A DNA stretch of 64,000 nucleotides from an uncultured delta proteobacterium (GTDB lineage: Bacteria > Desulfobacterota > WTBG01 > CAIYCZ01 > CAIRTM01), in assembly GCA_963804955.1 (NCBI GenBank), contig CAWDSQ010000022.1, positions 32,001-96,000 on the forward strand, read 5' to 3'. Position 1 is the stretch's first letter. Each line of letters opens with the position of its first letter. The notes under the pieces are model-generated. The model had not been told where the DNA came from. It was given only the letters and a program-made list of their open reading frames with translations, and made no database searches. Below are positions 1 to 64,000 of the stretch, piece after piece. A program made the translations under genes and the position numbers.

Positions 1-161
1 GCCTGTATGAACTGCCGGAGAAAGAGGCGGGAGAAAACGAAAACGAGCTCTCTTTCGAGCTTTTGAAACTGACGGTCATCGTGCGCTGGAACACGGGGGT
101 GCAGGAGCGGCAGATGGAGCTCTCCACCCTCAAAGCAGTCAAGAAAGAGGATCGGGAATGA
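1..161 (+). CDS. gspI: Type II secretion minor pseudopilin GspI, 3' end (partial)
   Basis: Open frame from nt 3 reads ...LLKLTVIVRWNTGVQERQMELSTLK...*, a typical GspI C-terminus. Stop overlaps the gspJ start (ATGA). Confidence 0.65.
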   Translation, partial: LYELPEKEAGENENELSFELLKLTVIVRWNTGVQERQMELSTLKAVKKEDRE

Positions 162-836
162 TGCGGCCGGGCGCGGGGCATGCAGGTGTGGAAAGAGGCC
201 GGGGCTTTACGCTTCTTGAGCTGCTGCTGGCCATCAGCATTTTTGCCGTCGTCGTTGCCGTGCTGTTTTCATCCTTCTGGGTCGGCATCGGCGCCTGGGA
301 GAAAGGTGAAGCGGGCATTGAGTTCCAGCAGCGCATGCGCGCGGTGTCGGAGCTGATGTTCCGTGAAATTTCGTCGACCTATCCCTATTTTTTGACGCCG
401 AGCCAGCTCGACAAGCATACAAGCTATGTCGCTTTTTTCGGTGAGCCCGATTCCCTCCGGTTTGTTTCCTACGCCAATTTACATAAACGGGCCAGCGGGC
501 TGTGCATGCTTGAATTCTGGGTGTCTGAGCGCAGCGGGCTGCTGCTTGGCGAGGCCGCAGCTCTTGCCGCCAATAAGGAGGATTTCGACGCAGTGCCGCT
601 GCGCAGCCCGGAATACGCGCCTTGAAATCTGCCGGGACGTGCAGGGGCTCCAGTTCCGGTACTTCGACCAGAAGAACGACGACGAGCCTGGCGAGTGGCT
701 TGAGCGCTGGGATCCTGTCGAGATGCAGGGCATGATGCCAAAAATTATAGAGGTGACCCTGACATTTCTCGACCAGCGGGGCGAAGAGACAACGCAGCAG
801 TTAATTATTCCGATTATGAGCAGTCTGCAAAAATAA
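158..836 (+). CDS. gspJ: Type II secretion pseudopilin GspJ (one frameshift near 620)
   Basis: Prepilin cleavage motif RGFTLLELLLAISI. C-terminal half (VQGLQFRYFD...WLERWD...MPKIIEVTL) continues in ORF 426..836. Confidence 0.85.
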
Positions 837-862
837 CCAGGCGTTTTTTAGTTTATTAACAC

Positions 863-2057
863 ATGAAAAGCCTTTTGTCCTCTCTATCATAATGAACGCG
901 GCATTGCGCTGCTGCTGGTGCTGTGGGTCGTAACGCTGCTGGCGCTGATATGCGCAGAGTTTTCGGCCTCCATGCGCATCGAGACGGCTGTGGCGCGCAA
1001 TTTCAGGGACAGCGAGCAGGCCTATTATGCCGCCGAGGCAGGCATCAACCGGGCTATCATCGAAATTATGCGAACGGCGCGCTCGCCCTCGTCGCGCACG
1101 ACAACCTCTGACGATATCACCAATCTCGATAATCAGGATGCTGACGAGCAGGCCGATATTGAATACTGGACGGCGGGAGGCTCCTATGACATCAAAATTG
1201 ACGACATGCCCTGTCAGGTGGAGATTGTGGATGAAGGCAACAAGGTCGATATCAATGAATTTCTCAAGGATGCTAAAAAAAATCATGAGCTGCTGAAGCA
1301 GGTGCTGCGCAGGAAAATCGGCCTGGAGGGCGAAGACGTCGATATCGTCGCCGACAGCCTTATCGACTGGCGGGATGCTGATAATAACATAACCGGCGTC
1401 AATGGCGCAGAGGATGATTATTACAAGGAGCTCGACCCGCCCCGCTCTGTGCCGCAATGGCGACATCCCGGTCATCGAGGAGCTGCTGCTGGTGCGCGGC
1501 GTCGATGAACAGATCCTGTTTCGGCAGACGAGGCAGGCGCGAACAGAAAATAGAGCTTTCAACGGAGGATCTGGATGATATTCTCAGCGGCAGGGTGGCG
1601 CCGGAGGATGAGGATGTGGTTATTCCTGCCGAGGATGATGATGAGGCCGGCAAGCAGTATCTGGGCCTTATAGATATTTTCAGCGCGCCGCCTTCAGGTT
1701 TCGGCACAGGGGCAAAGGTAAATGCACAGGGCGATATCACGCTTAATATAAATACGGCAACAGCAGATCAACTGCTGCTGCTCAATGGCATGACGCCCGT
1801 GACCGCCGCCGATATCGTCTATGAGCGCAGGAAGCGGCTTTTTGCAGGCAAAGAGGACCGGCTGCCGTCCTTTAACAATTATTTCCGCTGGAAAGACAGC
1901 ATTACGGTAGGGTCGGGAGGCCGGTCCATGCGGGAACATGCTGCGCATTAATGCAGCCGGCTGCACGCCCGACGGACTTGTCTGCCGGCGCATCACCTGC
2001 ACGGTTCTGTTCAGCAGCACAAGGTACTTCATTCTCAGCTGGCGGGAAATAAACTGA
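863..2057 (+). CDS. gspK: Type II secretion pseudopilin GspK (frameshifted; start approximate)
   Basis: NERGIALLLVLWVVTLL N-terminus, QAYYAAEAG, DEGNKVDIN, SLIDWRDAD, LNINTATADQL, and terminal ILSWREIN*. Pieces are ORFs 918..1508, 1457..1951 and a short tail. Confidence 0.85.
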
Positions 2058-2066
2058 ATTTAATAT

Positions 2067-2095
2067 TTGCCATTGACAGCCTTTGCGGGTACAAT
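2067..2095 (+). promoter_or_regulatory. Putative sigma70 promoter inside the gsp operon
   Basis: TTGCCA(2067-2072)-17 nt-TACAAT(2090-2095) in the AT-rich gap before the gspL-like gene. Confidence 0.4.
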
Positions 2096-2126
2096 TGATT
2101 ATTTTTTAATGAAACAATAATACATT

Positions 2127-3705
2127 ATGCAGAGTATCGGCGTCGTTTTCAAACAGGAAGAGATGGTTCTGGTTGCCCTGAAGCAGGGCTTTGCCGACTA
2201 CCAGCTCGAGGGATACCGTATCCTGCCGTTTCTTGATCTGAAGGACGAGGAGCGGGACCAGGCCATAGTGCATAATATTGAGCGTTTTGTTCAGGCGCTA
2301 TGCGGGCGGCAAGGATAATATCTTCATTGCCCTGCCTCGCGACATGGCGCTGGTTCAGTTTCTGCAGATACCGGCCGCAGCTGAAGAAAATCTGGGAGCG
2401 ACGCTCGGTTTTGAGATAGACCGCTACACGCCGTTCGGCTTTGATGATGTGTATTATGACTGGCATGTCCTCAACCGCCTGCCCGACAGCGGCCTGATTA
2501 CCGTGATGCTTATCACCATGAAGCGCACGATTGTCGACTACTATCTCGGCCTGTTCGCCAAACTCGATATACGGCCCCAGGGCATAGAGATAACCACCAC
2601 GGCTCTGTGCAATGCATTTTCCAGGCATCCAGGGCGCACTGGACCGGCTGCAGGATATGTCCTGGCTTCAGGAAAGCGGCATCATAAACAACCGTATGCT
2701 GGGTCTGGTTGGAAAAATTGCCCCAAAGGCAGCCCGGTTTTTAGAGGGCGTGCAGGACAGGAAACCAGCAACACAGAATGTTGATGTGCTGGTTGAGTTT
2801 CTCGACGCTTCCCGCTGTGAAATTGCCGTCCTTGTCCACAACTGCTTATGCTCTTTCTCAGGTGGTGCCCCTGTCAGCGTCCGCCGAAGCCGTGCAGTTG
2901 CAGGAGATTCATGAGGCAGGGCACAGGTCCCTGATCTATCTGCCTGCCCTTGGCCAGGAGCGCAATCTGCCGCTGCGTTTTTGCCTGTCGGGCAGAGAAA
3001 TGCAGCCCGATTTTCTGGACACGGCGCCTGAATCTCTGGCCGGCTCTTTTTTCGTGCAGCGAACTCTGCCTGTCCAGCATAAGAAATTCGCCCATGACAC
3101 CATAGCCGGCGCGCTGCCGGTGCTGGCCATGCCTGCAGGCGTTGCCGTCAAGGGGCTGCGGAGCACCCCTTTTGATATCAATCTAATTCCTGCGGCGCGG
3201 CGTCCGAAACGCAAAAAGAGCAAGCGCAAACTGGTGGCAGCCGCAGCCTTTCTTGCTTTGCTGGTCGCACTGAGCACCTATACGGCGGCGCGCAACATGA
3301 AGATGAAGGAGCGCCTCAATGTGCTCACTGAGGAAGTGAACGGCCTGCGCAGGCAGGTGCAGACAATTGAGGAGCTGCAGCAGGAGTCTCAGCGCCGGGA
3401 AAAATTTGTCGCCGCCATGAAGACCATACGCGGCAACGACATGAGCAAACTGCGGATACTTGAAGAGCTGACGACGCCTGATACCCGACGACAGCTGGCT
3501 GAACGAATTAAACTATAAGGCTGAAGAGAAAAAAATAAGAATTTCCGGCTTTGCCGTATCTGCGGCCAAGCTTATCCCCATTCTTGAAGAATCACCGCTG
3601 TTTGACGGCGTAAAATTTTCCACCGTCATCACCACGGACAGGCGCAGCGAAAAAGAGCGCTTCAGGATTGAGATGAATCTGAGCGGAAACACGGCCAAAC
3701 AATGA
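2127..3705 (+). CDS. GspL-like / PilM-PilN-type inner-membrane platform protein (several frameshifts)
   Basis: Actin-like N-terminal part (LGFEIDRYTPF...VYYD), then INLIP + basic stretch + TM + coiled coil, then PilN-like C-terminus (ISGFAVSAAKLIPILEESPLFDGVKF). Lies between gspK and gspM. Confidence 0.75.
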
Positions 3706-4268
3706 AGCTCTCTAAACGCGATAAAAAACTCATCATCGCCGGCGCTGTAGCCGTAGCGATTTTTTGCCATTCTTAAATTCGGACTTTTTCCTGTATACGA
3801 CACCTTTGTTGAGCGCCGCAAAGAGATTGCACAGAAGGAGAAAACCCAAGAGAAATATCTCAAGTTTCTCAAGGAACAGGCCGATTTTCAGAAGAGTGGG
3901 AAGGACAGGGGCAAGGAAGAGGTTTTGGTGCAGCAAAGCCTTCTGAAGGGGGAAACTGCGTCCCTTGCCGCCGCCGATATTCAGAAGATAGTTGACGGGT
4001 TCGCCAAGGAGAGCAAGGTCGACATGCAGAGCGTGAAGGTGCTCGACTCGGACACCAAGGACGACTTTGTGGTCATTCCAGTCCAGATATCCTTTTCTTC
4101 AGACCTGACTCGACTGGTGAAATTCGTGCAAAGCATTGAAACGGACAAGAAGCTGCTGACGATTCCTGAGCTGAAAATCAGGGTCAAAAACGAACATGAA
4201 GCCGCAGGATGTATCGGTGACGCATGACGGTTGCCGGCTACATGAAAAAAGGGGAAAACAGGAAGTAG
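3702..4268 (+). CDS. gspM: Type II secretion protein GspM / PilO-like (frameshifted)
   Basis: MKLSKRDKKLIIAGAVAVAIF N-terminal TM. ORF 3925..4227 gives AAADIQKIV...LVKFVQSIE...IPELKI. Ends VAGYMKKGENRK*. Confidence 0.7.
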
Positions 4269-4288
4269 GAAGGCGAGACTGAGGATTC

Positions 4289-6605
4289 ATGCGTTTATTT
4301 AAGATACGTTTCATGGCTGTGCTGCTGGCGGTTGCGCTTACGGCGTGCTCTGCTTTTAACGGACAGGTTGCACAGACTGACGATACGCTCCAGGACGGAG
4401 CGGCATTAGGCGATCAGGTCAAAGCTCCGGGCATCCCCGCTGCTTCAGCGCCTGCTCAGGCCGGGAAAAAATCAGATGCGCCCCTGCGCACAGCAGACCC
4501 CGTCCTGAAGGGCATACCCGTCCAATCAGCATCAAGGGCAATGCCCGGCCTTGGCAAAGATGCAGCTCAGGGAGAAGCCCCTGCATGCCGGCTCCGACAA
4601 TGCAAGCAGCCAGGGCCGCGGGGCTATGATAGCGCTTAATTTCGACAATGCCGATATTTTTGAAGTTATCAATGCCCTGTCGGACTTTCTTGATATAAAC
4701 TATATTATTGACCCTGCGATCAAGGGCAAGGTCAATATCCACACCACCAGCGAAGTTGACAAGCGCCAGCTGCTGTCCATTCTTGAAACAATTTTTGAGA
4801 TGAACAATATCTCTGTGGTCAAACAGGGCGAATTCTATAAAATTTTGCCGTCCAAGGATGCCCAGAAACAGGGGGTTCAGGTGGGCATGGGCCGCGATAT
4901 TGATAAGCCCGACTCACCAGACCGCATGGCAATTCAAATTATACCCCTGAAATATGTTCCGTCTGCAGAGGTCGTCAAGGTTATCAAGCCGTTTTCCAGC
5001 AAAAACGGCGAGATGGTTGAATTCACCAAGGCCAATATCATCATCCTGTTTGATACTGTTGCCAATATTCAGAAAATCGTTACGCTGGTCAATGTTATCG
5101 ATTCCGATGCATTTGAAAACAATGAAATTCGCTTTTTTAAGGTAAAAAACGCCAATGTTACGGATTTAGCCAAGGAGCTGGAGGGTATATATCACGTCCC
5201 TTGGCATTGAGAAGGCAACCGGCAAGGGGATCGGCCTTGCCGTGGTGCCTGTGGAGCGGGCCAGCATTGTTGTGGCCGTAAGCCCCATACCGGGAGTGCT
5301 TGACCAGATGCAGCACTGGGTTGATGTGCTTGATACGATCGACAAGGATGCCGACGAGCAGATATTCATTTATTTTGTAGAAAACGGCAAATCCGAGGAA
5401 ATAGCAGATATCCTGGTTCAGCTGTACGGCGGCGAAGCCTCGAACCGCTCGGGCGAAGACAGAAATGCACGTAGAAAAAGCAGAGACAGTTCATCAAAAT
5501 GGAGCAGCGCAAGCGGCCAGCGGCGCGATAGTTCAAGCGGCACCGGCACCGGCTCGCAGCAGCAGCTCCAGCAGATCAAAAGCCAGCGCCACAGGCGCCA
5601 AGGCCAAGACAAGCAGCTATATTGGAAAACAATATTATGATCGTGACCGATGAGGCCACCAATGCCATCATCGTCAGGTCGAACTCTCAGGACTATGCCA
5701 AGATCAGGGAGACCATTCAGCGGCTGGATATCATTCCGCGGCAGGTGCTCATAGAGGTTTTCATAGGCGAGGTGGGGCTGTCTGGAGATACTCAGTTCGG
5801 CGTCGAGTGGGCCCTGCTCCAGAACAATGACAAGCTGGGCGGCTACAAGGGCTCCAGCAAATCAGGGCAGAATTTCGGGGCGGGGCTTGATGCTGCCCTT
5901 GATCCGACCGCAGCGGCCAGCGTCGGGTTCACCTATCTGTTTCAATCAGATCGCCTGCAGGCATTTTTGATCGCTCAGGCCAGCAATAACAAGCTCAATA
6001 TTCTTTCAACGCCCAATATCATAGCCTCCGACAATAAAGAGGCGCGCATCGAGGTCGGCGAGGAAGTTCCCATCGTCACCAGCGAATATGTGCCCCTTGA
6101 TACCTACGGAACAGGAACCGCAACCAACAGCTTCAACTCAACATCCCGCTCCATCGAATACCGCAACACGGGCATTATTCTTGAGGTGACGCCACGCATC
6201 AATGAAAAGGGCCTGGTTGCCATGGATATCAGCCAGGAGGTGAGTAAAGCCCAGCCCATCACTGCAAGCGGCATCCAGTCGCCCACCATCACCAACCGCC
6301 TGGCCGAAACATCGGTTGTGGTGCAGGATGGCAAAACAGTGGTGATCGGCGGCATTATCAATAATGAGGGAACCTCAACCCAAAGCGGCATACCCTATCT
6401 TTCAAAAATTCCGCTCCTGGGGTATCTGTTCAGCTACACGACGGACGGCACCTCGAAACGCGAGCTCATTATCATGCTCACGCCCCATGTTATCAAGGAC
6501 ATTGGCGAAGCCGGTGCAATAACCGAAGAGTACAAGTCAAAGATGACAGAAATCAGAAGGCTGTTGAAGCGCGACGAGGGCGAATGGGCGAAAACCTATC
6601 AGTAA
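4289..6605 (+). CDS. gspD: Type II secretion secretin GspD (frameshifted)
   Basis: Lipobox LTAC, N0 domain LNFDNADIFEVI, N-domain repeats, secretin domain QVLIEV, NILSTPNIIASDNKEARIEVG, VQDGKTVVIGG, GIPYLSKIPLLGYLF, ELIIMLTPHVI. Confidence 0.93.
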
Positions 6606-6632
6606 AGCCTCGCCTGCAGTCATACCATATCG

Positions 6633-6674
6633 ACCCCGCCCGGCGTCACCCTGCCAGGCGGGGTTTTTGTTTTT
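6633..6674 (+). terminator. Rho-independent terminator after gspD
   Basis: ACCCCGCC...GGCGGGGT stem followed by TTTTGTTTTT. Confidence 0.75.
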
Positions 6675-6890
6675 CTGCTAATGCTTTGCCAGCGAAAGCC
6701 CTCACATACGAGTGCTTGAAATGAGCACGACGTCCCTGCAGCAATCAACGGTCGACAAGAGACTGTTCCCTTCATCTCGGGCGAACGGAGAGATCTTTAA
6801 AGATTGATGTGCACTGAGCAGTCTTTAGGACTTGGTGCCCTTGAAATGACAATGCGGCTGTAGCAATTAAGAACAGCACTTGCAGCAGCA

Positions 6891-8222
6891 TCAATGGTCT
6901 TCCGGGGTTTCGGCTTCCTGACCTGCCGGGTCGCTGACCGCCTTGAGCCTCACGAGAGTTACACTCCGCTTACCCTTTTGCAAAATCGTGCATTCATAGC
7001 CGGCGAAATTGATTGTTTCGCTTATTTCGGGGATGCGGCCGAAGGCATCGTTGACAAGCCCGCTCACGGTGTCATACTGCTCGCTTTCAGGCAGGGGAAT
7101 GGGCAGGTGCTCATTGGCATCGGTAATGGCGGCAGAGGCGCGCACATTGTATTCGTGCTCTCCTGCTTTTTCCACAATGGGCTTTTCCTCGTCATATTCA
7201 TCCTGAATTTCGCCCACCAGCTCTTCCATGATGTCCTCAAGGGTCACCATGCCCGACGTGCCGCCGAATTCATCAACCACGACGGCCATGTGAATGCGTT
7301 TGCGCTGAAATTCGCGCAGCAGCTTGTTTATGGGTTTGGTCTCGGGCACGAAATAGGCGGGCCGCACAAGATCATGCAGAATGATCAGCTGGGGGTTGCG
7401 CATGAGGGCGATAATGTCTTTGGCATGTACCACGCCGATGATATTGTCGATAGTGCCCTGATAGACCGGCACGCGCGAGAATCCCTCCTCGATGAAGAAA
7501 TCAACCACCCTGTCGCCCGCTGTCGTGATGTCAAGGGCTATAATGCGCGTTCGGGGAACCATGATCTGGCGCACCGTTCGCTCGGAGAATTCAAACACAT
7601 TGGTGATCAGCTCATGCTCTGCGGTTTTGATGGCGCCGGAGGCCTTGCCCTGGTCAAGAATAAGGCGAAGCTCTTCGGTCGAGTAGAGCTCATGCTGGCT
7701 CAGGGGCTTGATTCCGATGAGCTTGAGCAGGCCGTTTGCCGTGCTGTTGAGCGCCCAGATAAGCGGGCTGAAGATGAAGTGAAACGCGCGCAGCGGCAGG
7801 GCGACAAACATGGCCGTGCGCTCGGTGTACTGAACGGCAAGGGATTTGGGCGCAAGCTCACCAAGCACTATATGCAGGGCGGTAATCGTAAAGAACGCCG
7901 TGGGGAGCGCGAGTTTATGTATCGTTTCAGGCGACAGGGATATATGCAGCAGGCTGAAGACCGTTATGAATATCTCGGTCACGACACTTTCGCCGATCCA
8001 GCCAAGGCCAAGGCTCGCAAATGTTATGCCCAGCTGAGTCGCCGAAAGATACACGTCAAGGTGATTGACGATATGCTCGGTCACCCGCGCGACATTGCTG
8101 CCCGACTGCCCCCGCAGCTGAATCTGGGAAAGGCGAACCTTGACAATGGCGAATTCCGCAGCAACAAAAAAAGCGTTGAGAAGAACAAGCAGGATGGTCA
8201 GCAGTATGTTGAATGCTATCAT
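6891..8222 (-). CDS. Hemolysin-family CNNM/DUF21-CBS-CorC_HlyC membrane protein (Mg/Co transport related)
   Basis: LNAFFVAAEFAIV, QLGIT, GELAPK, IMVPR, GFSRVPVY, VVDEFGGTSGMVTLEDIMEELVGEIQDEYD. Confidence 0.93.
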   Translation of the reverse strand: MIAFNILLTILLVLLNAFFVAAEFAIVKVRLSQIQLRGQSGSNVARVTEHIVNHLDVYLSATQLGITFASLGLGWIGESVVTEIFITVFSLLHISLSPETIHKLALPTAFFTITALHIVLGELAPKSLAVQYTERTAMFVALPLRAFHFIFSPLIWALNSTANGLLKLIGIKPLSQHELYSTEELRLILDQGKASGAIKTAEHELITNVFEFSERTVRQIMVPRTRIIALDITTAGDRVVDFFIEEGFSRVPVYQGTIDNIIGVVHAKDIIALMRNPQLIILHDLVRPAYFVPETKPINKLLREFQRKRIHMAVVVDEFGGTSGMVTLEDIMEELVGEIQDEYDEEKPIVEKAGEHEYNVRASAAITDANEHLPIPLPESEQYDTVSGLVNDAFGRIPEISETINFAGYECTILQKGKRSVTLVRLKAVSDPAGQEAETPEDH

Positions 8223-8311
8223 CTGGTAAACTGTTTAATTAGCTTGGATTTTCATTATCTATCAGCATATAATGCCTACCGGTGTTTGTCAAGGTGGAGG
8301 CCGATACAGCA

Positions 8312-9529
8312 ATGCTGGATACAACAACATACGATTTCAATACCGTCATAGAGCGGCGCGGCACAGCTTCGGTGAAATGGGATCTCGCGGACAGGCTTTT
8401 TGGCGGGCAGGACCTGCTTCCCCTGTGGGTAGCTGACATGGACTTTGAATCCCCTCAGCCCGTGATCGACGCTCTTGCGGGTCGCGCCCGGCATGGTATT
8501 TTCGGCTACTCCGCGTGCATGGACGGCTATTATGAAGCCGCTCTATCCTGGATGCGCGAGCGTCATGGCTGGCAGCTGCAGAGAGACTGGATGGTATTCT
8601 GCCCCGGCGTTGTGCCGGCCCTCAATATGGCGGTGCAGGCTTTTACCCGTCCCGGCGGCGGGGTTATTATTCAGCAGCCGGTCTACTATCCCTTCATGCG
8701 ATCAATTCTGGCAAACGGGCGGCGCATCGTCAACAACTCCCTGCGGCTCTCGGCAGGCCGCTATGAAATGGACTTTGACGACCTTGCCCGCAAGGCCCGT
8801 GATCCTGATGTTACGCTTATGATACTGTGCAGCCCGCACAATCCGGTGGGCAGGGTCTGGACGCAGGCTGAGCTGGAGCTGCTGGGCGCCATCTGCTGCG
8901 ACAACAAGATTACCGTTGTTGCCGATGAGATTCATGCAGACCTTGTGCTGTCAGGCTATCGCCACATTCCCTTTGCCGCCATATCTCATGACTTCCTGCA
9001 GGCAGCCATCACCTGCACCTCCCCCAGCAAAACCTTCAATCTTGCAGGCCTGCATACAGCCCATGCCATTATCGCAGACCCCGAGAAGCGGAAATCATTT
9101 TCCAATGCCCTGGTGCACAGCGGTTTGCAGTGGCCCAATGCTTTCGGCACGGTGGCCCATGAGGCAGCCTACTCCAGCGGAGGGCCGTGGCTTGCGCAGT
9201 TGCTTGTCTATTTGCAGGGGAACCTTGAATTTTTGAAAGCATTCATAGCAGAGAATCTGCCGCAGGTGCAGGTCATAGAGCCCGAGGCAACCTATCTTGT
9301 GTGGCTCGATTGCAGAGCTCTCGGGCTTGACTGGAAGGGGCTAAAAAATCTTATGCAGCAAGAGGCTGGAGTCGCCCTTGATGAAGGCTATATTTTCGGC
9401 GACGAGGGGCGCGGTTTTGAGCGCATAAACATTGCCTGCCCGAGAAGCATTCTGCGGAATTGCCTCGAGCGCATGGCAGCAGCGGTGAAGCGGCATGCCG
9501 GTACTGCTCATACACCCGCCGGTCTCTAA
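8312..9529 (+). CDS. MalY/PatB family PLP-dependent C-S lyase
   Basis: SVKWD, LPLWVADMDF, LCSPHNPVGRVW, DEIHADL, SPSKTFNLAGL, FERINIACPRS. ATG at 8312 follows GGAGG. Confidence 0.9.
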   Translation: MLDTTTYDFNTVIERRGTASVKWDLADRLFGGQDLLPLWVADMDFESPQPVIDALAGRARHGIFGYSACMDGYYEAALSWMRERHGWQLQRDWMVFCPGVVPALNMAVQAFTRPGGGVIIQQPVYYPFMRSILANGRRIVNNSLRLSAGRYEMDFDDLARKARDPDVTLMILCSPHNPVGRVWTQAELELLGAICCDNKITVVADEIHADLVLSGYRHIPFAAISHDFLQAAITCTSPSKTFNLAGLHTAHAIIADPEKRKSFSNALVHSGLQWPNAFGTVAHEAAYSSGGPWLAQLLVYLQGNLEFLKAFIAENLPQVQVIEPEATYLVWLDCRALGLDWKGLKNLMQQEAGVALDEGYIFGDEGRGFERINIACPRSILRNCLERMAAAVKRHAGTAHTPAGL

Positions 9530-11015
9530 GCCCTGCGAACCGCCGCCGGGCCTGGCGCGGCTTGCAGGCGCTCTTGCCGCCGCCGGCATCACCTGTCGCA
9601 TGTGGGACGCAAACCTTGAGGGGCTTCTGTACCTGCTGCGCCTGCCCCTGCCTGCGCAGGACATCTGGACACGTCGTGCCGTTAAAAATAGCCAGGCGAA
9701 CCTTGCTGCTCTTCGGAGCCCCGCCATAGTCGATAACCCCGACCGCTACAGCCGTAAGGTCAAAGATATAAGCCGCGTGCTGACGGCCCATGCTGAACTG
9801 CATGGCGCAGAACTTACCCTTGCGGACTACAGCGATGGGGCCCTCTCGCCGGTGCGAAGCCGGGATCTTGAACGTGCAGCAGAGCAGCCTGAAAATAATC
9901 TGTTTTACGAGTATTTCAGCCTGCGGCTGCGGGAAATTCTTGCCCGAGACGGGCCGCGGGTCATCGGGTTTTCGGTAAACTTTCTGAGCCAGGCGCTCAC
10001 GGCATGGGCCATGATGGGCTTTCTCAGGCGCGAGGGATGCCGGGCCACTATTGTGCTTGGGGGCGGGCTTATTACCTCCTGGCTGCGAAGGCCCGGCCTG
10101 CCACAGCTTGCTGCCGGTCTTGCCGATCATCTGGCAGCAGGCCCGGGAGAAGAACTGCTGTTGCGCCTGGCTGGTTGCACAGAAGACGGGGCAGATGCAT
10201 GCATGCCCGATTACTCGGGCTTTCGTCTTGACGAGTATTTTTCACCGTGCCGGATTCTGCCGTTCAGCACGGCAGCGGGCTGTTACTGGGCCGCCTGCTC
10301 GTTCTGTCCGGAACAGGCCGAAGGCAATCCATACCGGCCTCTGCCCATAGAGGTCTCAGGCGTGCAGCTTCGGGAGCTTGTGCGGCTGCATAAGCCGCGG
10401 CTGCTGCATCTTGTGGACAATGCCCTAAGCCCGGCATTTTTAAAAAACATGATAAAAAATCCGCCCGGCGCTGCCTGGTACGGCTTTGCCCGCGTGACAC
10501 CGGAACTGCAGGATGAGGGCTTCTGCAGGCAGTTGCGGGAGTCGGGCTGCGTGATGCTGCAGCTGGGGCTGGAGTCGGGCGATGACGGTGTTCTTGCAGA
10601 GCTGGGCAAGGGCATAACGGCGGCACAGTCGGCAGGGGCGCTTGCAGCGCTGCACAGGGCGGGCATCGGCGCCTATGTGTATCTGCTGTTCGGCACGCCT
10701 GCTGAAACGGGCGATTCAGCGCGGCGCACGCTTGACTTTACCGTTGCGAACAGCAGGCATATTGATTTTCTCAATCTTGCTATTTTCAATATGCCGGTCA
10801 ATGCCGTTGATGCCGCCAGTCTGGCCACCGGCGCTTTTTATGATGGCGACCTTGCGCTGTATACGGGATTCGAACATCCCCATGGCTGGGGCCGAAGCCA
10901 GGTTCGCCGGTTTCTGGACCGCGAGTTTAAGCGCCATCCTGCCATAGCGCCCATACTGCGGCGCGATCCGCCGTTTTTTACCTCGAATCACGCCCCTTTT
11001 TTTATCCGGTCGTGA
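9495..11015 (+). CDS. Radical SAM protein with N-terminal B12-binding-like domain
   Basis: LLIHPP...PPPGLARL N-terminus, GFSV...IVLGG, CYWAACSFC (CxxxCxxC), LQLGLESG, YLLFGTPAET. Confidence 0.85.
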   Translation: MPVLLIHPPVSKPCEPPPGLARLAGALAAAGITCRMWDANLEGLLYLLRLPLPAQDIWTRRAVKNSQANLAALRSPAIVDNPDRYSRKVKDISRVLTAHAELHGAELTLADYSDGALSPVRSRDLERAAEQPENNLFYEYFSLRLREILARDGPRVIGFSVNFLSQALTAWAMMGFLRREGCRATIVLGGGLITSWLRRPGLPQLAAGLADHLAAGPGEELLLRLAGCTEDGADACMPDYSGFRLDEYFSPCRILPFSTAAGCYWAACSFCPEQAEGNPYRPLPIEVSGVQLRELVRLHKPRLLHLVDNALSPAFLKNMIKNPPGAAWYGFARVTPELQDEGFCRQLRESGCVMLQLGLESGDDGVLAELGKGITAAQSAGALAALHRAGIGAYVYLLFGTPAETGDSARRTLDFTVANSRHIDFLNLAIFNMPVNAVDAASLATGAFYDGDLALYTGFEHPHGWGRSQVRRFLDREFKRHPAIAPILRRDPPFFTSNHAPFFIRS

Positions 11016-11055
11016 ACCCGGTATGCGTTCTACGGGAAAAGAGTCTCTTGTTCAG

Positions 11056-11928
11056 CTAAAAATACCGTCCGACGGCAATGGAAAAATACGGGCCCGACAA
11101 ATCTATATCCATCCGCTGCCGCGCAGTTATATCAGCCGGTATCCGTCTGCCGCCTATTTTGAGCTCATCGGTTACATGCAGCTTCGCGTTGCCCTTGAGC
11201 CTGTTCCAGATTTGAAAGGCCGAAACCGTTACAACCCACCGGTTCATCTGCGGGGAAATATTGCCGAGGTTGACATTAAAACCCGTCATCATTTTATAGC
11301 CCCATTCGCTGCTGGTCCAGTTGCTCTGCGCCCTGTCGTAAAAATAGCCGCCCTTGCGAAACTTGAAGGCTGCTTCACTTCTGAAAAACGTATAGCCCAG
11401 CCCCGCTGCGATAAAGGGCTCAATAATCCTGCCGGAGGCATACTGATCCTTGTAGTCCGTGGTCAATGGGTAATAATAGATATTTGACCATAGCTCAACA
11501 GCGCTGTAGCGCTGCCGCATCCGGATGGCGACATCAAAGGGCGTTTGCTGAAAGCCGGTGCTTGACGATATGAGCGATCCGGTTGCCCCTGCAATCGCAA
11601 AATCAGCCTTGAAATATTTCGACAGATCTTTCCAGAGCACAAGGTCTATCGTCTGTATGGTCATGGTGTCCCAGTCTTTCAGATCACTGCCGGTCAAGCG
11701 ATTTATATCCCGTATCACGTGGTTGGCGTTGGTGAGCTTCGGCTGGCAGTTGGTCGTCTGGAGCTTAATGCCGTCAAAAAAAGGCATCTTAAATTTGCCG
11801 GCTCCGGACGCACCTGAAGCAACAGGCCCGTCATCAGCAAAGCAGGGAGCCATGTGACAAAAAAAGAAAGCTGCGCACAGCAGCAGGGCTGAAAAAAAGG
11901 CGTGAACGAAACAATGCTGTCTGGTCAT
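11056..11928 (-). CDS. Secreted, probable outer-membrane beta-barrel protein of unknown function
   Basis: Signal peptide, amphipathic strands (PFIAAGLGYTFF), terminal Phe (SIAVGRYF). Confidence 0.6.
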   Translation of the reverse strand: MTRQHCFVHAFFSALLLCAAFFFCHMAPCFADDGPVASGASGAGKFKMPFFDGIKLQTTNCQPKLTNANHVIRDINRLTGSDLKDWDTMTIQTIDLVLWKDLSKYFKADFAIAGATGSLISSSTGFQQTPFDVAIRMRQRYSAVELWSNIYYYPLTTDYKDQYASGRIIEPFIAAGLGYTFFRSEAAFKFRKGGYFYDRAQSNWTSSEWGYKMMTGFNVNLGNISPQMNRWVVTVSAFQIWNRLKGNAKLHVTDELKIGGRRIPADITARQRMDIDLSGPYFSIAVGRYF

Positions 11929-13896
11929 TGCGCGGTGCTCCGGTCAAGAACACAGCGGATTGCTTCTGCCATGTCACGCATCAGCAGCGGTTTTTTTATA
12001 ATGTCTCGAAATCCATGCTCTTGTGCATTATCCGTGTCACCGAAATCCAGATAGCCGGTACAGAGGATTACGGGGAGGTCTGGTTTTATGCGGAGTATCT
12101 CTCTGCCAAAATCAAAACCCGTCATACACGGCATATTTTTGTCTGTTATGACCAGATCAAACCGGTCGGGGTTTTCGTTGAACAGGTCAAGGGCTTCAAG
12201 GACATTGGTCATGGCCACCACCGAATACCCCATTTCTTCAAGCATTTCCCTGACCACCTCGACAGCCGCATCTTCGTCGTCGACAAACAGGATTCGTTCG
12301 CTTCCTGAAGTCAAGGCGGCATCCTTCTCATCCTTCTCATCGCCAGCCTGTTCTTCAAGCCGGGGCAGAAGCACAGAGAACGTTGTTCCCTTGCCGAACT
12401 CGCCGCTGACAAGAATTTTTCCCCCGTAATTCTTCACAATGCCGTGCACGACCGAAAGCCCCATGCCGGTGCCTTCGCCGGGAGCTTTCGTCGTAAAAAA
12501 GGGGTCAAAGATCCGGTCAATAACTTTGGGATTTATACCGTCGCCGGTGTCGCGTACCGTCAGTTTGAGATACTCCCCTGGAGCAAGTTCGGGAAACTGC
12601 TCCTTCGAAGCCGGATCGATATGCACTTCATCAAGCGCCACCTCAAGAATCCCGCCCTTTTCCTTCATGGCCTGCGCCGCATTGGTGCACAGGTTCATGA
12701 TTATCTGATGCACCTGCGTCGGGTCGGCAAAAACCATATCGGCGGCAGCCCGTATGTTTTCCTGAATTTGAACGTGCCGCGGAAGCCCCACGCATATCAG
12801 CTGGAGCGCCTCCTTGATAATGCTCCCGAGCTTCACCGGCATCCGCTCCTCATCCCGCTGGCGGCTGAACGTCAGAATATGTTTTATCAGGTCTTTGGCG
12901 CGGTTGCCTGCGTTTAATATCTGCGTGAAGATATACTCTGTTTTTCCCTGCTCAATGAGCTTTTTGTGCAGGCCGAGTTCGGCATACCCGACCACGGCGG
13001 TGAGGATGTTATTAAAGTCGTGGGCGATACCGCCGGCCAGCGTGCCGATCGCCTCCATTTTCTGCACCTGAATGAGCTCCTTTTCAGCGCGCTTGCGCTC
13101 CTGCATTTCCACTTCCAGGTCCCTGTTTGCCTGCATCAGCTGCTCAGTGCGCGCCTGAACCCTGCGCCTCCAGCTCCCTGTTTGCCGACTGGACCTTTTC
13201 CCGCTCCAGCTCAAGCAGCTTGGAAAAATAAAAATCCCGGCGGGAGGACATCTCGATGGAATAGCATGAAAACATCCCGATAATGTTTGCGCAGATAAAG
13301 AAGAAATTGTTATTGATAAGCACGGATACCGGCGCATCAATGAGCAGCAGTGATGCCAGCTCATAGAGCACAACAATAACCCATCCGGCAAGGGAGGCCC
13401 AGACAAAGCGAAGTCCTACAAACGTGTAGCCGTACATAAAGATAAGAATAAGGCCTGCGTAATATGAATAGCTTGCAGGCGGCGGGGCAACCAGTATCAT
13501 CTGCACGACGCAGAATCCGACCCAGATCATGGACAGGGCAACGCTGCATTGCATATACTCTCTGAAATGCCGGGTAAAAGAAAAGAGAAGGATCGCCAGC
13601 ACGCCGGGACAAATGAACGCATACCGTATCCACCACAGAACGACTTTTTTCTCTCCTGCCAGAGCAGCGTCCAGGAAACCGAAGACGGCAAAAAGCGCAA
13701 TGGCAAGGAGCAGGGAAAATCGTATCCTGCTGAGCGATTTATTAAAGTAGTTTTCAGAGTACTCCTGTTCAAGCTTCGGCGGAAACGTCAGAGACAAAGG
13801 ATTGAGCTGCATATCCCGGATGCCCGATGACGCGGCGCTCCCCGCAAAGAGAGCGTCGGCATACTTCGCCGTCTGATTTTTTATAAATTTTTTCAT
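11925..13896 (-). CDS. Hybrid sensor histidine kinase: ~6TM input + HisKA/HATPase + receiver (one frameshift near 13160)
   Basis: ORF 13144..13896 is the multi-TM domain. ORF 11925..13406 has GGIAHDFNN, NLCTNA, DTGDG, FDPFFTTK, GTGMGL, ILFVDDE, LVITDKNMP. Confidence 0.9.
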
Positions 13897-14050
13897 AACC
13901 TTATTGTAACACCACTACATACAATTGCCCCTGAAACTTAAAATAATACTAAAGAGGCCTGCCGGTTCTGTGTTATCGGGAGGTGGTTGACCGCATAAAA
14001 AAGAGACGGTATCCGCCGCCTCTTAATGGGAATAATGAAATTTTTTATAT

Positions 14051-15502
14051 TTATTTAATTTTAGTGATAATGGCGAAAAATATTACCCCTGACTCTTCCC
14101 GCTCAATGCTGATAGAAATGTTTTCAGCACCCATGGATGCATTAATTAACGTGATCAGCTCATCTTCATTGCGGGGAATGAAATACCAGTCGCCGTACCA
14201 GTTGAGCGCTATGGGCCGGTGAGAATCTTTATCCTTATAGGCAACAACCAGCTTGCCGCCGGCTTTGAGCTTTGCGTACGAATCGCTGAATATTTTTTTA
14301 AGCATCCGGTCCTGCAGGTAATCTGCAATGCCGATGCTGTATATCATATCCACGCTGCCGTCAGGCCCAAGGTCAAGCGCTTCAAGGCGAAGTATGTTGC
14401 CCTGCACAAGCTCAACATGTATGTTGCCCGTAGTGATCTCAGACAGCGTCTGCCGGGAATACTCAAGGGCGATCGGGTCCTGATCAACACAGGTAATGGT
14501 TACACAGCCGGGGTGGCTTAGCGGGCGCCGGAACATTTCGCGGATATCCCTGCATGCCCCGCTTGCAAGATTGATAATATGAAGCGATTGTTCCCTGCTT
14601 GCACCAATAAAATCATAGAGGATGTCCCGCATCTTATCTTTGCGGCGCCGGATCGCAACCGCATAGGGAACGTCAAGGCCATACCGGTCGATATACTGGC
14701 CGATGCCGCTTGACAGTTCGAGATTGTTGTAGACGCCCTCAAGCATTTTGAAATCGCCGGGATAGCCGTGAGGTTTTTCAAAGCCCCGCTTAAACACGGC
14801 CGACTGGTAGATAAAATGCCCCAGCAGCAGGCGCACCCTGTTTTTGATGTCGCTGTTCAGGGAGGGGTTATCAAGGCAGCTTTCAAGCCGGTCTCCGGCC
14901 TCCACAAGGCTGTCAAGCGTTGCATTGCATTCAGCCTGAATGAGCGCGCCGGGCCGCCCCTGGGATATCATGGTATCTATATCTATAAGGCTTTCAAGGG
15001 CAAGCCGTACATCAATCATGAAAAAAGTCTTTATTTCAGTGACCGCCGCACTATCGCCCGCTCTGCGCGCAACGGCTTCGGCATGGCTCAGCAAAAGAGG
15101 TTCGTTCAGCAGAAATCGTTTTCGCAGCTCGCTGCGCTCCTGAATCGAGAGGTCCAGAAAGGTAACTCCGTATTGCCCGCTGCCGCCATTATCGCTTTCT
15201 TCAGACCAGATTCTTTTACACGAGAGCTTTTTATTGCTTAGAAAAGGCACGCCCATGGTAAACAGGGAAGCTCCGTTCCCGGGAGCCCTGTCCATCTCGA
15301 TGCGGGCGCCGGTATCACTTATGTCCTGCAGCGAGCCATACAAGACTTCATCCCCTTCATGTATAAAGGTGAGGGTGTTCAGCCCGATGCGGTATGCCCC
15401 TCTGCGGTCAAAGTTTCGCCTTTGCCGTGTCCTGATGAAAGGATTGGTTCTTCTGTCTCCGAGTTGAGCCCACGTCCCAGCCTGTTCAGCCTGTTTCAGC
15501 AT
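14051..15502 (-). CDS. PilZ domain fused to class I SAM-dependent methyltransferase (PhcB-like)
   Basis: PilZ motifs DRRGAYR and DISDTG, KPHGYPGDF, SAM motif INLASGACRD, CVDQD, YSIGIADYL. ATG at 15502 follows AAGGAG. Confidence 0.75.
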   Translation of the reverse strand: MLKQAEQAGTWAQLGDRRTNPFIRTRQRRNFDRRGAYRIGLNTLTFIHEGDEVLYGSLQDISDTGARIEMDRAPGNGASLFTMGVPFLSNKKLSCKRIWSEESDNGGSGQYGVTFLDLSIQERSELRKRFLLNEPLLLSHAEAVARRAGDSAAVTEIKTFFMIDVRLALESLIDIDTMISQGRPGALIQAECNATLDSLVEAGDRLESCLDNPSLNSDIKNRVRLLLGHFIYQSAVFKRGFEKPHGYPGDFKMLEGVYNNLELSSGIGQYIDRYGLDVPYAVAIRRRKDKMRDILYDFIGASREQSLHIINLASGACRDIREMFRRPLSHPGCVTITCVDQDPIALEYSRQTLSEITTGNIHVELVQGNILRLEALDLGPDGSVDMIYSIGIADYLQDRMLKKIFSDSYAKLKAGGKLVVAYKDKDSHRPIALNWYGDWYFIPRNEDELITLINASMGAENISISIEREESGVIFFAIITKIK

Positions 15503-16019
15503 GCCTTTGCTCCTTTTTTCAGTTGATAAAAGAAGAATAACCTCTTGATAGATAATTAGAATCGACAATGCCTCATGGCTAAAAACACCCGCCGGTAAAG
15601 GTTCCATGCGGCGGATACGCAACGCCTCTGCAGGTGAAGCTTACATGCCGATGGCCGTGCAGTCATAATGCCATGCGAGCTGCTTTTTTTTGCACTGCCT
15701 GACGTTCATAGCGCACTGCTTTGCCCTGTTCGCAGAATCATGGTCCAGGGGCTGTGCAGGTAAAGCAGACACAGTAAATCAGTAGTAATTATCGGAACTT
15801 TCCGGCATCTCTTTAATTTAAATGGTGCGCGCTGCACGATGCCGGCGCAGTCCGGTTCCGGAGGGCAGCAAGCATGAAGTTTCGATACGAGGCAGCGATA
15901 AACAGGGTTGATAAGGATTGACAAAATAAAATCCGTTTTTCTAGAAAACGTACAAATAGTATTTAGTGCAAACGTATTGTTCTTGCCTGCTTAAAAAAAG
16001 TCGAAGCCTTGCTGTCGAA

Positions 16020-17304
16020 TCAAAAAAGCGCAGGCTGTTTGACTCGTCGCTCGCCTGCCGATACTATGCCCACAGTGCCGTACTCGCCGTCATAGCCGGG
16101 GTTGATGTCAACCTGGCCGCTGCGCATTCTATCGATGGCCTCGGCAAGCAGATTCCCATCCTGCTGCGCGCAGACCGGCGGTGGGGCAGGCGCGGAGGAT
16201 GGACAGTTCGCTGCCGTAGCGGACGAGCAGTTTTTCATAGTCATTTTTGACGCGGTTGGTGTTAACGCCCATGCCATGCACTTCGGCAATAATTTCGGCA
16301 AGGGGTATAAGGCTCTCAAAGCCTGCCGCCTGCGCCGGCCGAAAGCCTGCATCGCGGTCGGCAAGCAGGCTCACCCTGTGCATGACGCCCACGGTTACCT
16401 TGCGTCCGCAGACCGGGCACAGGCCATCGTGCTTGCGCGTCTCCTGCGGCGTGAGGCGTGTATCGCAGGCCCGGTGACCGTCGAGATGATATTTGCCCTC
16501 TTCAGGAAAAAACTCCAATGTGCCCTTAAAGCCGGCAGGGTCTTTATCGCGCAGGCTTTTCATCATGGCCGGATAGGTCATATCGCAGGCAAAGATGTTT
16601 GCCTCACGGGCAAGCTTTGCGGGGGAATGGGCATCGGAGTTTGACACGAGCGCGAACCGGTCCAGGGTCGACAGCATCCAGTTCATGGCCGGGTCTGATG
16701 ACAGGCCCGTTTCAAGGGCGAAAATCTCAGGCGTCAAATCCTCAAAGCACTCGTCGATGGAGTCAAAGCCGCTTGCCGCGCCGAGCACGGAGAAATGCGG
16801 CGTCCAGATATGGGCCGGTATGAGAACATTGTCGGGCGATGCCGCAAGGGCGAACTCAAGCAGCCGCTTACAGTCCATGCCGATAATAGGCCTGCCGTCG
16901 GAGGTGATATTAGCGCCGATTTCCTGCAGCCGGGCATTGAGCTTTCCTGCTCCGGCAAAGTCTGGCGAAAGAATTACGCTGTGCACCTTGCGCGTGCGGT
17001 CATTTTTTTTATAGATAGTGCTCACCTCGGCGCTCAGCACGAACCTCACCGGCGCGCGGCATGATTCGGGAATATCGGCATCAATAGGCGCGCACAGAGC
17101 GTCTTTCAACTTATACAGGCCGGGCTCGGCAGGCTCCATCTTCTCCTGCATCTCGGCAAACCAGCGAGGGTGGGTGAAATCGCCCGTTGCCACCACGGCA
17201 AGACCCTTAAGCTGCGCCCACCGGTACAGCGATTCAAGGTTCATGTCTTTGCTTGTAGCGCGCGAATAGGCGGAATGTATATGCAGATCGGCGATGAATT
17301 CCAT
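16020..17304 (-). CDS. Endonuclease Q family PHP-domain protein (frameshift near C-terminus)
   Basis: ADLHIHSAYSRATS, TGDFTHP, PAHIWTP, SNSDAHS, GKYHLDGHRAC, CPVCG, GYDGEYG. No fused UvrD helicase. Confidence 0.85.
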
Positions 17305-17535
17305 GCGTGCTCCTGTTGTTTAGCTGTTTGAAAGGCCATAGGAGCATAGCAATATGCCGCCGGCCGTTCAACTGAAATTATCGTCAGCGCCGGCGACATG
17401 GCGGATTGAATTATGGAACGTATTTTGATACGTTCCTCAAAATTACCAAACAGTTCAATTTTTTCATGTTGATGATAGCTGCTTCCTTGCTTGTTTAGCG
17501 CTTGACTCAGGGTGTGGCCGTGATCCCCTGCCGGC

Positions 17536-17563
17536 TTGACAGCCCCGCCAATTGTTCTATACT
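17536..17563 (+). promoter_or_regulatory. Putative sigma70 promoter
   Basis: TTGACA-16 nt-TATACT upstream of the 17590 gene. Confidence 0.55.
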
Positions 17564-17589
17564 CTTCAGAAAAAAGAAAGAAGGTGTCT

Positions 17590-17931
17590 ATGTTTCTGCT
17601 GCGCGTTATCTGCACCATGGTGGCGATTCTCATCATCGCCTATATGTTCCCGTCAATTATGTGGGTCGAAGGGGTGGCGTCGGCCCTTGCGGCGGCCTTT
17701 ATACTGGGCATTGTGAACGCCATTGTCAGGCCCGTGCTCATTATTCTCACGCTGCCCATAACGCTTCTGAGCATGGGATTTTTTCTGCTCATCATAAACG
17801 GCCTCATGCTGGGCCTGGCTGCTTTTTTCGTGCCGGGATTCCATGTCAATGGCCTGCTCGGAGCAGTGATAGGCTCGGTGCTGGTGAGCATTGTCAGTTG
17901 GATTCTCTCGGCCACAGTAGGCGATAAATAA
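17590..17931 (+). CDS. 4-TM membrane protein, YvlD / phage-holin-family-like
   Basis: LGIVNAIVRPVLIILTLPITLLSMGFFLLIING signature. Confidence 0.85.
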   Translation: MFLLRVICTMVAILIIAYMFPSIMWVEGVASALAAAFILGIVNAIVRPVLIILTLPITLLSMGFFLLIINGLMLGLAAFFVPGFHVNGLLGAVIGSVLVSIVSWILSATVGDK

Positions 17932-17968
17932 TATCCTGGCCACGAGATCTGCAGCAAACGGCTATGCC

Positions 17969-18457
17969 ATGGCAAAAGAAAAAACCCCGGTAACTCCTGC
18001 AGTGCGCGCCCTGCGCGCGGCAAAGGTTGCCTTCACGGACCATCTGTATGCCTATGAAGACCACGGCGGCACGGCACTGTCCGCCCGCGAGCTTGGCGTG
18101 GATGAGCACTGCGTCGTCAAGACCATTGTTATGGAGGATGACCGGAAAAAGCCCCTTATCGTGCTCATGCACGGCAATCTGGAGGTATCGGGCAAACAGC
18201 TTGCCCGCCTCACCGGAGCCCGCAGCATTACCGCCTGCACCCCTGAAGCGGCAAACAAGCATACGGGCTATCTTGTCGGGGGCACCTCGCCTTTCGGCAC
18301 GCGCAGCACCATGCCGATCTACATGGAAGAGACCATTCTTGCCCTTCCCCGCATATACATAAACGGCGGCAAGCGCGGCTATCTGGTGGGCATGGACCCC
18401 AAAGATGCGGAGCGCATGCTGAACCCAAAACTGGTAAACGTCGGGCTTGAAAAATGA
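17969..18457 (+). CDS. ybaK: Cys-tRNA(Pro) deacylase YbaK
   Basis: TPAVRAL, VKTIV, TGYLVGGTSPFG, INGGKRG. Confidence 0.9.
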   Translation: MAKEKTPVTPAVRALRAAKVAFTDHLYAYEDHGGTALSARELGVDEHCVVKTIVMEDDRKKPLIVLMHGNLEVSGKQLARLTGARSITACTPEAANKHTGYLVGGTSPFGTRSTMPIYMEETILALPRIYINGGKRGYLVGMDPKDAERMLNPKLVNVGLEK

Positions 18458-18549
18458 AGTCCTTGTGAAAAATTAAAGAAGTTGTCATTGACACGTCCGG
18501 GGCTTTTTACGAAAGCACCAAAAACAATCTGCTGAAAGAGGCTTTGTTT

Positions 18550-19443
18550 ATGGAAAAAATAGGTTTCATCGGCCTTGGCATCATGGGTACGCCCATGGCC
18601 CTCAATATCCGAAAAGCAGGCTATCCGCTCTGCGTCTGGAACCGCAACCCGGCAAAGGCTATACCGTTCAATAATCTCGGCATTATGGTTTGTGCCACAC
18701 CTGCCGAGGTTGCGGCAGCCTGTGATGTTCTGGTCATTATGGTATTCGGCCCGGAGGCGCTGCATGATGTGCTTCATGGCGATTACGGCCTGTGTGAGAG
18801 GCTCAAGCCGGGCTGCACGGTTATCAACATGAGCACGGTGTCGCGCGAGGCGACTCTGGCTGCGGCTGCTGCTGTTGAGGCCTGCGGCGGAGTGTTTGTC
18901 GATGCGCCGGTTGCCGGCAGCAAAAAGCCGGCTGAAGACGGCGCGCTGACGATTCTTGCGGGCGGCGAGAAGGCGGTGATCGACCGCATGACGCCCCTTC
19001 TCAATACCATGGGCAGAGTGGTTATCTACTGCGGCCCCACGGGGCAGGGCACGGCCATGAAGCTTTTTATCAACCTGTTCCTGGGCACCCTCATGCAGTC
19101 CCTTGCCGAGGGCCTTTGCGTGGGCGCGAAGATGGGGCTTGGCATCTCCGACATGCTGGCTGTGATTGAAAACAGCGCTGTCGCCTGCCCCCTGTTTAAG
19201 GTAAAAGGGGCAGCTATCGCCAGCGGCGATTTCAGTAAAAACTTTTCAGTTGATCTTATCTTTAAAGATTTGGCCCTGCTGCTGGAGGCAGCAGATAAAC
19301 TGGGCGTTCCTCTGCCCCTGACCGCCGCGGCATGCGAGGCATTCTCAGGCGCACGGGCAATGAAATTTGGCGACCAGGACATGGCAGCGGTCATTAAGGT
19401 AATTGAGGCGGTTACGGGTTCCCGGGTTAGAGCTCCAGTATAA
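18550..19443 (+). CDS. NAD(P)-dependent 3-hydroxyisobutyrate dehydrogenase family oxidoreductase
   Basis: IGFIGLGIMGTPMA, DAPVAGS, GTAMKLFIN, FSVDLIFKDL. Confidence 0.9.
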   Translation: MEKIGFIGLGIMGTPMALNIRKAGYPLCVWNRNPAKAIPFNNLGIMVCATPAEVAAACDVLVIMVFGPEALHDVLHGDYGLCERLKPGCTVINMSTVSREATLAAAAAVEACGGVFVDAPVAGSKKPAEDGALTILAGGEKAVIDRMTPLLNTMGRVVIYCGPTGQGTAMKLFINLFLGTLMQSLAEGLCVGAKMGLGISDMLAVIENSAVACPLFKVKGAAIASGDFSKNFSVDLIFKDLALLLEAADKLGVPLPLTAAACEAFSGARAMKFGDQDMAAVIKVIEAVTGSRVRAPV

Positions 19444-19446
19444 CAG

Positions 19447-19482
19447 CGGCGGGTGAATCCTCCGCGGCGGACGAACCCGCCA
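19447..19482. terminator. GC-rich hairpin downstream of the oxidoreductase gene
   Basis: GGCGGGT...ACCCGCC inverted repeat. No clear U-tract. Confidence 0.35.
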
Positions 19483-19932
19483 TGACGATACAATGAAGCA
19501 CATGATGAGCTGTAATATGAGGACCTTTCAGTCAATAAGAATCTCTGTATAGAAAAAACCTGGCGAACTTGAGCCGAAGGAAAAAAGTGGCAAAGCAGTG
19601 CAGGGCGGAGTTGCGGCTTGACTCATGACTTTGAATGCTGCGTAACACACTATCGTGTCCCGTGCTGCTCTTCCAGAAATTCCCATTACGGCTCTAAATG
19701 AACTCATTACACCAGACTATACATGGCCACCGGGTCATCTGCCGTGTTGGATTCGATGATACATTCGATTTTTCTGTTGCGTGCTCTCGGCGCACCACTT
19801 CGCAGTTGATTTTTTCCTGCTTTTCCTCTATATCTGTGCACCTGCCCAACGGCTGTGGAAATAGTCTTAAAATCCGTCTCTGCGGCTTTTTGAGGTATTT
19901 GTAAAGACAGTATCCGAATAAAGGAGATAATC

Positions 19933-20826
19933 ATGTCAAACGGCGTTGTTCTCAAAACAGATTTTACCGGCCTCACGCTTATCAACCGGGGCAAGGTGCG
20001 CGATCTCTATGACCTTGGAGACAGCCTGCTCATCGTTTCCACGGACCGCATATCGGCCTTCGACGTGATACTTCCGAACGGCGTTCCGCGCAAGGGTGAA
20101 GTGCTCAATAAAATGTCCATTTTCTGGTTCGCGCAGGTGCGGGACATCGTCCCTAACCACATTATCACAACCGATGTGAGCCGTTTTCCTGCTGCCTGCC
20201 TGCCCTATGCCGATGTGCTGGCGGGACGCAGCATGGTTGTGAAAAAGGCAAAGCCCCTGCCCATCGAGTGCATCGTGCGCGGCTATATTTCCGGCTCGGG
20301 CTGGAAGGATTACCAGAAAACCGGCGCCGTCTGCGGCATCAGGCTGCCGGCGGGGCTGCGCGAATCAGAGGTGCTGCCCCAGCCCATCTTCACGCCATCG
20401 ACCAAGGCCGATGTCGGCGTTCATGATGAAAACATAAGCTTTGAAGAGGCCTGCAAAACCGTGGGCGCCGAGCTGGCAGGGTCGGTGCGCGATCTTGCGA
20501 TTGCCGTGTACCTGCAGGCCCGGCAGGTGGCGGAGAAGCGCGGCATCATCATCGCCGATACGAAAATGGAATTCGGCACGCTTGATGGAAAGGTTATCCT
20601 GATCGATGAGCTGCTCACGCCCGACTCCTCGCGCTTCTGGCCGCAGGACTCATACGCGCCCGGCCGTTCGCAGAACAGCTACGACAAGCAGTTCGTACGA
20701 GACTACCTGCTCTCCCTTGACTGGGATCAGAAAGCGCCTGCGCCGAACCTTCCTGCGGATATTATCGAGAAAACCTCGAATCGCTATATCGAGGCATATC
20801 GCAGGCTCACGGGCACAGAGCTGTAG
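19933..20826 (+). CDS. purC: Phosphoribosylaminoimidazolesuccinocarboxamide synthase
   Basis: [59 protein letters not shown]. Confidence 0.97.
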
Positions 20827-20836
20827 GGAATAAAAA

Positions 20837-20949
20837 CCAGAAATCAGAATTCAGTAGCCAGAATCCAGAATAAAAGGCACAGAGGCTTCAGGGAGTTTAT
20901 TTTTTTTCTGGCTCTGGCTCTGGCTTCTGAATTCCGACTTCTGAATTCT
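20837..20949. repeat. Heptamer tandem array with inverted partner array
   Basis: CCAGAAA TCAGAAT TCAGTAG CCAGAAT CCAGAAT ... TTTCTGG CTCTGG CTCTGG CTTCTGA ATTCCGA CTTCTGA ATTCT. Confidence 0.8.
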
Positions 20950-20991
20950 TTTTTATCGACAGACCTGCTATAACCGTGGCATATAAAAGCC

Positions 20992-22108
20992 ATGGGGTCA
21001 CACACCACCATCCTGTATCTCATTACCGCAACAAATGCGGGCGGCACGGAGAAAGCGCTCTGGGAGCTTGTGCGCAGGCTGGATGCCGGCCGCTTCAAAG
21101 CCCATGTCTGCTCTCTGAAAAAACCCGGCATTTTCGGACCCCGCCTTGCCTCTGCTGCTGTTGGTTTTTATACCCTTGCGCTTCCCGAGGCCGGCGGCCT
21201 CAGGGCCGCTCTGAATTTTTTGCCGGCCTGTGTCCGCCTGGCGGGCCTTGTGCGCAGGGTGAAGCCGGATATCATCCACTCTTTTCTTTTTCGCGCCAAT
21301 ATCTGCGGCAGGCTTGCCGGCAGGGTACTCGGGGTGCCGATTATTATTTCCTCCCTGCGCGTAACCGAAGCTGAAATTCTGCCGCATCTTGTTGACCGCA
21401 TGACCGCAGGAATGGTAGATGCATACACGGCGGTTTCAGAGGCGGTGAGGCAGGAGGCGATTAGCCGTGCAGGCATTGCCCCTGAAAAAATCATCACGAT
21501 TCCCAATGGCATTGAGTGTCCCGACCTGCTGCATGAACCCGCTGCAGCTGAACATTCGGGCTCTTTTACTATAGCCCTGCCCGGCCGGTTTCACCGTCAG
21601 AAAGGGCATGCGGTTCTGCTGCATGCCCTGAAGCGTATGGCCGGTCAGGAGCCACCGGCGCAGGCCTTTTTTTGGGGTGAAGGCCCTGATGCAGCGGCGC
21701 TTGAAAAAATGGCCTTTGATCTGGGCATTGCAGACCGTGTGCGTTTTATGGGCGTTGTCGATAATCCCATTGAGGCAATGGCAGGCATGGATGCAATCGT
21801 GCTGCCGTCGCTGTGGGAAGGCATGCCCAATGCCGTGCTTGAGGCCATGGCCGCAGGCAAGCCCGTTGTGGCATCGCGCATTGCCGGGATGGATGAGCTG
21901 GTGCAGGATGGCAGTTACAGGCCTGCTCTGCGAGCCGGGCAATGCCGAAGAGCTGGCAGCAGCCCTGCGGCGGCTTGCCAGCGACCGGCAGCTCGCCTGT
22001 GCCATGGGCCAGGCGGGCCGAAGGCTCGCCAGAGAAAAATTTTCCATTGATGCCACTGTCGCAGCTACCGTCGGCCTGTATGATGAACTGCTCTGCGTTA
22101 AGAGGTGA
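20992..22108 (+). CDS. GT4 family glycosyltransferase (frameshift near 21910)
   Basis: GGTEK, PDIIHS, IPNGI, GRFHRQKGH, PSLWEGMPNAVLEAMAAGKPVVAS. Tail continues TGLLCEPGN...FSID. Confidence 0.9.
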
Positions 22109-22214
22109 TTCCGGATTCCAGATTCAAGAAGGTGAAATAAATTCAAGATTCCGGATTCGAAATTCAAGATAGTTTTGGCTTTAGTTTTGAATCCTGAATC
22201 AGGAATTTTGAATC
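22108..22214. repeat. Second heptamer tandem/inverted array
   Basis: ATTCCGG ATTCCAG ATTCAAG...ATTCAAG ATTCCGG ATTCGAA ATTCAAG ... TTTGAAT CCTGAAT CAGGAAT TTTGAAT. Confidence 0.8.
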
Positions 22215-22250
22215 AAACATGTATCGTCTCTACACCAATGGAGAAGAACA

Positions 22251-23279
22251 ATGCAGCTGCTACGTATAGGGTTCTTAGGTGAATGTTTCTTTTCATTCAT
22301 TCTGGCCATTGGCCTGAGCCTGTATCTCACGCCCATTGTTATTGAGGCTGCCCTGAAATATGATATCGTCGACCGGCCCGACGGTAAGCTGAAAACCCAT
22401 GACCGGCCAACGGCTTACCTTGGAGGTCTTGCCGTCTACCTTGCATTTTTGTTTACCCTGGCCCTCACTTTCGACTTTTCAAGTGACGTGCTTGGCATCC
22501 TGCTTGCCGGATCCATGCTTGTCATGCTGGGCGTGATTGACGATCTGCGGCCCCTGGGTCCCGGGCTGAAACTGATCGGTCAGGCCGTGGCAGTGCTCGT
22601 TCTCATGCGGGCTGGGCTCTATATTAAAATAGCCGTGCTGCCGCCCGGCATTGCTCTTGTGCTCACCTTCTTCTGGCTCATGGCCACCATTAATGCCTTC
22701 AATATCATCGACATCATGGATGGCCTTGCCTCGGGCATTGCCTGCATAGCATCGGCTGTGCTTTTCATTGTGGCGCTTATCAACCGGGAAACCATGATGG
22801 CCATTCTTACCGTAGCACTGTGCGGAGCACTTATCGGCTTTCTGCGCTACAATAAGCGCCCCGCCCGCATTTATCTGGGAGACGCGGGCAGCATGCTTCT
22901 CGGGCTCACGCTGGGCGCCCTTGCCATGATGGGCCACTACTCGGAGCGCAATCACGTGGGCTATTTTGCCCCTCTGCTGATTCTTGGAGTACCCCTGTTC
23001 GACACGGCCTATGTTATGTTTCTTCGCTGGCGCAAAGGCCTATCAGTCATACAAGGCAGTCCTGATCATTTCGCGTTGCGGCTGCGGCGGGCGAACTGCT
23101 CGGTCTGGACAACGGTGCTTCTGTCCTGCTGCGCCGGCTGCGTACTGGGTCTGCTTGGTCTTGCCTGCATGCTCGTGCAAAGCCCTGGTGCAGCCATTGC
23201 CATTTTTGGGGCAACTGTATCGGCGCTGATTGTTTTCGGCATCTGCCTGTCGCGCATTGATATGACCTCGCAGGTGTAA
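22251..23279 (+). CDS. MraY/WecA-family undecaprenyl-phosphate GlcNAc-1-P transferase
   Basis: DRPDGKLKTH, YLGGLA, GVIDD, NAFNIIDIMDGLA, YLGDAGS, PDHF. Confidence 0.9.
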   Translation: MQLLRIGFLGECFFSFILAIGLSLYLTPIVIEAALKYDIVDRPDGKLKTHDRPTAYLGGLAVYLAFLFTLALTFDFSSDVLGILLAGSMLVMLGVIDDLRPLGPGLKLIGQAVAVLVLMRAGLYIKIAVLPPGIALVLTFFWLMATINAFNIIDIMDGLASGIACIASAVLFIVALINRETMMAILTVALCGALIGFLRYNKRPARIYLGDAGSMLLGLTLGALAMMGHYSERNHVGYFAPLLILGVPLFDTAYVMFLRWRKGLSVIQGSPDHFALRLRRANCSVWTTVLLSCCAGCVLGLLGLACMLVQSPGAAIAIFGATVSALIVFGICLSRIDMTSQV

Positions 23280-23284
23280 AACAG

Positions 23285-23956
23285 GTGAAGATAACCGATA
23301 CCATATGGCAGGTGGGCGGCGAGAGCCTGTCGGCAGCAGGGGATGGGGCTGTGTATCTTGCCCTGTTCGGAGCCCAGGCAGCAATCATCGATGCGGGCTG
23401 CGGCCACGGGCATAAAAAAATTGTGGCCAATATAAAACAAATTATCAGCCTGGCAGTGCCGATCAAATATCTTTTTCTCACGCATTGCCACTTTGATCAT
23501 ACCGGCGGCGCCGATGCACTGCGCAGGGAATTTGGCTGCAGCATCGTCGCCCATGAGCAGGATGCCGTTTTTCTTGAAACGGGCGACAGCGAGGTGACGG
23601 CTGCTTCCTGGTATCAGGCTGAGCTCAGGAAATTCAGAATACATCATAAAATTCAAGGAAGCAAAGAAACCTTTTCTGTGGGAAACGGCTCCATAACGGC
23701 CCTGCATGCGCCGGGCCATTCACCGGGGTCAGTGGTGCTGCTCACGGAAAGCCGGGGGGAGAAGGTTCTATTCGGCCAGGATGTCCATGGCCCGCTGCAT
23801 CCGTCGCTTCTGTCCAATCGCGTGGACTATATCTCCTCTCTTGCCATGCTGCTGGGGCTTGAGGCCGATATACTTTGCGAGGGCCATCTCGGCATCTACC
23901 GGGGCAGGGACAATGTGCGCCGGTTTATTCAGTCGTTTATTCCTGTTGCCGGCTAG
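23285..23956 (+). CDS. MBL-fold metallo-hydrolase
   Basis: THCHFDHTGG, PGHSPGS, LCEGH. Confidence 0.88.
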   Translation: MKITDTIWQVGGESLSAAGDGAVYLALFGAQAAIIDAGCGHGHKKIVANIKQIISLAVPIKYLFLTHCHFDHTGGADALRREFGCSIVAHEQDAVFLETGDSEVTAASWYQAELRKFRIHHKIQGSKETFSVGNGSITALHAPGHSPGSVVLLTESRGEKVLFGQDVHGPLHPSLLSNRVDYISSLAMLLGLEADILCEGHLGIYRGRDNVRRFIQSFIPVAG

Positions 23957-24013
23957 AGCTGGGGTCTAAATAGTGTCGCCTTCACACAACTACTTCTGAA
24001 AACACAAACTCGA

Positions 24014-24087
24014 TCCGTTCGCCCCGGGCCTGTCGAAGGGCTGAACGGTCGAATGCACGCAGGGCAACTTTCCGTTCATGGTTCGAA
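24014..24087. repeat. Degenerate REP-like palindromic element (related remnant at 6768-6789, opposite strand)
   Basis: TCCGTTCGCCCCGGGCCTGTCGAAGGG...TCCGTTCATGGTTCGA. The reverse complement of 6768-6789 is TCCGTTCGCCCGAGATGAAGGG. Confidence 0.55.
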
Positions 24088-24112
24088 CCCGTTTTTCTCC
24101 AAGAGCACCCAT

Positions 24113-24156
24113 AAAAAAGCCGGCCCCGCTGTTTTTTAGCAGGGCCGGCTTTCTTT
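24113..24156. terminator. Bidirectional Rho-independent terminator
   Basis: AAAAAAGCCGGCCC...GGGCCGGCTTTCTTT between convergent genes. Confidence 0.8.
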
Positions 24157-24200
24157 GAAGATATTTTCTCCGTAAAGGGAGTATAAACGTACCGATCAGC

Positions 24201-25241
24201 TCAGACTTTCCCCACCATCCGTTTCAGATTATACTCTGCGTGGGATACATATTGGAAGCCGGGAGGAACAACTCTCACGCCTCTGCCGGGAGGAGTTTCG
24301 CTGTCCTTGTTATCAAACAGCTCTGCGATGTGAAAAACAATACCAATATGGTTCTCCGTGCGGCCGTGCTGGAGCATGTGCGGATAGAGGACAGCTTTGC
24401 GGTATTTCTGATAGAGCAGCGTTGTTGCATCCTGATCAGGATTGTTCCAGTGGGTATTGGCTACTATGCCGCGCAGTTCCCAGGTGGGGGCGGCGTTGCT
24501 GGTAAAGCTGTCCAGATAGAGAAAATTTGCCACGGGATTCACCATGGTATTGAGCAGATAGTGGCTTTCCTTGTAGCCGAAGGTCTGTTCAACATCAGTT
24601 TCACCTGTGGTCAGGTCAACAGTCTTGGCATTTTGATTGGAGTAGAGGTCGGTCGAGATAAGCAGCCGGCGGTCCCAGAAATCGGGAGTTCTGAGCAGGT
24701 TTTTTTTCCAGTCCAGAGAATATTCGCCGGGCTCCCCATTAATGGCCTGCTCGTAGACACCAAGATAATAATCAAGATTTTCCGCCTTCGGGGCAATGGT
24801 AACGCTTTTGAACGCGCTGTTGAGATGAAAGTTGCTGTCACCACGGCCTTTTCTGTTGCCATAGGTTGAGATGCCCGGAGTATGATGTCCGCCATTCGGG
24901 GGGGACTTGCCCTCAGAAAAAATTATATCATACCACTTAAACGTATCCTCGACAAACCAGTTGAAAAATTCCTCGCTATACTCGGACAACTCATATTTCT
25001 GCCACCAGCAATCAACCTTAGCCCATATAAGGTTGTCAGTATTGACAAACTTGGCATTGACGACTTTTTGGCGGAAATATTCCTCCGCGGTCCCCGGATT
25101 GACCCAGAACCTCCCCCCGGATACTGTAGAGGGGCTAACGGCGGCACCGGCCTGGCTGGATTTGAATGGGAGCGCCATACCTGCCATGGCAGCTCCGGCC
25201 ATTTTCAGAAACGATCTTCTTTGTATCTTCGTGGTATCCAT
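24201..25241 (-). CDS. Tat-exported protein, possibly a PNPO-like flavin-binding split barrel
   Basis: QRRSFLK twin-arginine motif + hydrophobic core + SQA. Body motifs NPVANFLYLD, WELRGIV, ELFDN loosely recall PNPO-like proteins (function uncertain). Confidence 0.6.
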   Translation of the reverse strand: MDTTKIQRRSFLKMAGAAMAGMALPFKSSQAGAAVSPSTVSGGRFWVNPGTAEEYFRQKVVNAKFVNTDNLIWAKVDCWWQKYELSEYSEEFFNWFVEDTFKWYDIIFSEGKSPPNGGHHTPGISTYGNRKGRGDSNFHLNSAFKSVTIAPKAENLDYYLGVYEQAINGEPGEYSLDWKKNLLRTPDFWDRRLLISTDLYSNQNAKTVDLTTGETDVEQTFGYKESHYLLNTMVNPVANFLYLDSFTSNAAPTWELRGIVANTHWNNPDQDATTLLYQKYRKAVLYPHMLQHGRTENHIGIVFHIAELFDNKDSETPPGRGVRVVPPGFQYVSHAEYNLKRMVGKV

Positions 25242-25468
25242 TGCAACTCCTCCTTTGTTTAAAGTGGTTTACCATTTAAAAAACGGTTGTTGCGGATTGT
25301 TAGCCTCTTTCGGAGGCGGAAGATCAAGGCAGTGAACCATCAGTTTTTTTGTTTTAGAAAATTTTATCCTCCCCTGTCTTAGGTTGCGGACTGCATCACC
25401 CGGCAGCGACCCGGCTGCCCTTGTGCAGACAGCTGCCGCAGATTTTTGCGGTTTGGCCGCCCCCCTGG

Positions 25469-26855
25469 TTAAGAGGTTCTTAAAATGCCTTTGAATGTTT
25501 TAATGGACTCAATGAGTGCCGGAGAATATGCATAATATGCATCAACAAGACCTTCCCCGCCGGGTAGAGACCGTTTGACCGTATCCCTGACTTTTCTCAG
25601 GGGGGCAAGCGCAGGTGATTTTTCTCCCAGCAGATAGGTGAGCACGCAGGGCTTCTTTTTTGGCATCTGGTTTTCATACCAGATCATCTGGTTCTCACCC
25701 ATGCCGGCAAGCACTACATCCAAATCCCCGTCTCCGTCAACATCATTGAGGGAGATATCCCCTGGGAGGGTAATGTTATCATCAAGAACATACTCAGTCC
25801 ACGCCATCTCGCCAGTTCCATCTAAGGCTGAAAACCAGGATATTTTATTAAGAAACAGTCCGGAAACAATCAGCTCATTTTTGCCGTCCCGGTTGATATC
25901 ACCGGTATACATGTCCGTGCCTTCAAAGGTTTCGCTTATGGTGTGCTTTGTCCAGGGATCGCCGCTTTTTCGCGGAGCCTCATACCAGTAAAGGCCGGGT
26001 AACTGAAAAATGCTCACCATCACATCGTTTCTAAAATCGCCGTTTACATCCATAACATTTACATCAAAGGACCTGGTCAGGTTATCATCAATCATGGTCC
26101 TCTCAAATGTGACTTCCCCGTTTTGATAGACCACATCAAGCCAGGATACAGTGCCCTGGTACTCGGGCTTGCCGCCCAGATCAGAATTTATTATTTCCAG
26201 TTTTCTATCACAGTCCATGTTTGCCAGGTAGTTGGAGCTTCCGGTACCTTCAAGCAGCATCCGTTCCCACTGAGCACCTTCCTGCGCAGGGTTTCCGGGA
26301 TTAATATAGACATAGCTGCCTGAGTTGGTGCCGGCAATAATATCCTGCTTCCTGTCCTTATTAACATCCATAGTATACATTTTCATAAACGAAATGTCAG
26401 TTGCCGGCTCTACCTGAAAGCGCTGCCAGTTTTCCTGCGCAGGATCTTCCGGCGCCTTAAACCAGTACACGGTTCCTTCCTGTGTGGTTACACGCCCGGT
26501 GCCGACGATAACATCGAGACCGCCGTCATCATCAATGTCTGCTACCACAATGCCATTGCAGTTGGTGGTAGGATTTACCGCATCACTGGCGCTGATAATA
26601 ATCTTTTTCCACTCTTCACCTGTACTAAGGTTGTTTTGAAACCATGCGACTTCAGAGTCGTATATGGCCGGATGGACATTGGTTGTTGATACAACATCAA
26701 GGTCGCGGTCACCGTCCATATCCGCTACATAGAGATAGATAGGGCTGGTCTGGTCGCCGATACCATGCCGCTCCCAGCCTTCAGCAACCGTTGCACGCGC
26801 AGCCGCCGGCAGACAGGCTAAGATCATAGTTAATAAAACAAATTTTTTTTCTCAT
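25469..26855 (-). CDS. Secreted FG-GAP/VCBS-repeat beta-propeller protein with CFI-box-CTERM-like tail
   Basis: Repeated DxDGDxDLD motifs. Tail KKKPC...LRKVRD...G..LVDAYYAYSP. Probable start 26855 (GGAGG RBS; one extra A in an A-run gives MRKKFVLLTMIL). Confidence 0.8.
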
Positions 26856-27090
26856 TGCACATCCTCCTGTGAGTTCATGGTTCTGCTTAAGGTTTCATAA
26901 TAATAAATCAAAGAAACGCAACCAGGGACAAAGCCCGTAATGTGTCTATTTGAAAAGAAGCTGTTTTTACGGATGGGAGCAGTAGTGATGACAGAAGGAG
27001 CTTCGCCTGCAGATGAGAAAAAAAGAGAAGCCAGTATGTTGTTTTGAGCCGTGCGCATGGGAAGAGACCCGCCTCAGCGGCATACAGTGT

Positions 27091-27145
27091 TTCTAAAGTC
27101 GAATAGTTTTATTGTCTAACTAATGGTTTTATGTAATGATGTCAA
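27091..27145 (-). promoter_or_regulatory. Leftward promoter (-35 TTGACA) with downstream TTCGA-N3-TNGAA box
   Basis: Minus-strand TTGACA starts at 27145. Box TTCGACTTTAGAA starts 42 nt downstream at 27103. Confidence 0.5.
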
Positions 27146-27407
27146 GCGGTTATTTCAAAAATGTTGCGATCTTGTAAGCAGTATCCAGGCAGAGAGCAGT
27201 GGTTTATTGGGTGCCGGGCTTTTTGCCATGCGTTTAGAGCTTGAGTCAATATGGCTAAACTGCTGTCCTGAAAATAGCATGAAACTTATTAACGGACTCT
27301 TTTCTATAATAATCTTACTCTATTGTTTGAGATGACATATAAAAAACACCAAATTTTTTATGAGTATGCCCGCTGCCGAATTTTTAAAAAATATTTTTAA
27401 AAAAAGC

Positions 27408-27462
27408 TTGACAGGAAACCAGCCTCGTATTAATACGATACTTAAAAGGTTCGAAGTTCAAA
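27408..27462 (+). promoter_or_regulatory. Rightward promoter of the redox island with two palindromic sites
   Basis: AT-rich UP-like tract, TTGACA (27408-27413), perfect palindrome TCGTATTAATACGA (27425-27438), and TTCGAAGTTCAAA (27450-27462). Confidence 0.6.
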
Positions 27463-27535
27463 ATATTATTTGGCTTTAACCAGTGTTCCACGCCACGCCG
27501 TCTGTAAAAACTGACGAAGACAGGAGATAAAGACA

Positions 27536-29878
27536 GTGAAGAAGTTTTCAGAACTTATCGTGCGTCACAGGGTAAGTATCCTGATCCTCATCGGTCTGAT
27601 CACAGCCTTTTTTCTGTATGAATGCACACATCTTACCCTGAAGGCCGACTTTAACAGCCTTCTCCCGCAAAAACATCCATTCATAAAAGTTCACAATATG
27701 ATCCGCAATATTTTCGGCGGCGCCAACCAGGTGCTCATCATGGTGCAGGTGCGCAAAGGAGATATTTTCAACCAGAAGACTCTGGAAAAGGTTCAGTGGA
27801 TTACCCGCGAAGCTGAAAAGATACCCGGGGTCGATCCTTACAAAATAAGGTCCCTGGCTTCATCAAAGCTTAAAGATTTTAAATTCAGCGCAGGGTCAAT
27901 GGCCATCAATACGCTCATGTTCCCCGATCTGCCCAAAAACGACCAGGAGATGCAGGAGCTGAAGGACAAGATTTTCAGCAATCCGCGATACTATGGGCAG
28001 TACGTGGCCTATGACAGTAAAAAAACGCTGGTCATGGTTGATTTTTTTGAACAGGACCTTGATTACAATACTATTTTTAAGATGCTGAGCAGCATACGGG
28101 AGCATACTGAAGACGAAAACCACATCATAAGCATTGGCGGTGAGCCCATGCACATGGGCTATGTCTATCAGAGCACGCCGGAGGTGCTGGGTATCATTGC
28201 CGTTACGATATGCGCAGTTATTATCATGCTGTTTGTCTATTATCGAAGCATGCGTGCTGTTATTGCCCCTCTGCTGGCTGCGGCAATAAGCACGGTCTGG
28301 GGTTTGGGCTTTATGGGGCTTATGCGCTATAATCTTGACCCCCTTATTCTGGTGATTCCGTTTTTTCTCGCTCTCATGACCGTGCCCCATGCCATGCAGT
28401 GCATCACCCGGTTTATGGAAGAGTATGAACAAGTAAGAAATATGAAACAAGCGGCAGCTCAGACCATTGAGGCGCTGTTTCTCCCCGGGGTCACCAGTGT
28501 GGTCACTGATGCCCTCGGCATAGCCCTGGTTGCTATCGCGTCCATACCGATTCTTATTGATATTGCCATTACATCGGTATTCTGGTGTATTGCCGCCGCG
28601 ACTATTCTTTCTCTTATTATGACCCCCCTTCTTCTTTCGTTTATTCCTGAAAGCAAACGGCTGCGAAAAGCTTTGGAAGAAAAAATGGAGCACAATCGCA
28701 GTGACTACCGGACAAGATTGCTCTCGGCAATCGGAAACTGGATACCGCAAAAGGGGAAATGGTATATTGTTATTCTTGCCGTTATTATTTCAAGCGTGGG
28801 AATCTTTTATGCCCGGCAGATTCAGATCGGGGATTTCATGCCCGGCTCGTCAATACTCTGGCCTTTTCACCGGTATAATAAAGATGCCTTCAGGATTACA
28901 TTCAGCATACCGCTGCTCAACCCCCTGTATATCATCGTTGAGGGAACTGAAGGCGGTTATATATCCAAGGGGTCTACGCTTCGCGAGATTGACAAATTTC
29001 AGCGCTACATTGCCAAACACGACAGAGTGATGTTCACCTATTCGATTGCAAACAATCTCCCCGGTTTTTTTATGTCGTCCAATGAAGATGACCCCCAGTG
29101 GTGCCATCTGCCCAAGGATGACAGGACATTGAGCTTTATCTGCCGAAGGCTTCTCTATGCCGGCGAGCCCGGCACCTGGGACCGCTATGTGGATATGCAG
29201 GACAAATACGGGAATATCGTTGTGTACTGCAGGGACAAAATGCCCGCAACCGTTCAAAGCATTACAGACTATATAAAAAAATATCTGGAACAGACACCCG
29301 GCCCGCCGGGAGGCAAGTATCTGCTGGCAGGCGGAGCTGTGGGTGTTCAGGCGGGCATTCGCGACGTGATTGCCGATTCGCAGGTGTTAAACCTGGTGCT
29401 GGCGCTTTCAGGAGTATTTCTTTTCTGCGTGCTTGTTTTCAGGTCACTGTGGGCAGGGGTTATTCTCGTTCTGCCACTTACGGTTGCCAATGTCATCACC
29501 TTTGCCCTTATGGGCGCTTTTCATATCGGATTAACGACCAACACGTATCCCATAGCATCCATCGGCATCGGGTTCGGCGTGGACTACGGCATCTATCTGA
29601 TGAGCCGCCTTATTGAGGAGCGGAAAAAAGGATACGTGCTTAACGAGGCAATCCGGCAGGCTCTTACAACAAGCGGCCGGGCAGTTTTTCAGGTTTCGAC
29701 AACCCTGACCGTCGGGCTTCTGCTGTGGATGTTTTCAGCCTTGAAGTTTCAGGCCGAGATGGGCGTGCTGCTGGCGATTCTGCTGCTTCTAAATATGCTC
29801 GGCGCAATTTTTCTTGTGCCGACCCTGATTTGTTTTATAAAGCCGAAATTCCTTATGCGGATACAGAAGGCGGCATAA
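27536..29878 (+). CDS. MMPL/RND-superfamily transporter
   Basis: 780 aa with two repeats of TM + periplasmic loop + 5 TM, FGGANQV, IGIGFGVDYGIY, TSGRAV, LKFQAEMG. Confidence 0.9.
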   Translation: MKKFSELIVRHRVSILILIGLITAFFLYECTHLTLKADFNSLLPQKHPFIKVHNMIRNIFGGANQVLIMVQVRKGDIFNQKTLEKVQWITREAEKIPGVDPYKIRSLASSKLKDFKFSAGSMAINTLMFPDLPKNDQEMQELKDKIFSNPRYYGQYVAYDSKKTLVMVDFFEQDLDYNTIFKMLSSIREHTEDENHIISIGGEPMHMGYVYQSTPEVLGIIAVTICAVIIMLFVYYRSMRAVIAPLLAAAISTVWGLGFMGLMRYNLDPLILVIPFFLALMTVPHAMQCITRFMEEYEQVRNMKQAAAQTIEALFLPGVTSVVTDALGIALVAIASIPILIDIAITSVFWCIAAATILSLIMTPLLLSFIPESKRLRKALEEKMEHNRSDYRTRLLSAIGNWIPQKGKWYIVILAVIISSVGIFYARQIQIGDFMPGSSILWPFHRYNKDAFRITFSIPLLNPLYIIVEGTEGGYISKGSTLREIDKFQRYIAKHDRVMFTYSIANNLPGFFMSSNEDDPQWCHLPKDDRTLSFICRRLLYAGEPGTWDRYVDMQDKYGNIVVYCRDKMPATVQSITDYIKKYLEQTPGPPGGKYLLAGGAVGVQAGIRDVIADSQVLNLVLALSGVFLFCVLVFRSLWAGVILVLPLTVANVITFALMGAFHIGLTTNTYPIASIGIGFGVDYGIYLMSRLIEERKKGYVLNEAIRQALTTSGRAVFQVSTTLTVGLLLWMFSALKFQAEMGVLLAILLLLNMLGAIFLVPTLICFIKPKFLMRIQKAA

Positions 29879-30021
29879 CAGGAAGTGCGCACGATGCGTG
29901 CAGAGGAATGGTACATGCCTATGGCCTTTTTTAATGATCCCAAAATAAACGGGAGCGCCCATGATGTATCGCTCAGGAAGGGTACACAAACAAGGCAACA
30001 CGAGAAAAGGGGGATGATGGT

Positions 30022-31647
30022 ATGAAAGCAAAACAGGTAGTTGTTTTTTCCATGCTGGCGCTTATGGGCGCTTATTTCATTCTGCCCGGATACTGCTTTG
30101 CCTCGCTGATGCTTTTTGATGACAAGCTGCGGGTCAAGGGGTCGGTATATGAATTCGGCATGTACATGACCAAGCTCACGCCGAATGACAAGCAGTACAA
30201 CAATAATAACTGGGGCCTGATGCGGACGAAGGGAACGCTGGAGCTTCTGTACAATGCCTATGAGCAGGGAGATACCAATTTCAACCTGTTCGGCTTTTTT
30301 CAGTATTGGCATGAGTCGTCTTCCGATTTTGACGGGGCAATCAAAGACTCCATGACCTCGCGCTCGCGCCGCCATTACCAGGGGCCCAATGAGCGGGCCG
30401 ACGACTGGATCAATGAGCTGTATGCCGACTTCTATAAAGGGCCCTGGAACATCCGGGTCGGCAAGCAGATCGTTTTCTGGAGCGAAGTTGAGATGGTGCG
30501 CACCATCGACCGGATCAACCCGCTTGACCTGCGGTATACAACACCCGGCATCGACCCCTTTGATGAAATGAAGCTGGGGCTGTGGATGGTGCGGGGCTTT
30601 TACACCTCGGACCTGCCGGGGCAGCTTGTCTTTGAAGGCATCTGGACTCCTGATTTCCAGCGGGTCAGAACACCGCTCGAAGGGACCGCCATGGGCAGCA
30701 ATCCCGGGCCGCAGGGCCCCGAGAAGCTCAGGCCCCGCGCCTACGGCCAGAATGCCGCTATCGACACCATGTTCCGCCATGACATGCCGGATATCAGTTT
30801 GAAAAATACAACGTTTGCCTTCAGGGTCAAGGGCACGTCGCAGCTGCCGTACAACTATCTTTTGGACTGGTCTCTGAGCTGGTATCACGGCATGAACACA
30901 ACGCCGGTTGCCGAGGGCGATACGCTCGGCTATCCCAACTCACTGAACCTTAATACGAACACCTTAAACGGCTATCTGGACAATCTTGCCGTCAGCCGCG
31001 TGTTCGGCGCAAAGCACCTGCCCGGCTTGAACAATAAAGATTTCTGGGACTATAAATATTTTGACGCCGTCGGCGCAAGCGGCCAGACCTTTGTCCCCTG
31101 GCTGAAAGGCGTGCTGCGCGGCGAGGTGTCCTATGAAATCGGGGTGCCCGAAAACAAGGCATTTACAAAAGATATTGACGACAGCCCGTCATACTCAAAG
31201 GTGATAACCGGCACGACGGAACGCGACCAAATCAATGTCGGAATAACTTTTGACCGGCCCCTCAGGTGGGAGTGGCTGCAAAATCAGACCTGGCTGGCCT
31301 CGAGCGGCATTATAGACACCACGGTCGGCTGGTTCGCCCAGCGGCGCCAGGGAGATGTTAAGCGCATACGAAGAACATTCGGCTATTATGACCGGTCAGC
31401 CAGTCAAACTGGACCCTCACTATGCGGGGCAATTTATGGCATAACGAACTGTATCCCTACGGTGCGTTTTCTCTACAATTCAAGAAACTGGGGCTATGGT
31501 GTGGCTGCGCTGCGCTATCAGCCGGGCAAGCATATGCGCTATGAAATGGGTTACACATGGTTTTTCGCCAAAGAACCCTGGGATTCACCGGAAGCATACA
31601 GCGAAAACAAGGATTTTGCCTATTTCAGGATAGGCTATGAATTCTAA
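30022..31647 (+). CDS. DUF1302-like outer-membrane beta-barrel protein
   Basis: Signal peptide, INELYAD...IRVGKQIVFW, DRINPLDLR, terminal RIGYEF. Context between MMPL and DUF1329. Confidence 0.75.
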   Translation: MKAKQVVVFSMLALMGAYFILPGYCFASLMLFDDKLRVKGSVYEFGMYMTKLTPNDKQYNNNNWGLMRTKGTLELLYNAYEQGDTNFNLFGFFQYWHESSSDFDGAIKDSMTSRSRRHYQGPNERADDWINELYADFYKGPWNIRVGKQIVFWSEVEMVRTIDRINPLDLRYTTPGIDPFDEMKLGLWMVRGFYTSDLPGQLVFEGIWTPDFQRVRTPLEGTAMGSNPGPQGPEKLRPRAYGQNAAIDTMFRHDMPDISLKNTTFAFRVKGTSQLPYNYLLDWSLSWYHGMNTTPVAEGDTLGYPNSLNLNTNTLNGYLDNLAVSRVFGAKHLPGLNNKDFWDYKYFDAVGASGQTFVPWLKGVLRGEVSYEIGVPENKAFTKDIDDSPSYSKVITGTTERDQINVGITFDRPLRWEWLQNQTWLASSGIIDTTVGWFAQRRQGDVKRIRRTFGYYDRSASQTGPSLCGAIYGITNCIPTVRFLYNSRNWGYGVAALRYQPGKHMRYEMGYTWFFAKEPWDSPEAYSENKDFAYFRIGYEF

Positions 31648-31663
31648 CACAAAGGAGAAGGTC

Positions 31664-32927
31664 ATGAAAAAAACCGCCGCTCTACTGCCGTATCTTATCG
31701 CCGCGATGCTCTGCTGCAGCCTGCCGTGCAGCGCAGCAGAAGTAAAATTTCCGACCCTCTCCTATGAGGGCGCAGAGCTTGCCAAAGTGAAGGAATGGGA
31801 GAAAACCTGGGCCGGCAAGAAGGTAACAACGGAAAATATTGATCAGGTAAAAGAGTTTCTCCATGAAGCTGTGTACAAGGCGATGAAAGACCCAGCCATT
31901 TTCGGGGCGAAATCTCTCTGGTTCGATATAGTTCCGTACCGGCCCTATGAGGTGTCCAAAGGGCTTATTGAGGCGACACAGAAATATGCCCCTGCAAGCA
32001 AGCTTGACGCAAAAGAAGATCTTGTCGGCTACGGTGATGTTGCAGGCTACCCTTTCCCGCAGCCGAAAACCGGTATTGAAATGGCATGGAATTTTGATTC
32101 CAATACCCGGGGTGACAGCAGCTACCTGTTTCATGGCGGGACAGTTGTTGACTGCAGAACCGGACATGAGCGTGAAGCAGGGCATTTGCGGTGGGAGCTT
32201 TCCTGGCTGGGCCGCTACGACGTGCCGCCGATTCCTAAAATACCGAAACAGCGAAAATACGCGCGACATTGCCCGGTCATTTTTTCAGCGCCATACAGCG
32301 CCTGCCGACTTTGTTGATACCACCATGCTTGAGATCAGATATAAGGATAACCGGGAAGAGGATCTCTGGGTGTATACGGCCATGTTCAGGCGCGTACGGC
32401 GCTATGCCACCAGCCAGCGGACGGACACGATCGACGGCACGGACATGATCTATGACGATCAGGAAGGATGGTACACGCATCCTACCCGCAACACCTACAC
32501 TGCCAAAGGCAGGGCCGATCTGCTGGTGGGCAGGCATCAGGACCCGAAAAACGTGCAGCGCGAGCACGGCCAGGGATTCTGGAACGGCTTTCAGAGAGAG
32601 CGGGTCAACCACTGGGTTGTTGAGGTAATCAATAAGGACCCGAGCTACATTTACAGCAAGCAGCTATGGTATCTGGATCCCGAGACATGGCAGATGAATT
32701 TCAAGGTGGTCTACAATCGTCAGGGCGAGCTCTGGAAGATGTATGAAATAACCTATAACGAAGCTCCCTCATATGGCGGGGGCAAAACATCAATGCCCAG
32801 TTCCGAGCATATTGTCGATTTTATCCGCCGCCATGGCAGCCCCGGCAACCGGGAGATAAAGGGTGTGGGCATCACTATTCCCCTGAAGCAGTTTACGACC
32901 AGAGCGCTGCAGGAAAAGTCGTATTAA
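31664..32927 (+). CDS. DUF1329 family periplasmic protein (frameshift near 32250)
   Basis: VTTENIDQVKEFL, GYPFPQPKTGIEMAWN, DLWVY...RRVRR, YSKQLWYLDPETW, YNRQGELWK. Confidence 0.85.
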
Positions 32928-33003
32928 GAGAGCGATGTTTGCAATCTAAATGACGCATAGAAAGTACCACTTACGACGTATGATGAGACCATGGTGAGAG
33001 CTA

Positions 33004-34062
33004 ATGGGCAAAAAAATAAAAGTTGAAAGTGTCTTTTTGCTGGCGCTGCTTGTGCTGGTGCCGTGCTGCAGCAAGTTTGACCGCTCGAAGATCAAGATGC
33101 CGAAGTTCAGCTTTGTTACTTCGGAAAATGTGCACAGCATCGCATACCTTGATGCGCAGCATGCCTGGATAAGCGGCAACTACGGGACAATCTGTTTCAG
33201 CTCCGACGGCGGCAAAACCTGGGAAAAGCAGGAAAGCGGCCTTAAGGATGTGCTGCTGGGCAGCATCCGGTTTGTCAATCAGCGGGAAGGATGGGCTGCG
33301 GGAGTAGGCGGGACGATAATTCATACAACTGACGGGGGCAAAACCTGGAAGCCGCAGAAAAGCGGGACAGATAAAGACCTGCTTGACCTTTTCTTCCTTG
33401 ACAGCCGCAACGGATGGGCTGTCGGAGAGTTCGGCACGGTTATTCACACGGACAATGGCGGCAGGACCTGGTCTGTGCAGCATGAGCCGGAGGATAAGAT
33501 TTATAATAATGTTTTTTTTACTGACAACAGCACGGGATGGATTGTGGGAGAGTTCGGTACGATTCTTCGCACCGAGGACGGCGGGGCGACCTGGCAGCCT
33601 CAGGAATGCAGGGATCTGGCGCCGGCTGCAAGCGAAACAGACTGGGAAAAGCCCCTGCCCGCGCTGTACGGGATTTATTTTGAGAACAAGGACCGGGGTT
33701 GGATAGTCGGGATGGACGGTGTGATACTGAAAACGGCCGATGCTGGAAACACCTGGAGCAAGGTTGTGTCAGGCACGGATAAGCCCCTGTATTCGCTTGT
33801 GGTCAGAGGATCACAAGGATGGGCGATTGGCAATAAAGGGGTTTATTTAATGAGCAGCGATGGCGGGACCACCTGGCAGGTTAAAGAAGATGCCATAAAA
33901 ACAAAGTTCTGGCTCAGGAAAGTAGCCTTCTGCGATGAGCTGCATGGCCTTGTTGTCGGAGCGCGGGGCACCATCGTCCTGTCCGATGACGGCGGCGCGC
34001 ACTGGAATATTATCTCGGGCTTTACCTATGATATGCCGGAATTCGGACTGGCGGATTTTTAG
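33004..34062 (+). CDS. YCF48-like BNR-repeat beta-propeller (probable lipoprotein)
   Basis: Many GW.VGE.GT I.HT.DGGKTW repeats. N-terminal LLVLVPCC. Confidence 0.9.
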   Translation: MGKKIKVESVFLLALLVLVPCCSKFDRSKIKMPKFSFVTSENVHSIAYLDAQHAWISGNYGTICFSSDGGKTWEKQESGLKDVLLGSIRFVNQREGWAAGVGGTIIHTTDGGKTWKPQKSGTDKDLLDLFFLDSRNGWAVGEFGTVIHTDNGGRTWSVQHEPEDKIYNNVFFTDNSTGWIVGEFGTILRTEDGGATWQPQECRDLAPAASETDWEKPLPALYGIYFENKDRGWIVGMDGVILKTADAGNTWSKVVSGTDKPLYSLVVRGSQGWAIGNKGVYLMSSDGGTTWQVKEDAIKTKFWLRKVAFCDELHGLVVGARGTIVLSDDGGAHWNIISGFTYDMPEFGLADF

Positions 34063-34073
34063 ACGGAGAAAGC

Positions 34074-34733
34074 ATGAAAAAAGCAGCTAAAAGTACGATG
34101 CACATAGCAGTTCATGCATTGGCAGCGAGCATCTTCATTTTTCTTCTGTACATGGTGACAGGCGCGGCCGCAGAGACGGTTATAACCGATGCGTCAATTC
34201 AGGGCCAGAAACCGCTTCTTGTCTATTTTTCACGGGGCGGCAATACCAGAATCGTCGCACGCGAGCTTGCCGCAGACCTTGGCGCCGACAGCGCTGAGAT
34301 AAAGTCAAAGCTGAACCGGCAGGAATTCAGCGGGATCATAACCTGCCTGCTCGACCAGCTGCTTGACCGGGACGACGATCCTGAGGCGATACCTGTTGAC
34401 ATAGCCTCCCATAACCCGGTGATTATTGCGTCGCCCACATGGCTTAAGACGCTTTCCTCTCCTGCCCGGACATTCATACAGCAGCATGATTTCAAGGGCA
34501 AGGATGTCTATATTGTGCTGACCTATAACGGCAAGGCCAGGGATGATATTGACGCGAAGCTCAAGGAAATAATTGCCCCCCGGGGCGGAACCTTTGGCGG
34601 ATTGTTTACGCTGATAGCAAAGGGCAAGGATGAGCAGGGGCTGCGGGATGAAGCAAAAAAGCTTGCTGAAAAAATGCGGCCCCGTCTCGCGGCAAAAAAA
34701 TCCGGCATCGTTTCACATACCCCTGTTAGATAA
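34074..34733 (+). CDS. Flavodoxin-like protein with N-terminal signal/TM segment
   Basis: LVYFSRGGNTRIVA FMN-phosphate loop, IIASPTW, preceded by a hydrophobic stretch ending AAAE. Confidence 0.8.
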   Translation: MKKAAKSTMHIAVHALAASIFIFLLYMVTGAAAETVITDASIQGQKPLLVYFSRGGNTRIVARELAADLGADSAEIKSKLNRQEFSGIITCLLDQLLDRDDDPEAIPVDIASHNPVIIASPTWLKTLSSPARTFIQQHDFKGKDVYIVLTYNGKARDDIDAKLKEIIAPRGGTFGGLFTLIAKGKDEQGLRDEAKKLAEKMRPRLAAKKSGIVSHTPVR

Positions 34734-34797
34734 AAAAACCTGACAGTGAACATACACAGGTCAGCTTTTAAAAATCTATAATATACGAAAGTACACT

Positions 34798-36123
34798 ATG
34801 GCCCAAAAATTTGATCTTGTTGTCGTCGGCGGTGGGACTTCCGGTCTTGAGGCTGCAAAAACCGCGGCGGAAAACGGTTTACGTGTGGCGCTTCTTGAGC
34901 GCAAGACTCATCCTGCCAAGATTCAGCGGTCATGCGCCCAGATGTTTCTGCTGAACATGGACTCCTTCTACGAAGAGCACATGTATTTTTCAAAAGAAAA
35001 GAAAAAATGGGTATTCCCGGTCAATAACTTTTCCGTCAACTACAGCGGCAACTACCGCGAGTTTTATGCCTGCCACTTCATTTCCCCCAATGCCACGGAC
35101 CGCATTGAGCTTGGAGATTACGAGCTGAATGCATCAGGCAGCGGTACTCCTGCAGTTGTATTTGATAAAGAAGCGCTTCTTGACGGACTTTTTGAAGAGG
35201 GGCAAAAGGCCGGCGTGCACTATTTTCTTGAAAGAAATGTTACCTATGTAAGCCAGGTATCCGGCGGGGTGCAGATTAAGACCGCAGAAGGCGATGTGCT
35301 TGAAGGCGCTTTTTGTATTGCAGCAGACGGCATCAATTCACGTTTGGCAAAAATAACCGGCCTGAACAAGGAGCGTCTTTTTATTAATACGAGAAAATCC
35401 ATCAGCCATTATGTCACGGGCGTCGAGTTCGAGCGCTCCGAGGCGATTTTTCTTGGCATAAGCTGGGACAAAGAAAAGCTCGGGCCCGTGCCGTTCTGCC
35501 TGCTGCCCAGTGTGTACCGTGATGATGAGTACTGGTTTTTCGTGAGCGGCGACGAGCAGTTTGAGTTTCTGACCAAACGAAGCAATTTTAAAAGGTGGTT
35601 CCCGAGGCTTGAGATCACCCATACCCGCGCAAACGTTGTCAATAACTGGAGCCCGGCGCGGGAGCCGTTTAAGGACAATGTTCTGTTTGTCGGCGACAGC
35701 TGCTGGTTTTCAGAAGCGGAAAACTCGGGCGCTCTGCTTTCAGGCCATAAGGCCGCACATGCCGTATGCGAAGCGCTGCATCGGGGCATGCCCAACAGGG
35801 ATGGCATCATGAACTACATCAGCTGGTGGCAGCAGAACTGGCTTGCAACCCACGATTACCGCGATTTCCTCTGCTATCCGCTTTTTAACCGGATGTTTAC
35901 TGAAGATGAGTATAACTACCTTCACAATATTGTTACTCAAAAGCTCCCCTGGACAATTAATCCGTTCAAGCTGTACAGCAGGCTCATGACAGGCCTGCAG
36001 CCCCACCTTGAGCGTGTAAAACAGGAGCGGCCGCAGCTTGCGCAGAAGATTGCCATGTTCCGGCCGGAGCAGGTCCTGCAACTCATAAAACCGGCAGCAC
36101 GGATGGGGTTTCCGAATGTGTAG
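34798..36123 (+). CDS. FAD-dependent oxidoreductase, GGR/FixC-like, paralog 1
   Basis: DLVVVGGGTSG, QRSCAQM, IAADGINSR, VGDSCWFSEAENSGALLSG, QERPQLA. Confidence 0.85.
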   Translation: MAQKFDLVVVGGGTSGLEAAKTAAENGLRVALLERKTHPAKIQRSCAQMFLLNMDSFYEEHMYFSKEKKKWVFPVNNFSVNYSGNYREFYACHFISPNATDRIELGDYELNASGSGTPAVVFDKEALLDGLFEEGQKAGVHYFLERNVTYVSQVSGGVQIKTAEGDVLEGAFCIAADGINSRLAKITGLNKERLFINTRKSISHYVTGVEFERSEAIFLGISWDKEKLGPVPFCLLPSVYRDDEYWFFVSGDEQFEFLTKRSNFKRWFPRLEITHTRANVVNNWSPAREPFKDNVLFVGDSCWFSEAENSGALLSGHKAAHAVCEALHRGMPNRDGIMNYISWWQQNWLATHDYRDFLCYPLFNRMFTEDEYNYLHNIVTQKLPWTINPFKLYSRLMTGLQPHLERVKQERPQLAQKIAMFRPEQVLQLIKPAARMGFPNV

Positions 36124-36212
36124 AACAGGTGCAGGCTTATAGGTGGCGACAGGTCGGTCGTTCGAACAACTGTATAAAACACGTATGCAATTGTTTTAAA
36201 GACTGAGAATCA

Positions 36213-37543
36213 ATGGCAACAAGCTATGATCTCATCGTTGTCGGTGGCGGGACTTCCGGCCTTGAAGCAGCAAAAACTGCGGCGGAAAACGGGCTGCGCG
36301 TTGCTTTGCTTGAGCGCAAAAGCCAATCCTGCAAACGTGCAGCGTGCCTGCGCCCAGATGTTTCTGATGAACATGGACTCTTTTTATAATGAGCGGATGT
36401 ATTTTTCTGAAACCACGAAGAAATGGGTGTTTCCGGTAAATAATTTTTCCGTGAACTATGCAGGAAACTACCGCAAGTTTTACGGCTGCCACTTTATCGC
36501 GCCCAATGCCCGGGACAGAATCGAGATCGGCGACTATGAAGCAAATGAATCAGAACAGGGCGTTGCAGCGGTTGTTTTCGACAAAAACGCTTTGCTTGAA
36601 GGCCTGTTTGAGGAAGGCAAGAAGGCGGGAGTCGACTATTACCTCGAGCGCAATGTGACATCCGCCGGCAGGGTCGCCGGCGGCGTGCAGGTAGAGACCG
36701 CCGAAGGAGACAGGCTTACCGGTACATTCTGCATTGCCGCAGACGGCATCAACTCGCGGCTTGCGCGGCATAAGCGGACTTAACCGGCAGCGGACATTTC
36801 TTTTTACCGCCGGGTCGGTCAGCTATTATGTCACGGGCGTGCAGTTTGACCGGTCTGAAATGATCTGCATGGGAAATGCCTATGACCATAAGGGCGGCCT
36901 GGGCCCGGTGCATTTCTGCATGCTCCCGAGCGTGTACCGTGAGGACGAATACTGGCTGTATGTCAACGGCGATGAGCGGCTTGACTTTTTTACCAACAAA
37001 AGCACCTTCAGCCCATGGTTTAAAAAAACCGAGATTACCCATAAGCGATGCGCGGTGATCAATGGATGGAGCCCTCCTCCTGAACCCTTTCTGGACAATA
37101 TAGTTTTTGTGGGTGACAGCTGCTGGTTTGCCGAAGCGGAAAATACGGGCGCGCTTCTCTCGGGACATAAAGCGGCCAATGCCGTGTGTGAAGCCCTGCA
37201 CCGGGGGGAGCCCAACAGGCAGGGGGTTTTGAGCTACATTTCATGGTGGAAGAAAAACTGGCCTGAAACACATGATTACAAGGATTTTCTCTGCTATGCC
37301 GTTTTTTTCAGGATTTTCACGGAAGATGAGCTGAATTATCTTCACAGGGTTATAACCAAGAAGCTTGTCTGGTCTATGAATCCGTTTAATCTTTACGGCC
37401 ATATTATGCGGGGGATGCAGCCCTATATTGAAAAAGTCAGGCGTGAACGTCCTGAACTTGCCCGTAAGCTGGAAAATTTCACCCCGAATCAGGCTGTTTC
37501 CATGATGAAGCCGGCAACACGTATAGGTTTTCCGGCGTATTGA
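36213..37543 (+). CDS. FAD-dependent oxidoreductase, GGR/FixC-like, paralog 2 (two frameshifts)
   Basis: MATSYDLIVVGGGTSG, QRACAQM, IAADGINSR, VGDSCWFAEAENTGALLSG. Closely related to paralog 1. Confidence 0.85.
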
Positions 37544-37559
37544 AATGACTCAAGAATTT

Positions 37560-37583
37560 TAAAACTCATATGAGTTTTATAAT
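37560..37583. promoter_or_regulatory. Perfect 20-bp palindrome (candidate MarR operator) abutting TATAAT
   Basis: TAAAACTCATATGAGTTTTA at 37560-37579 and TATAAT at 37578-37583, 18 nt before the marR start. Confidence 0.65.
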
Positions 37584-37600
37584 CATCAATTCCAGATACT

Positions 37601-38056
37601 ATGGAAGAAAAACTGCTTGAATATATGACCGTGCTGCGTGATTTCGGGCGTATTTACACGCAGCAAATTATCAACGGCAACCCGAAGCTGAAAACCGACC
37701 TTCGGCTGTCTCAGATAAAGACCCTCTCTGTGTTCAGGGACAGAGACCGCCTGTCAATGAAAGAACTTGCTGAAATTATGGGCGTCAAGCTTCCCAATAT
37801 GACCATGATGATAGACTGCCTGGCGAAGGAAGGTGTCGTGGAGAGGGAGCGGGACGCCGAGGACAGAAGAAAAGTGTATGTTCGCCTCACACCGAAAGGG
37901 AAGAAAATAAGAAAAGATTTTTTAATGCATCGGCACAAAATTGCACGGGCAGTTTTCAAACAGGTGAATGCAGCAGACAAGTCAGAGTTGTTGAGCTCTC
38001 TTGGCAGTGTGTGCAGGATTCTTGAAAGGGCATTTGGAGAAAACGGCATTGCGTAG
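37601..38056 (+). CDS. MarR family transcriptional regulator
   Basis: LSMKELAE...VERERDAEDRRKVYVRLTPKG. Confidence 0.93.
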   Translation: MEEKLLEYMTVLRDFGRIYTQQIINGNPKLKTDLRLSQIKTLSVFRDRDRLSMKELAEIMGVKLPNMTMMIDCLAKEGVVERERDAEDRRKVYVRLTPKGKKIRKDFLMHRHKIARAVFKQVNAADKSELLSSLGSVCRILERAFGENGIA

Positions 38057-38140
38057 GAATTCCATAGGCCGGGTACGGTATCATGAATGCTATAGGGCGG
38101 TTTCATGGCACAGGTAAAAATCGGAGACAGGAGAAACACC

Positions 38141-39495
38141 ATGTCAAGCAAATATGATCTCGTTATAGTCGGCGCCGGACCCGCAGGGCTCATGGCTGCA
38201 AAGGTGGCGGGAGAAAGTGGATTCACCGTTGCCCTTCTTGATCGTAAGGACAGATATTACCGAAATTCAGCGCTGCTGCGCCACGATGTTTGCCATTGAG
38301 GATGAATACTATTTCGGCGAGCGCATGTACTTTAATGAAGACAAGCGCCGTCTTGTTTTTCCGGTAACGGGATTTACCGTTCCGTATGACGGCCCGTACA
38401 AGAATTTTTATGCATGGCATCTCTATACCTCTGATGCGCAGCATGTCATAAAGCTCGGAAGCTACGAAAACAATGTTGCAAAGGGCAGCAAAGGCAGGCT
38501 TTCTGTAACTTACAGCAAGTCCCATCTTCTCAAAACCCTTCTTGACGATGCGAAGAAAGCCGGCGTGCAGGTTTTTACCGGCGCCAATGTAATCGGCTTC
38601 AAGCGCCAGAAGGATGTCAACACGGTTAGAACCGCTGAGGGTCGAGTTTTTGACAGCACCTTCACCATAGCCGCGGACGGAATCAACTCCCGGCTTATGA
38701 AGCTGCTTAATCTTAACAGAGACCGCATATTCTACGGGACCCTCCAGGGCGTGAGCTACTATATGACCGGTTTGGATTTGCCTAGTCCTGATGCGATCAA
38801 CTACCCCATGCTTTTTCATGAAAAAACTCAGTATCCGATCATGATCTGGATTGAGCCAAGCCCGTTTGCGGAAGATGAATTCTGGATATATGCCGGCGGC
38901 CCTTCGCATCCCGACATAGATTATAAAAAGGAGCTTGACAGATTTATTGTCGACAGCCCGTTTTCAAAATGGTTCCCCAAACCGGTGATCAGCAAGAAGC
39001 AGGCACATGTGGCGAATATCTGGTCGCCGGCGCCGACGGTGTTTAAAGATAATGTTCTTGTTACGGGTGACGCGGGCTGGACGGTGGAAGCCGAGTGCAC
39101 CGGCTCCATGATGTGCGGGGTGAAGGCTGCCAATGCAATCGTCGAAGCCCTGCGGGAAGGCAAGCCGAATGGTGAGGGCGTGGCAAATTATACTGCATGG
39201 TGGCGGCAGCACTTTGCAGACTCTCAGGATCATACCGAATTTTTCCAAATATTAAGCTCGGCCCTTGTCGGTGAGGAGCGGGCAAACTATCTTAATAAGC
39301 TTGTCTGTGAGACGCTTCCCTGCTCACTGAATCCGTATAACCTTTTAAAGAACGTCAATGCCCATATTATGGGGAAGGTCGGGACAATCCAGCAGGAACG
39401 GCCTGATATTCTCAGCAAAGCTGCAGGCCATGGCGATGGTGCCTGTAAAAAATCAGATGAAAAGTTTTATTCGATCGGGTTTTCCAAATTATTAG
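38141..39495 (+). CDS. FAD-dependent oxidoreductase, GGR/FixC-like, paralog 3 (frameshifts)
   Basis: YDLVIVGAGPAG, QRCCATM, IAADGINSR, TGDAGWTVEAECTGSMMCG, QQERPDIL, terminal RSGFPNY*. Confidence 0.85.
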
Positions 39496-39576
39496 GATTC
39501 ATTGAACAGGCATAAAATAGCGGCGCGGCGAATCATTCAAGCTCTGCAGGGCAGAATTTAACGATAGGCACGATGC

Positions 39577-40932
39577 ATGTCAAAAAATTATGATATTCTC
39601 ATTGTCGGTGCCGGGCCTTCCGGCCTGCTTGCAGCAAAGGCTGCCGGGCTTGCAGGGTTTCGGGTTGCCCTCATTGAGAGAAAAACAGATGTTTGCCGCC
39701 TTGACCGCATGTGCGGCCAGACCCTGGTATCGGCTAATGACTACTATTTTGATGACCTTGTTAACTATAATCGACAGGGCAAAAGCATAGGCTTTCTCAA
39801 AAACGGTTTTTCATTCAGCTATGACGGGCCGGTAAAAAATCTGAACGGATGGAATGTCTATTCTCCAAACGGTAACTGCATGCCGTTCGGCAACCCGGCT
39901 GAGACAAGAAAAAAGGGTGACTGGGGCTCCGTCGGCTTAGCCTATGATAAAGAGATACTGTTTAAGTGCCTGCTCAGCGAAGTCAGGGATGCGGGTGTCG
40001 AAGTCATTACCGGCATAGATATTACCGCTGTAGAAACCATGCAGGCAGGCGTCAGGGTGAGCGGCAACGGGCAAACCTTTGAAGGATCATATCTCATTGC
40101 CGCTGACGGCACCAATTCACGTATTGCTAAGCTTCTGGGCTTTAATGAAGGAAGAAGGTTCTACAGCTATCTTCTCGCCATGGGATGGCGCATGCGGGGC
40201 TTAAAGCTTCCGGAGCAGGATATTCTTATCTCCGGCATAACCTATAAAACCGCTGCCCCGGGCTCCATGTTCATATTTCCCCGACCCTATGAAAATGAGC
40301 ATATGGTTGTATTTTTGGCCCTTGAGCCGACGGTTGATCTTGCTGATGTGTCTCGGGCGTTTATGCAGGAAAGCGCTTTCTTTGCGCCATGGTTTAAGGG
40401 AGCGGAGCAGATCAAGCAACTGGCCTCAGCCCAGTATATGTACGAGCCGGTTCTGGAGCCATATAGAAACCGTGTGCTTCTTGCCGGTGATACAGGCGCC
40501 TGCCAGGAGCTTGAAAACACCGGGGCCATGATCAGCGGCTGGAAGGCGGGAAATGCCGTAGCCGCCGCCCTGAAAGAGGATAAAATGGGAATTGGGTCCC
40601 GGGCTATTGCCGAGTATGTGCAGTGGTGGAAGGCAACCTATATTGAAAAATGCTCTCATGATGCGTATCTCATGAACTTTGCGCTGCCGTATGTTCTGGA
40701 TACCGAAGATGATCTGAATTACCTGTTCAGCCTGATGGGTGAGCCGCTTGCTCCCTGCTGGAATCCATACGCGGCAATTGCCCATATCGGGCAGCTCATG
40801 CAGACGCTGGCGCCGCGCATACAGAAGGAACGGCCCGACATTATGATGAAGCTTGCGAAAATGTCCCGTCCGATGACGGAAGTGCTTGGTGCGGCAACAA
40901 AGGCATGTCAGCCACTCGTGGAATTAAAATAA
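39577..40932 (+). CDS. FAD-dependent oxidoreductase, GGR/FixC-like, paralog 4
   Basis: YDILIVGAGPSG, DRMCGQ, IAADGTNSR, AGDTGACQELENTGAMISG, QKERPDI. Confidence 0.87.
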   Translation: MSKNYDILIVGAGPSGLLAAKAAGLAGFRVALIERKTDVCRLDRMCGQTLVSANDYYFDDLVNYNRQGKSIGFLKNGFSFSYDGPVKNLNGWNVYSPNGNCMPFGNPAETRKKGDWGSVGLAYDKEILFKCLLSEVRDAGVEVITGIDITAVETMQAGVRVSGNGQTFEGSYLIAADGTNSRIAKLLGFNEGRRFYSYLLAMGWRMRGLKLPEQDILISGITYKTAAPGSMFIFPRPYENEHMVVFLALEPTVDLADVSRAFMQESAFFAPWFKGAEQIKQLASAQYMYEPVLEPYRNRVLLAGDTGACQELENTGAMISGWKAGNAVAAALKEDKMGIGSRAIAEYVQWWKATYIEKCSHDAYLMNFALPYVLDTEDDLNYLFSLMGEPLAPCWNPYAAIAHIGQLMQTLAPRIQKERPDIMMKLAKMSRPMTEVLGAATKACQPLVELK

Positions 40933-41002
40933 AAACACGGAGTGCTGAACAAATTCAGTCTGCATGGATCACTACGCAGAGCTCATGTTAAGGAGATGTA
41001 CT

Positions 41003-42326
41003 ATGAAAGAACGATATGATGTCACTGTTGTCGGCGCCGGGCCCGCCGGGCTGCTTGCTGCCAAGGCTCTTGCTCAGAATGGGTTTGACGTTGCCGTGCT
41101 TGAAAGAAAGACAGATCCGTCTGCTATAACGCGGGCATGCGGGCAGTCTTTGCTGCCGCCGAATGAATATTTTTTTGGCGACATCTTTCATTATAATGCA
41201 AAGGATAAGCGGTTCTGCTTTTCCGCCAGCGGCCTGTCATTTCCCTATACCGGCCAGGTAAAGAATCTGTACAACTGGCACATGTTTTCTCCGGGAATGA
41301 ACAAGATGCAGTTCGGCTATGGTGATGAAAAACAGACAGCTCCTATTGCCGTGTCCTATGACAAGGAAATTTTAATCAAAGATCTCCTGCGGGACCTGGC
41401 GTGCGACCATGTTGATGTGTTTGCCGGGACTGAATATACGGACATGCAGTTCGGGCCGGGCACGATTGTTGTCCAGGCAGGCGAAAAAGCCTTTCAAAGC
41501 TCGTTCGTGATTGCAGCAGACGGGACAAATTCACGGGTTGTGCAAAAGCTCGGCTACAACAGCAACCGGCGGCATATTGCAAACCTGTACGTTCAGTCCT
41601 GCTTTATTAAGGGATTTAAGCCGCCGCATGACAATGCAATTATTACGGCAGTAACCTTTATCGATGACAAGCCCGTGTATCTGTTCCTTTTACCCCGGCC
41701 CGACGGTGATGAGTGGAATTTTATTATTCTTACGCTCGAAGGCTCCGTCGATTTGGCTGCCGCCTATGACCGGATAACCAAAGATTCGCGCTATGCCGCA
41801 TGGTTTAAGGGAACAAAAAAGACGCAAGAGTTTGCCGCCATTGAGGCTATCTATTCTCCGATCCAGAGGCCGTTCAGGAATAATGTGCTTATTTTGGGCG
41901 ATGCGGGAGCATGCCAGGAGCTTGAGTGTCTGGGCGCAATGATTACCGGCTGGAGGGGCGGCCTTGCCATTGCCAGTGCTTTAAAGGAACAGGAGCTTGG
42001 CATTATGCCGCGGGCCATTGCCCAGTATGAGGACTGGTGGCTGAATACCTATATAAAGCAGTATGACTATCAGGATTATTTATCAATTTTCGGCATTGCC
42101 TATATGTTTTCGAAACCCGAGGTGATTGATTATATTTTCGGACTCATGGGTGCTGAGTGCTTTCCCTGCAACATTTAATCCCTACAGGGCCGTGGGATTG
42201 CTTGGCGGAAGGCTGCAATCGCTTATGCCCACAATCATGCAGGAGCGGCCCGATGTTCTTCAGCTGCTTGCAGGAACCATGTGTATGTTTCCATCTGATG
42301 TTATGGGCCAGACTCTTAAAAAATAA
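41003..42326 (+). CDS. FAD-dependent oxidoreductase, GGR/FixC-like, paralog 5 (frameshift near 42165)
   Basis: YDVTVVGAGPAG, TRACGQ, IAADGTNSR, LGDAGACQELECLGAMITG, QERPDVL. Confidence 0.85.
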
Positions 42327-42360
42327 ATATTTGTTCACGGTTTTGTTTCAGGAGGCATGT

Positions 42361-42828
42361 ATGAAAAAAGAGCGGAGGGGACAAGACTGGGATGCACTGG
42401 GGAATCGCATTTTTCAGGCGTACAACGAAATTTCGAAAACCATAAATCCCAGTCAGCTTATCAAGGTTGATCTGACCAGCTCGCAGATAAAAGTGATCGT
42501 CAGTTTTTTTCATAAAAAAACCTTTACCATGGCTGAACTGAGCAAGACGCACGGAGTTTCCTTCTCAACAATGACGAGCATGGTTGACCGGCTGCTTCAG
42601 AACGGTTTGCTTGAACGGCAGCGGGATGAGGTAGACCGGCGAATAGTGCTCGTGACACTGAGCGCCAAGGGCAAAAAGATGGTCGATTACCTGATGAAGG
42701 CGCGCAGGCAGAATCTTGAAAAGTTTCTATGTGAGTTGACCCAGGATGAAGTTCGGGAGTTTGTGAAATCCATTGAAAATGTAGCCCGGCATCTGTCAAG
42801 GGCAAAGGGAAATATGCTGCAAAAATAA
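42361..42828 (+). CDS. MarR family transcriptional regulator
   Basis: FTMAELSK...MVDRL...ERQRDEVDRRIVLVTLSAKG. GGAGG RBS before 42361. Confidence 0.93.
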   Translation: MKKERRGQDWDALGNRIFQAYNEISKTINPSQLIKVDLTSSQIKVIVSFFHKKTFTMAELSKTHGVSFSTMTSMVDRLLQNGLLERQRDEVDRRIVLVTLSAKGKKMVDYLMKARRQNLEKFLCELTQDEVREFVKSIENVARHLSRAKGNMLQK

Positions 42829-42889
42829 TTTTATTGAAATTTATACTTTTTATAAATTTTACCCTGATTCAAGAAAGGAGATCTATGCA

Positions 42890-43765
42890 ATGGCTGCGAA
42901 AAAACCCGTAATTACGCTAAAATCAATTTTTTACACGGCAGTGTCGCTGGTCTGGATTTTCGGGCTTTCGGCCATAGGCCATATCATTATGGTACTGATT
43001 GAAAAGTACAACCCTGGCATCAAATACGATTTTGCCTGGGTCTGCGCCATCGTCGGCATCCTCGCGCTGTACTCGACACGGTGGATGAAAGGGGACGGCT
43101 GGCAGAGTTTTATCGGCTGCATGGCAGGCCTTTGTGTGTGGTTTGCCTGGGAGTACAGCCTTATGTACGGCGGCCATGACATGGGCGTCACCTATACCTG
43201 GAACGGCAGCTACCCCGAGTACCGCATGATGAAATGGACCTACATGATGCTGCTCATGGTGTTTCTGTATCTCCTGTTTCAGGAGAGCGTGCGCTGCAAC
43301 CTAATCTTTTATCTGCGGCGCAAGCTCCGGCTCATGCGGGGCGCTGTCGCAACGGGCAAGATAGACAATTACGGGCCCCGTACATTTTTTGAATATATCA
43401 TGATTACCTGGACCTTCTACGTGCTTCTGATGATCGGCTATGACGAGGTCCTGTTCGGCGCGTATTCCTGGTTTACCTATATGGTCTTTTTTGTATCGTT
43501 TTCCCTGTTCTTCTATCTTACATACAAGCTCCTGGGCTATGACCGGTTCGGCGCAAACCTGCGCTATGCCATACCCACGGTCACCATCCTGTGGAACGAT
43601 GTCGAGATACTGGCCAAGTGGAACATGCTCAAGGAGCCCTGGGTGCATATAAACTGGCCCATTATGTCGGTGATTATCGGCGGGTTTGCCGTATCGACCT
43701 ATCTGATTGTCAAGGACCTGCGCGGCCGCGGCACGGACATGATCGATTCAAAGGACATTCATTGA
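42890..43765 (+). CDS. Polytopic membrane protein of unknown function (~8 TM)
   Basis: Intact 291-aa hydrophobic ORF with AAGGAG RBS. Confidence 0.75.
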   Translation: MAAKKPVITLKSIFYTAVSLVWIFGLSAIGHIIMVLIEKYNPGIKYDFAWVCAIVGILALYSTRWMKGDGWQSFIGCMAGLCVWFAWEYSLMYGGHDMGVTYTWNGSYPEYRMMKWTYMMLLMVFLYLLFQESVRCNLIFYLRRKLRLMRGAVATGKIDNYGPRTFFEYIMITWTFYVLLMIGYDEVLFGAYSWFTYMVFFVSFSLFFYLTYKLLGYDRFGANLRYAIPTVTILWNDVEILAKWNMLKEPWVHINWPIMSVIIGGFAVSTYLIVKDLRGRGTDMIDSKDIH

Positions 43766-43836
43766 TCGTTATTGCGGATTGCAGATTTTTGATTACAAGA
43801 AAAGAGACAATTTTAAAATAAAGAGGAGATACAGCC

Positions 43837-44391
43837 ATGAAATATTCGCATCTTGGTCTTGCTTGTATGCTGGCACTGCTGATAGCGGCTCAGCCGGTTT
43901 TTGCTCAGGAACAATCGGGGAAGGAAAAGTACGAGGCAAGGCTTAAAAGCCTGTCAGAGCAATTTTTTGCCGCTCAAAAAGCGGGCAAGACCATCAAGGG
44001 CGTGATGGTTGAGGGCAACTCGCTGTTCAACGGCACAACGGAGCCGCAGAACAAGCCGTATGGCCAGCCCTATACCGATGCCGAGCGGAAAGTAGCCCTG
44101 AGAAGCGCCGAGCGCAACAGCAAGGTGTTCCTGCTGGCGAAGGACGGAACGCTCTATTACCCGACAGTGAAGAAGGGGGAGGCGGAATCGGAAAGCATGG
44201 GGGCATACCGCTTTGACCGGGTAATTACGGAGGAGCAGAAGAAGAAAAAAACACTTCCCTGGTGCACCCTCGTGCCCATGGTGGGAAGGGAGATAGAAGT
44301 GCTCGGCGAGGTCTATCCCGGCTGCGGCGGGGTCAAGGGGCTGTATATCGAGGCCCTTTGGTTTGAAGGGGACTATATTCCCGGTAAATAA
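43837..44391 (+). CDS. Secreted hypothetical protein
   Basis: Sec signal (…QPVFA|QE), GAGGAG RBS, 184 aa. Confidence 0.7.
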   Translation: MKYSHLGLACMLALLIAAQPVFAQEQSGKEKYEARLKSLSEQFFAAQKAGKTIKGVMVEGNSLFNGTTEPQNKPYGQPYTDAERKVALRSAERNSKVFLLAKDGTLYYPTVKKGEAESESMGAYRFDRVITEEQKKKKTLPWCTLVPMVGREIEVLGEVYPGCGGVKGLYIEALWFEGDYIPGK

Positions 44392-44430
44392 TTAACGGGC
44401 AAATAACCGTTCACAGGCAAGGGGATCCGC

Positions 44431-44709
44431 GTGAAGAAGGCAACAGGCAGTATTGAAAAAAAGTACGGCATCAGGGCTGCGGTGTGCGCTGCGGCAGGCG
44501 CAGGCCCTGCCTGGCGTGAGCAAAAGCCGGTCTGGAACAGGACGAGTTGCTTTAAATGCGCCGTCTGCTACCTGAGTTGTCCTGACGCGGCCATCATGCA
44601 GGTTGATGACGGGTTCTATGACATGAAGCAGGATTTTTGCAAGGGCTGCGGCATCTGTAGCCGCGAATGCCCGAACGATGCGATAACCATGACCCCGGAC
44701 GTGAAATAA
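44431..44709 (+). CDS. PorD-like 2[4Fe-4S] subunit (2-oxoacid:ferredoxin oxidoreductase delta type)
   Basis: WREQKPVW, CFKCAVCYLSCPD, CKGCGICSRECP. Confidence 0.85.
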   Translation: MKKATGSIEKKYGIRAAVCAAAGAGPAWREQKPVWNRTSCFKCAVCYLSCPDAAIMQVDDGFYDMKQDFCKGCGICSRECPNDAITMTPDVK

Positions 44710-44720
44710 CGAGTAAGCGC

Positions 44721-45584
44721 ATGGGAAAGGTAATGCAAACAATGGATCGTTTTTCAGTATTTGCGCCCAGGCTGCTGCCTGCGGCCGAGCCCTTTGTTGC
44801 AGCCATACGCTCATGTCCCGGCTGCGGACAGGCCCTGGCTGTGAGAATCATCGGCAAAGCCCTGGCTGATCATGGCCGGTATCCGTATGGCGGCGCCGAG
44901 CCCGCTGTCAAGGCCGGGGCTTTTCCCTATGCCGGCTGGCAAGCCTTCCCGCCGCGAAAAATGCAGCCCGCAGAGACACAAAGCGACCCGGCGCAGATAC
45001 TGGCAGTTGCAGGCGAGACAGGGGCTTTCGAGGACATGTTTTCCCTGCTCCAGGATGCAGCGCGCTCTGGCGGCAGGCTTTTTGTCATATGTTTTTTTAA
45101 CGAGGCGGGCATTGAGCGGCATGCAAGCCTGCCGGCGCCGAAGTACCGTAATGAAAGCATTAAAAGCTTTCATGAGCGGCTTGCCGGCATGTACAGGATT
45201 CTTGACAGGGTCAGCGCGTCGCAGCCCGACTTTATGGCGACAGCCTGCGCTTCCTACCCCTTTGACCTGATCGAAAAGGTGCACGGGGCTCTGGCAAGCA
45301 GGATAAGTTTCCTGGCAGTTCTGGCGACCTGCCCCACGGGCTGCCTCTATGATCCGTCACTCGCGCTGCGCTCGGGAAGGCTGGCTGTGCAGACAGGCTT
45401 TTTTCCGCTGTTTCAGAGAGCAGGCGGCAAGACGGTCATCACCGTAGAACCCCGTCCGCAGGCCGAGGTATCGGCGTACCTGGCCATGCAGCCGGCCTAC
45501 AGCGTCAGTCGCCGAAGAAACAGCCCGGGTGCAAAGCATGGTGAACAAGACTTTGAAAAAATTAAGACAGGCAATGGCTCGTGA
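44721..45584 (+). CDS. Divergent PorB-like (beta subunit) protein; 3' end uncertain
   Basis: SCPGCG, YPFDLIEKV, TCPTG, AVQTGFFPLF are retained. The TPP motif GDG reads GETG. Confidence 0.7.
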   Translation: MGKVMQTMDRFSVFAPRLLPAAEPFVAAIRSCPGCGQALAVRIIGKALADHGRYPYGGAEPAVKAGAFPYAGWQAFPPRKMQPAETQSDPAQILAVAGETGAFEDMFSLLQDAARSGGRLFVICFFNEAGIERHASLPAPKYRNESIKSFHERLAGMYRILDRVSASQPDFMATACASYPFDLIEKVHGALASRISFLAVLATCPTGCLYDPSLALRSGRLAVQTGFFPLFQRAGGKTVITVEPRPQAEVSAYLAMQPAYSVSRRRNSPGAKHGEQDFEKIKTGNGS

Positions 45585-46083
45585 GTGTGCGGGCAGGATA
45601 TATCTTCGACGGAGACCGCTGTGGAAGCAGAAGATAAAAAAGTTTTTGACCGGTATATCAAAAAACACGGCTCAGGCCGCACTGCTGTTATCGGTATTTT
45701 GCAGGACATCCAGCGCCGCCAGGGCTATGTGTCGCAGGAAGCAGCCCGGTACGTGAGCAGCAGCCTCGGCATACCCGTCCAGCCAGGTTTTTTCGGTTCT
45801 CACCTTTTACGGCGCGTTCAGCCTGACGCCGCAGGGCCGCAACCAGGTCCATGTGTGCCAGGGCACGGCATGTCACATCCGGGGCGGCGGGAAGGTGTCT
45901 GAACATATTGAGCGCACGCTGAAGATCCAGCCCGGCGACACGACGCGGGACGGTACATTCAGCCTGCACCGGGTTCGCTGCCTTGGCTGCTGCGCCCTGG
46001 CGCCGGTAGTTAAAGTCAACAGCGATATCTATGCCAATGTTTCACAGAATCAGCTTTCATCAATTCTGGAGCTTTATAAATGA
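45585..46083 (+). CDS. NuoE/HydC-like [2Fe-2S] subunit, module 1 (frameshift)
   Basis: ILQDIQ..QGYV, VCQGTACHIRG, VRCLGCCALAPV. Confidence 0.88.
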
Positions 46084-47993
46084 TGGTGCGGACAAAAAGT
46101 GACCTTGTGAAGCTGAGAAAAACCGGCGAGCAATTGCTGTTCCCGCCTGTGCTGAGAATTACCGTGGGCCAGGCAACCTGCGGTATTGCCAGGGGCGCTG
46201 ACAAAGTATTCGCGGCCATCAAGAAGGAGCTTAAGAAGCAGAAGCTCGAGGCCGTGCTTGAGTCCGTGGGGTGCGGGGGCTGGTGCAGCAGGGAGCCCAT
46301 CGTTACCTTCCAGGTGCCGGGTCTTGCGAAGCTCACCCTTGGCGAAGTAACGGCCAGTGGATGTTCCCGACTTGATGCGGCAGATAAAGGCAGACTGATT
46401 CCCGCCGGCAAAGTGCTTTACCGCACCGATGCCGAGGAAAATATCATTGACGGCAGCACCAGAAATTATGGAACCGGCAAAGGCCGGGCATCTGCGGCAC
46501 TGGTCCCCGCGGCTGTCGTCCGTCCCGTTTATGAAGAAGCAGAAGCGCCTTGTGCTGCGCAACTGCGGTATTGTCGATCCCGGCAGTTTCGAGCAGTACT
46601 GCGGCCGGGGCGGGTTAAGCGCAGCCTATGCGGCGCTTGGCTCGCATGAAGCCCGACCAGGTGATCAGTGAGGTGATTCGATCCGGCCTCAGGGGCCGGG
46701 GTGGCGCGGGATTTCCAACGGGCGAGAAATGGCGGATTGCACGGCAGGCTCCGGGTAAAAAGAAGTATATAGTATGCAATGCCGACGAGGGCGACCCCGG
46801 CGCATATATGGACAGAAGCATTCTTGAAGGCGACCCCTTCAGCGTGCTTGAAGGTATGCTGATTGCCGCCTATGCAATCGGCGCATCGGAAGGGTTTGTG
46901 TATGTGCGCGATGAATATCCGCTTGCCGTGGAGCAGATGACCCGGGCTATCAGCACGGCCAGGAAACGGGGCATGCTCGGCAGGAATATTTTCGGCTCGG
47001 GCTTTAGCTTTTACGGTTCATGTGGAGCGCGGCGCAGGAGCATTTGTGTGCGGCGAAGAGACGGCTTTGATCGCTTCTCTTGAAGGACGCGCAGGCGAGC
47101 CGGAGCCCGGCCGCCTTATCCGGCGCAGCAGGGGCTGTGGGGCATGCCCACCTGCATTAATAATGTTGAAACCCTTGCAAATATTCCGGTCATTATCTGC
47201 CGCGGCGGCACGTGGTTTGCCCGCATGGGGACGGGGAAAAGCAGAGGCACAAAGATTTTCTCCCTTGTCGGTGCGGTTGAAAACGTGGGGCTTATTGAAG
47301 TGCCCATGGGCACGCGGCTTCGGGATATCATCTACGGGCTTAGGCGGGGGCGTCGGCCGGGGCAGGAAATTCAAGGCTGTCCAGACCGGAGGGCCGTCGG
47401 GCGGCTGTATCCCGGCACGGCTTCTTGACCTTCCCGTTGATTATGAAAGCCTGGCGGCGCCGGCTCTATCATGGGATCAGGGGGCATGATCGTCATGGAT
47501 GACAGGACCTGCATGGTCGACGTGGCAAAGTACTTCATGGCCTTTCTCAAAGACGAATCCTGCGGAAAATGCCTGCCCTGCAGGGAGGGAACGCGGGCCG
47601 TACATGAAATTCTTGAAAAAATAACAAGCGGCGCGGGGAAAATGGCAGGATATCGACCGGCTGAAGGATGTGTGTGAGGCAATGTCGGCGGCATCCCTGT
47701 GCGCTCTGGGAAGGACTGCGGCGCATCCGGTGCTGAGCACCCTGAAACATTTCAGACATGAGTATGAAGCCCACATAAAGAAACGCCGCTGTCCGGCAGG
47801 GGTTTGTACGAGCCTTATCAGGTTTGCCATAAGCACGAAAAAATGCATAGGGTGCGGCGCGTGCAAAAAAGCCTGTCCGGCGGGAGCTGTTTCGGGAAAA
47901 CCGAAGAAAGCCCATAGCATTCTACTATCAAAATGTATTGCCTGCAGGGCCTGCTTTGAAGCCTGCCCTGTTGAAGCAATTGAAATAAGGTGA
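46080..47993 (+). CDS. NuoF/HydB-like FMN/NADH-binding subunit, module 1, with C-terminal 2[4Fe-4S] domain (several frameshifts)
   Basis: [76 protein letters not shown] and [12 protein letters not shown]. Confidence 0.9.
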
Positions 47994-47999
47994 ACCAGC

Positions 48000-48749
48000 A
48001 TGACGCACACTGAGATTATTCTTAACGGTAAAAAGGCAAAGATCAAACCCGGTGAAACCATCCTGAGTGTTGCGCGGCGGGAGGGCATACGCATTCCGAC
48101 CCTGTGCTCGCATGAAGCCCTTGCCCCCTACGGAGCATGCAGGCTGTGTATTGTCGAGGTTGAAACTGCCGGTAAAAAACAGATTCTCACCTCATGCACC
48201 ACGCTCGCACAGGCCGGCATGAAGGTGAAAACCCATACGGCACGAATTCAAAAGATCAGAGCGACCCTTGCAGGCCTGCTTCTTTCCCGCTCTCCTGAAG
48301 CGCCCGTTGTGCAGCAGCTTGCCCGCGATCTCGGTGTGAAGAAAGCGCCGTTTGTCCGGGAAAATGATCTGTGCATCATGTGCGGGCTGTGTGTGCGGAC
48401 ATGCCGTGAAGTTGTCGGCGCTGCGGCGCTGGGATTTACCCATAAGGGCTCAGAGCGCCAGGTCAGCGTGCCCTTTTACCGGGATTCACAGGAGTGCATC
48501 GGCTGCGGAACATGCGTTTTTGTCTGCCCCACCGGCGCTGTCAGGATGCTCGACGCAGAGAGCGACGATCACAAACCGGTGCGCATTATGGAAAACTGGG
48601 AAACGAAGCTACCGTTGCAGCAGTGCGCAGCCGATGGCCTGCCGTTTGCGCCAAAGCGCATGCTCGAGCATTTTGCCGAGCACTACCCGGTGCCAGAAGG
48701 GTTTCAAGACCAGTGCCCCGAGTGCCGGCGGGAAAATAAAAAAACGTAA
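48000..48749 (+). CDS. NuoG-N-terminus-like Fe-S protein, module 1 (no catalytic domain)
   Basis: IPTLC...GACRLC...TSC [2Fe-2S], CIMCGLCVRTC, CIGCGTCVFVCP. Ends at 249 aa. Confidence 0.88.
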   Translation: MTHTEIILNGKKAKIKPGETILSVARREGIRIPTLCSHEALAPYGACRLCIVEVETAGKKQILTSCTTLAQAGMKVKTHTARIQKIRATLAGLLLSRSPEAPVVQQLARDLGVKKAPFVRENDLCIMCGLCVRTCREVVGAAALGFTHKGSERQVSVPFYRDSQECIGCGTCVFVCPTGAVRMLDAESDDHKPVRIMENWETKLPLQQCAADGLPFAPKRMLEHFAEHYPVPEGFQDQCPECRRENKKT

Positions 48750-48893
48750 GTCGCCCGGCGGCAAAGCGCACCGGGCACGTGATGTTAAGGTGTGATGCAG
48801 CTGTGAGATTTTATTTTTTTGAATAGAGCAGGATTCTTGCGCGCAGCATGAAACAGCGCACAAAACTGAAATTTAGATGACAGGGAGGCATGT

Positions 48894-50382
48894 ATGGCAG
48901 GAGCAGTAGGTACGGTGAAAGATCTTGCAGGAAAAGTTGCGGACATTGTCGGAAGCGCCAGGGTTTTCACGGACGGGAATATGCTGTCCAGATTTGGACA
49001 GGACACAAGCCACGGCCCTGTAAAAAAGCCTGATCTGGTTGTTCAGGTTCTCACAACTGCCGAAGTTCAGGCAATCGTGAAACTTGCAAATGAATATAAA
49101 ATACCCGTAACCCCGCGGAGCTCAGGGGTTGGGATTTTATGGTGCCGGTATTCCTGAACAGGGCGGTATCGTTATTGATATGAGCCCCATGAATAAAGTT
49201 ACCCGCATAGATAAACAAAACAGGTGGGCTCTGTTTGAGGCAGGTGTTACCTACGGTGAATTGCAGGCAGAGCTTGCAAAGCAGGGCCTGACGGCAATGC
49301 TGCCCTTTGTGCCGCACAAGGACAAATCAGTCATAACAAGCCTGCTTGAGCGTGAGCCGAGAGTTACGCCGAAACACCATCTTGATGAAACCATCATGAC
49401 CATGGAAATGGTCATGCCCACAGGTGAACTTTTTCATACGGGTTCAATGGCGGTTTCCCCTGCCTCACCCGAGACCATTCCCGACGCGGTCCCCACGGAT
49501 TTGTGCAACTCCATGGGCCCGGGCCTTGACTGGTTCAGACTCATCCCCGGAAGCCTCGGCACCTTCGCGATTGTCACGGTGATGAATGTCAAGATAGGAT
49601 TGCTCCCCCATAAGCAGAAGATGCTTTTTTTCGGTTTTAAAAATATTCAGGAATGCGTTGAGCCCTTTTATCATATGCTGAGAAAGCTGATCGGCGATGA
49701 ATGCTTTCTGCTTAACAGCAGGTATATGGCAGCGCTCCTGGCGGAAACGCCCGAGGATATCGACCGGTTACAGGCCGTGCTGCCGGCCTATACGATCATG
49801 CTGAATCTGACCGCAGGCGAATGGTACACCGAGGAGAAGATGTCCTATCAGGAGAAGGCAGTTCACGATATGGCGCGGACATATCTGCTGAAACCGATGG
49901 AAACCCTGCCTAATGTTCCTGATGCGGAAAAAATTCTGGCAGGCTACCTGCGCAAGCCGTGGGAAAAAGAGGGGCACTGGAAATGGCAGGGAAAAGGCGC
50001 GTCAAAAGAGGTTTTCTTTTTAACAACCCTGCAGCGGGCGCCCGAGTTTTTGCAGATCATTCAGAATGCTGCCGTGGCAAACGGCTACCCGCTTTCCGCC
50101 ATGGGGCTGTATCTCCAGCCGAAACAGAATGGCCGGGCATTTCATATGGAGGTAAGCTTCCCGTATAATCCTGATGACCCTGCCGAGGTCACATGTGCTG
50201 AGGCCGTGTATCAGCAGGTGAGCGAAGCCCTGGTCGCTGCAGGCGCATTTTTTTACCGCGTCTACGGGCCGTGGGCAGAGCTTGTCTATTCGCGCACGGG
50301 CAACCTGCACCAGACCCTGAAGCGGATCAAAGGCGTTCTTGACCCCAACAATGTTCTGAATCCGGGGAAATTAGGATTTTAA
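48894..50382 (+). CDS. FAD-binding oxidoreductase (VAO/PCMH, GlcD-like) A (frameshift near 49130)
   Basis: KPDLVV...EVQAIVKLAN...VTPRSSG, GIVIDMSPMN, EAGVT, GSLGTFAIVT, LDPNNVLNPGK. Confidence 0.88.
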
Positions 50383-50436
50383 TAGAATTGTAAGCATTCG
50401 TTTGCTGTGAACTTTAAGCAGAGTGAAAGGGAAAAT

Positions 50437-51736
50437 ATGGCACTTGAAAAAATAGAATATGATGCAGCGCATTGTCAAAGATGTTCAACCTGCAAATGGT
50501 CGCACCTGTGGGAGGTAAAGAGCCACAGGTTTGCAAGAAACTGCCCGTCGCTTGTGTACGGGAAGTTCGACTCCTATGCAGCGCAGGGCAAAAACGACAT
50601 TGTTACCGGACTATTGAAAGGTGAGCTCACCTGGGAAGCCAATAAAGACAAACTGCTTGAAATCATATATCGCTGCCCTGTTTGCGCGGCCTGTGATGTG
50701 AGCTGCAAGCGGGTCATGGACCTTGATATCATCGGCGTACTTGATGCCCTGCGGGAAGAGGCCTGTGAAAAGGGCTACGGGCCGCTGCCTGCCCACAAGG
50801 AGTTCATCCAGAGCATTATGAACTATGACAATGTGTGGAAGCAGCCGCGAACGCGGCGGGCCAACTGGGCAAAGAAGCTTGATATTAAAGATTTGTCCAA
50901 GGCGGGCGAAACGGCAGAGGTGCTCTACTATGTGGGCTGCACCTATGCCTATAAGCCGGGCATGGAGTCGGTTCCCATAAACACCGCAAAAATTCTCAAA
51001 AAAGCAGGGGTTGATTTCGGCATACTGGGCGCCAAGGAGGTCTGCTGCGGCGGTATTGCCGATAATGTGGGAGACAAGAAGAGCTTTGAGGAAATTGCAC
51101 AGAAAAACCTGGATATGTTCAAGGCAACAGGAGCTAAGACCATTGTTACCAACTGCCCCGGCTGCTTTATGGCATTTTCCGAGAAGTATGCAAAGCTGCA
51201 GAAGATAGACACAAAGGACCTGCCTTACAGGGTTATGCATTCAACGCAGTATATTGATGAGCTGATTCAGCAAGGCAAAATCAAGTTCAAAAAGCCCCTT
51301 GATATGCAGGTCACCTGGCATGATCCCTGCCATCTCGGAAGGCGCGGCGAGCCCTATACGCACTGGGAAGGCAAGCGCATTGCAGTACGGCCTGACCGAT
51401 CCGCCCCGGGTGATGAACAGGGGGGTGGATGGCGTCTATGAAGCTCCTCGCAATATACTCAAGGCGATTCCGGGCCTGAAGCTTGTCGAGATGGAGCGGA
51501 TCAGGGAATATTCATGGTGCTGCGGCAGCGGCGGCGGAGCAAAATCAGCCTATCCGGATTTTGCTCTGGCAACGGCAAAAGAGCGGATCGAAGAAGCTGA
51601 AGCCACCGGTGCAGGCACCATTGTGACCTCCTGCCCCTGGTGCGAGTCGAACCTGTCCGACGGCATTGACGCTGCGGGATCAAAGCTGAAGATTGACGAT
51701 GTTCTCAACCTTGTGATGAAGGCTTTGGAGGCATAG
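50437..51736 (+). CDS. Fe-S / CCG-domain oxidoreductase (GlcF/HdrD-like; frameshift near 51383)
   Basis: CQRCSTC, CPVCAACDVSC, YYVGC, EVCCGG, NCPGC, WHDPCHLGR, WCCGSGGG, SCPWC. Confidence 0.9.
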
Positions 51737-51819
51737 AGCAGCAGCCCGACTGCAGGCCAGCTGAAAGAATGTGCTCAATGAAAAAAGAAAAAATTACGCA
51801 GTTAACATAACAGGAGGAC

Positions 51820-53477
51820 ATGATGGCATTTACAGAAATTGCATATAAGGCTTTACAGCATATTGTCGGTGAAGAAAATGTAACAAACGATCCGGTGATA
51901 TGTCAGGCATATTCACGGGTGCAGTGGCTTCCCTCAGGCGTGATGCAGCGGGAGCGCTGCGGTTTGAACATGCGGCCCGCATGCGTTGTTATGCCGGGCT
52001 CTACGGAAGAGGTGCAGAATATCATACGGACCGCCAACCGCTATGCCTTCCCTTTTGTGCCGCGGGGCTCGGGCTTTACCTTCAGCGCTTTTCCCACGCA
52101 GGCAGGGAACCATCGTCATCGATCCCAAGCGGATGGACAAAATCATCGAGCTCAATGAAAAGGATATGTATGCAGTTATTGAGCCGTATGTTGCTTTTGT
52201 GCAGCTGCAGGCAGAGGCTATGAAGTACGGTCTGTACACGCCCACGCCGCTTGCGGGCAGCCAGGTATCATGCCTTGCAAACTACTCATGGCACGGCGCC
52301 TACGGCAACAGCTGGATTACGGGCATCGGCGCCCAGAACCTTTTGGGCTTTGAGCTTATTCTGCCCAGACGGCGAACTTGTGCGAAGCGGATCAATGGCC
52401 TGCCCGGGCGCCGGAGATTTCTGGAATGACGGGCCCGGACCGGATCTGCGCGGTTTTCTGCGGGGCGGCATGTTCGGCCATGCCGGCGGCATGGGCATGG
52501 TCACCAAAATATCCTGCAAATTATGGCAGTGGGCAGGGCCTGAAGTATTTCCTGCGACAGGCAATGCCAATATGAAATTCTCAAGCACCCTTGGTGAATT
52601 ATGGCGATGGTTCATGATAAAGTTTCCCCACAAATATCCTGAAGAAGAGGAATACGGCCTTAAAAAAGCAGCCGAGCTGTTCTATGAGATGGGCAGGGCT
52701 GAAATCGGCGAGGTGGCAACCCACCTGGCAAAGCAGTTTCTTTTAACCTATGCCTCGATTACCAAGCAGGATATCTGGGACAATATGAAAAACAATGTTT
52801 TTCCCCACGGCTACTGCGTTGTCGGGCTTCACGGAAAGACATCGATGGCCCAGCTTGATTATGAAGAAAGGGTTTTACGGGGCATTGTTGAAAAGGTCGG
52901 CGGTGTTTTCGTCAAAGACGATGAGCCGGCATATCAGGTCTGGATCAAGCGTGCTGCAAATGAATGGATACGCTTTGGCAATGCCCAGCGCTTGTCCCGG
53001 ACCTCGGACTGTTTCAGCATCGGCTCGTCAAATGTCGACTCAATCGATAAGATCGTCTATGAGATCATGGAATCAAATGCCGTTGAGCGGGATGTTCTGG
53101 AAAAAGAAGGGCTGGGGAAGGATTTTGTCCAGCCCCTGAGCATGCACGGCGGATGGATCAGCCCCCAGGAATACGGCTACTGGTGTCTGCACACAACCGA
53201 TGTTTTTCCGGACCAGGATCCGGCACAGTGCAATCAGGCCATTGAGATTATCGGACGGGTGTGCAAGAGCCAGTTTCAGCGGAACTCAGGCGCTGAGGCC
53301 ATTCATGTTCTGGGCCCTGCCTATGACATGTTCGGCCCTGCTCTTGGCAATATCCATCTTATTATGAAGGGCTTTAAACGGGAGTTTGATCCGGGCAATC
53401 TTTCAAATCCCGGCTATGCAACGCGGCCCGATGTCGTTTCTCCCGAAGAGCTTAAAAAGATGATGGGCGGCCACTGA
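51820..53477 (+). CDS. FAD-binding oxidoreductase (VAO/PCMH) B (frameshifts)
   Basis: PACVVMPGSTEEVQ, IVIDPKRMDKI, PDGELVRSGS, GPGPDLRG, GMVTK, FDPGNLSNPG. Confidence 0.88.
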
Positions 53478-53539
53478 TGTTTAGAGTCTTGGGTTTAGAA
53501 TAGGACGATACATCCAAAATATAAAGCAAATCTCTCAAA

Positions 53540-53671
53540 GGCTGTTCAAAAATGCTCAGATGCAAGGCGCGTGAAATCAGGCGGCATGAGGCGTACTTTT
53601 TTGTACGCCGCAGTGAAGCATGATGAGCGCAATCCCGCTCCAGCGGGACAGATGGGCGTTTTTCACCAGCC
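53540..53671. mobile_element. MITE-like 132-bp element with imperfect terminal inverted repeats
   Basis: Left end GGCTGTTCAAAAATGCTCAGATG and right-end reverse complement GGCTGGTGAAAAACGCCCATCTG match at 17/23. Internal hairpins GGCGTAC/GTACGCC and TCCCGCT/AGCGGGA. No transposase. Confidence 0.6.
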
Positions 53672-53707
53672 GGCTTGAGAACAACCGATCAGAGCGGAAA
53701 TAAGCGT

Positions 53708-53962
53708 ATGCAGATTGATGTTGATAAATGCGTAGGATGCGGCGGATGCGTGAATCTCTGCCCGCAGGCGGCAATCTATTTTTCCGATAACAAGGCGGTC
53801 ATTGACCAGTTCAACTGCACGGAGTGCCGCACCTGCGTTTTTGTATGCGGCATGGGAGCTCCGGGGGTCAGCTGCCGGTTTCCGCTGATGATCATGTTTA
53901 CCGGGGCGGCAGGCTGCGCCGGCGGAACAAAAACTCCTCAAATGCGCCGGAGATGTGCATGA
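53708..53962 (+). CDS. 2[4Fe-4S] ferredoxin (true stop may be earlier)
   Basis: MQIDVDKCVGCGGCVNLCP...CTECRTCVFVC. Confidence 0.8.
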   Translation: MQIDVDKCVGCGGCVNLCPQAAIYFSDNKAVIDQFNCTECRTCVFVCGMGAPGVSCRFPLMIMFTGAAGCAGGTKTPQMRRRCA

Positions 53963-55300
53963 AAAAGTATGATGTCGTCGTTGCCGGGGCCGGCCCCGCA
54001 GGCCTGACGGTTGCCGAAATTGCAGCGAGCCACGGGCTGTCAGGTTCTGCTTGTTGATGTGAAAAAGGACTTCGACAGGGTCTTCCGGTCCTGCTGCTGC
54101 AACCTGATCATCGAGCCAGGCACCCATGCTGAAACGGTCAGCTACTCAGGGGGAGCGATTCATTTTGAAAAAAATAAATTTTCCATGCCCTATGCCGGCT
54201 CGTTATTCCCCTGAAAAACAGCTTCAAAATTTCACCGTGCGGCAATACCCTGCAAATACATGGGAAAAGCCCTGAGGGCAATGTGGCCGTTTCCTATGAA
54301 AAGGAAGTGCTGCTGCAGGACATGCTTCGCGGGCGCTGCAGACTCGAAAAATATCAAAATTATGAGCGGCGTGCAGGCCCTGGCCGTCGAGAACCAGAAA
54401 GGCGGGGTTCGCGTCACCCTGCGCAGCCCTGACCGCAGTTTTACCGTTCAGGGGCGGGTGGCAGTTGCTGCCGACGGCGTGAATTCAAAAATTGTGCGAG
54501 AGCCTCGGGCTGAATGAAACGCGAAGAAAATTTTTCGCCCGCTTCAGCGTCGCCTCCTTTCACATGGCGGGTGTCGAGTGCCCGTATCCTGAGTCATGGG
54601 TAACGTTTGTCGGCAAGGGCCATACCCTGGGCGGCACGGGGGCAGCTCTATATTTGCCCGAAGCCCCATGCAAGCCAGACCGATCCGCCGATCTATGAGC
54701 TGACTATCGGCATGCCGTTTATCGGGAAAGTGCCGTCGGTAATGCCCGATTGATGAACTTGATAATTTTACGACAAAAAGGCGTTTTGCGTCATGGTTAG
54801 AAAACATGAAAATTGTTGACGTCCGCGCTGCGACGCTCAATTTTTACACGCCTTTGGTGAACCCTGTTGAGGGCAATGTCGTGGCGGTCGGCGATTCAGC
54901 GTCATTTATCGAAACCTATGTGCAGGGCGCGGTCATGTACGGCTTTCAGGCGGGCAAATGCTATTGTCAAGCACCTTGAGACCGGCAGCGGACTTGGGGA
55001 TTATGCAGCCTCCTGGGGGTCGAGCTTTGAGTACAATGAATCCCGAGGAAATTAAAAAGGCGACGCAGGGATTCGGGCTGCATGTGCTCAAGAATGAAGA
55101 CCTTGATTATCTGTTCAGGCCTGACGCAGGGCGATTTCGTCTCGGGATTTGTCAATGAGTTTTCAGACCCCGATACGGTGCAGAAATGCCCTGTATGCCC
55201 ATATTGAGCAGGTCAGAAGCGACCGGCCCGAACTTGCGGACGCTGCTGCAGAAAATGCGCGAGGTGTCGGTCCATGATGCTTTGCAGGTGAAAAAACGAT
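53959..55300 (+). CDS. FAD-dependent oxidoreductase, GGR/FixC-like, paralog 6 (heavily frameshifted; end approximate)
   Basis: Fragments MKKYDVVVAGAGPAG, FRSCCCN, VAADGVNSK, VGDSASFIETYVQGA, SDRPELA in successive frames. Confidence 0.75.
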
Positions 55301-55365
55301 TGAGGCTTCCAGCCTACAAGGCAGGAAATCTGCGATGCTAAAATCCGGAAATGTGACAGGACAGC

Positions 55366-56271
55366 ATGATTTTAATAGCCGGCTGCAACGGCCATGTCGG
55401 CAGAGAGATTGTCAAAAAGTGCGCGGCCCGAAAAATTCAGGCACGGTGCTTTGATATTGCTCCTCTGTGCGACGGAAGGGGTTGACGCTTCATGCCTTGA
55501 GGTGGTTACAGGAGATATTACAGATCCCGGATCAGTTCTGAAGGCTGTGCAGGGTGTTGATACGGTCATGTTTGTCATTGGCCGCAAGCGGGGGACAAAA
55601 AATCTGACCCATGAAATGGTGGAGCACGGCGGCATTAAGAATGTTATTGAAGCATGCGGGGGGGCGGGTGTTAAACATATCATGTACATCAGCGCGCTTG
55701 GTGTTGGCAAAGATGTGCCTGCCACCTCGCTTGTGGCAAAGTGGAATGCCGAGCAGAGCTTAATAAAGTCGGGTATTCGCTATACCATATTCAGGCCATC
55801 GGGGTACTTCGCTGATTTTGCTGAAGAGTTTGCGCCGCGGATTAAAACGACCGGCAGCTTTACCATTATAGGCCAGGGCTCATTCCTGGTGCAGCCCCTT
55901 GACCCGGCGGATCTTGCCGAAGCATTTGTGCAGGCCACGGACAATCCGCGGGCCATGCAAGCAAATATTTAAAATTGCAGGGCCTGAAAAGTTTACCCTC
56001 ACTGATATAATTCAGCTTGTCGGGAATATACTGAGCGTTCCGGTGAAAATTAAAAAGATGCCCGTATGGCTGGGAAACGTGCATGTTTTCACTCATCGCC
56101 CTTTTTACCGGCAACCCCGGCGCAAAGGATTTTCTTTACCGCATGTCCCGTGACAGCACCTGCACTGAAGAAGAGATGCGTGAGGTTCGGGAAGCCTTTT
56201 CAATAGACTTTGCGCGCCTTGAGCCATGGCTGCGCAAGCAGCCTTTAGCCTGCAGAAGCTTTCAGCCTTGA
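55366..56271 (+). CDS. Atypical SDR / NAD(P)H-binding protein A (frameshifts)
   Basis: MILIAGCNGHVG, GDITD, YISALG, AKWNAE, YTIFRPSGYF, VQPLDPADLA. Confidence 0.82.
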
Positions 56272-56315
56272 CAGCTTCTGCAGCAACAAAAAATATTTTA
56301 TCAAAGGAGATTGTC

Positions 56316-56815
56316 ATGCGATTGCAAAAACCGGATACACCGATGCAGCGCCGAGCAGCGGCTGGAGAAAATACTGCCCATGATGGTGAGCGACAGGATA
56401 AACCTCTATCTTGATCTGAAAAAAGTGCTGGGTGAGGAGAAGGGAACAGAAGTTTTTAAGAAACTTTATGACGAGGGCATGAAGCGCATCCGGAAAAATT
56501 TTCCCGGCGGCAAGCTTCCCATCGGCCAGCTTATGAAGCGGGAACTCATAAGCTTTCCCATGATCGGTTTTGAACTGCACATCGATCAAGGAGATCGAGA
56601 ACGGCGAGGAGGTGTATTACGAGCATCTCACGAAATGTCCGTTTCTGGACATGGCGAAAAAAATGGGTATTGCCGAGCTCCCCTGCGACTTTATCTGCGG
56701 CTATGATGTTGAAGTGGCCCTTCGCGACAAGCGCGGGCGGTGGGAGATCAAGTCAAGGATGGGTGATGGCGCTTCCGAGTGCCAGTTCCGCATCAGGGAC
56801 TGGAAGGACGAGTAG
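56316..56815 (+). CDS. ATC-hydrolase / V4R-like small Cys-containing protein (frameshifts)
   Basis: LGEEKGTEV, KCPFLD...PCDFICGYD...RMGDGASECQF pattern. Confidence 0.65.
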
Positions 56816-56869
56816 GAGCTCTGGGTAACCGAACGGCATAACCTGCAACCGTGCAGAGGAGGACAAGCA

Positions 56870-57049
56870 TTGATAAAGATAGATAAAGAGAAATGCTCCG
56901 GGTGCTGCGGGTGCGTTGATCACTGCCCGGTGGCAGCAATTAATGTAATCGATGATGTGGTGGTAGTGGATAATGATCTGTGCATGGAATGCCTGATCTG
57001 CACGAAGGTCTGTCCGTTGCGGGCGCCGCAGGAGACGGTGGAGGCATAA
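56870..57049 (+). CDS. 59-aa 2[4Fe-4S] ferredoxin (TTG start; absent from the ORF track)
   Basis: GAGGAGG RBS, then MIKIDKEKCSGCCGCVDHCPVAAINVIDDVVVVDNDLCMECLICTKVCPLRAPQETVEA*. Confidence 0.92.
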   Translation: MIKIDKEKCSGCCGCVDHCPVAAINVIDDVVVVDNDLCMECLICTKVCPLRAPQETVEA

Positions 57050-57086
57050 ACAGCAAACAGGAACACATATACCATAAGGGAGTACA

Positions 57087-58418
57087 ATGGCAGAATTATA
57101 TGATGTGATAATTGTAGGAGCCGGTCCAGCGGGAGCCATGGCTGCAAAGATCGCCGGGGAGAACGGTCTGAAGGCCGCCATAATCGAGCGCAAGACCGAT
57201 ATCAGCGCGATCCGCAGGATCTGTACCATGATCGTGAATGTAGATGAGGAGAACGTGGGAGATATTCTCACGTACAGCCACAAGACAAAACGGTTTATAT
57301 TTCCGCACAATGGCTTTTCCTTTAAATATGACGGGCCCACGCGCAACGTGTACGGGTTTCATATAATAACCCCCGGGGGCATGCAGGTTGAGATGGGCAA
57401 TATTGCCCGTGGGAAGGCTGAGGGAAATGTTGTGGGTCTGATGATCCACAAGGGGCATATGTGCCAGGGGCTGGTGAATGAAGCACAGCAGTACGGCGTT
57501 GAAGTGTTTACCAACAGCAATATCAACAGCGTGAGGAAAGAGGCCGGGTATGTGGCGTTGCTGGACAACCGGGGCAATGAGTACCGGGGTAAATTCGTAA
57601 TAGCGGCGGACGGGGTAAATTCACGGATAGCGCGGCTGCTGGGGCTGGACAAGGAGCGGGTGTTCATCGGGACGTACCTGGATATGGCGCGGACCTATGA
57701 GGGCTATGAGATTCCCGATGAAGAAAGACTGATGTTCGGGCTGGGGTGGCCAACGGGCATATCGCTGGCGCCGGAAATGACGCCCGGGTCATCTGCATGT
57801 GGCGGCGACGAGCTATAATTACGAAAACGATCTTGACGCGCAGATAGAGCAGTTTGTAACCACGGGCACGTATGCCAAGTGGTTTAAGAAGGCGCGGGAG
57901 GTTGGGCACCGGACAAGCTGCGTGTCAAATATTGCAACCCCCATTATTATGCCGTTTAAGGATAATGTGCTGGTGGTCGGGGGACTCGTCGTGGATGCAG
58001 GAGACGGGGATCAACGGAGCGCTTATGCCGGGATGGAGCGCAGCCAATGCGGTAACCGAGGCGATCTTGAAGAATGAAATCAATAAAAACGGAATAGCGA
58101 GCTATCTGGCCTGGTATGACAAGTTCTGGTACCAGCCCTTCGGGAAACGGATGGCAAGCAGCGGTGGCGCGGACATGAAGGATTATCTGTCAGGGGAGGA
58201 TATTGACTATCTGGCGGGTCTGGTTGAGGAGTCGATGCCGGCCACCATGAACTTTTTTACAATTATGAAGCAAATCGGGACGACGTTTGCAGCACTTGCT
58301 GCCGCGGATACAGGATGAGCGGCCCGACATCATGCAGAAGCTGCTGGGGTACCGGTCGCATCCGCGGGCGCTGGCCCTGGCTAAACGCCGCAACGAAGGC
58401 TGCGCTATCGTGACTTAA
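57087..58418 (+). CDS. FAD-dependent oxidoreductase, GGR/FixC-like, paralog 7 (three frameshifts)
   Basis: YDVIIVGAGPAG, RRICTM, IAADGVNSR, GDSSWMQETGINGALMPG, QDERPDI. Confidence 0.87.
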
Positions 58419-58518
58419 GCAGGCGGCGCTACGGGAGGTTTAGGCAGATTAATGTAAAGGTTTGATGTGCAAACCAGCAATAAAATTTTATCATAAACGT
58501 CATATGATGGAGCAAGCT

Positions 58519-58968
58519 ATGGATGCAAAAAAGGTGGATGCAATAATTGAAAGGCACAAGGCGGAGAGAGGCGCGCTCATTTCCATGCTGCATGCCATTC
58601 AGGATGAGGAAGGGTATGTGCCAGCGGACGCAATGAGCTACCTGAGCGATAAACTGGCTACGCCGCTTGGGGAAATTTCCCGTGTGGCAACGTATTTTGA
58701 CAAAGCGTTCAAACTGGCGCCGAAAGAGGAGCATACGGTCCGGGTCTGCCGGGGCACAACCTGTCATGTGAAGAAGTCGGATGAATTGTACAAAGAGATT
58801 TCTGACGAGCTGAGCAAGGACGGGAAAAGCTTTCGGTTTTCTTTGGGGCAGGCTCGATGTCTGGGATGCTGTACGTCATCGGGTCCGGTGGTGGAAATCG
58901 ATGGCGAGGTATACGAACAGGATTCCGCAAAAAGCACCATCATCAAACTGAAAGGCGAGATGAAATGA
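58519..58968 (+). CDS. NuoE/HydC-like [2Fe-2S] subunit, module 2
   Basis: LHAIQDEEGYVP, VCRGTTCHV, RCLGCC. Confidence 0.88.
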   Translation: MDAKKVDAIIERHKAERGALISMLHAIQDEEGYVPADAMSYLSDKLATPLGEISRVATYFDKAFKLAPKEEHTVRVCRGTTCHVKKSDELYKEISDELSKDGKSFRFSLGQARCLGCCTSSGPVVEIDGEVYEQDSAKSTIIKLKGEMK

Positions 58969-60693
58969 AAATAGAGACTATAAAAGATTTAAACAAACTC
59001 AAGGGTGCGGGAGAGAAGATGCTGCGGCCTGAAACCATCCGGGTACAGGTGGGGGCCTCGTCATCTGCTCTTTCAAAGGAAGCCGCTCAAGTCGGCGAGC
59101 AATTAAAAAAAGAGCTTGGGAAGCGCGGCATTGAGGCTGTGGTTGTTTCCGTGGGATGCCTGGGCCTGAGCACGCAGGAACCCATAGTGGAGGTGATTGC
59201 GCCGGGCAAACCCAAGGTCACCTACGGCCGGATCACCGCCGGAATGGCGCCGCTGCTGGCAGGGGCCATCGCAGAAGGCAAAGTGCTGAAAAAGCACGCC
59301 CTGTATCGAACCGATGAGGAGGAACTGCTCTGCAGCACAACCGGGTTCAGCTATGGCAAGGCATCGGCTGAGTTCAAAGGGCTTCCCACGGCAGGCGAGT
59401 TCAAGTTTTTGAAGCCGCAGGTGCGCATTGCGATGAGAAATTCAGGCCAGATCAATCCGGAGAGCATCGAAGAGTATGCAGCCAGGGGAGGGTATGCAGC
59501 GCTGCATAAGGCTTTGACGAAGATGGATCCTGATGCAGGTTATCGATACGGTTATCAAGTCCGAGCTCAGAGGCAAGGGCGGCGGCGGATTTCCGGCGGG
59601 GCAGAAGTGGAAGAGCTGCCGCGATGCCAGGGGCAAGGATAAATACGTTATCTGCAACTGCAGCGAAGGCGATCCCGGCATTGGCATGCACAAGAGCCTT
59701 ATTGAGTCCGACCCCTACAGCATTATTGAGGGATTGACCATTGGCGGGTATGCTATCGGCGCCCGGGAAGGCTATATCTACCTGCATCACGGGTACGCCG
59801 CGGGCAGGCAAAAGCTGAAAAAGGCAATTGACCGGGCAACGGAGTGCGGGCTGCTGGGCGAGAATATTTTTGGAAGCGGGTTTAGCTTCACCGTCACTTT
59901 AAAAGAGGGCGCCGGTGCGTATGTGTGCGGCGAGTCGACGGCCCTGATGGCATGCATTGAAGGCCGGGCCGGAGAGCCCCGTCCGAAATATATACACACG
60001 GCGGAAAAAGGGGTGTGGGAAAAGCCCACGAATCTCAACAATGTGGAGACGTGGTGTAATGTCGCGCCGATTATTTTTCGGGGCCCTGAGTGGTTTACAA
60101 AAATCGGCACGAAAGCAAGCAGAGGGACAAAGGTTATTTCCCTCACCGGCAATATCAACACACCCTGCCTTGCAGAAGTCCCCATGGGCACAACGCTGAA
60201 AACCGTTATCACGAAGCTGGGCGGCGGCATGCCCAAGGGCAGTACGCTCAAGGCGATCGGGATCGGCGGACCGCCGGCCGGCATGCTGCCGGCGTCGCTT
60301 GCCGATACGCCGATTGAATTTGACGCGCTCTGGAAGGCCGGGTCCATGCTGGGCTCCGGCGGCATGATTGTTATGGATGACAAGAACTGCATGGTCGACA
60401 TGACGCGCTTTTTTCTGAAGTTCCTCGAAGAGGAATCCTGCGGCAGGTGCTTTCCCTGCCGGGAGGGGATCAAACGGATGCGCGAAATTGTTGAAGGCAT
60501 CAGCATCGGGATCGGAAAACCGGAACATTTTGCGCTGCTTGAGGAGCTTATGGAGTGCCTGTCGCAGACGGCACTGTGCGATCTGGGCAAATCCGCACCC
60601 AATGCGGTGCGCTGCGCGCTGCGCCATTTCAAGGAGGAATTTGATACCCATATTGAGCGGGAAGTATGCCCGGCTAAACGATGTGCTATATAA
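58965..60693 (+). CDS. Divergent NuoF/HydB-like subunit, module 2, without C-terminal ferredoxin domain (frameshift near 59536)
   Basis: SELRGKGGGGFP, CNCSEGDPGIGM, GAGAYVCGESTAL, NNVET, GGPPAG, ESCGRCFPCREG. Ends CPAKRCAI*. Confidence 0.9.
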
Positions 60694-60721
60694 AACCCGA
60701 GAACTTTTAAGGTGAGATGCG

Positions 60722-61475
60722 ATGCTTAAACTAACTATAGATGGAAAAAATATTCAGACGGAAAAAGGGACCACCATTCTTACAGGCGGCAAAAGCTAAC
60801 GGGATTGCTATCCCGACCCTGTGCCATCATGAAGGGCTGAGCCCCCTGGCCAACTGCAGGCTGTGCGTGGTTGAGGTAACCCAGAACAACAGGACGCGGG
60901 TGGTCACCTCCTGCAATTACCAGGTGCAGGAAGGGATGCAGGTGGCGACCCAAACCGGGCGGATTGTCTCCATGCGAAAGACAATCATAAAGCTGATCAT
61001 GGGCAGATCGCCGAATGTGAAGATTGTCAGGGACCTGGCCGCTGCCATGGGGATTGAAAAGACACCGTTCACGCTGGAAAACGATAAGTGCATCCTGTGC
61101 GGTTTATGCGAGCATGTGTGCAGCGAGTATATCGGCGCCCATGCAATAACGTTCACGGGTCACGGGACCGGAAAATTTGTTTCAGCGCCCTTCAGCGTAT
61201 CCTCCAGGGACTGCATCGCCTGCGGAGCCTGTGTTGAGGTGTGCCCCGCCAGGTGCATTGCCATGAAGGATGTTGAAGATGCCAAGACCTATTATTGGGC
61301 TGAGTCTGAGACGGTAGGGCCGGCACGGGTTGTGTACAACTGGAATGCGCGGGTTGCGTGGAAGAAGTGCTCGAAGTGCGGAAACGCTTTTCCTCCGCCG
61401 TCGGTACTGCCGTACCTGGACAAGGGCGAAGCCCTGCCGAAGAAATTTTTTGATATCTGCCAGAAGTGTAAGTAA
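60722..61475 (+). CDS. NuoG-N-terminus-like Fe-S protein, module 2 (N-terminal frameshift)
   Basis: MLKLTIDGK, IPTLC...CRLC...TSC, CILCGLCEHVC, CIACGACVEVCP, terminal CSKC...CQKC. Confidence 0.88.
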
Positions 61476-61516
61476 AAAACATCCATAACCTGCAACCGTG
61501 CAGAGGAGGACAAGCA

Positions 61517-61696
61517 TTGATAAAGATAGATAAAGAGAAATGCTCCGGGTGCTGCGGGTGCGTTGATCACTGCCCGGTGGCAGCAATTAATGTAATCGAT
61601 GATGTGGTGGTTGTGGATAATGATCTGTGCATGGAATGCCTTATCTGCACGAAGGTCTGTCCGTTGCGGGCGCCGCAGGAGACGGTGGAGGCATAA
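61517..61696 (+). CDS. 59-aa 2[4Fe-4S] ferredoxin, same protein as 56870..57049
   Basis: Two synonymous differences only (GTA/GTT, CTG/CTT). Confidence 0.92.
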   Translation: MIKIDKEKCSGCCGCVDHCPVAAINVIDDVVVVDNDLCMECLICTKVCPLRAPQETVEA

Positions 61697-61733
61697 ACAG
61701 CAAACAGGAACACATATACCATAAGGGAGTACA

Positions 61734-63063
61734 ATGGCAGAATTATATGATGTGATAATTGTAGGAGCCGGTCCAGCGGGAGCCATGGCTGCAAAGATCG
61801 CCGGGGAGAACGGTCTGAAGGCCGCCATAATCGAGCGCAAGACCGATATCAGCGCGATCCGCAGGATCTGTACCATGATCGTGAATGTAGATGAGGAGAA
61901 CGTGGGAGATATCCTCACGTACAGCCACAAGACAAAACGGTTTATATTTCCGCACAATGGCTTTTCCTTTAAATATGACGGGCCCACGCGCAACGTGTAC
62001 GGGTTTCATATAATAACCCCCGGGGGCCTGCAGGTTGAGATGGGCAATATTGCCCGTGGGAAGGCTGAGGGAAATGTTGTGGGTCTGATGATCCACAAGG
62101 GGCATATGTGCCAGGGGCTGGTGAATGAAGCACAGCAGTACGGCGTTGAAGTGTTTACCAACAGCAATATCAACAGCGTGAGGAAAGAGGCCGGGTATGT
62201 GGCGCTGCTGGACAACCGGGGCAATGAGTACCGGGGTAAATTCGTTATAGCGGCGGACGGGGTAAATTCACGGATTGCGCGGCTGCTGGGGCTGGACAAG
62301 GAGCGGGTGTTCATCGGGACGTACCTGGATATGGCGCGGACCTATGAAGGCTATGAGATTCCCGATGAAGAAAGACTGATGTTTGGCCTGGGGTGGCCAA
62401 CGGGCATATCGCTGGCGCCGGAAATGACCCCGGGTCATCTGCATGTGGCGGCGACGAGCTATAATTACGAAAACGATCTTGACGCGCAGATAGAGAAATT
62501 TGTAACCACGGGCACGTATGCCAAGTGGTTTAAGAAGGCGCGGGAGGTTGGGCACCGGACAAGCTGCGTGTCAAATATTGCAACCCCCATTATTATGCCG
62601 TTTAAGGATAATGTGCTGGTGGCGGGGGACTCGTCGTGGATGCAGGAGACGGGGATCAACGGAGCGCTTATGCCGGGATGGAGCGCAGCCAATGCGGTAA
62701 CCGAGGCGATTTTGAAGAATGAAATCAATAAAAACGGAATAGCGAGCTATCTGGCCTGGTATGACAAGTTCTGGTACCAGCCCTTCGGGAAACGGATGGC
62801 AAGCAGCGGTGGCGCGGACATGAAGGATTATCTGTCAGGGGAGGATATTGACTATCTGGCGGGTCTTGTTGAGGAGCCGATGCCGGCCACCATGAACTTT
62901 TTTACAATTATGAAGCAGATCGGGACGACGTTTGCAGCACTTGCTGCCGCGGATACAGGATGAGCGGCCCGACATCATGCAGAAGCTGCTGGGGTACCGG
63001 TCGCATCCGCGGGCGCTGGCCCTGGCAAAACGCCGCAACGAAGGCTGCGCTATCGTGGCTTAA
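61734..63063 (+). CDS. FAD-dependent oxidoreductase, GGR/FixC-like, paralog 8 (duplicate of paralog 7; one frameshift near 62937)
   Basis: ORF 61734..62963 plus tail LPRIQDERPDIMQKLLGYR...AIVA* in the shifted frame. Confidence 0.88.
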
Positions 63064-63134
63064 GCTCGCTAAAATTCAATAGTAACAGAGCAGTGCAGGC
63101 ACAACACAGTATGTTACGCAGGGAGAGTTTTGAA

Positions 63135-64000
63135 ATGGCAAATCAGCTGTATGCAGACATAGCAAAACATACGCAGGGAAAGCATATTATGCTGGTAGGT
63201 TCTTCCGGTAATATCGGCGGGAAAGCCCTTTCAATACTTTTGCAATACGGGAAAGCCGCATCAATCACCGCCTTTGATAAAAGAGCGCCGAAAATAAAGG
63301 AACTTCCCGAATCGGTTAAAGTATGCAGCGGAGATCAGGGTGATATTACCAGTGCTGATGCGGTTGAAGCGGCGATGCAGGGCAATACGGTGGTCGTCTG
63401 CGCCATAGGCGTCCCCCGTTATTTAGCGCCGGGTGAGAAAAAGCTGACCCCTGATGAAATAGAGCGGCAGGGCATGCTGCATATTGTTGATGCGGCAAAA
63501 AAGACAGGGGTGCATCAGATTGTCTATATAAGCGCCCTGGGGGTTGCCCGGGGCGATAAGATTCCTGCATTTCATCTGGCGCACACAGCTAAAAGGCAGG
63601 CTGAGGATATGCTGAAAAAGTCTGGAATCGCCTATACGATTCTTCGGCCGTCAGGATATTATTTTGACTTTCGCGAGCTGCTGGCAGCGGCGGTTGCCGG
63701 AAGATATCATGTGGTTGATGAAGGTCTGGCGCGCGTTCAGCCGATTCATCATGAGGATATGGCCGATATTCTTATCGCATCAATCAACAACAAAAAAGTG
63801 GAGAAACAAGGTCATTGCCGTGGGCGGCCCTGAAATATTCTCCTATGCTGAGCTGGGTAAGGTGTTCGGTAGCGTGCTGCAGACCGAGGTTAATGTAATT
63901 CATTTAGCGCCTGAAAAGTACAAAAAAGAATATTTTAACAGTGATCTTATCCTGTTCAGAGCCACTTCGGATAGTATTCTGACCAAAGAAGAACTGAGCG
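63135..64000 (+). CDS. Atypical SDR / NAD(P)H-binding protein B (frameshift near 63810; runs off the window)
   Basis: LVGSSGNIG, GDIT, YISALG, AKRQAE, YTILRPSGYY, VQPIHHEDMA. Confidence 0.82.

Follow-up and report, generated by a model that had tools for sequence, protein, structure and literature searches.

An uncultured sediment anaerobe carries a block of about 35 genes, all on the plus strand, that extends from 27536 to about 64604 (~37 kb) and joins an envelope cassette to eight flavoproteins, small ferredoxins and two NuoEFG-type modules (Table 1). From its gene content and linkage, the Bfu-type domain set of one module, the geranylgeranyl reductase (GGR) fold of the flavoproteins and the predicted docking of a ferredoxin, we infer with roughly even confidence a MarR-inducible system. 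In it, electrons from NADH and ferredoxin would flow to flavoproteins reducing lipophilic substrates other than CoA esters, and an RND cassette would serve envelope traffic, with efflux likelier.

Extent and gene content of the island

Between 27536 and 64000, the ORFs supported by Pfam or NCBIfam lie on the plus strand without exception, and the cumulative GC skew climbs steadily from 0.15 to 1.95 over 26-64 kb. This agrees with the co-orientation described in an earlier note on this DNA. The gene order given there is also correct, but three genes had been overlooked (U291, U184 and an ATC_hydrolase-like gene), and the island continues beyond the right edge of the window. On the left, the island is bordered by a 708-bp spacer with three short palindromes (27339, 27381 and 27425), beyond which lies a minus-strand FG-GAP gene. 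On the right, the 165-aa membrane protein is followed by a minus-strand gene for an 863-aa PAS histidine kinase.

A perfect 20-bp palindrome (37560-37579) was found immediately 5' of MarR1. Pfam and NCBIfam profiles detected neither CoA ligase nor thiolase nor hydratase domains among the island ORFs; together with the palindrome and the two MarR genes, this absence suggests an inducible or catabolic flavour. U291 gave no Pfam match at E<=1 and, in three relatives (G001, G022, G030), accompanies U184 and the NuoEFG-Fd-FP unit. A Pfam domain was found in none of 213 U184 homologues, and the U184 model (pLDDT 79.7) returned merely weak OB-like matches (Z<=5.7). Paralogues of the ATC_hydrolase-like gene adjoin a ferredoxin-fused FDBR-like gene on contig C20 and an SDR gene on C7. 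Searches of the PDB, NCBIfam and the literature revealed no close homologues mapping to a characterised pathway. The earlier statement that no named pathway has this composition is upheld to that extent, but two blocks resemble the named 'Nanopod' and 'Magic' clusters.

Table 1. Features of the island, numbered along the window (the whole 64,000-nucleotide stretch analysed)
Feature	Position	Strand	Evidence or remark
AT-rich spacer, 708 bp, probable promoter region	26828..27535	.	GC 0.445 in 26-28 kb bin
RND transporter, MMPL/HAE3 type (AmeD / 'Nanopod' protein 37 position)	27536..29878	+	Pfam MMPL 114.7 bits, over cut-off
DUF1302-like putative outer-membrane protein, 541 aa (AmeA position)	30022..31647	+	ESM Atlas neighbours, gene position
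DUF1329/LolA-like periplasmic protein (AmeB position)	31637..32927	+	Pfam DUF1329 on both pieces
BNR/Ycf48-like beta-propeller protein (AmeC position)	33004..34062	+	Pfam PSII_BNR 165 bits
Flavodoxin-like protein, N-terminal signal or membrane anchor	34074..34733	+	Flavodoxin_4 25.1 bits, cut-off 24; hydrophobic N-terminus
FP1, GGR-fold flavoprotein, intact	34798..36123	+	
FP2, GGR-fold flavoprotein	36213..37543	+	two frame breaks
MarR1 regulator	37601..38056	+	Pfam MarR 47.6 bits
FP3, flavoprotein	38141..39515	+	frame break near 38250
FP4, flavoprotein, intact; the one modelled	39577..40932	+	
FP5, flavoprotein	41003..42326	+	frame break near 42165
MarR2 regulator	42340..42828	+	Pfam MarR 45.7 bits; 168-aa orthologue maps from 42340
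U291, polytopic membrane protein, 291 aa	42890..43765	+	
U184, exported protein, 184 aa	43837..44391	+	signal peptide
PorD-like 2x[4Fe-4S] protein	44431..44709	+	TIGR02179 77.2 bits, over 60.05 cut-off
PorB-like protein	44667..45584	+	PRK11865 76.7 bits vs 405 cut-off
NuoE1 (BfuC-like)	45621..46083	+	Pfam 2Fe-2S_thioredx; one frame break
NuoF1 (BfuB-like)	46080..47993	+	at least 3 frame breaks
NuoG1, short, 250 aa (BfuA/HoxU-like, without catalytic domain)	48000..48749	+	Fer2_4 + Fer4 only
FAD-oxidase 1 (FAD_binding_4 + FAD-oxidase_C)	48894..50382	+	one frame break
Fe-S protein, two CCG domains (HdrD/GlcF-like)	50437..51736	+	one frame break
FAD-oxidase 2 (FAD_binding_4 only)	51814..53477	+	two frame breaks
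Dispersed intergenic repeat, ~140 nt	53538..53680	.	~20 further places on 13 contigs
Fd1, mini 2x[4Fe-4S] ferredoxin	53708..53911	+	
FP6, flavoprotein	53965..55300	+	tblastn with G008 FP6 orthologue, E 1e-95; at least 5 frame breaks
SDR1 (NAD_binding_10/NmrA-like)	55366..56244	+	three frame breaks
ATC_hydrolase-like, Cys-rich protein	56311..56815	+	Pfam PF14196 29.6 bits; one frame break
Fd2, mini ferredoxin, recent duplicate of Fd3	56870..57049	+	
FP7, flavoprotein	57087..58415	+	98.7% DNA duplicate of FP8; three frame breaks
NuoE2	58519..58968	+	Pfam 2Fe-2S_thioredx 112.6 bits
NuoF2: FMN, SLBB, 4Fe-4S	58965..60693	+	one frame break
NuoG2, short (HoxU-like)	60741..61475	+	
Fd3, mini 2x[4Fe-4S] ferredoxin	61517..61696	+	
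FP8, flavoprotein, ~442 aa true length	61734..63063	+	frame break near 62940
SDR2 (NAD_binding_10)	63135..64000, on to about 64101 outside window	+	frame break near 63795
165-aa membrane protein, last island gene	after SDR2, to about 64604-64607, outside window	+	

Flavoproteins and their proposed electron supply

The count of eight flavoproteins made earlier is correct, although FP6 was recognisable solely by comparison with the intact orthologue of a relative (G008) and had to be retrieved that way; by its sequence it is the worst-preserved gene of the island and a possible pseudogene. Relatives carry an additional flavoprotein gene, FPx, between MarR1 and FP3. When FP4 was modelled with AF2 (mean pLDDT 91.5), its top PDB neighbour was the Thermoplasma GGR 3OZ2 (TM 0.77), followed by halogenases, a Sulfolobus GGR and FixC. 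Like the archaeal GGRs (Ta0516 3OZ2; Sulfolobus 3ATQ/4OPx) and FixC, the island flavoproteins have a two-domain FAD fold with FAD motifs; in an alignment of 42 family members, these motifs are conserved together with an R-x-C cysteine. Identity to these structural neighbours, in contrast, is 15-18%, none of the 25 matches in the host genome reached the GGR family cut-off (TIGR02032), and the GGR signature motif YxWxFP...GxG is present in none of the 42 members. The label GGR-like thus describes the fold, not the family. Since the family lies outside the GGRs by these tests, C=C reduction is proposed by analogy only; the polyunsaturated substrate suggested earlier stays hypothetical. The flavoproteins form a small family restricted to this lineage, a search of 1.84 billion cluster representatives giving 69 at E<=1e-30, and it occurs in 4 of 121 genomes of a phylum sample, all from one order-level group. 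Genomes hold 3-22 matches, with tandem arrays of 5-6 diverged copies.

A mini-ferredoxin gene lies immediately 5' of FP6, FP7 and FP8, while none of the five array flavoproteins (FP1-FP5) has its own. The Fd2-FP7 segment (56836-58420) and Fd3-FP8 are 98.7% identical in DNA (1564/1584 bases, 2 one-base indels). The pairs recall FixX-FixC, where the ferredoxin gene also adjoins the flavoprotein gene; unlike in that system, no EtfAB genes were found within the island. A neighbouring ferredoxin gene is also reported for the GGR of Methanosarcina. Complex prediction for the orthologous Fd-FP8 pair gave an ipSAE of 0.77, whereas the highest-scoring of 3 controls stayed at 0.00; at least 94% of contacts were shared by the three runs, and the partner pLDDT was at least 86. 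Of solved complexes, 116 of 157 reach this mark, as do 2 of 215 mismatched pairs. The predicted interface takes in the family-invariant AADGxNSR segment and may partly echo the solved FixC-FixX complex 7KOE. Three Fd-FP pairs, their retention in loci of four relatives (L009, L010, L015, L018) and the predicted docking make it plausible, as proposed earlier, that ferredoxin feeds the flavoproteins. The flavodoxin-like gene was not found in the orthologous islands of four relatives (L011, L007, L008, L013).

NuoF1 combines an N-terminal Cys domain, FMN and 4Fe-4S domains and a C-terminal 2x Fer4 domain. In the accessible text of Schut et al. (PMC9304861), the BfuB domain set including C-terminal 2xFer4 defines Bfu enzymes. 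The intact 636-aa NuoF1 orthologue of G008 carries the C-terminal 2xFer4 domain as well and matched solved BfuB, HydB and NfnB chains over most or all of its own length (E 1e-176 to 1e-207); with the BfuB chains 9n5u_B, 7t2r_B and 7q4v_B the match covers nearly the full orthologue at E about 1e-200. With a NuoF1 showing the domains that define BfuB, next to a BfuC and a minimal BfuA, module 1 is, judged by its domains, a genuine Bfu-type (HydABC-like) BC core plus short BfuA, as in the enzymes of Schut et al. 2022. NuoF2, in contrast, has no C-terminal Fer4, and its N-terminal domain lacks Cys ligands; of the two NuoEFG modules described earlier, only the first is therefore of the Bfu type, the second lacking the Bfu-specific clusters.

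Like the predicted Por-Bfu and Bam-Bfu enzymes, module 1 has additional subunits, which would link it to a third substrate, and PorD and PorB relatives adjoin it. Unlike in Por-Bfu, however, no PorA or PorG gene lies near the PorD/PorB-like pair, and in the PorB-like protein a TPP domain was undetected and no Pfam family matched at E<=1. Module 1 is therefore not a pyruvate enzyme, and the PorB-like protein is probably an Fe-S adaptor. Because the Bfu core is extended by PorD-like and TPP-less PorB-like adaptors, module 1 could couple NAD(H) with ferredoxin and with a third partner. This partner is presumed to be the flavoprotein family, which is absent from Schut et al. 2022 (PMC9304861), where 'geranylgeranyl' and 'FixC' have 0 occurrences.

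Oxidase trimer and envelope cassette

The FAD domain of FAD-oxidase 2 is nearest to VAO/PCMH, and the FAD domains of the trimer resemble PCMH, D-lactate dehydrogenase and LctD. A 417-aa 'unknown' ORF (52224-53474) was ruled out as a gene of its own; it is the C-terminal part of FAD-oxidase 2. In the accessible text on 'Magic' proteins 24-26 (ORM2) and BzS1_12970/80/90, the gene order is likewise FAD / Fe-S / FAD, one subunit has a PCMH-type FAD domain plus FAD-oxidase C, the other the FAD domain alone, and the middle subunit two CCG domains; the likeness is one of architecture. This heterotrimeric GlcDEF-like flavoprotein has been proposed for anaerobic benzene activation, and BzS1_12970/80/90 made up about one fifth of the covered proteome on benzene. 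According to the available text, the 'Nanopod' and 'Magic' clusters are top-expressed in anaerobic benzene degraders, including the benzene-fermenting Desulfobacterota ORM2, and Table 3 of the ORM2 paper gives just 22-29% identity to a freshwater-sediment MAG. In ORM2 the 'Magic' trio lies among CoA ligase, CoA transferase and MaoC genes. These are missing around the island trimer, whose neighbours are the Bfu module and Fd-flavoprotein pairs, and the host genome holds about 7 paralogous trios.

These relatives raise the alternative that the flavoproteins and trimer act on a hydrophobic substrate, saturated or aromatic, by dehydrogenating or activating it, with Bfu confurcating mid-potential electrons and reduced ferredoxin onto NAD+ in the way that syntrophs drive unfavourable dehydrogenations. 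The oxidative enzymes that the trimer FAD domains resemble and the proposed benzene activation would fit, as would the reversibility of Bfu enzymes, which connect three redox partners in the accessible text of Schut et al. (PMC9304861). We consider it unlikely, as the CoA ligase, beta-oxidation and ring-cleavage genes of downstream catabolism are missing from the island ORFs, the closest structural relatives of the flavoproteins are reductases, and the plain NADH dehydrogenase module 2 immediately 5' of an Fd-FP pair fits an NADH donor.

The RND transporter scored 200.7 bits against the HAE3 model TIGR00921, under the 351.9 cut-off, and is 93% identical to its orthologue in G001. For the 541-aa protein a Pfam match was absent even at E<=1; the earlier label DUF1302-like finds no support there and is kept because of gene position and because 27 of 30 ESM Atlas (language-model) neighbours are DUF1302 clusters. 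This protein was matched in 29 of 31 genomes, the host genome counted. A frame break near 32240 divides the DUF1329 gene, and an intact 429-aa orthologue maps across the two frames. In AmeABCD of Castellaniella defragrans and the ORM2 'Nanopod', adjacent genes encode the same four protein kinds: an RND pump (HAE3/MMPL), an outer-membrane protein of the DUF1302 type, a periplasmic protein resembling DUF1329/LolA and a BNR propeller like Ycf48. In the available text, both are set in, or expressed with, hydrocarbon or terpene metabolism. The likeness is by protein kinds and adjacency, the island order being D-A-B-C; unlike in those systems, the DUF1302 member has diverged beyond the reach of the Pfam model, a flavoprotein array follows directly 3', and about six such cassettes occur in the host genome. 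AmeABCD, the only tested relative, shows efflux/tolerance behaviour, and those characterised pumps of the HAE3 type that the Castellaniella paper names export lipids, namely hopanoids. Price et al. proposed from cofitness data that the quartet exports a cell-wall component, while the ORM2 paper does not commit itself to either direction. The import assumed earlier thus loses ground, and by analogy the cassette is more likely to serve efflux of substrate or product.

Hopanoid and cell-wall export also fit a biosynthetic role, in which the flavoproteins would saturate a lipid or pigment of the cell itself (polyprenyl, carotenoid or bacteriochlorophyll-type) and the HAE3 cassette would export this product to the outer membrane, the part played by HpnN for hopanoids. 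GGR and ChlP are biosynthetic enzymes. The host genome encodes BCHF and ComA, traits given for the class 'Ca. Anaeropigmentia', in which chlP-like genes have been interpreted as pigment biosynthesis. Such a role has a small probability in our judgement. Against it stand the number and divergence of flavoprotein copies, the two MarR regulators, the NADH/Bfu modules of energy-metabolism type and the reshuffling of modules across genera. Moreover, no prenyltransferase, terpene synthase or ChlG-like domain was found in the island ORFs, and the look-alikes of quartet and trimer are, in the available text, the top-expressed clusters of benzene degraders.

Conservation and integrity of the island

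The recurrent modules are the AmeABCD/'Nanopod' cassette, the FP array with two MarR genes, PorD/PorB-like plus NuoEFG1, FAD/CCG/FAD, the Fd-FP pairs with NuoEFG2, and the SDRs. Searching other genomes for co-occurrence showed them side by side in kept order in relatives of at least 8 genera. G001, of the same genus, carries MMPL-DUF1302L-DUF1329-BNR-6 FPs-MarR2-U291-U184-PorD-PorB-NuoE-NuoF, where the contig ends. In G008, where all genes are intact, the order is U184-PorD-PorB-NuoEFG1-FAD/CCG/FAD-Fd-FP6-NuoEFG2-Fd-FP8-SDR-MarR. Modules are reshuffled between genera: G006 has the flavoprotein array, then PorD-PorB-NuoEFG; G007 has cassette, array, then Fd-FAD/CCG/FAD-SDR, with the NuoEFG modules not beside the array. 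In another family of the class, U291-U184-NuoEFG2-Fd-FP8 forms a self-contained operon between housekeeping genes. Among the matches listed, a DUF1302-like match lies within 10 kb of a flavoprotein match in at least 15 of 30 relatives. The island blocks are a recurrent association, not a chance row of genes.

It is thus improbable that independent co-oriented operons (efflux cassette, flavoproteins, NADH modules, glycolate-oxidase-like enzyme) merely adjoin with no common substrate. The modules do occur separately in other genomes, and the spacers are unequal and share no sequence motif on comparison; a 234-bp gap (53475-53708) contains the dispersed repeat, where metagenome contigs show a spike in depth and often end loosely. 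Adjacency is nevertheless kept, two more mixed islands of the same families occur in the host genome (contigs C7 and C20), and in 11 of 30 relatives a single contig brings DUF1302-like, flavoprotein and FDBR-like matches together within ~20 kb, among the matches listed.

At least 22 frame breaks were mapped in the ~37-kb island by the intact orthologues of relatives, and they are probably assembly errors. That they are genuine, the right half being a decaying pseudogene array in this strain, is doubtful in spite of their number, of FP6 and of a long-ORF cover of 0.55 in the 53-58 kb bin (the contig minimum, under the genome 5th percentile of 0.576): near-identical short-read contigs from other studies show 1-3 gaps against the window in frame-break intervals (counted per interval) and 0 in five intact ones, housekeeping genes elsewhere in the window are broken too (e.g. 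a split secretin), both FP7/FP8 copies share the same C-terminal break, and relatives have intact orthologues. Twenty metatranscriptome contigs (90-99% identity) map to NuoE1, the trimer, Fd1-FP6 and NuoE2, a weak hint of expression since DNA carry-over in the library is possible.

In the reading that we prefer, the island would be a modular system under MarR control that transforms one or several lipophilic compounds reductively, under anaerobic conditions and without CoA-ester activation. Judging from domains and gene order, both NuoEFG-type modules would oxidise NADH, module 2 as a plain non-bifurcating NADH dehydrogenase. The small 2x[4Fe-4S] ferredoxins would dock on the flavoproteins and deliver electrons, and the eight diverged GGR-fold FAD enzymes would reduce C=C, or comparably reducible, bonds. 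Further redox steps may fall to the 'Magic'/BzS1-type trimer and the two SDRs, and the cassette would carry substrate or product across the envelope, most likely outward. Two parts of the island resemble clusters that, in the accessible text of the source, are the most strongly expressed in anaerobic benzene-degrading bacteria.

Gene content and layout of the island

The source genome is a metagenome assembly of 4.26 Mb in 36 contigs, 87% complete, in which the window occupies positions 32001-96000 of contig C22. From position 27536 onwards, all ORFs with family support lie on the + strand and the cumulative GC skew rises unbroken, in agreement with the co-orientation described in the earlier note. 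Pfam and NCBIfam searches also reproduced its gene list and order, except that three genes had been overlooked and one 'unknown' is the C-terminal part of the second FAD-oxidase. On the right, SDR2 and a small membrane protein extend beyond the window to approximately 64604, where a PAS histidine kinase follows in opposite orientation. On the left, the island is flanked by unrelated genes (pili, purine synthesis, glycosyltransferases, an FG-GAP protein). The gene content is listed in the table, where FP1-FP8 are the eight flavoproteins with the fold of geranylgeranyl reductase (GGR) and Fd1-Fd3 are mini-ferredoxins.

Features of the island, of the window and of related loci (positions without prefix refer to the window; G000, source genome; G017 and G018, relatives; C, contig)
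Feature	Position	Strand	Description	Genes with frame breaks
Gene block 1		+	MMPL/HAE3 RND pump, 541-aa protein, DUF1329, Ycf48-like BNR propeller, flavodoxin-like protein with hydrophobic N-terminus (Pfam/NCBIfam)	DUF1329
Gene block 2		+	FP1, FP2, MarR1, FP3, FP4, FP5, MarR2 (Pfam/NCBIfam)	FP2, FP3, FP5
Gene block 3		+	U291 (291-aa polytopic membrane protein), U184 (184-aa exported protein), PorD-like, PorB-like, NuoE1, NuoF1, short NuoG1	NuoE1, NuoF1
Gene block 4		+	FAD-oxidase 1, two-CCG Fe-S protein, FAD-oxidase 2, Fd1, FP6, SDR1, ATC_hydrolase-like	both FAD-oxidases, CCG protein, FP6, SDR1, ATC-like
Gene block 5		+	Fd2, FP7, NuoE2, NuoF2, short NuoG2, Fd3, FP8, SDR2	FP7, NuoF2, FP8, SDR2
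Fd2-FP7	56836-58420	+	nearly identical to Fd3-FP8	
Fd3-FP8	61483-63065	+	nearly identical to Fd2-FP7	
Secretin gene	4551-6605		GspD-type, in two ORFs, outside the island	
Small ORF	29830-30022		between RND and DUF1302-like genes	
Palindrome	37560-37579		upstream of MarR1	
Palindromes	27381-27403; 27425-27438		upstream of the RND gene	
Palindrome	42837-42859		upstream of U291	
Intergenic repeat	53538-53680		two hairpins	
Short-read gaps	48690-49408		1 gap	
Short-read gaps	51038-52269		3 gaps	
Short-read gaps	51165-51797		2 gaps	
Short-read gaps	58846-59560		1 gap	
Mixed islands	G000:C7:374001-426000; G000:C20:66001-96000		loci L025-L029	
FDBR-like genes	G000:C32:76205-76849; G000:C14:218774-219349; G000:C5:99458-100018; G000:C22:17173-17844		examples in the source genome	
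Nitrogenase-like pairs	G000:C7:49360-51797; G018:C3:156922-164141; G017:C8:84658-91756		examples	
BCHF homologue	G000:C24:164062-164469		2-vinyl bacteriochlorophyllide hydratase family	
ComA homologue	G000:C30:258129-258850		phosphosulfolactate synthase	

Both MarR proteins contain the winged-helix MarR domain (47.6 and 45.7 bits; Pfam cut-off 24.6). BilQ, HpaR and the other named NCBIfam equivalogs were rejected as identities, all lying far below their cut-offs, and they provide no ligand information. A perfect 20-bp palindrome, a candidate operator, precedes the start codon of MarR1 by 22 bp, and the palindromes in front of the RND gene and U291 are further candidates. When the spacers were scanned for a shared operator (10-mers and palindromes), only AT-rich chance overlaps were found, each palindrome being unique. 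The ORF between the RND and DUF1302-like genes, a candidate small gene of 64 aa, is split between two frames here and has 72-74% identity in the relative of the same genus.

U291, U184 and the terminal membrane protein matched no Pfam family at E≤1, and neither did the PorB-like or the 541-aa protein. U184 also had no match at or above 0.9 in the ESM Atlas, and a fold assignment was rejected, as the best hits of its model (pLDDT 79.7) were weak OB-like or NigD-like chains with Z≤5.7, compared to a typical chance level of 7-8. Over the whole window, no Rfam family reached its gathering score. The intergenic repeat of approximately 140 nt looks like a MITE- or REP-like element: about 20 further copies with 82-100% identity occur on 13 contigs, and in three metagenomes the summed contig depth of its bin was 104-624 versus about 5 in neighbouring bins. 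Freshwater and sediment runs share 0.05-0.35 of the window's sampled words, which is not evidence of habitat.

Flavoproteins, ferredoxins and electron-input modules

In an HMMER search of 1.84 billion cluster representatives, 69 proteins matched the flavoprotein family at E≤1e-30, a number that rose to 181 with the limit relaxed to E≤1e-10. The family's database labels are automatic and limited to 'digeranylgeranylglycerophospholipid reductase' or 'flavin-dependent dehydrogenase'. Of 121 genomes over the phylum, a profile search in which at most 14 candidates were scored per genome detected the family in four, including the source genome, all from one order-level group. Judged from these searches, the family is small and local to the lineage.

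The name 'GGR-like', used in the earlier note, is appropriate for the fold but not for the family. The AlphaFold model of FP4, based on a 42-sequence alignment, had a mean pLDDT of 91.5, and its best PDB neighbour was the two-domain FAD protein 3OZ2, the Thermoplasma GGR (TM 0.77, 18% identity), followed by flavin halogenases, the Sulfolobus GGR and FixC (TM 0.62 for both of the latter). By sequence, FP8 matched 3OZ2 at E 1e-15, and FP4 had no GGR match in the PDB. However, the TIGR02032 (GG-red-SF) cut-off of 158.8 bits was reached by none of the 25 matches in the source genome (best 89.1 bits; island flavoproteins 27-80 bits), compared to six of the 14 control genomes. The motif YxWxFP(x7-8)GxG, which we take to be the GGR signature in the substrate cavity and which is visible in the 3OZ2 chain, was absent from all 42 aligned members in strict or relaxed form, Pro alone being kept.

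The cavity segment corresponding to this motif varies from paralogue to paralogue, which suggests that the paralogues differ in their substrates or in the position of attack. Conserved across paralogues of approximately 30% identity are the FAD motifs (GxGxxG and GD invariant), the segment AADGxNSR, a set of Tyr, Lys, Arg, Trp and Glu residues, and an R-x-C cysteine found in at least 90% of the 42 members. By position only, this cysteine can be likened to the flavin-side cysteine of GGR, presumably Cys47 of the Thermoplasma enzyme.

Each of the mini-ferredoxins, 2x[4Fe-4S] proteins of approximately 58-67 residues, is encoded directly upstream of a flavoprotein gene, a pairing that is kept in three relatives (G008, G022 and G030). 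For the G030 pair, the orthologue of Fd-FP8, complex prediction gave a median ipSAE of 0.77 versus 0.00 for the best of three controls, with at least 94% of contacts agreeing between runs and a partner pLDDT of at least 86. In the calibration set, 116 of 157 solved complexes attain the docking mark, as do two of 215 mismatched pairs; for the custom alignments used here, these counts hold only roughly. The predicted interface includes the segment beside the conserved cysteine and AADGxNSR, which is invariant in 42 of 42 family members, array proteins included. Mini-ferredoxins are thus predicted to dock on the GGR-fold FAD proteins. The score may partly reflect likeness to the solved FixC-FixX complex 7KOE. 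Against 7koe_C, the flavoproteins gave E 8.8e-7 by sequence and TM 0.62 by structure. FixC, which binds a ferredoxin-like partner, works with EtfAB; the island has no EtfAB genes, whereas the paralogous island on contig C7 does.

For the input of electrons, the island contains two NuoEFG modules. According to the published definition of Bfu enzymes, BfuB carries FMN, SLBB, NuoF 4Fe-4S and ferredoxin-type 4Fe-4S domains, BfuC a NuoE-type 2Fe-2S domain, and BfuA at least 2Fe-2S and 4Fe-4S domains (PMC9304861). All of these were found on the window pieces of module 1, SLBB weakly (E 4.8e-4). The intact NuoF1 orthologue of G008 (636 aa) has FMN, NuoF 4Fe-4S and a C-terminal double Fer4, with SLBB short of the 1e-4 limit used, and over most or all of its length it matched the solved BfuB chains NfnB 9n5u_B, NiFe-Bfu 7t2r_B, HydB 7q4v_B, 8a6t_B and 7p5h_B (E 1e-176 to 1e-207). 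NuoG1 comprises 250 aa with 2Fe-2S and 4Fe-4S domains only. Because the domains of the NuoF1 orthologue, NuoE1 and the short NuoG1 correspond to this definition, module 1 is a Bfu of the HydABC type by domain set, and a putative bifurcating enzyme. NuoF2, in contrast, ends with the NADH_4Fe-4S domain, its N-terminal domain is devoid of the Cys residues of NuoF1, and its orthologues leave no space for an extra domain. Lacking the Bfu-specific clusters of BfuB, the C-terminal ferredoxin-type 4Fe-4S and the N-terminal 2Fe-2S, module 2 is by sequence not a Bfu but an ordinary NADH dehydrogenase module.

Module 1 is preceded by two relatives of pyruvate:ferredoxin oxidoreductase (POR) subunits. The PorD-like protein scored 77.2 bits, above the PorD/KorD subfamily cut-off of 60.05, and was the only POR subunit to pass; the PorB-like protein scored 76.7 bits against 405 and matched no Pfam family, TPP included, at E≤1. 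By eye, it retains the Cys pairs, and the TPP/Mg motif, at what we take to be its position in PorB-type proteins, is replaced. Pfam and NCBIfam detected no genes for POR alpha or gamma subunits in the island, and by these searches, together with the TPP-less PorB-like protein, the pair does not make up a 2-oxoacid:ferredoxin oxidoreductase (POR/KOR/VOR). We read the pair as a putative three-cluster Fe-S adaptor. The Por-Bfu predicted by Schut et al. has all four POR subunits (PMC9304861). The same report places 'Bam' in one BfuB clade with Por and Wor and leaves 18 of 57 Bfu clades without an assigned third substrate; the words 'geranylgeranyl' and 'FixC' do not occur in its text.

A reductive reading of the island and its alternatives

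We favour a reductive, inducible system for lipophilic substrates that operates without CoA activation, although we consider this reading just as liable to be wrong as right. Electrons from NADH would pass through Fe-S wires and ferredoxin to the flavoproteins, which would reduce double or comparably reducible bonds in lipophilic molecules not activated by CoA. SDRs and the FAD/CCG/FAD trimer would contribute carbonyl/alcohol or hydride steps, and the envelope cassette would keep the membrane free of substrate or product. The Bfu module could act in two ways, with which its sequence is equally compatible. In the first, bifurcation of the kind known for caffeyl-CoA and butyryl-CoA, exergonic substrate reduction would pull the NADH-dependent reduction of ferredoxin. 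In the second, of the type proposed for class II benzoyl-CoA reductase, reduced ferredoxin would push a very low-potential reduction while a second electron falls to NAD+.

In the envelope cassette, four neighbouring genes encode an HAE3 RND pump, a DUF1302-like, a DUF1329 and a COG4447/Ycf48-like protein. MMPL, DUF1329 and PSII_BNR exceeded their Pfam cut-offs, and the assignment of the 541-aa member to DUF1302 rests on its position and on 27 of 30 Atlas neighbours. This putative efflux quartet matches the published description of AmeABCD from Castellaniella defragrans, in which AmeA is a DUF1302, AmeB a DUF1329/LolA-like, AmeC a COG4447 and AmeD an HAE3 RND protein (PMC6394551), and the 'Nanopod' cluster reported from ORM2, a benzene-fermenting member of the Desulfobacterota (PMC13101534). 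AmeABCD is described as induced on monoterpenes, its deletion lowering monoterpene tolerance and increasing Nile Red accumulation, and its authors state that characterised HAE3 pumps export hopanoids (PMC6394551). Price et al. report that the four genes are cofit in several Proteobacteria, propose export of an envelope component, and refer to p-cresol as an inducer of family members and to a connection with the catabolism of phenanthrene (bioRxiv 10.1101/072470). 'Nanopod' is among the two highest-expressed clusters of ORM2, and the report on it does not commit itself to a direction of transport (PMC13101534). In view of these reports, import, as proposed in the earlier note, is the less likely direction. 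A paper on a methanogenic limonene enrichment (PMC12583861) yielded no Ame-type or flavoprotein link to the island. The hopanoid and envelope-component reports would also suit tailoring and export of the cell's own lipids; this alternative seems to us rather improbable.

The trimer was characterised on its intact copy in G008, which encodes proteins of 495 aa (FAD_binding_4 and FAD-oxidase C), 431 aa (two CCG) and 556 aa (FAD_binding_4 only). Nearest in the PDB were LctD and D-lactate dehydrogenases for the first protein and 9ojn_A and HdrB for the CCG protein. The FAD domain of the third was nearest to the VAO/PCMH group (p-cresol methylhydroxylase, eugenol and vanillyl-alcohol oxidases; E 1e-25 to 1e-15), with glycolate oxidase at 1e-11. 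Island enzymes running in the oxidative direction would accord with such neighbours; with the GGR fold of the flavoproteins on the other side, we judge this direction unlikely as well.

By architecture only, the trimer resembles 'Magic' 24-26 of ORM2 and BzS1_12970/80/90 of a second anaerobic benzene degrader, with the same order FAD-(two-CCG Fe-S)-FAD and a C-terminal FAD-oxidase domain in one FAD subunit. 'Magic' 24-26 are described as the three most abundant ORM2 proteins (PMC13101534), and BzS1_12970/80/90 as accounting, in a sulfate reducer grown on benzene, for approximately one fifth of the proteome covered (PMC13416013). The genes on the flanks of the ORM2 trio encode CoA ligase, CoA transferases and MaoC dehydratases (PMC13101534), whereas the window island contains no such domains. 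A homologue search with the trimer returned 519 proteins at E≤1e-30 under generic names throughout, from which no link to ORM2 or BzS1 could be read.

Conservation of gene order bears on whether the island is a patchwork of unrelated operons. The analysis covered 30 relatives ranging from the same genus to the same class, with gene orders mapped by tblastn on a set of their loci; as the relatives are not independent, the counts are descriptive rather than statistical. The flavoprotein family occurs in 25 of them (26 of 31 genomes with our own), with 3-22 matches per genome, and the 541-aa DUF1302-like protein was matched in 29 of the 31. Among the matches listed, the two lie within 10 kb of each other in at least 15 of 30 relatives. 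The same-genus genome (G001) retains the order cassette, six flavoproteins, MarR2, U291, U184, PorD, PorB, NuoE and NuoF up to the contig end. G006 has the flavoprotein array followed by PorD-PorB-NuoEFG, G007 the cassette, the array and then Fd-FAD/CCG/FAD-SDR, and G008 the order U184-PorD-PorB-NuoEFG1-FAD/CCG/FAD-Fd-FP6-NuoEFG2-Fd-FP8-SDR-MarR. In another family of the class (G022, G030), U291-U184-NuoEFG2-Fd-FP8 forms a self-contained seven-gene operon flanked by housekeeping genes. Compared to the relatives, the window is without one array member (FPx) between MarR1 and FP3, and its gains are the flavodoxin-like gene and the segment SDR1-ATC-Fd2-FP7. The search for conserved synteny suggested in the earlier note thus found the modules together and their order kept, indicating that by this comparison the linkage is real. 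A patchwork, for which the free-standing operon would speak, is accordingly very unlikely.

The source genome carries further PorD-PorB-NuoEFG modules (contigs C1, C7, C24 and C25), approximately six cassettes and approximately seven FAD/CCG/FAD trios. Two more mixed islands, on C7 and C20, share with the window island the flavoproteins, PorD/PorB, Bfu-type NuoEFG, mini-ferredoxins, Ame-like cassette, FAD/CCG/FAD trios, ATC_hydrolase-like proteins and SDRs. They also carry EtfAB, a tungsten-type aldehyde:ferredoxin oxidoreductase, a PNPOx-like protein, PadR/MarR/TetR regulators and relatives of ferredoxin-dependent bilin reductase (FDBR, PF05996).

Mapping intact orthologues from relatives onto the window revealed at least 22 frame changes in the island, as a decaying island would show. 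However, the gaps of public short-read contigs approximately 99% identical to the window fall within intervals where frames break (their positions are known only to the interval), and there were no gaps in five frame-intact intervals. In view of this agreement, which is not proof, of split housekeeping genes in the window and of the G008 orthologues, which are all intact, most breaks are probably assembly errors. We therefore give decay of the island little credence. FP6 lies in the contig's poorest 5-kb bin and has at least five breaks; it could be a genuine pseudogene. Long-ORF cover was discarded as a measure of decay, being too blunt and flagging only the 53-58 kb bin. Outside the island, the split secretin gene is another probable assembly frame break. 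Fd2-FP7 and Fd3-FP8 are identical at 1564 of 1584 bases (98.7%; 18 substitutions, two one-base indels) and have a C-terminal frame break in common, and the equivalent site of G008 holds one copy. By this comparison, Fd2-FP7 is a recent duplicate of Fd3-FP8.

A possible wider reductase toolkit and its meaning

FDBR matches above the cut-off were present in 25 of the 31 genomes sampled from the class, with 6-19 per genome; in the controls (n=14), this was observed for Synechococcus only. Flavoprotein and DUF1302-like genes are frequently only a few kb away. On C20, an FDBR-like gene is fused to a ferredoxin. Of the 31 genomes, 25 have both FDBRs and the flavoprotein family, five have neither, and G008 has the flavoproteins alone; because the lacking genomes form two families, this co-occurrence represents one or two evolutionary events. 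Among the matches listed, FDBR-like, flavoprotein and DUF1302-like genes share approximately 20 kb of one contig in at least 11 of 30 relatives. The expanded FDBRs of these non-phototrophic genomes differ from the pre-PcyA FDBRs described from heterotrophs, which are single genes in heme-oxygenase or globin clusters (PMC10151467, PMC13446030). Nitrogenase-like (PF00148) pairs were found in 21 of 31 genomes, adjoining a DUF1302-like or flavoprotein match in seven relatives, and may belong to this toolkit as low-potential reductases of a third kind. The source genome also has a BCHF homologue, a family absent from all 14 control genomes, and a ComA homologue. Both would be consistent with membership of 'Ca. 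Anaeropigmentia', for which CoM synthesis and bchF, chlP, bchXYZ and chlLNB homologues without a reaction centre have been described and read as pigment biosynthesis (bioRxiv 10.1101/2021.03.22.436540).

A bolder and rather doubtful possibility is that 'double-bond respiration' provides part of the livelihood of the class, its substrates being lipophilic compounds of the sediment, for example hydrocarbons, isoprenoids and pigments. Bfu modules would split the electrons of NADH, one branch serving an exergonic hydrogenation or dearomatising reduction on the GGR-fold flavoproteins, the other delivering reduced ferredoxin for energy conservation. RND cassettes would clear the products, and the FDBR-like and nitrogenase-like reductases elsewhere in the genome would serve the same purpose.

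Every part of the island belongs to a known family, and two have named, uncharacterised look-alikes in print, 'Nanopod' and 'Magic'. The statement in the earlier note that no named pathway has this composition thus stands for the combination and needs qualifying for these two parts. In the literature on GGR-like flavoproteins with NuoEF/Bfu, on Syntrophus/Syntrophales/Smithella and on the Desulfobacterota, we found no description of the combination. New as far as these searches reach is the joining of a Bfu core, a TPP-less PorB/PorD pair, mini-ferredoxins and lineage-specific GGR-fold flavoproteins with 'Nanopod'- and 'Magic'-type modules under MarR control. It provides a candidate third-substrate route for Bfu, its core being wired via the adaptor and the mini-ferredoxins to flavoprotein reductases. 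The island is kept across several genera of sediment bacteria, and intact orthologues could be expressed; the seven-gene unit of the sister family is small enough for reconstitution as an NADH-driven reductase of unactivated lipophilic substrates.

For anaerobic benzene activation, the 'Magic' trimer and the 'Nanopod' cassette are the only leads, found on separate islands in slow enrichment cultures. Their look-alikes, likened by architecture, are joined here in one co-oriented, MarR-controlled island. If double-bond respiration were true, the trimer would connect the toolkit with a problem still unsolved, how benzene-type compounds are activated anaerobically. The many 'chlP', bilin-reductase and BchXYZ-like genes of these non-phototrophic Desulfobacterota, which the published account interprets as left over from bacteriochlorophyll biosynthesis, would in that case form a catabolic reductase toolkit, a testable alternative to the published 'pigment biosynthesis' reading.
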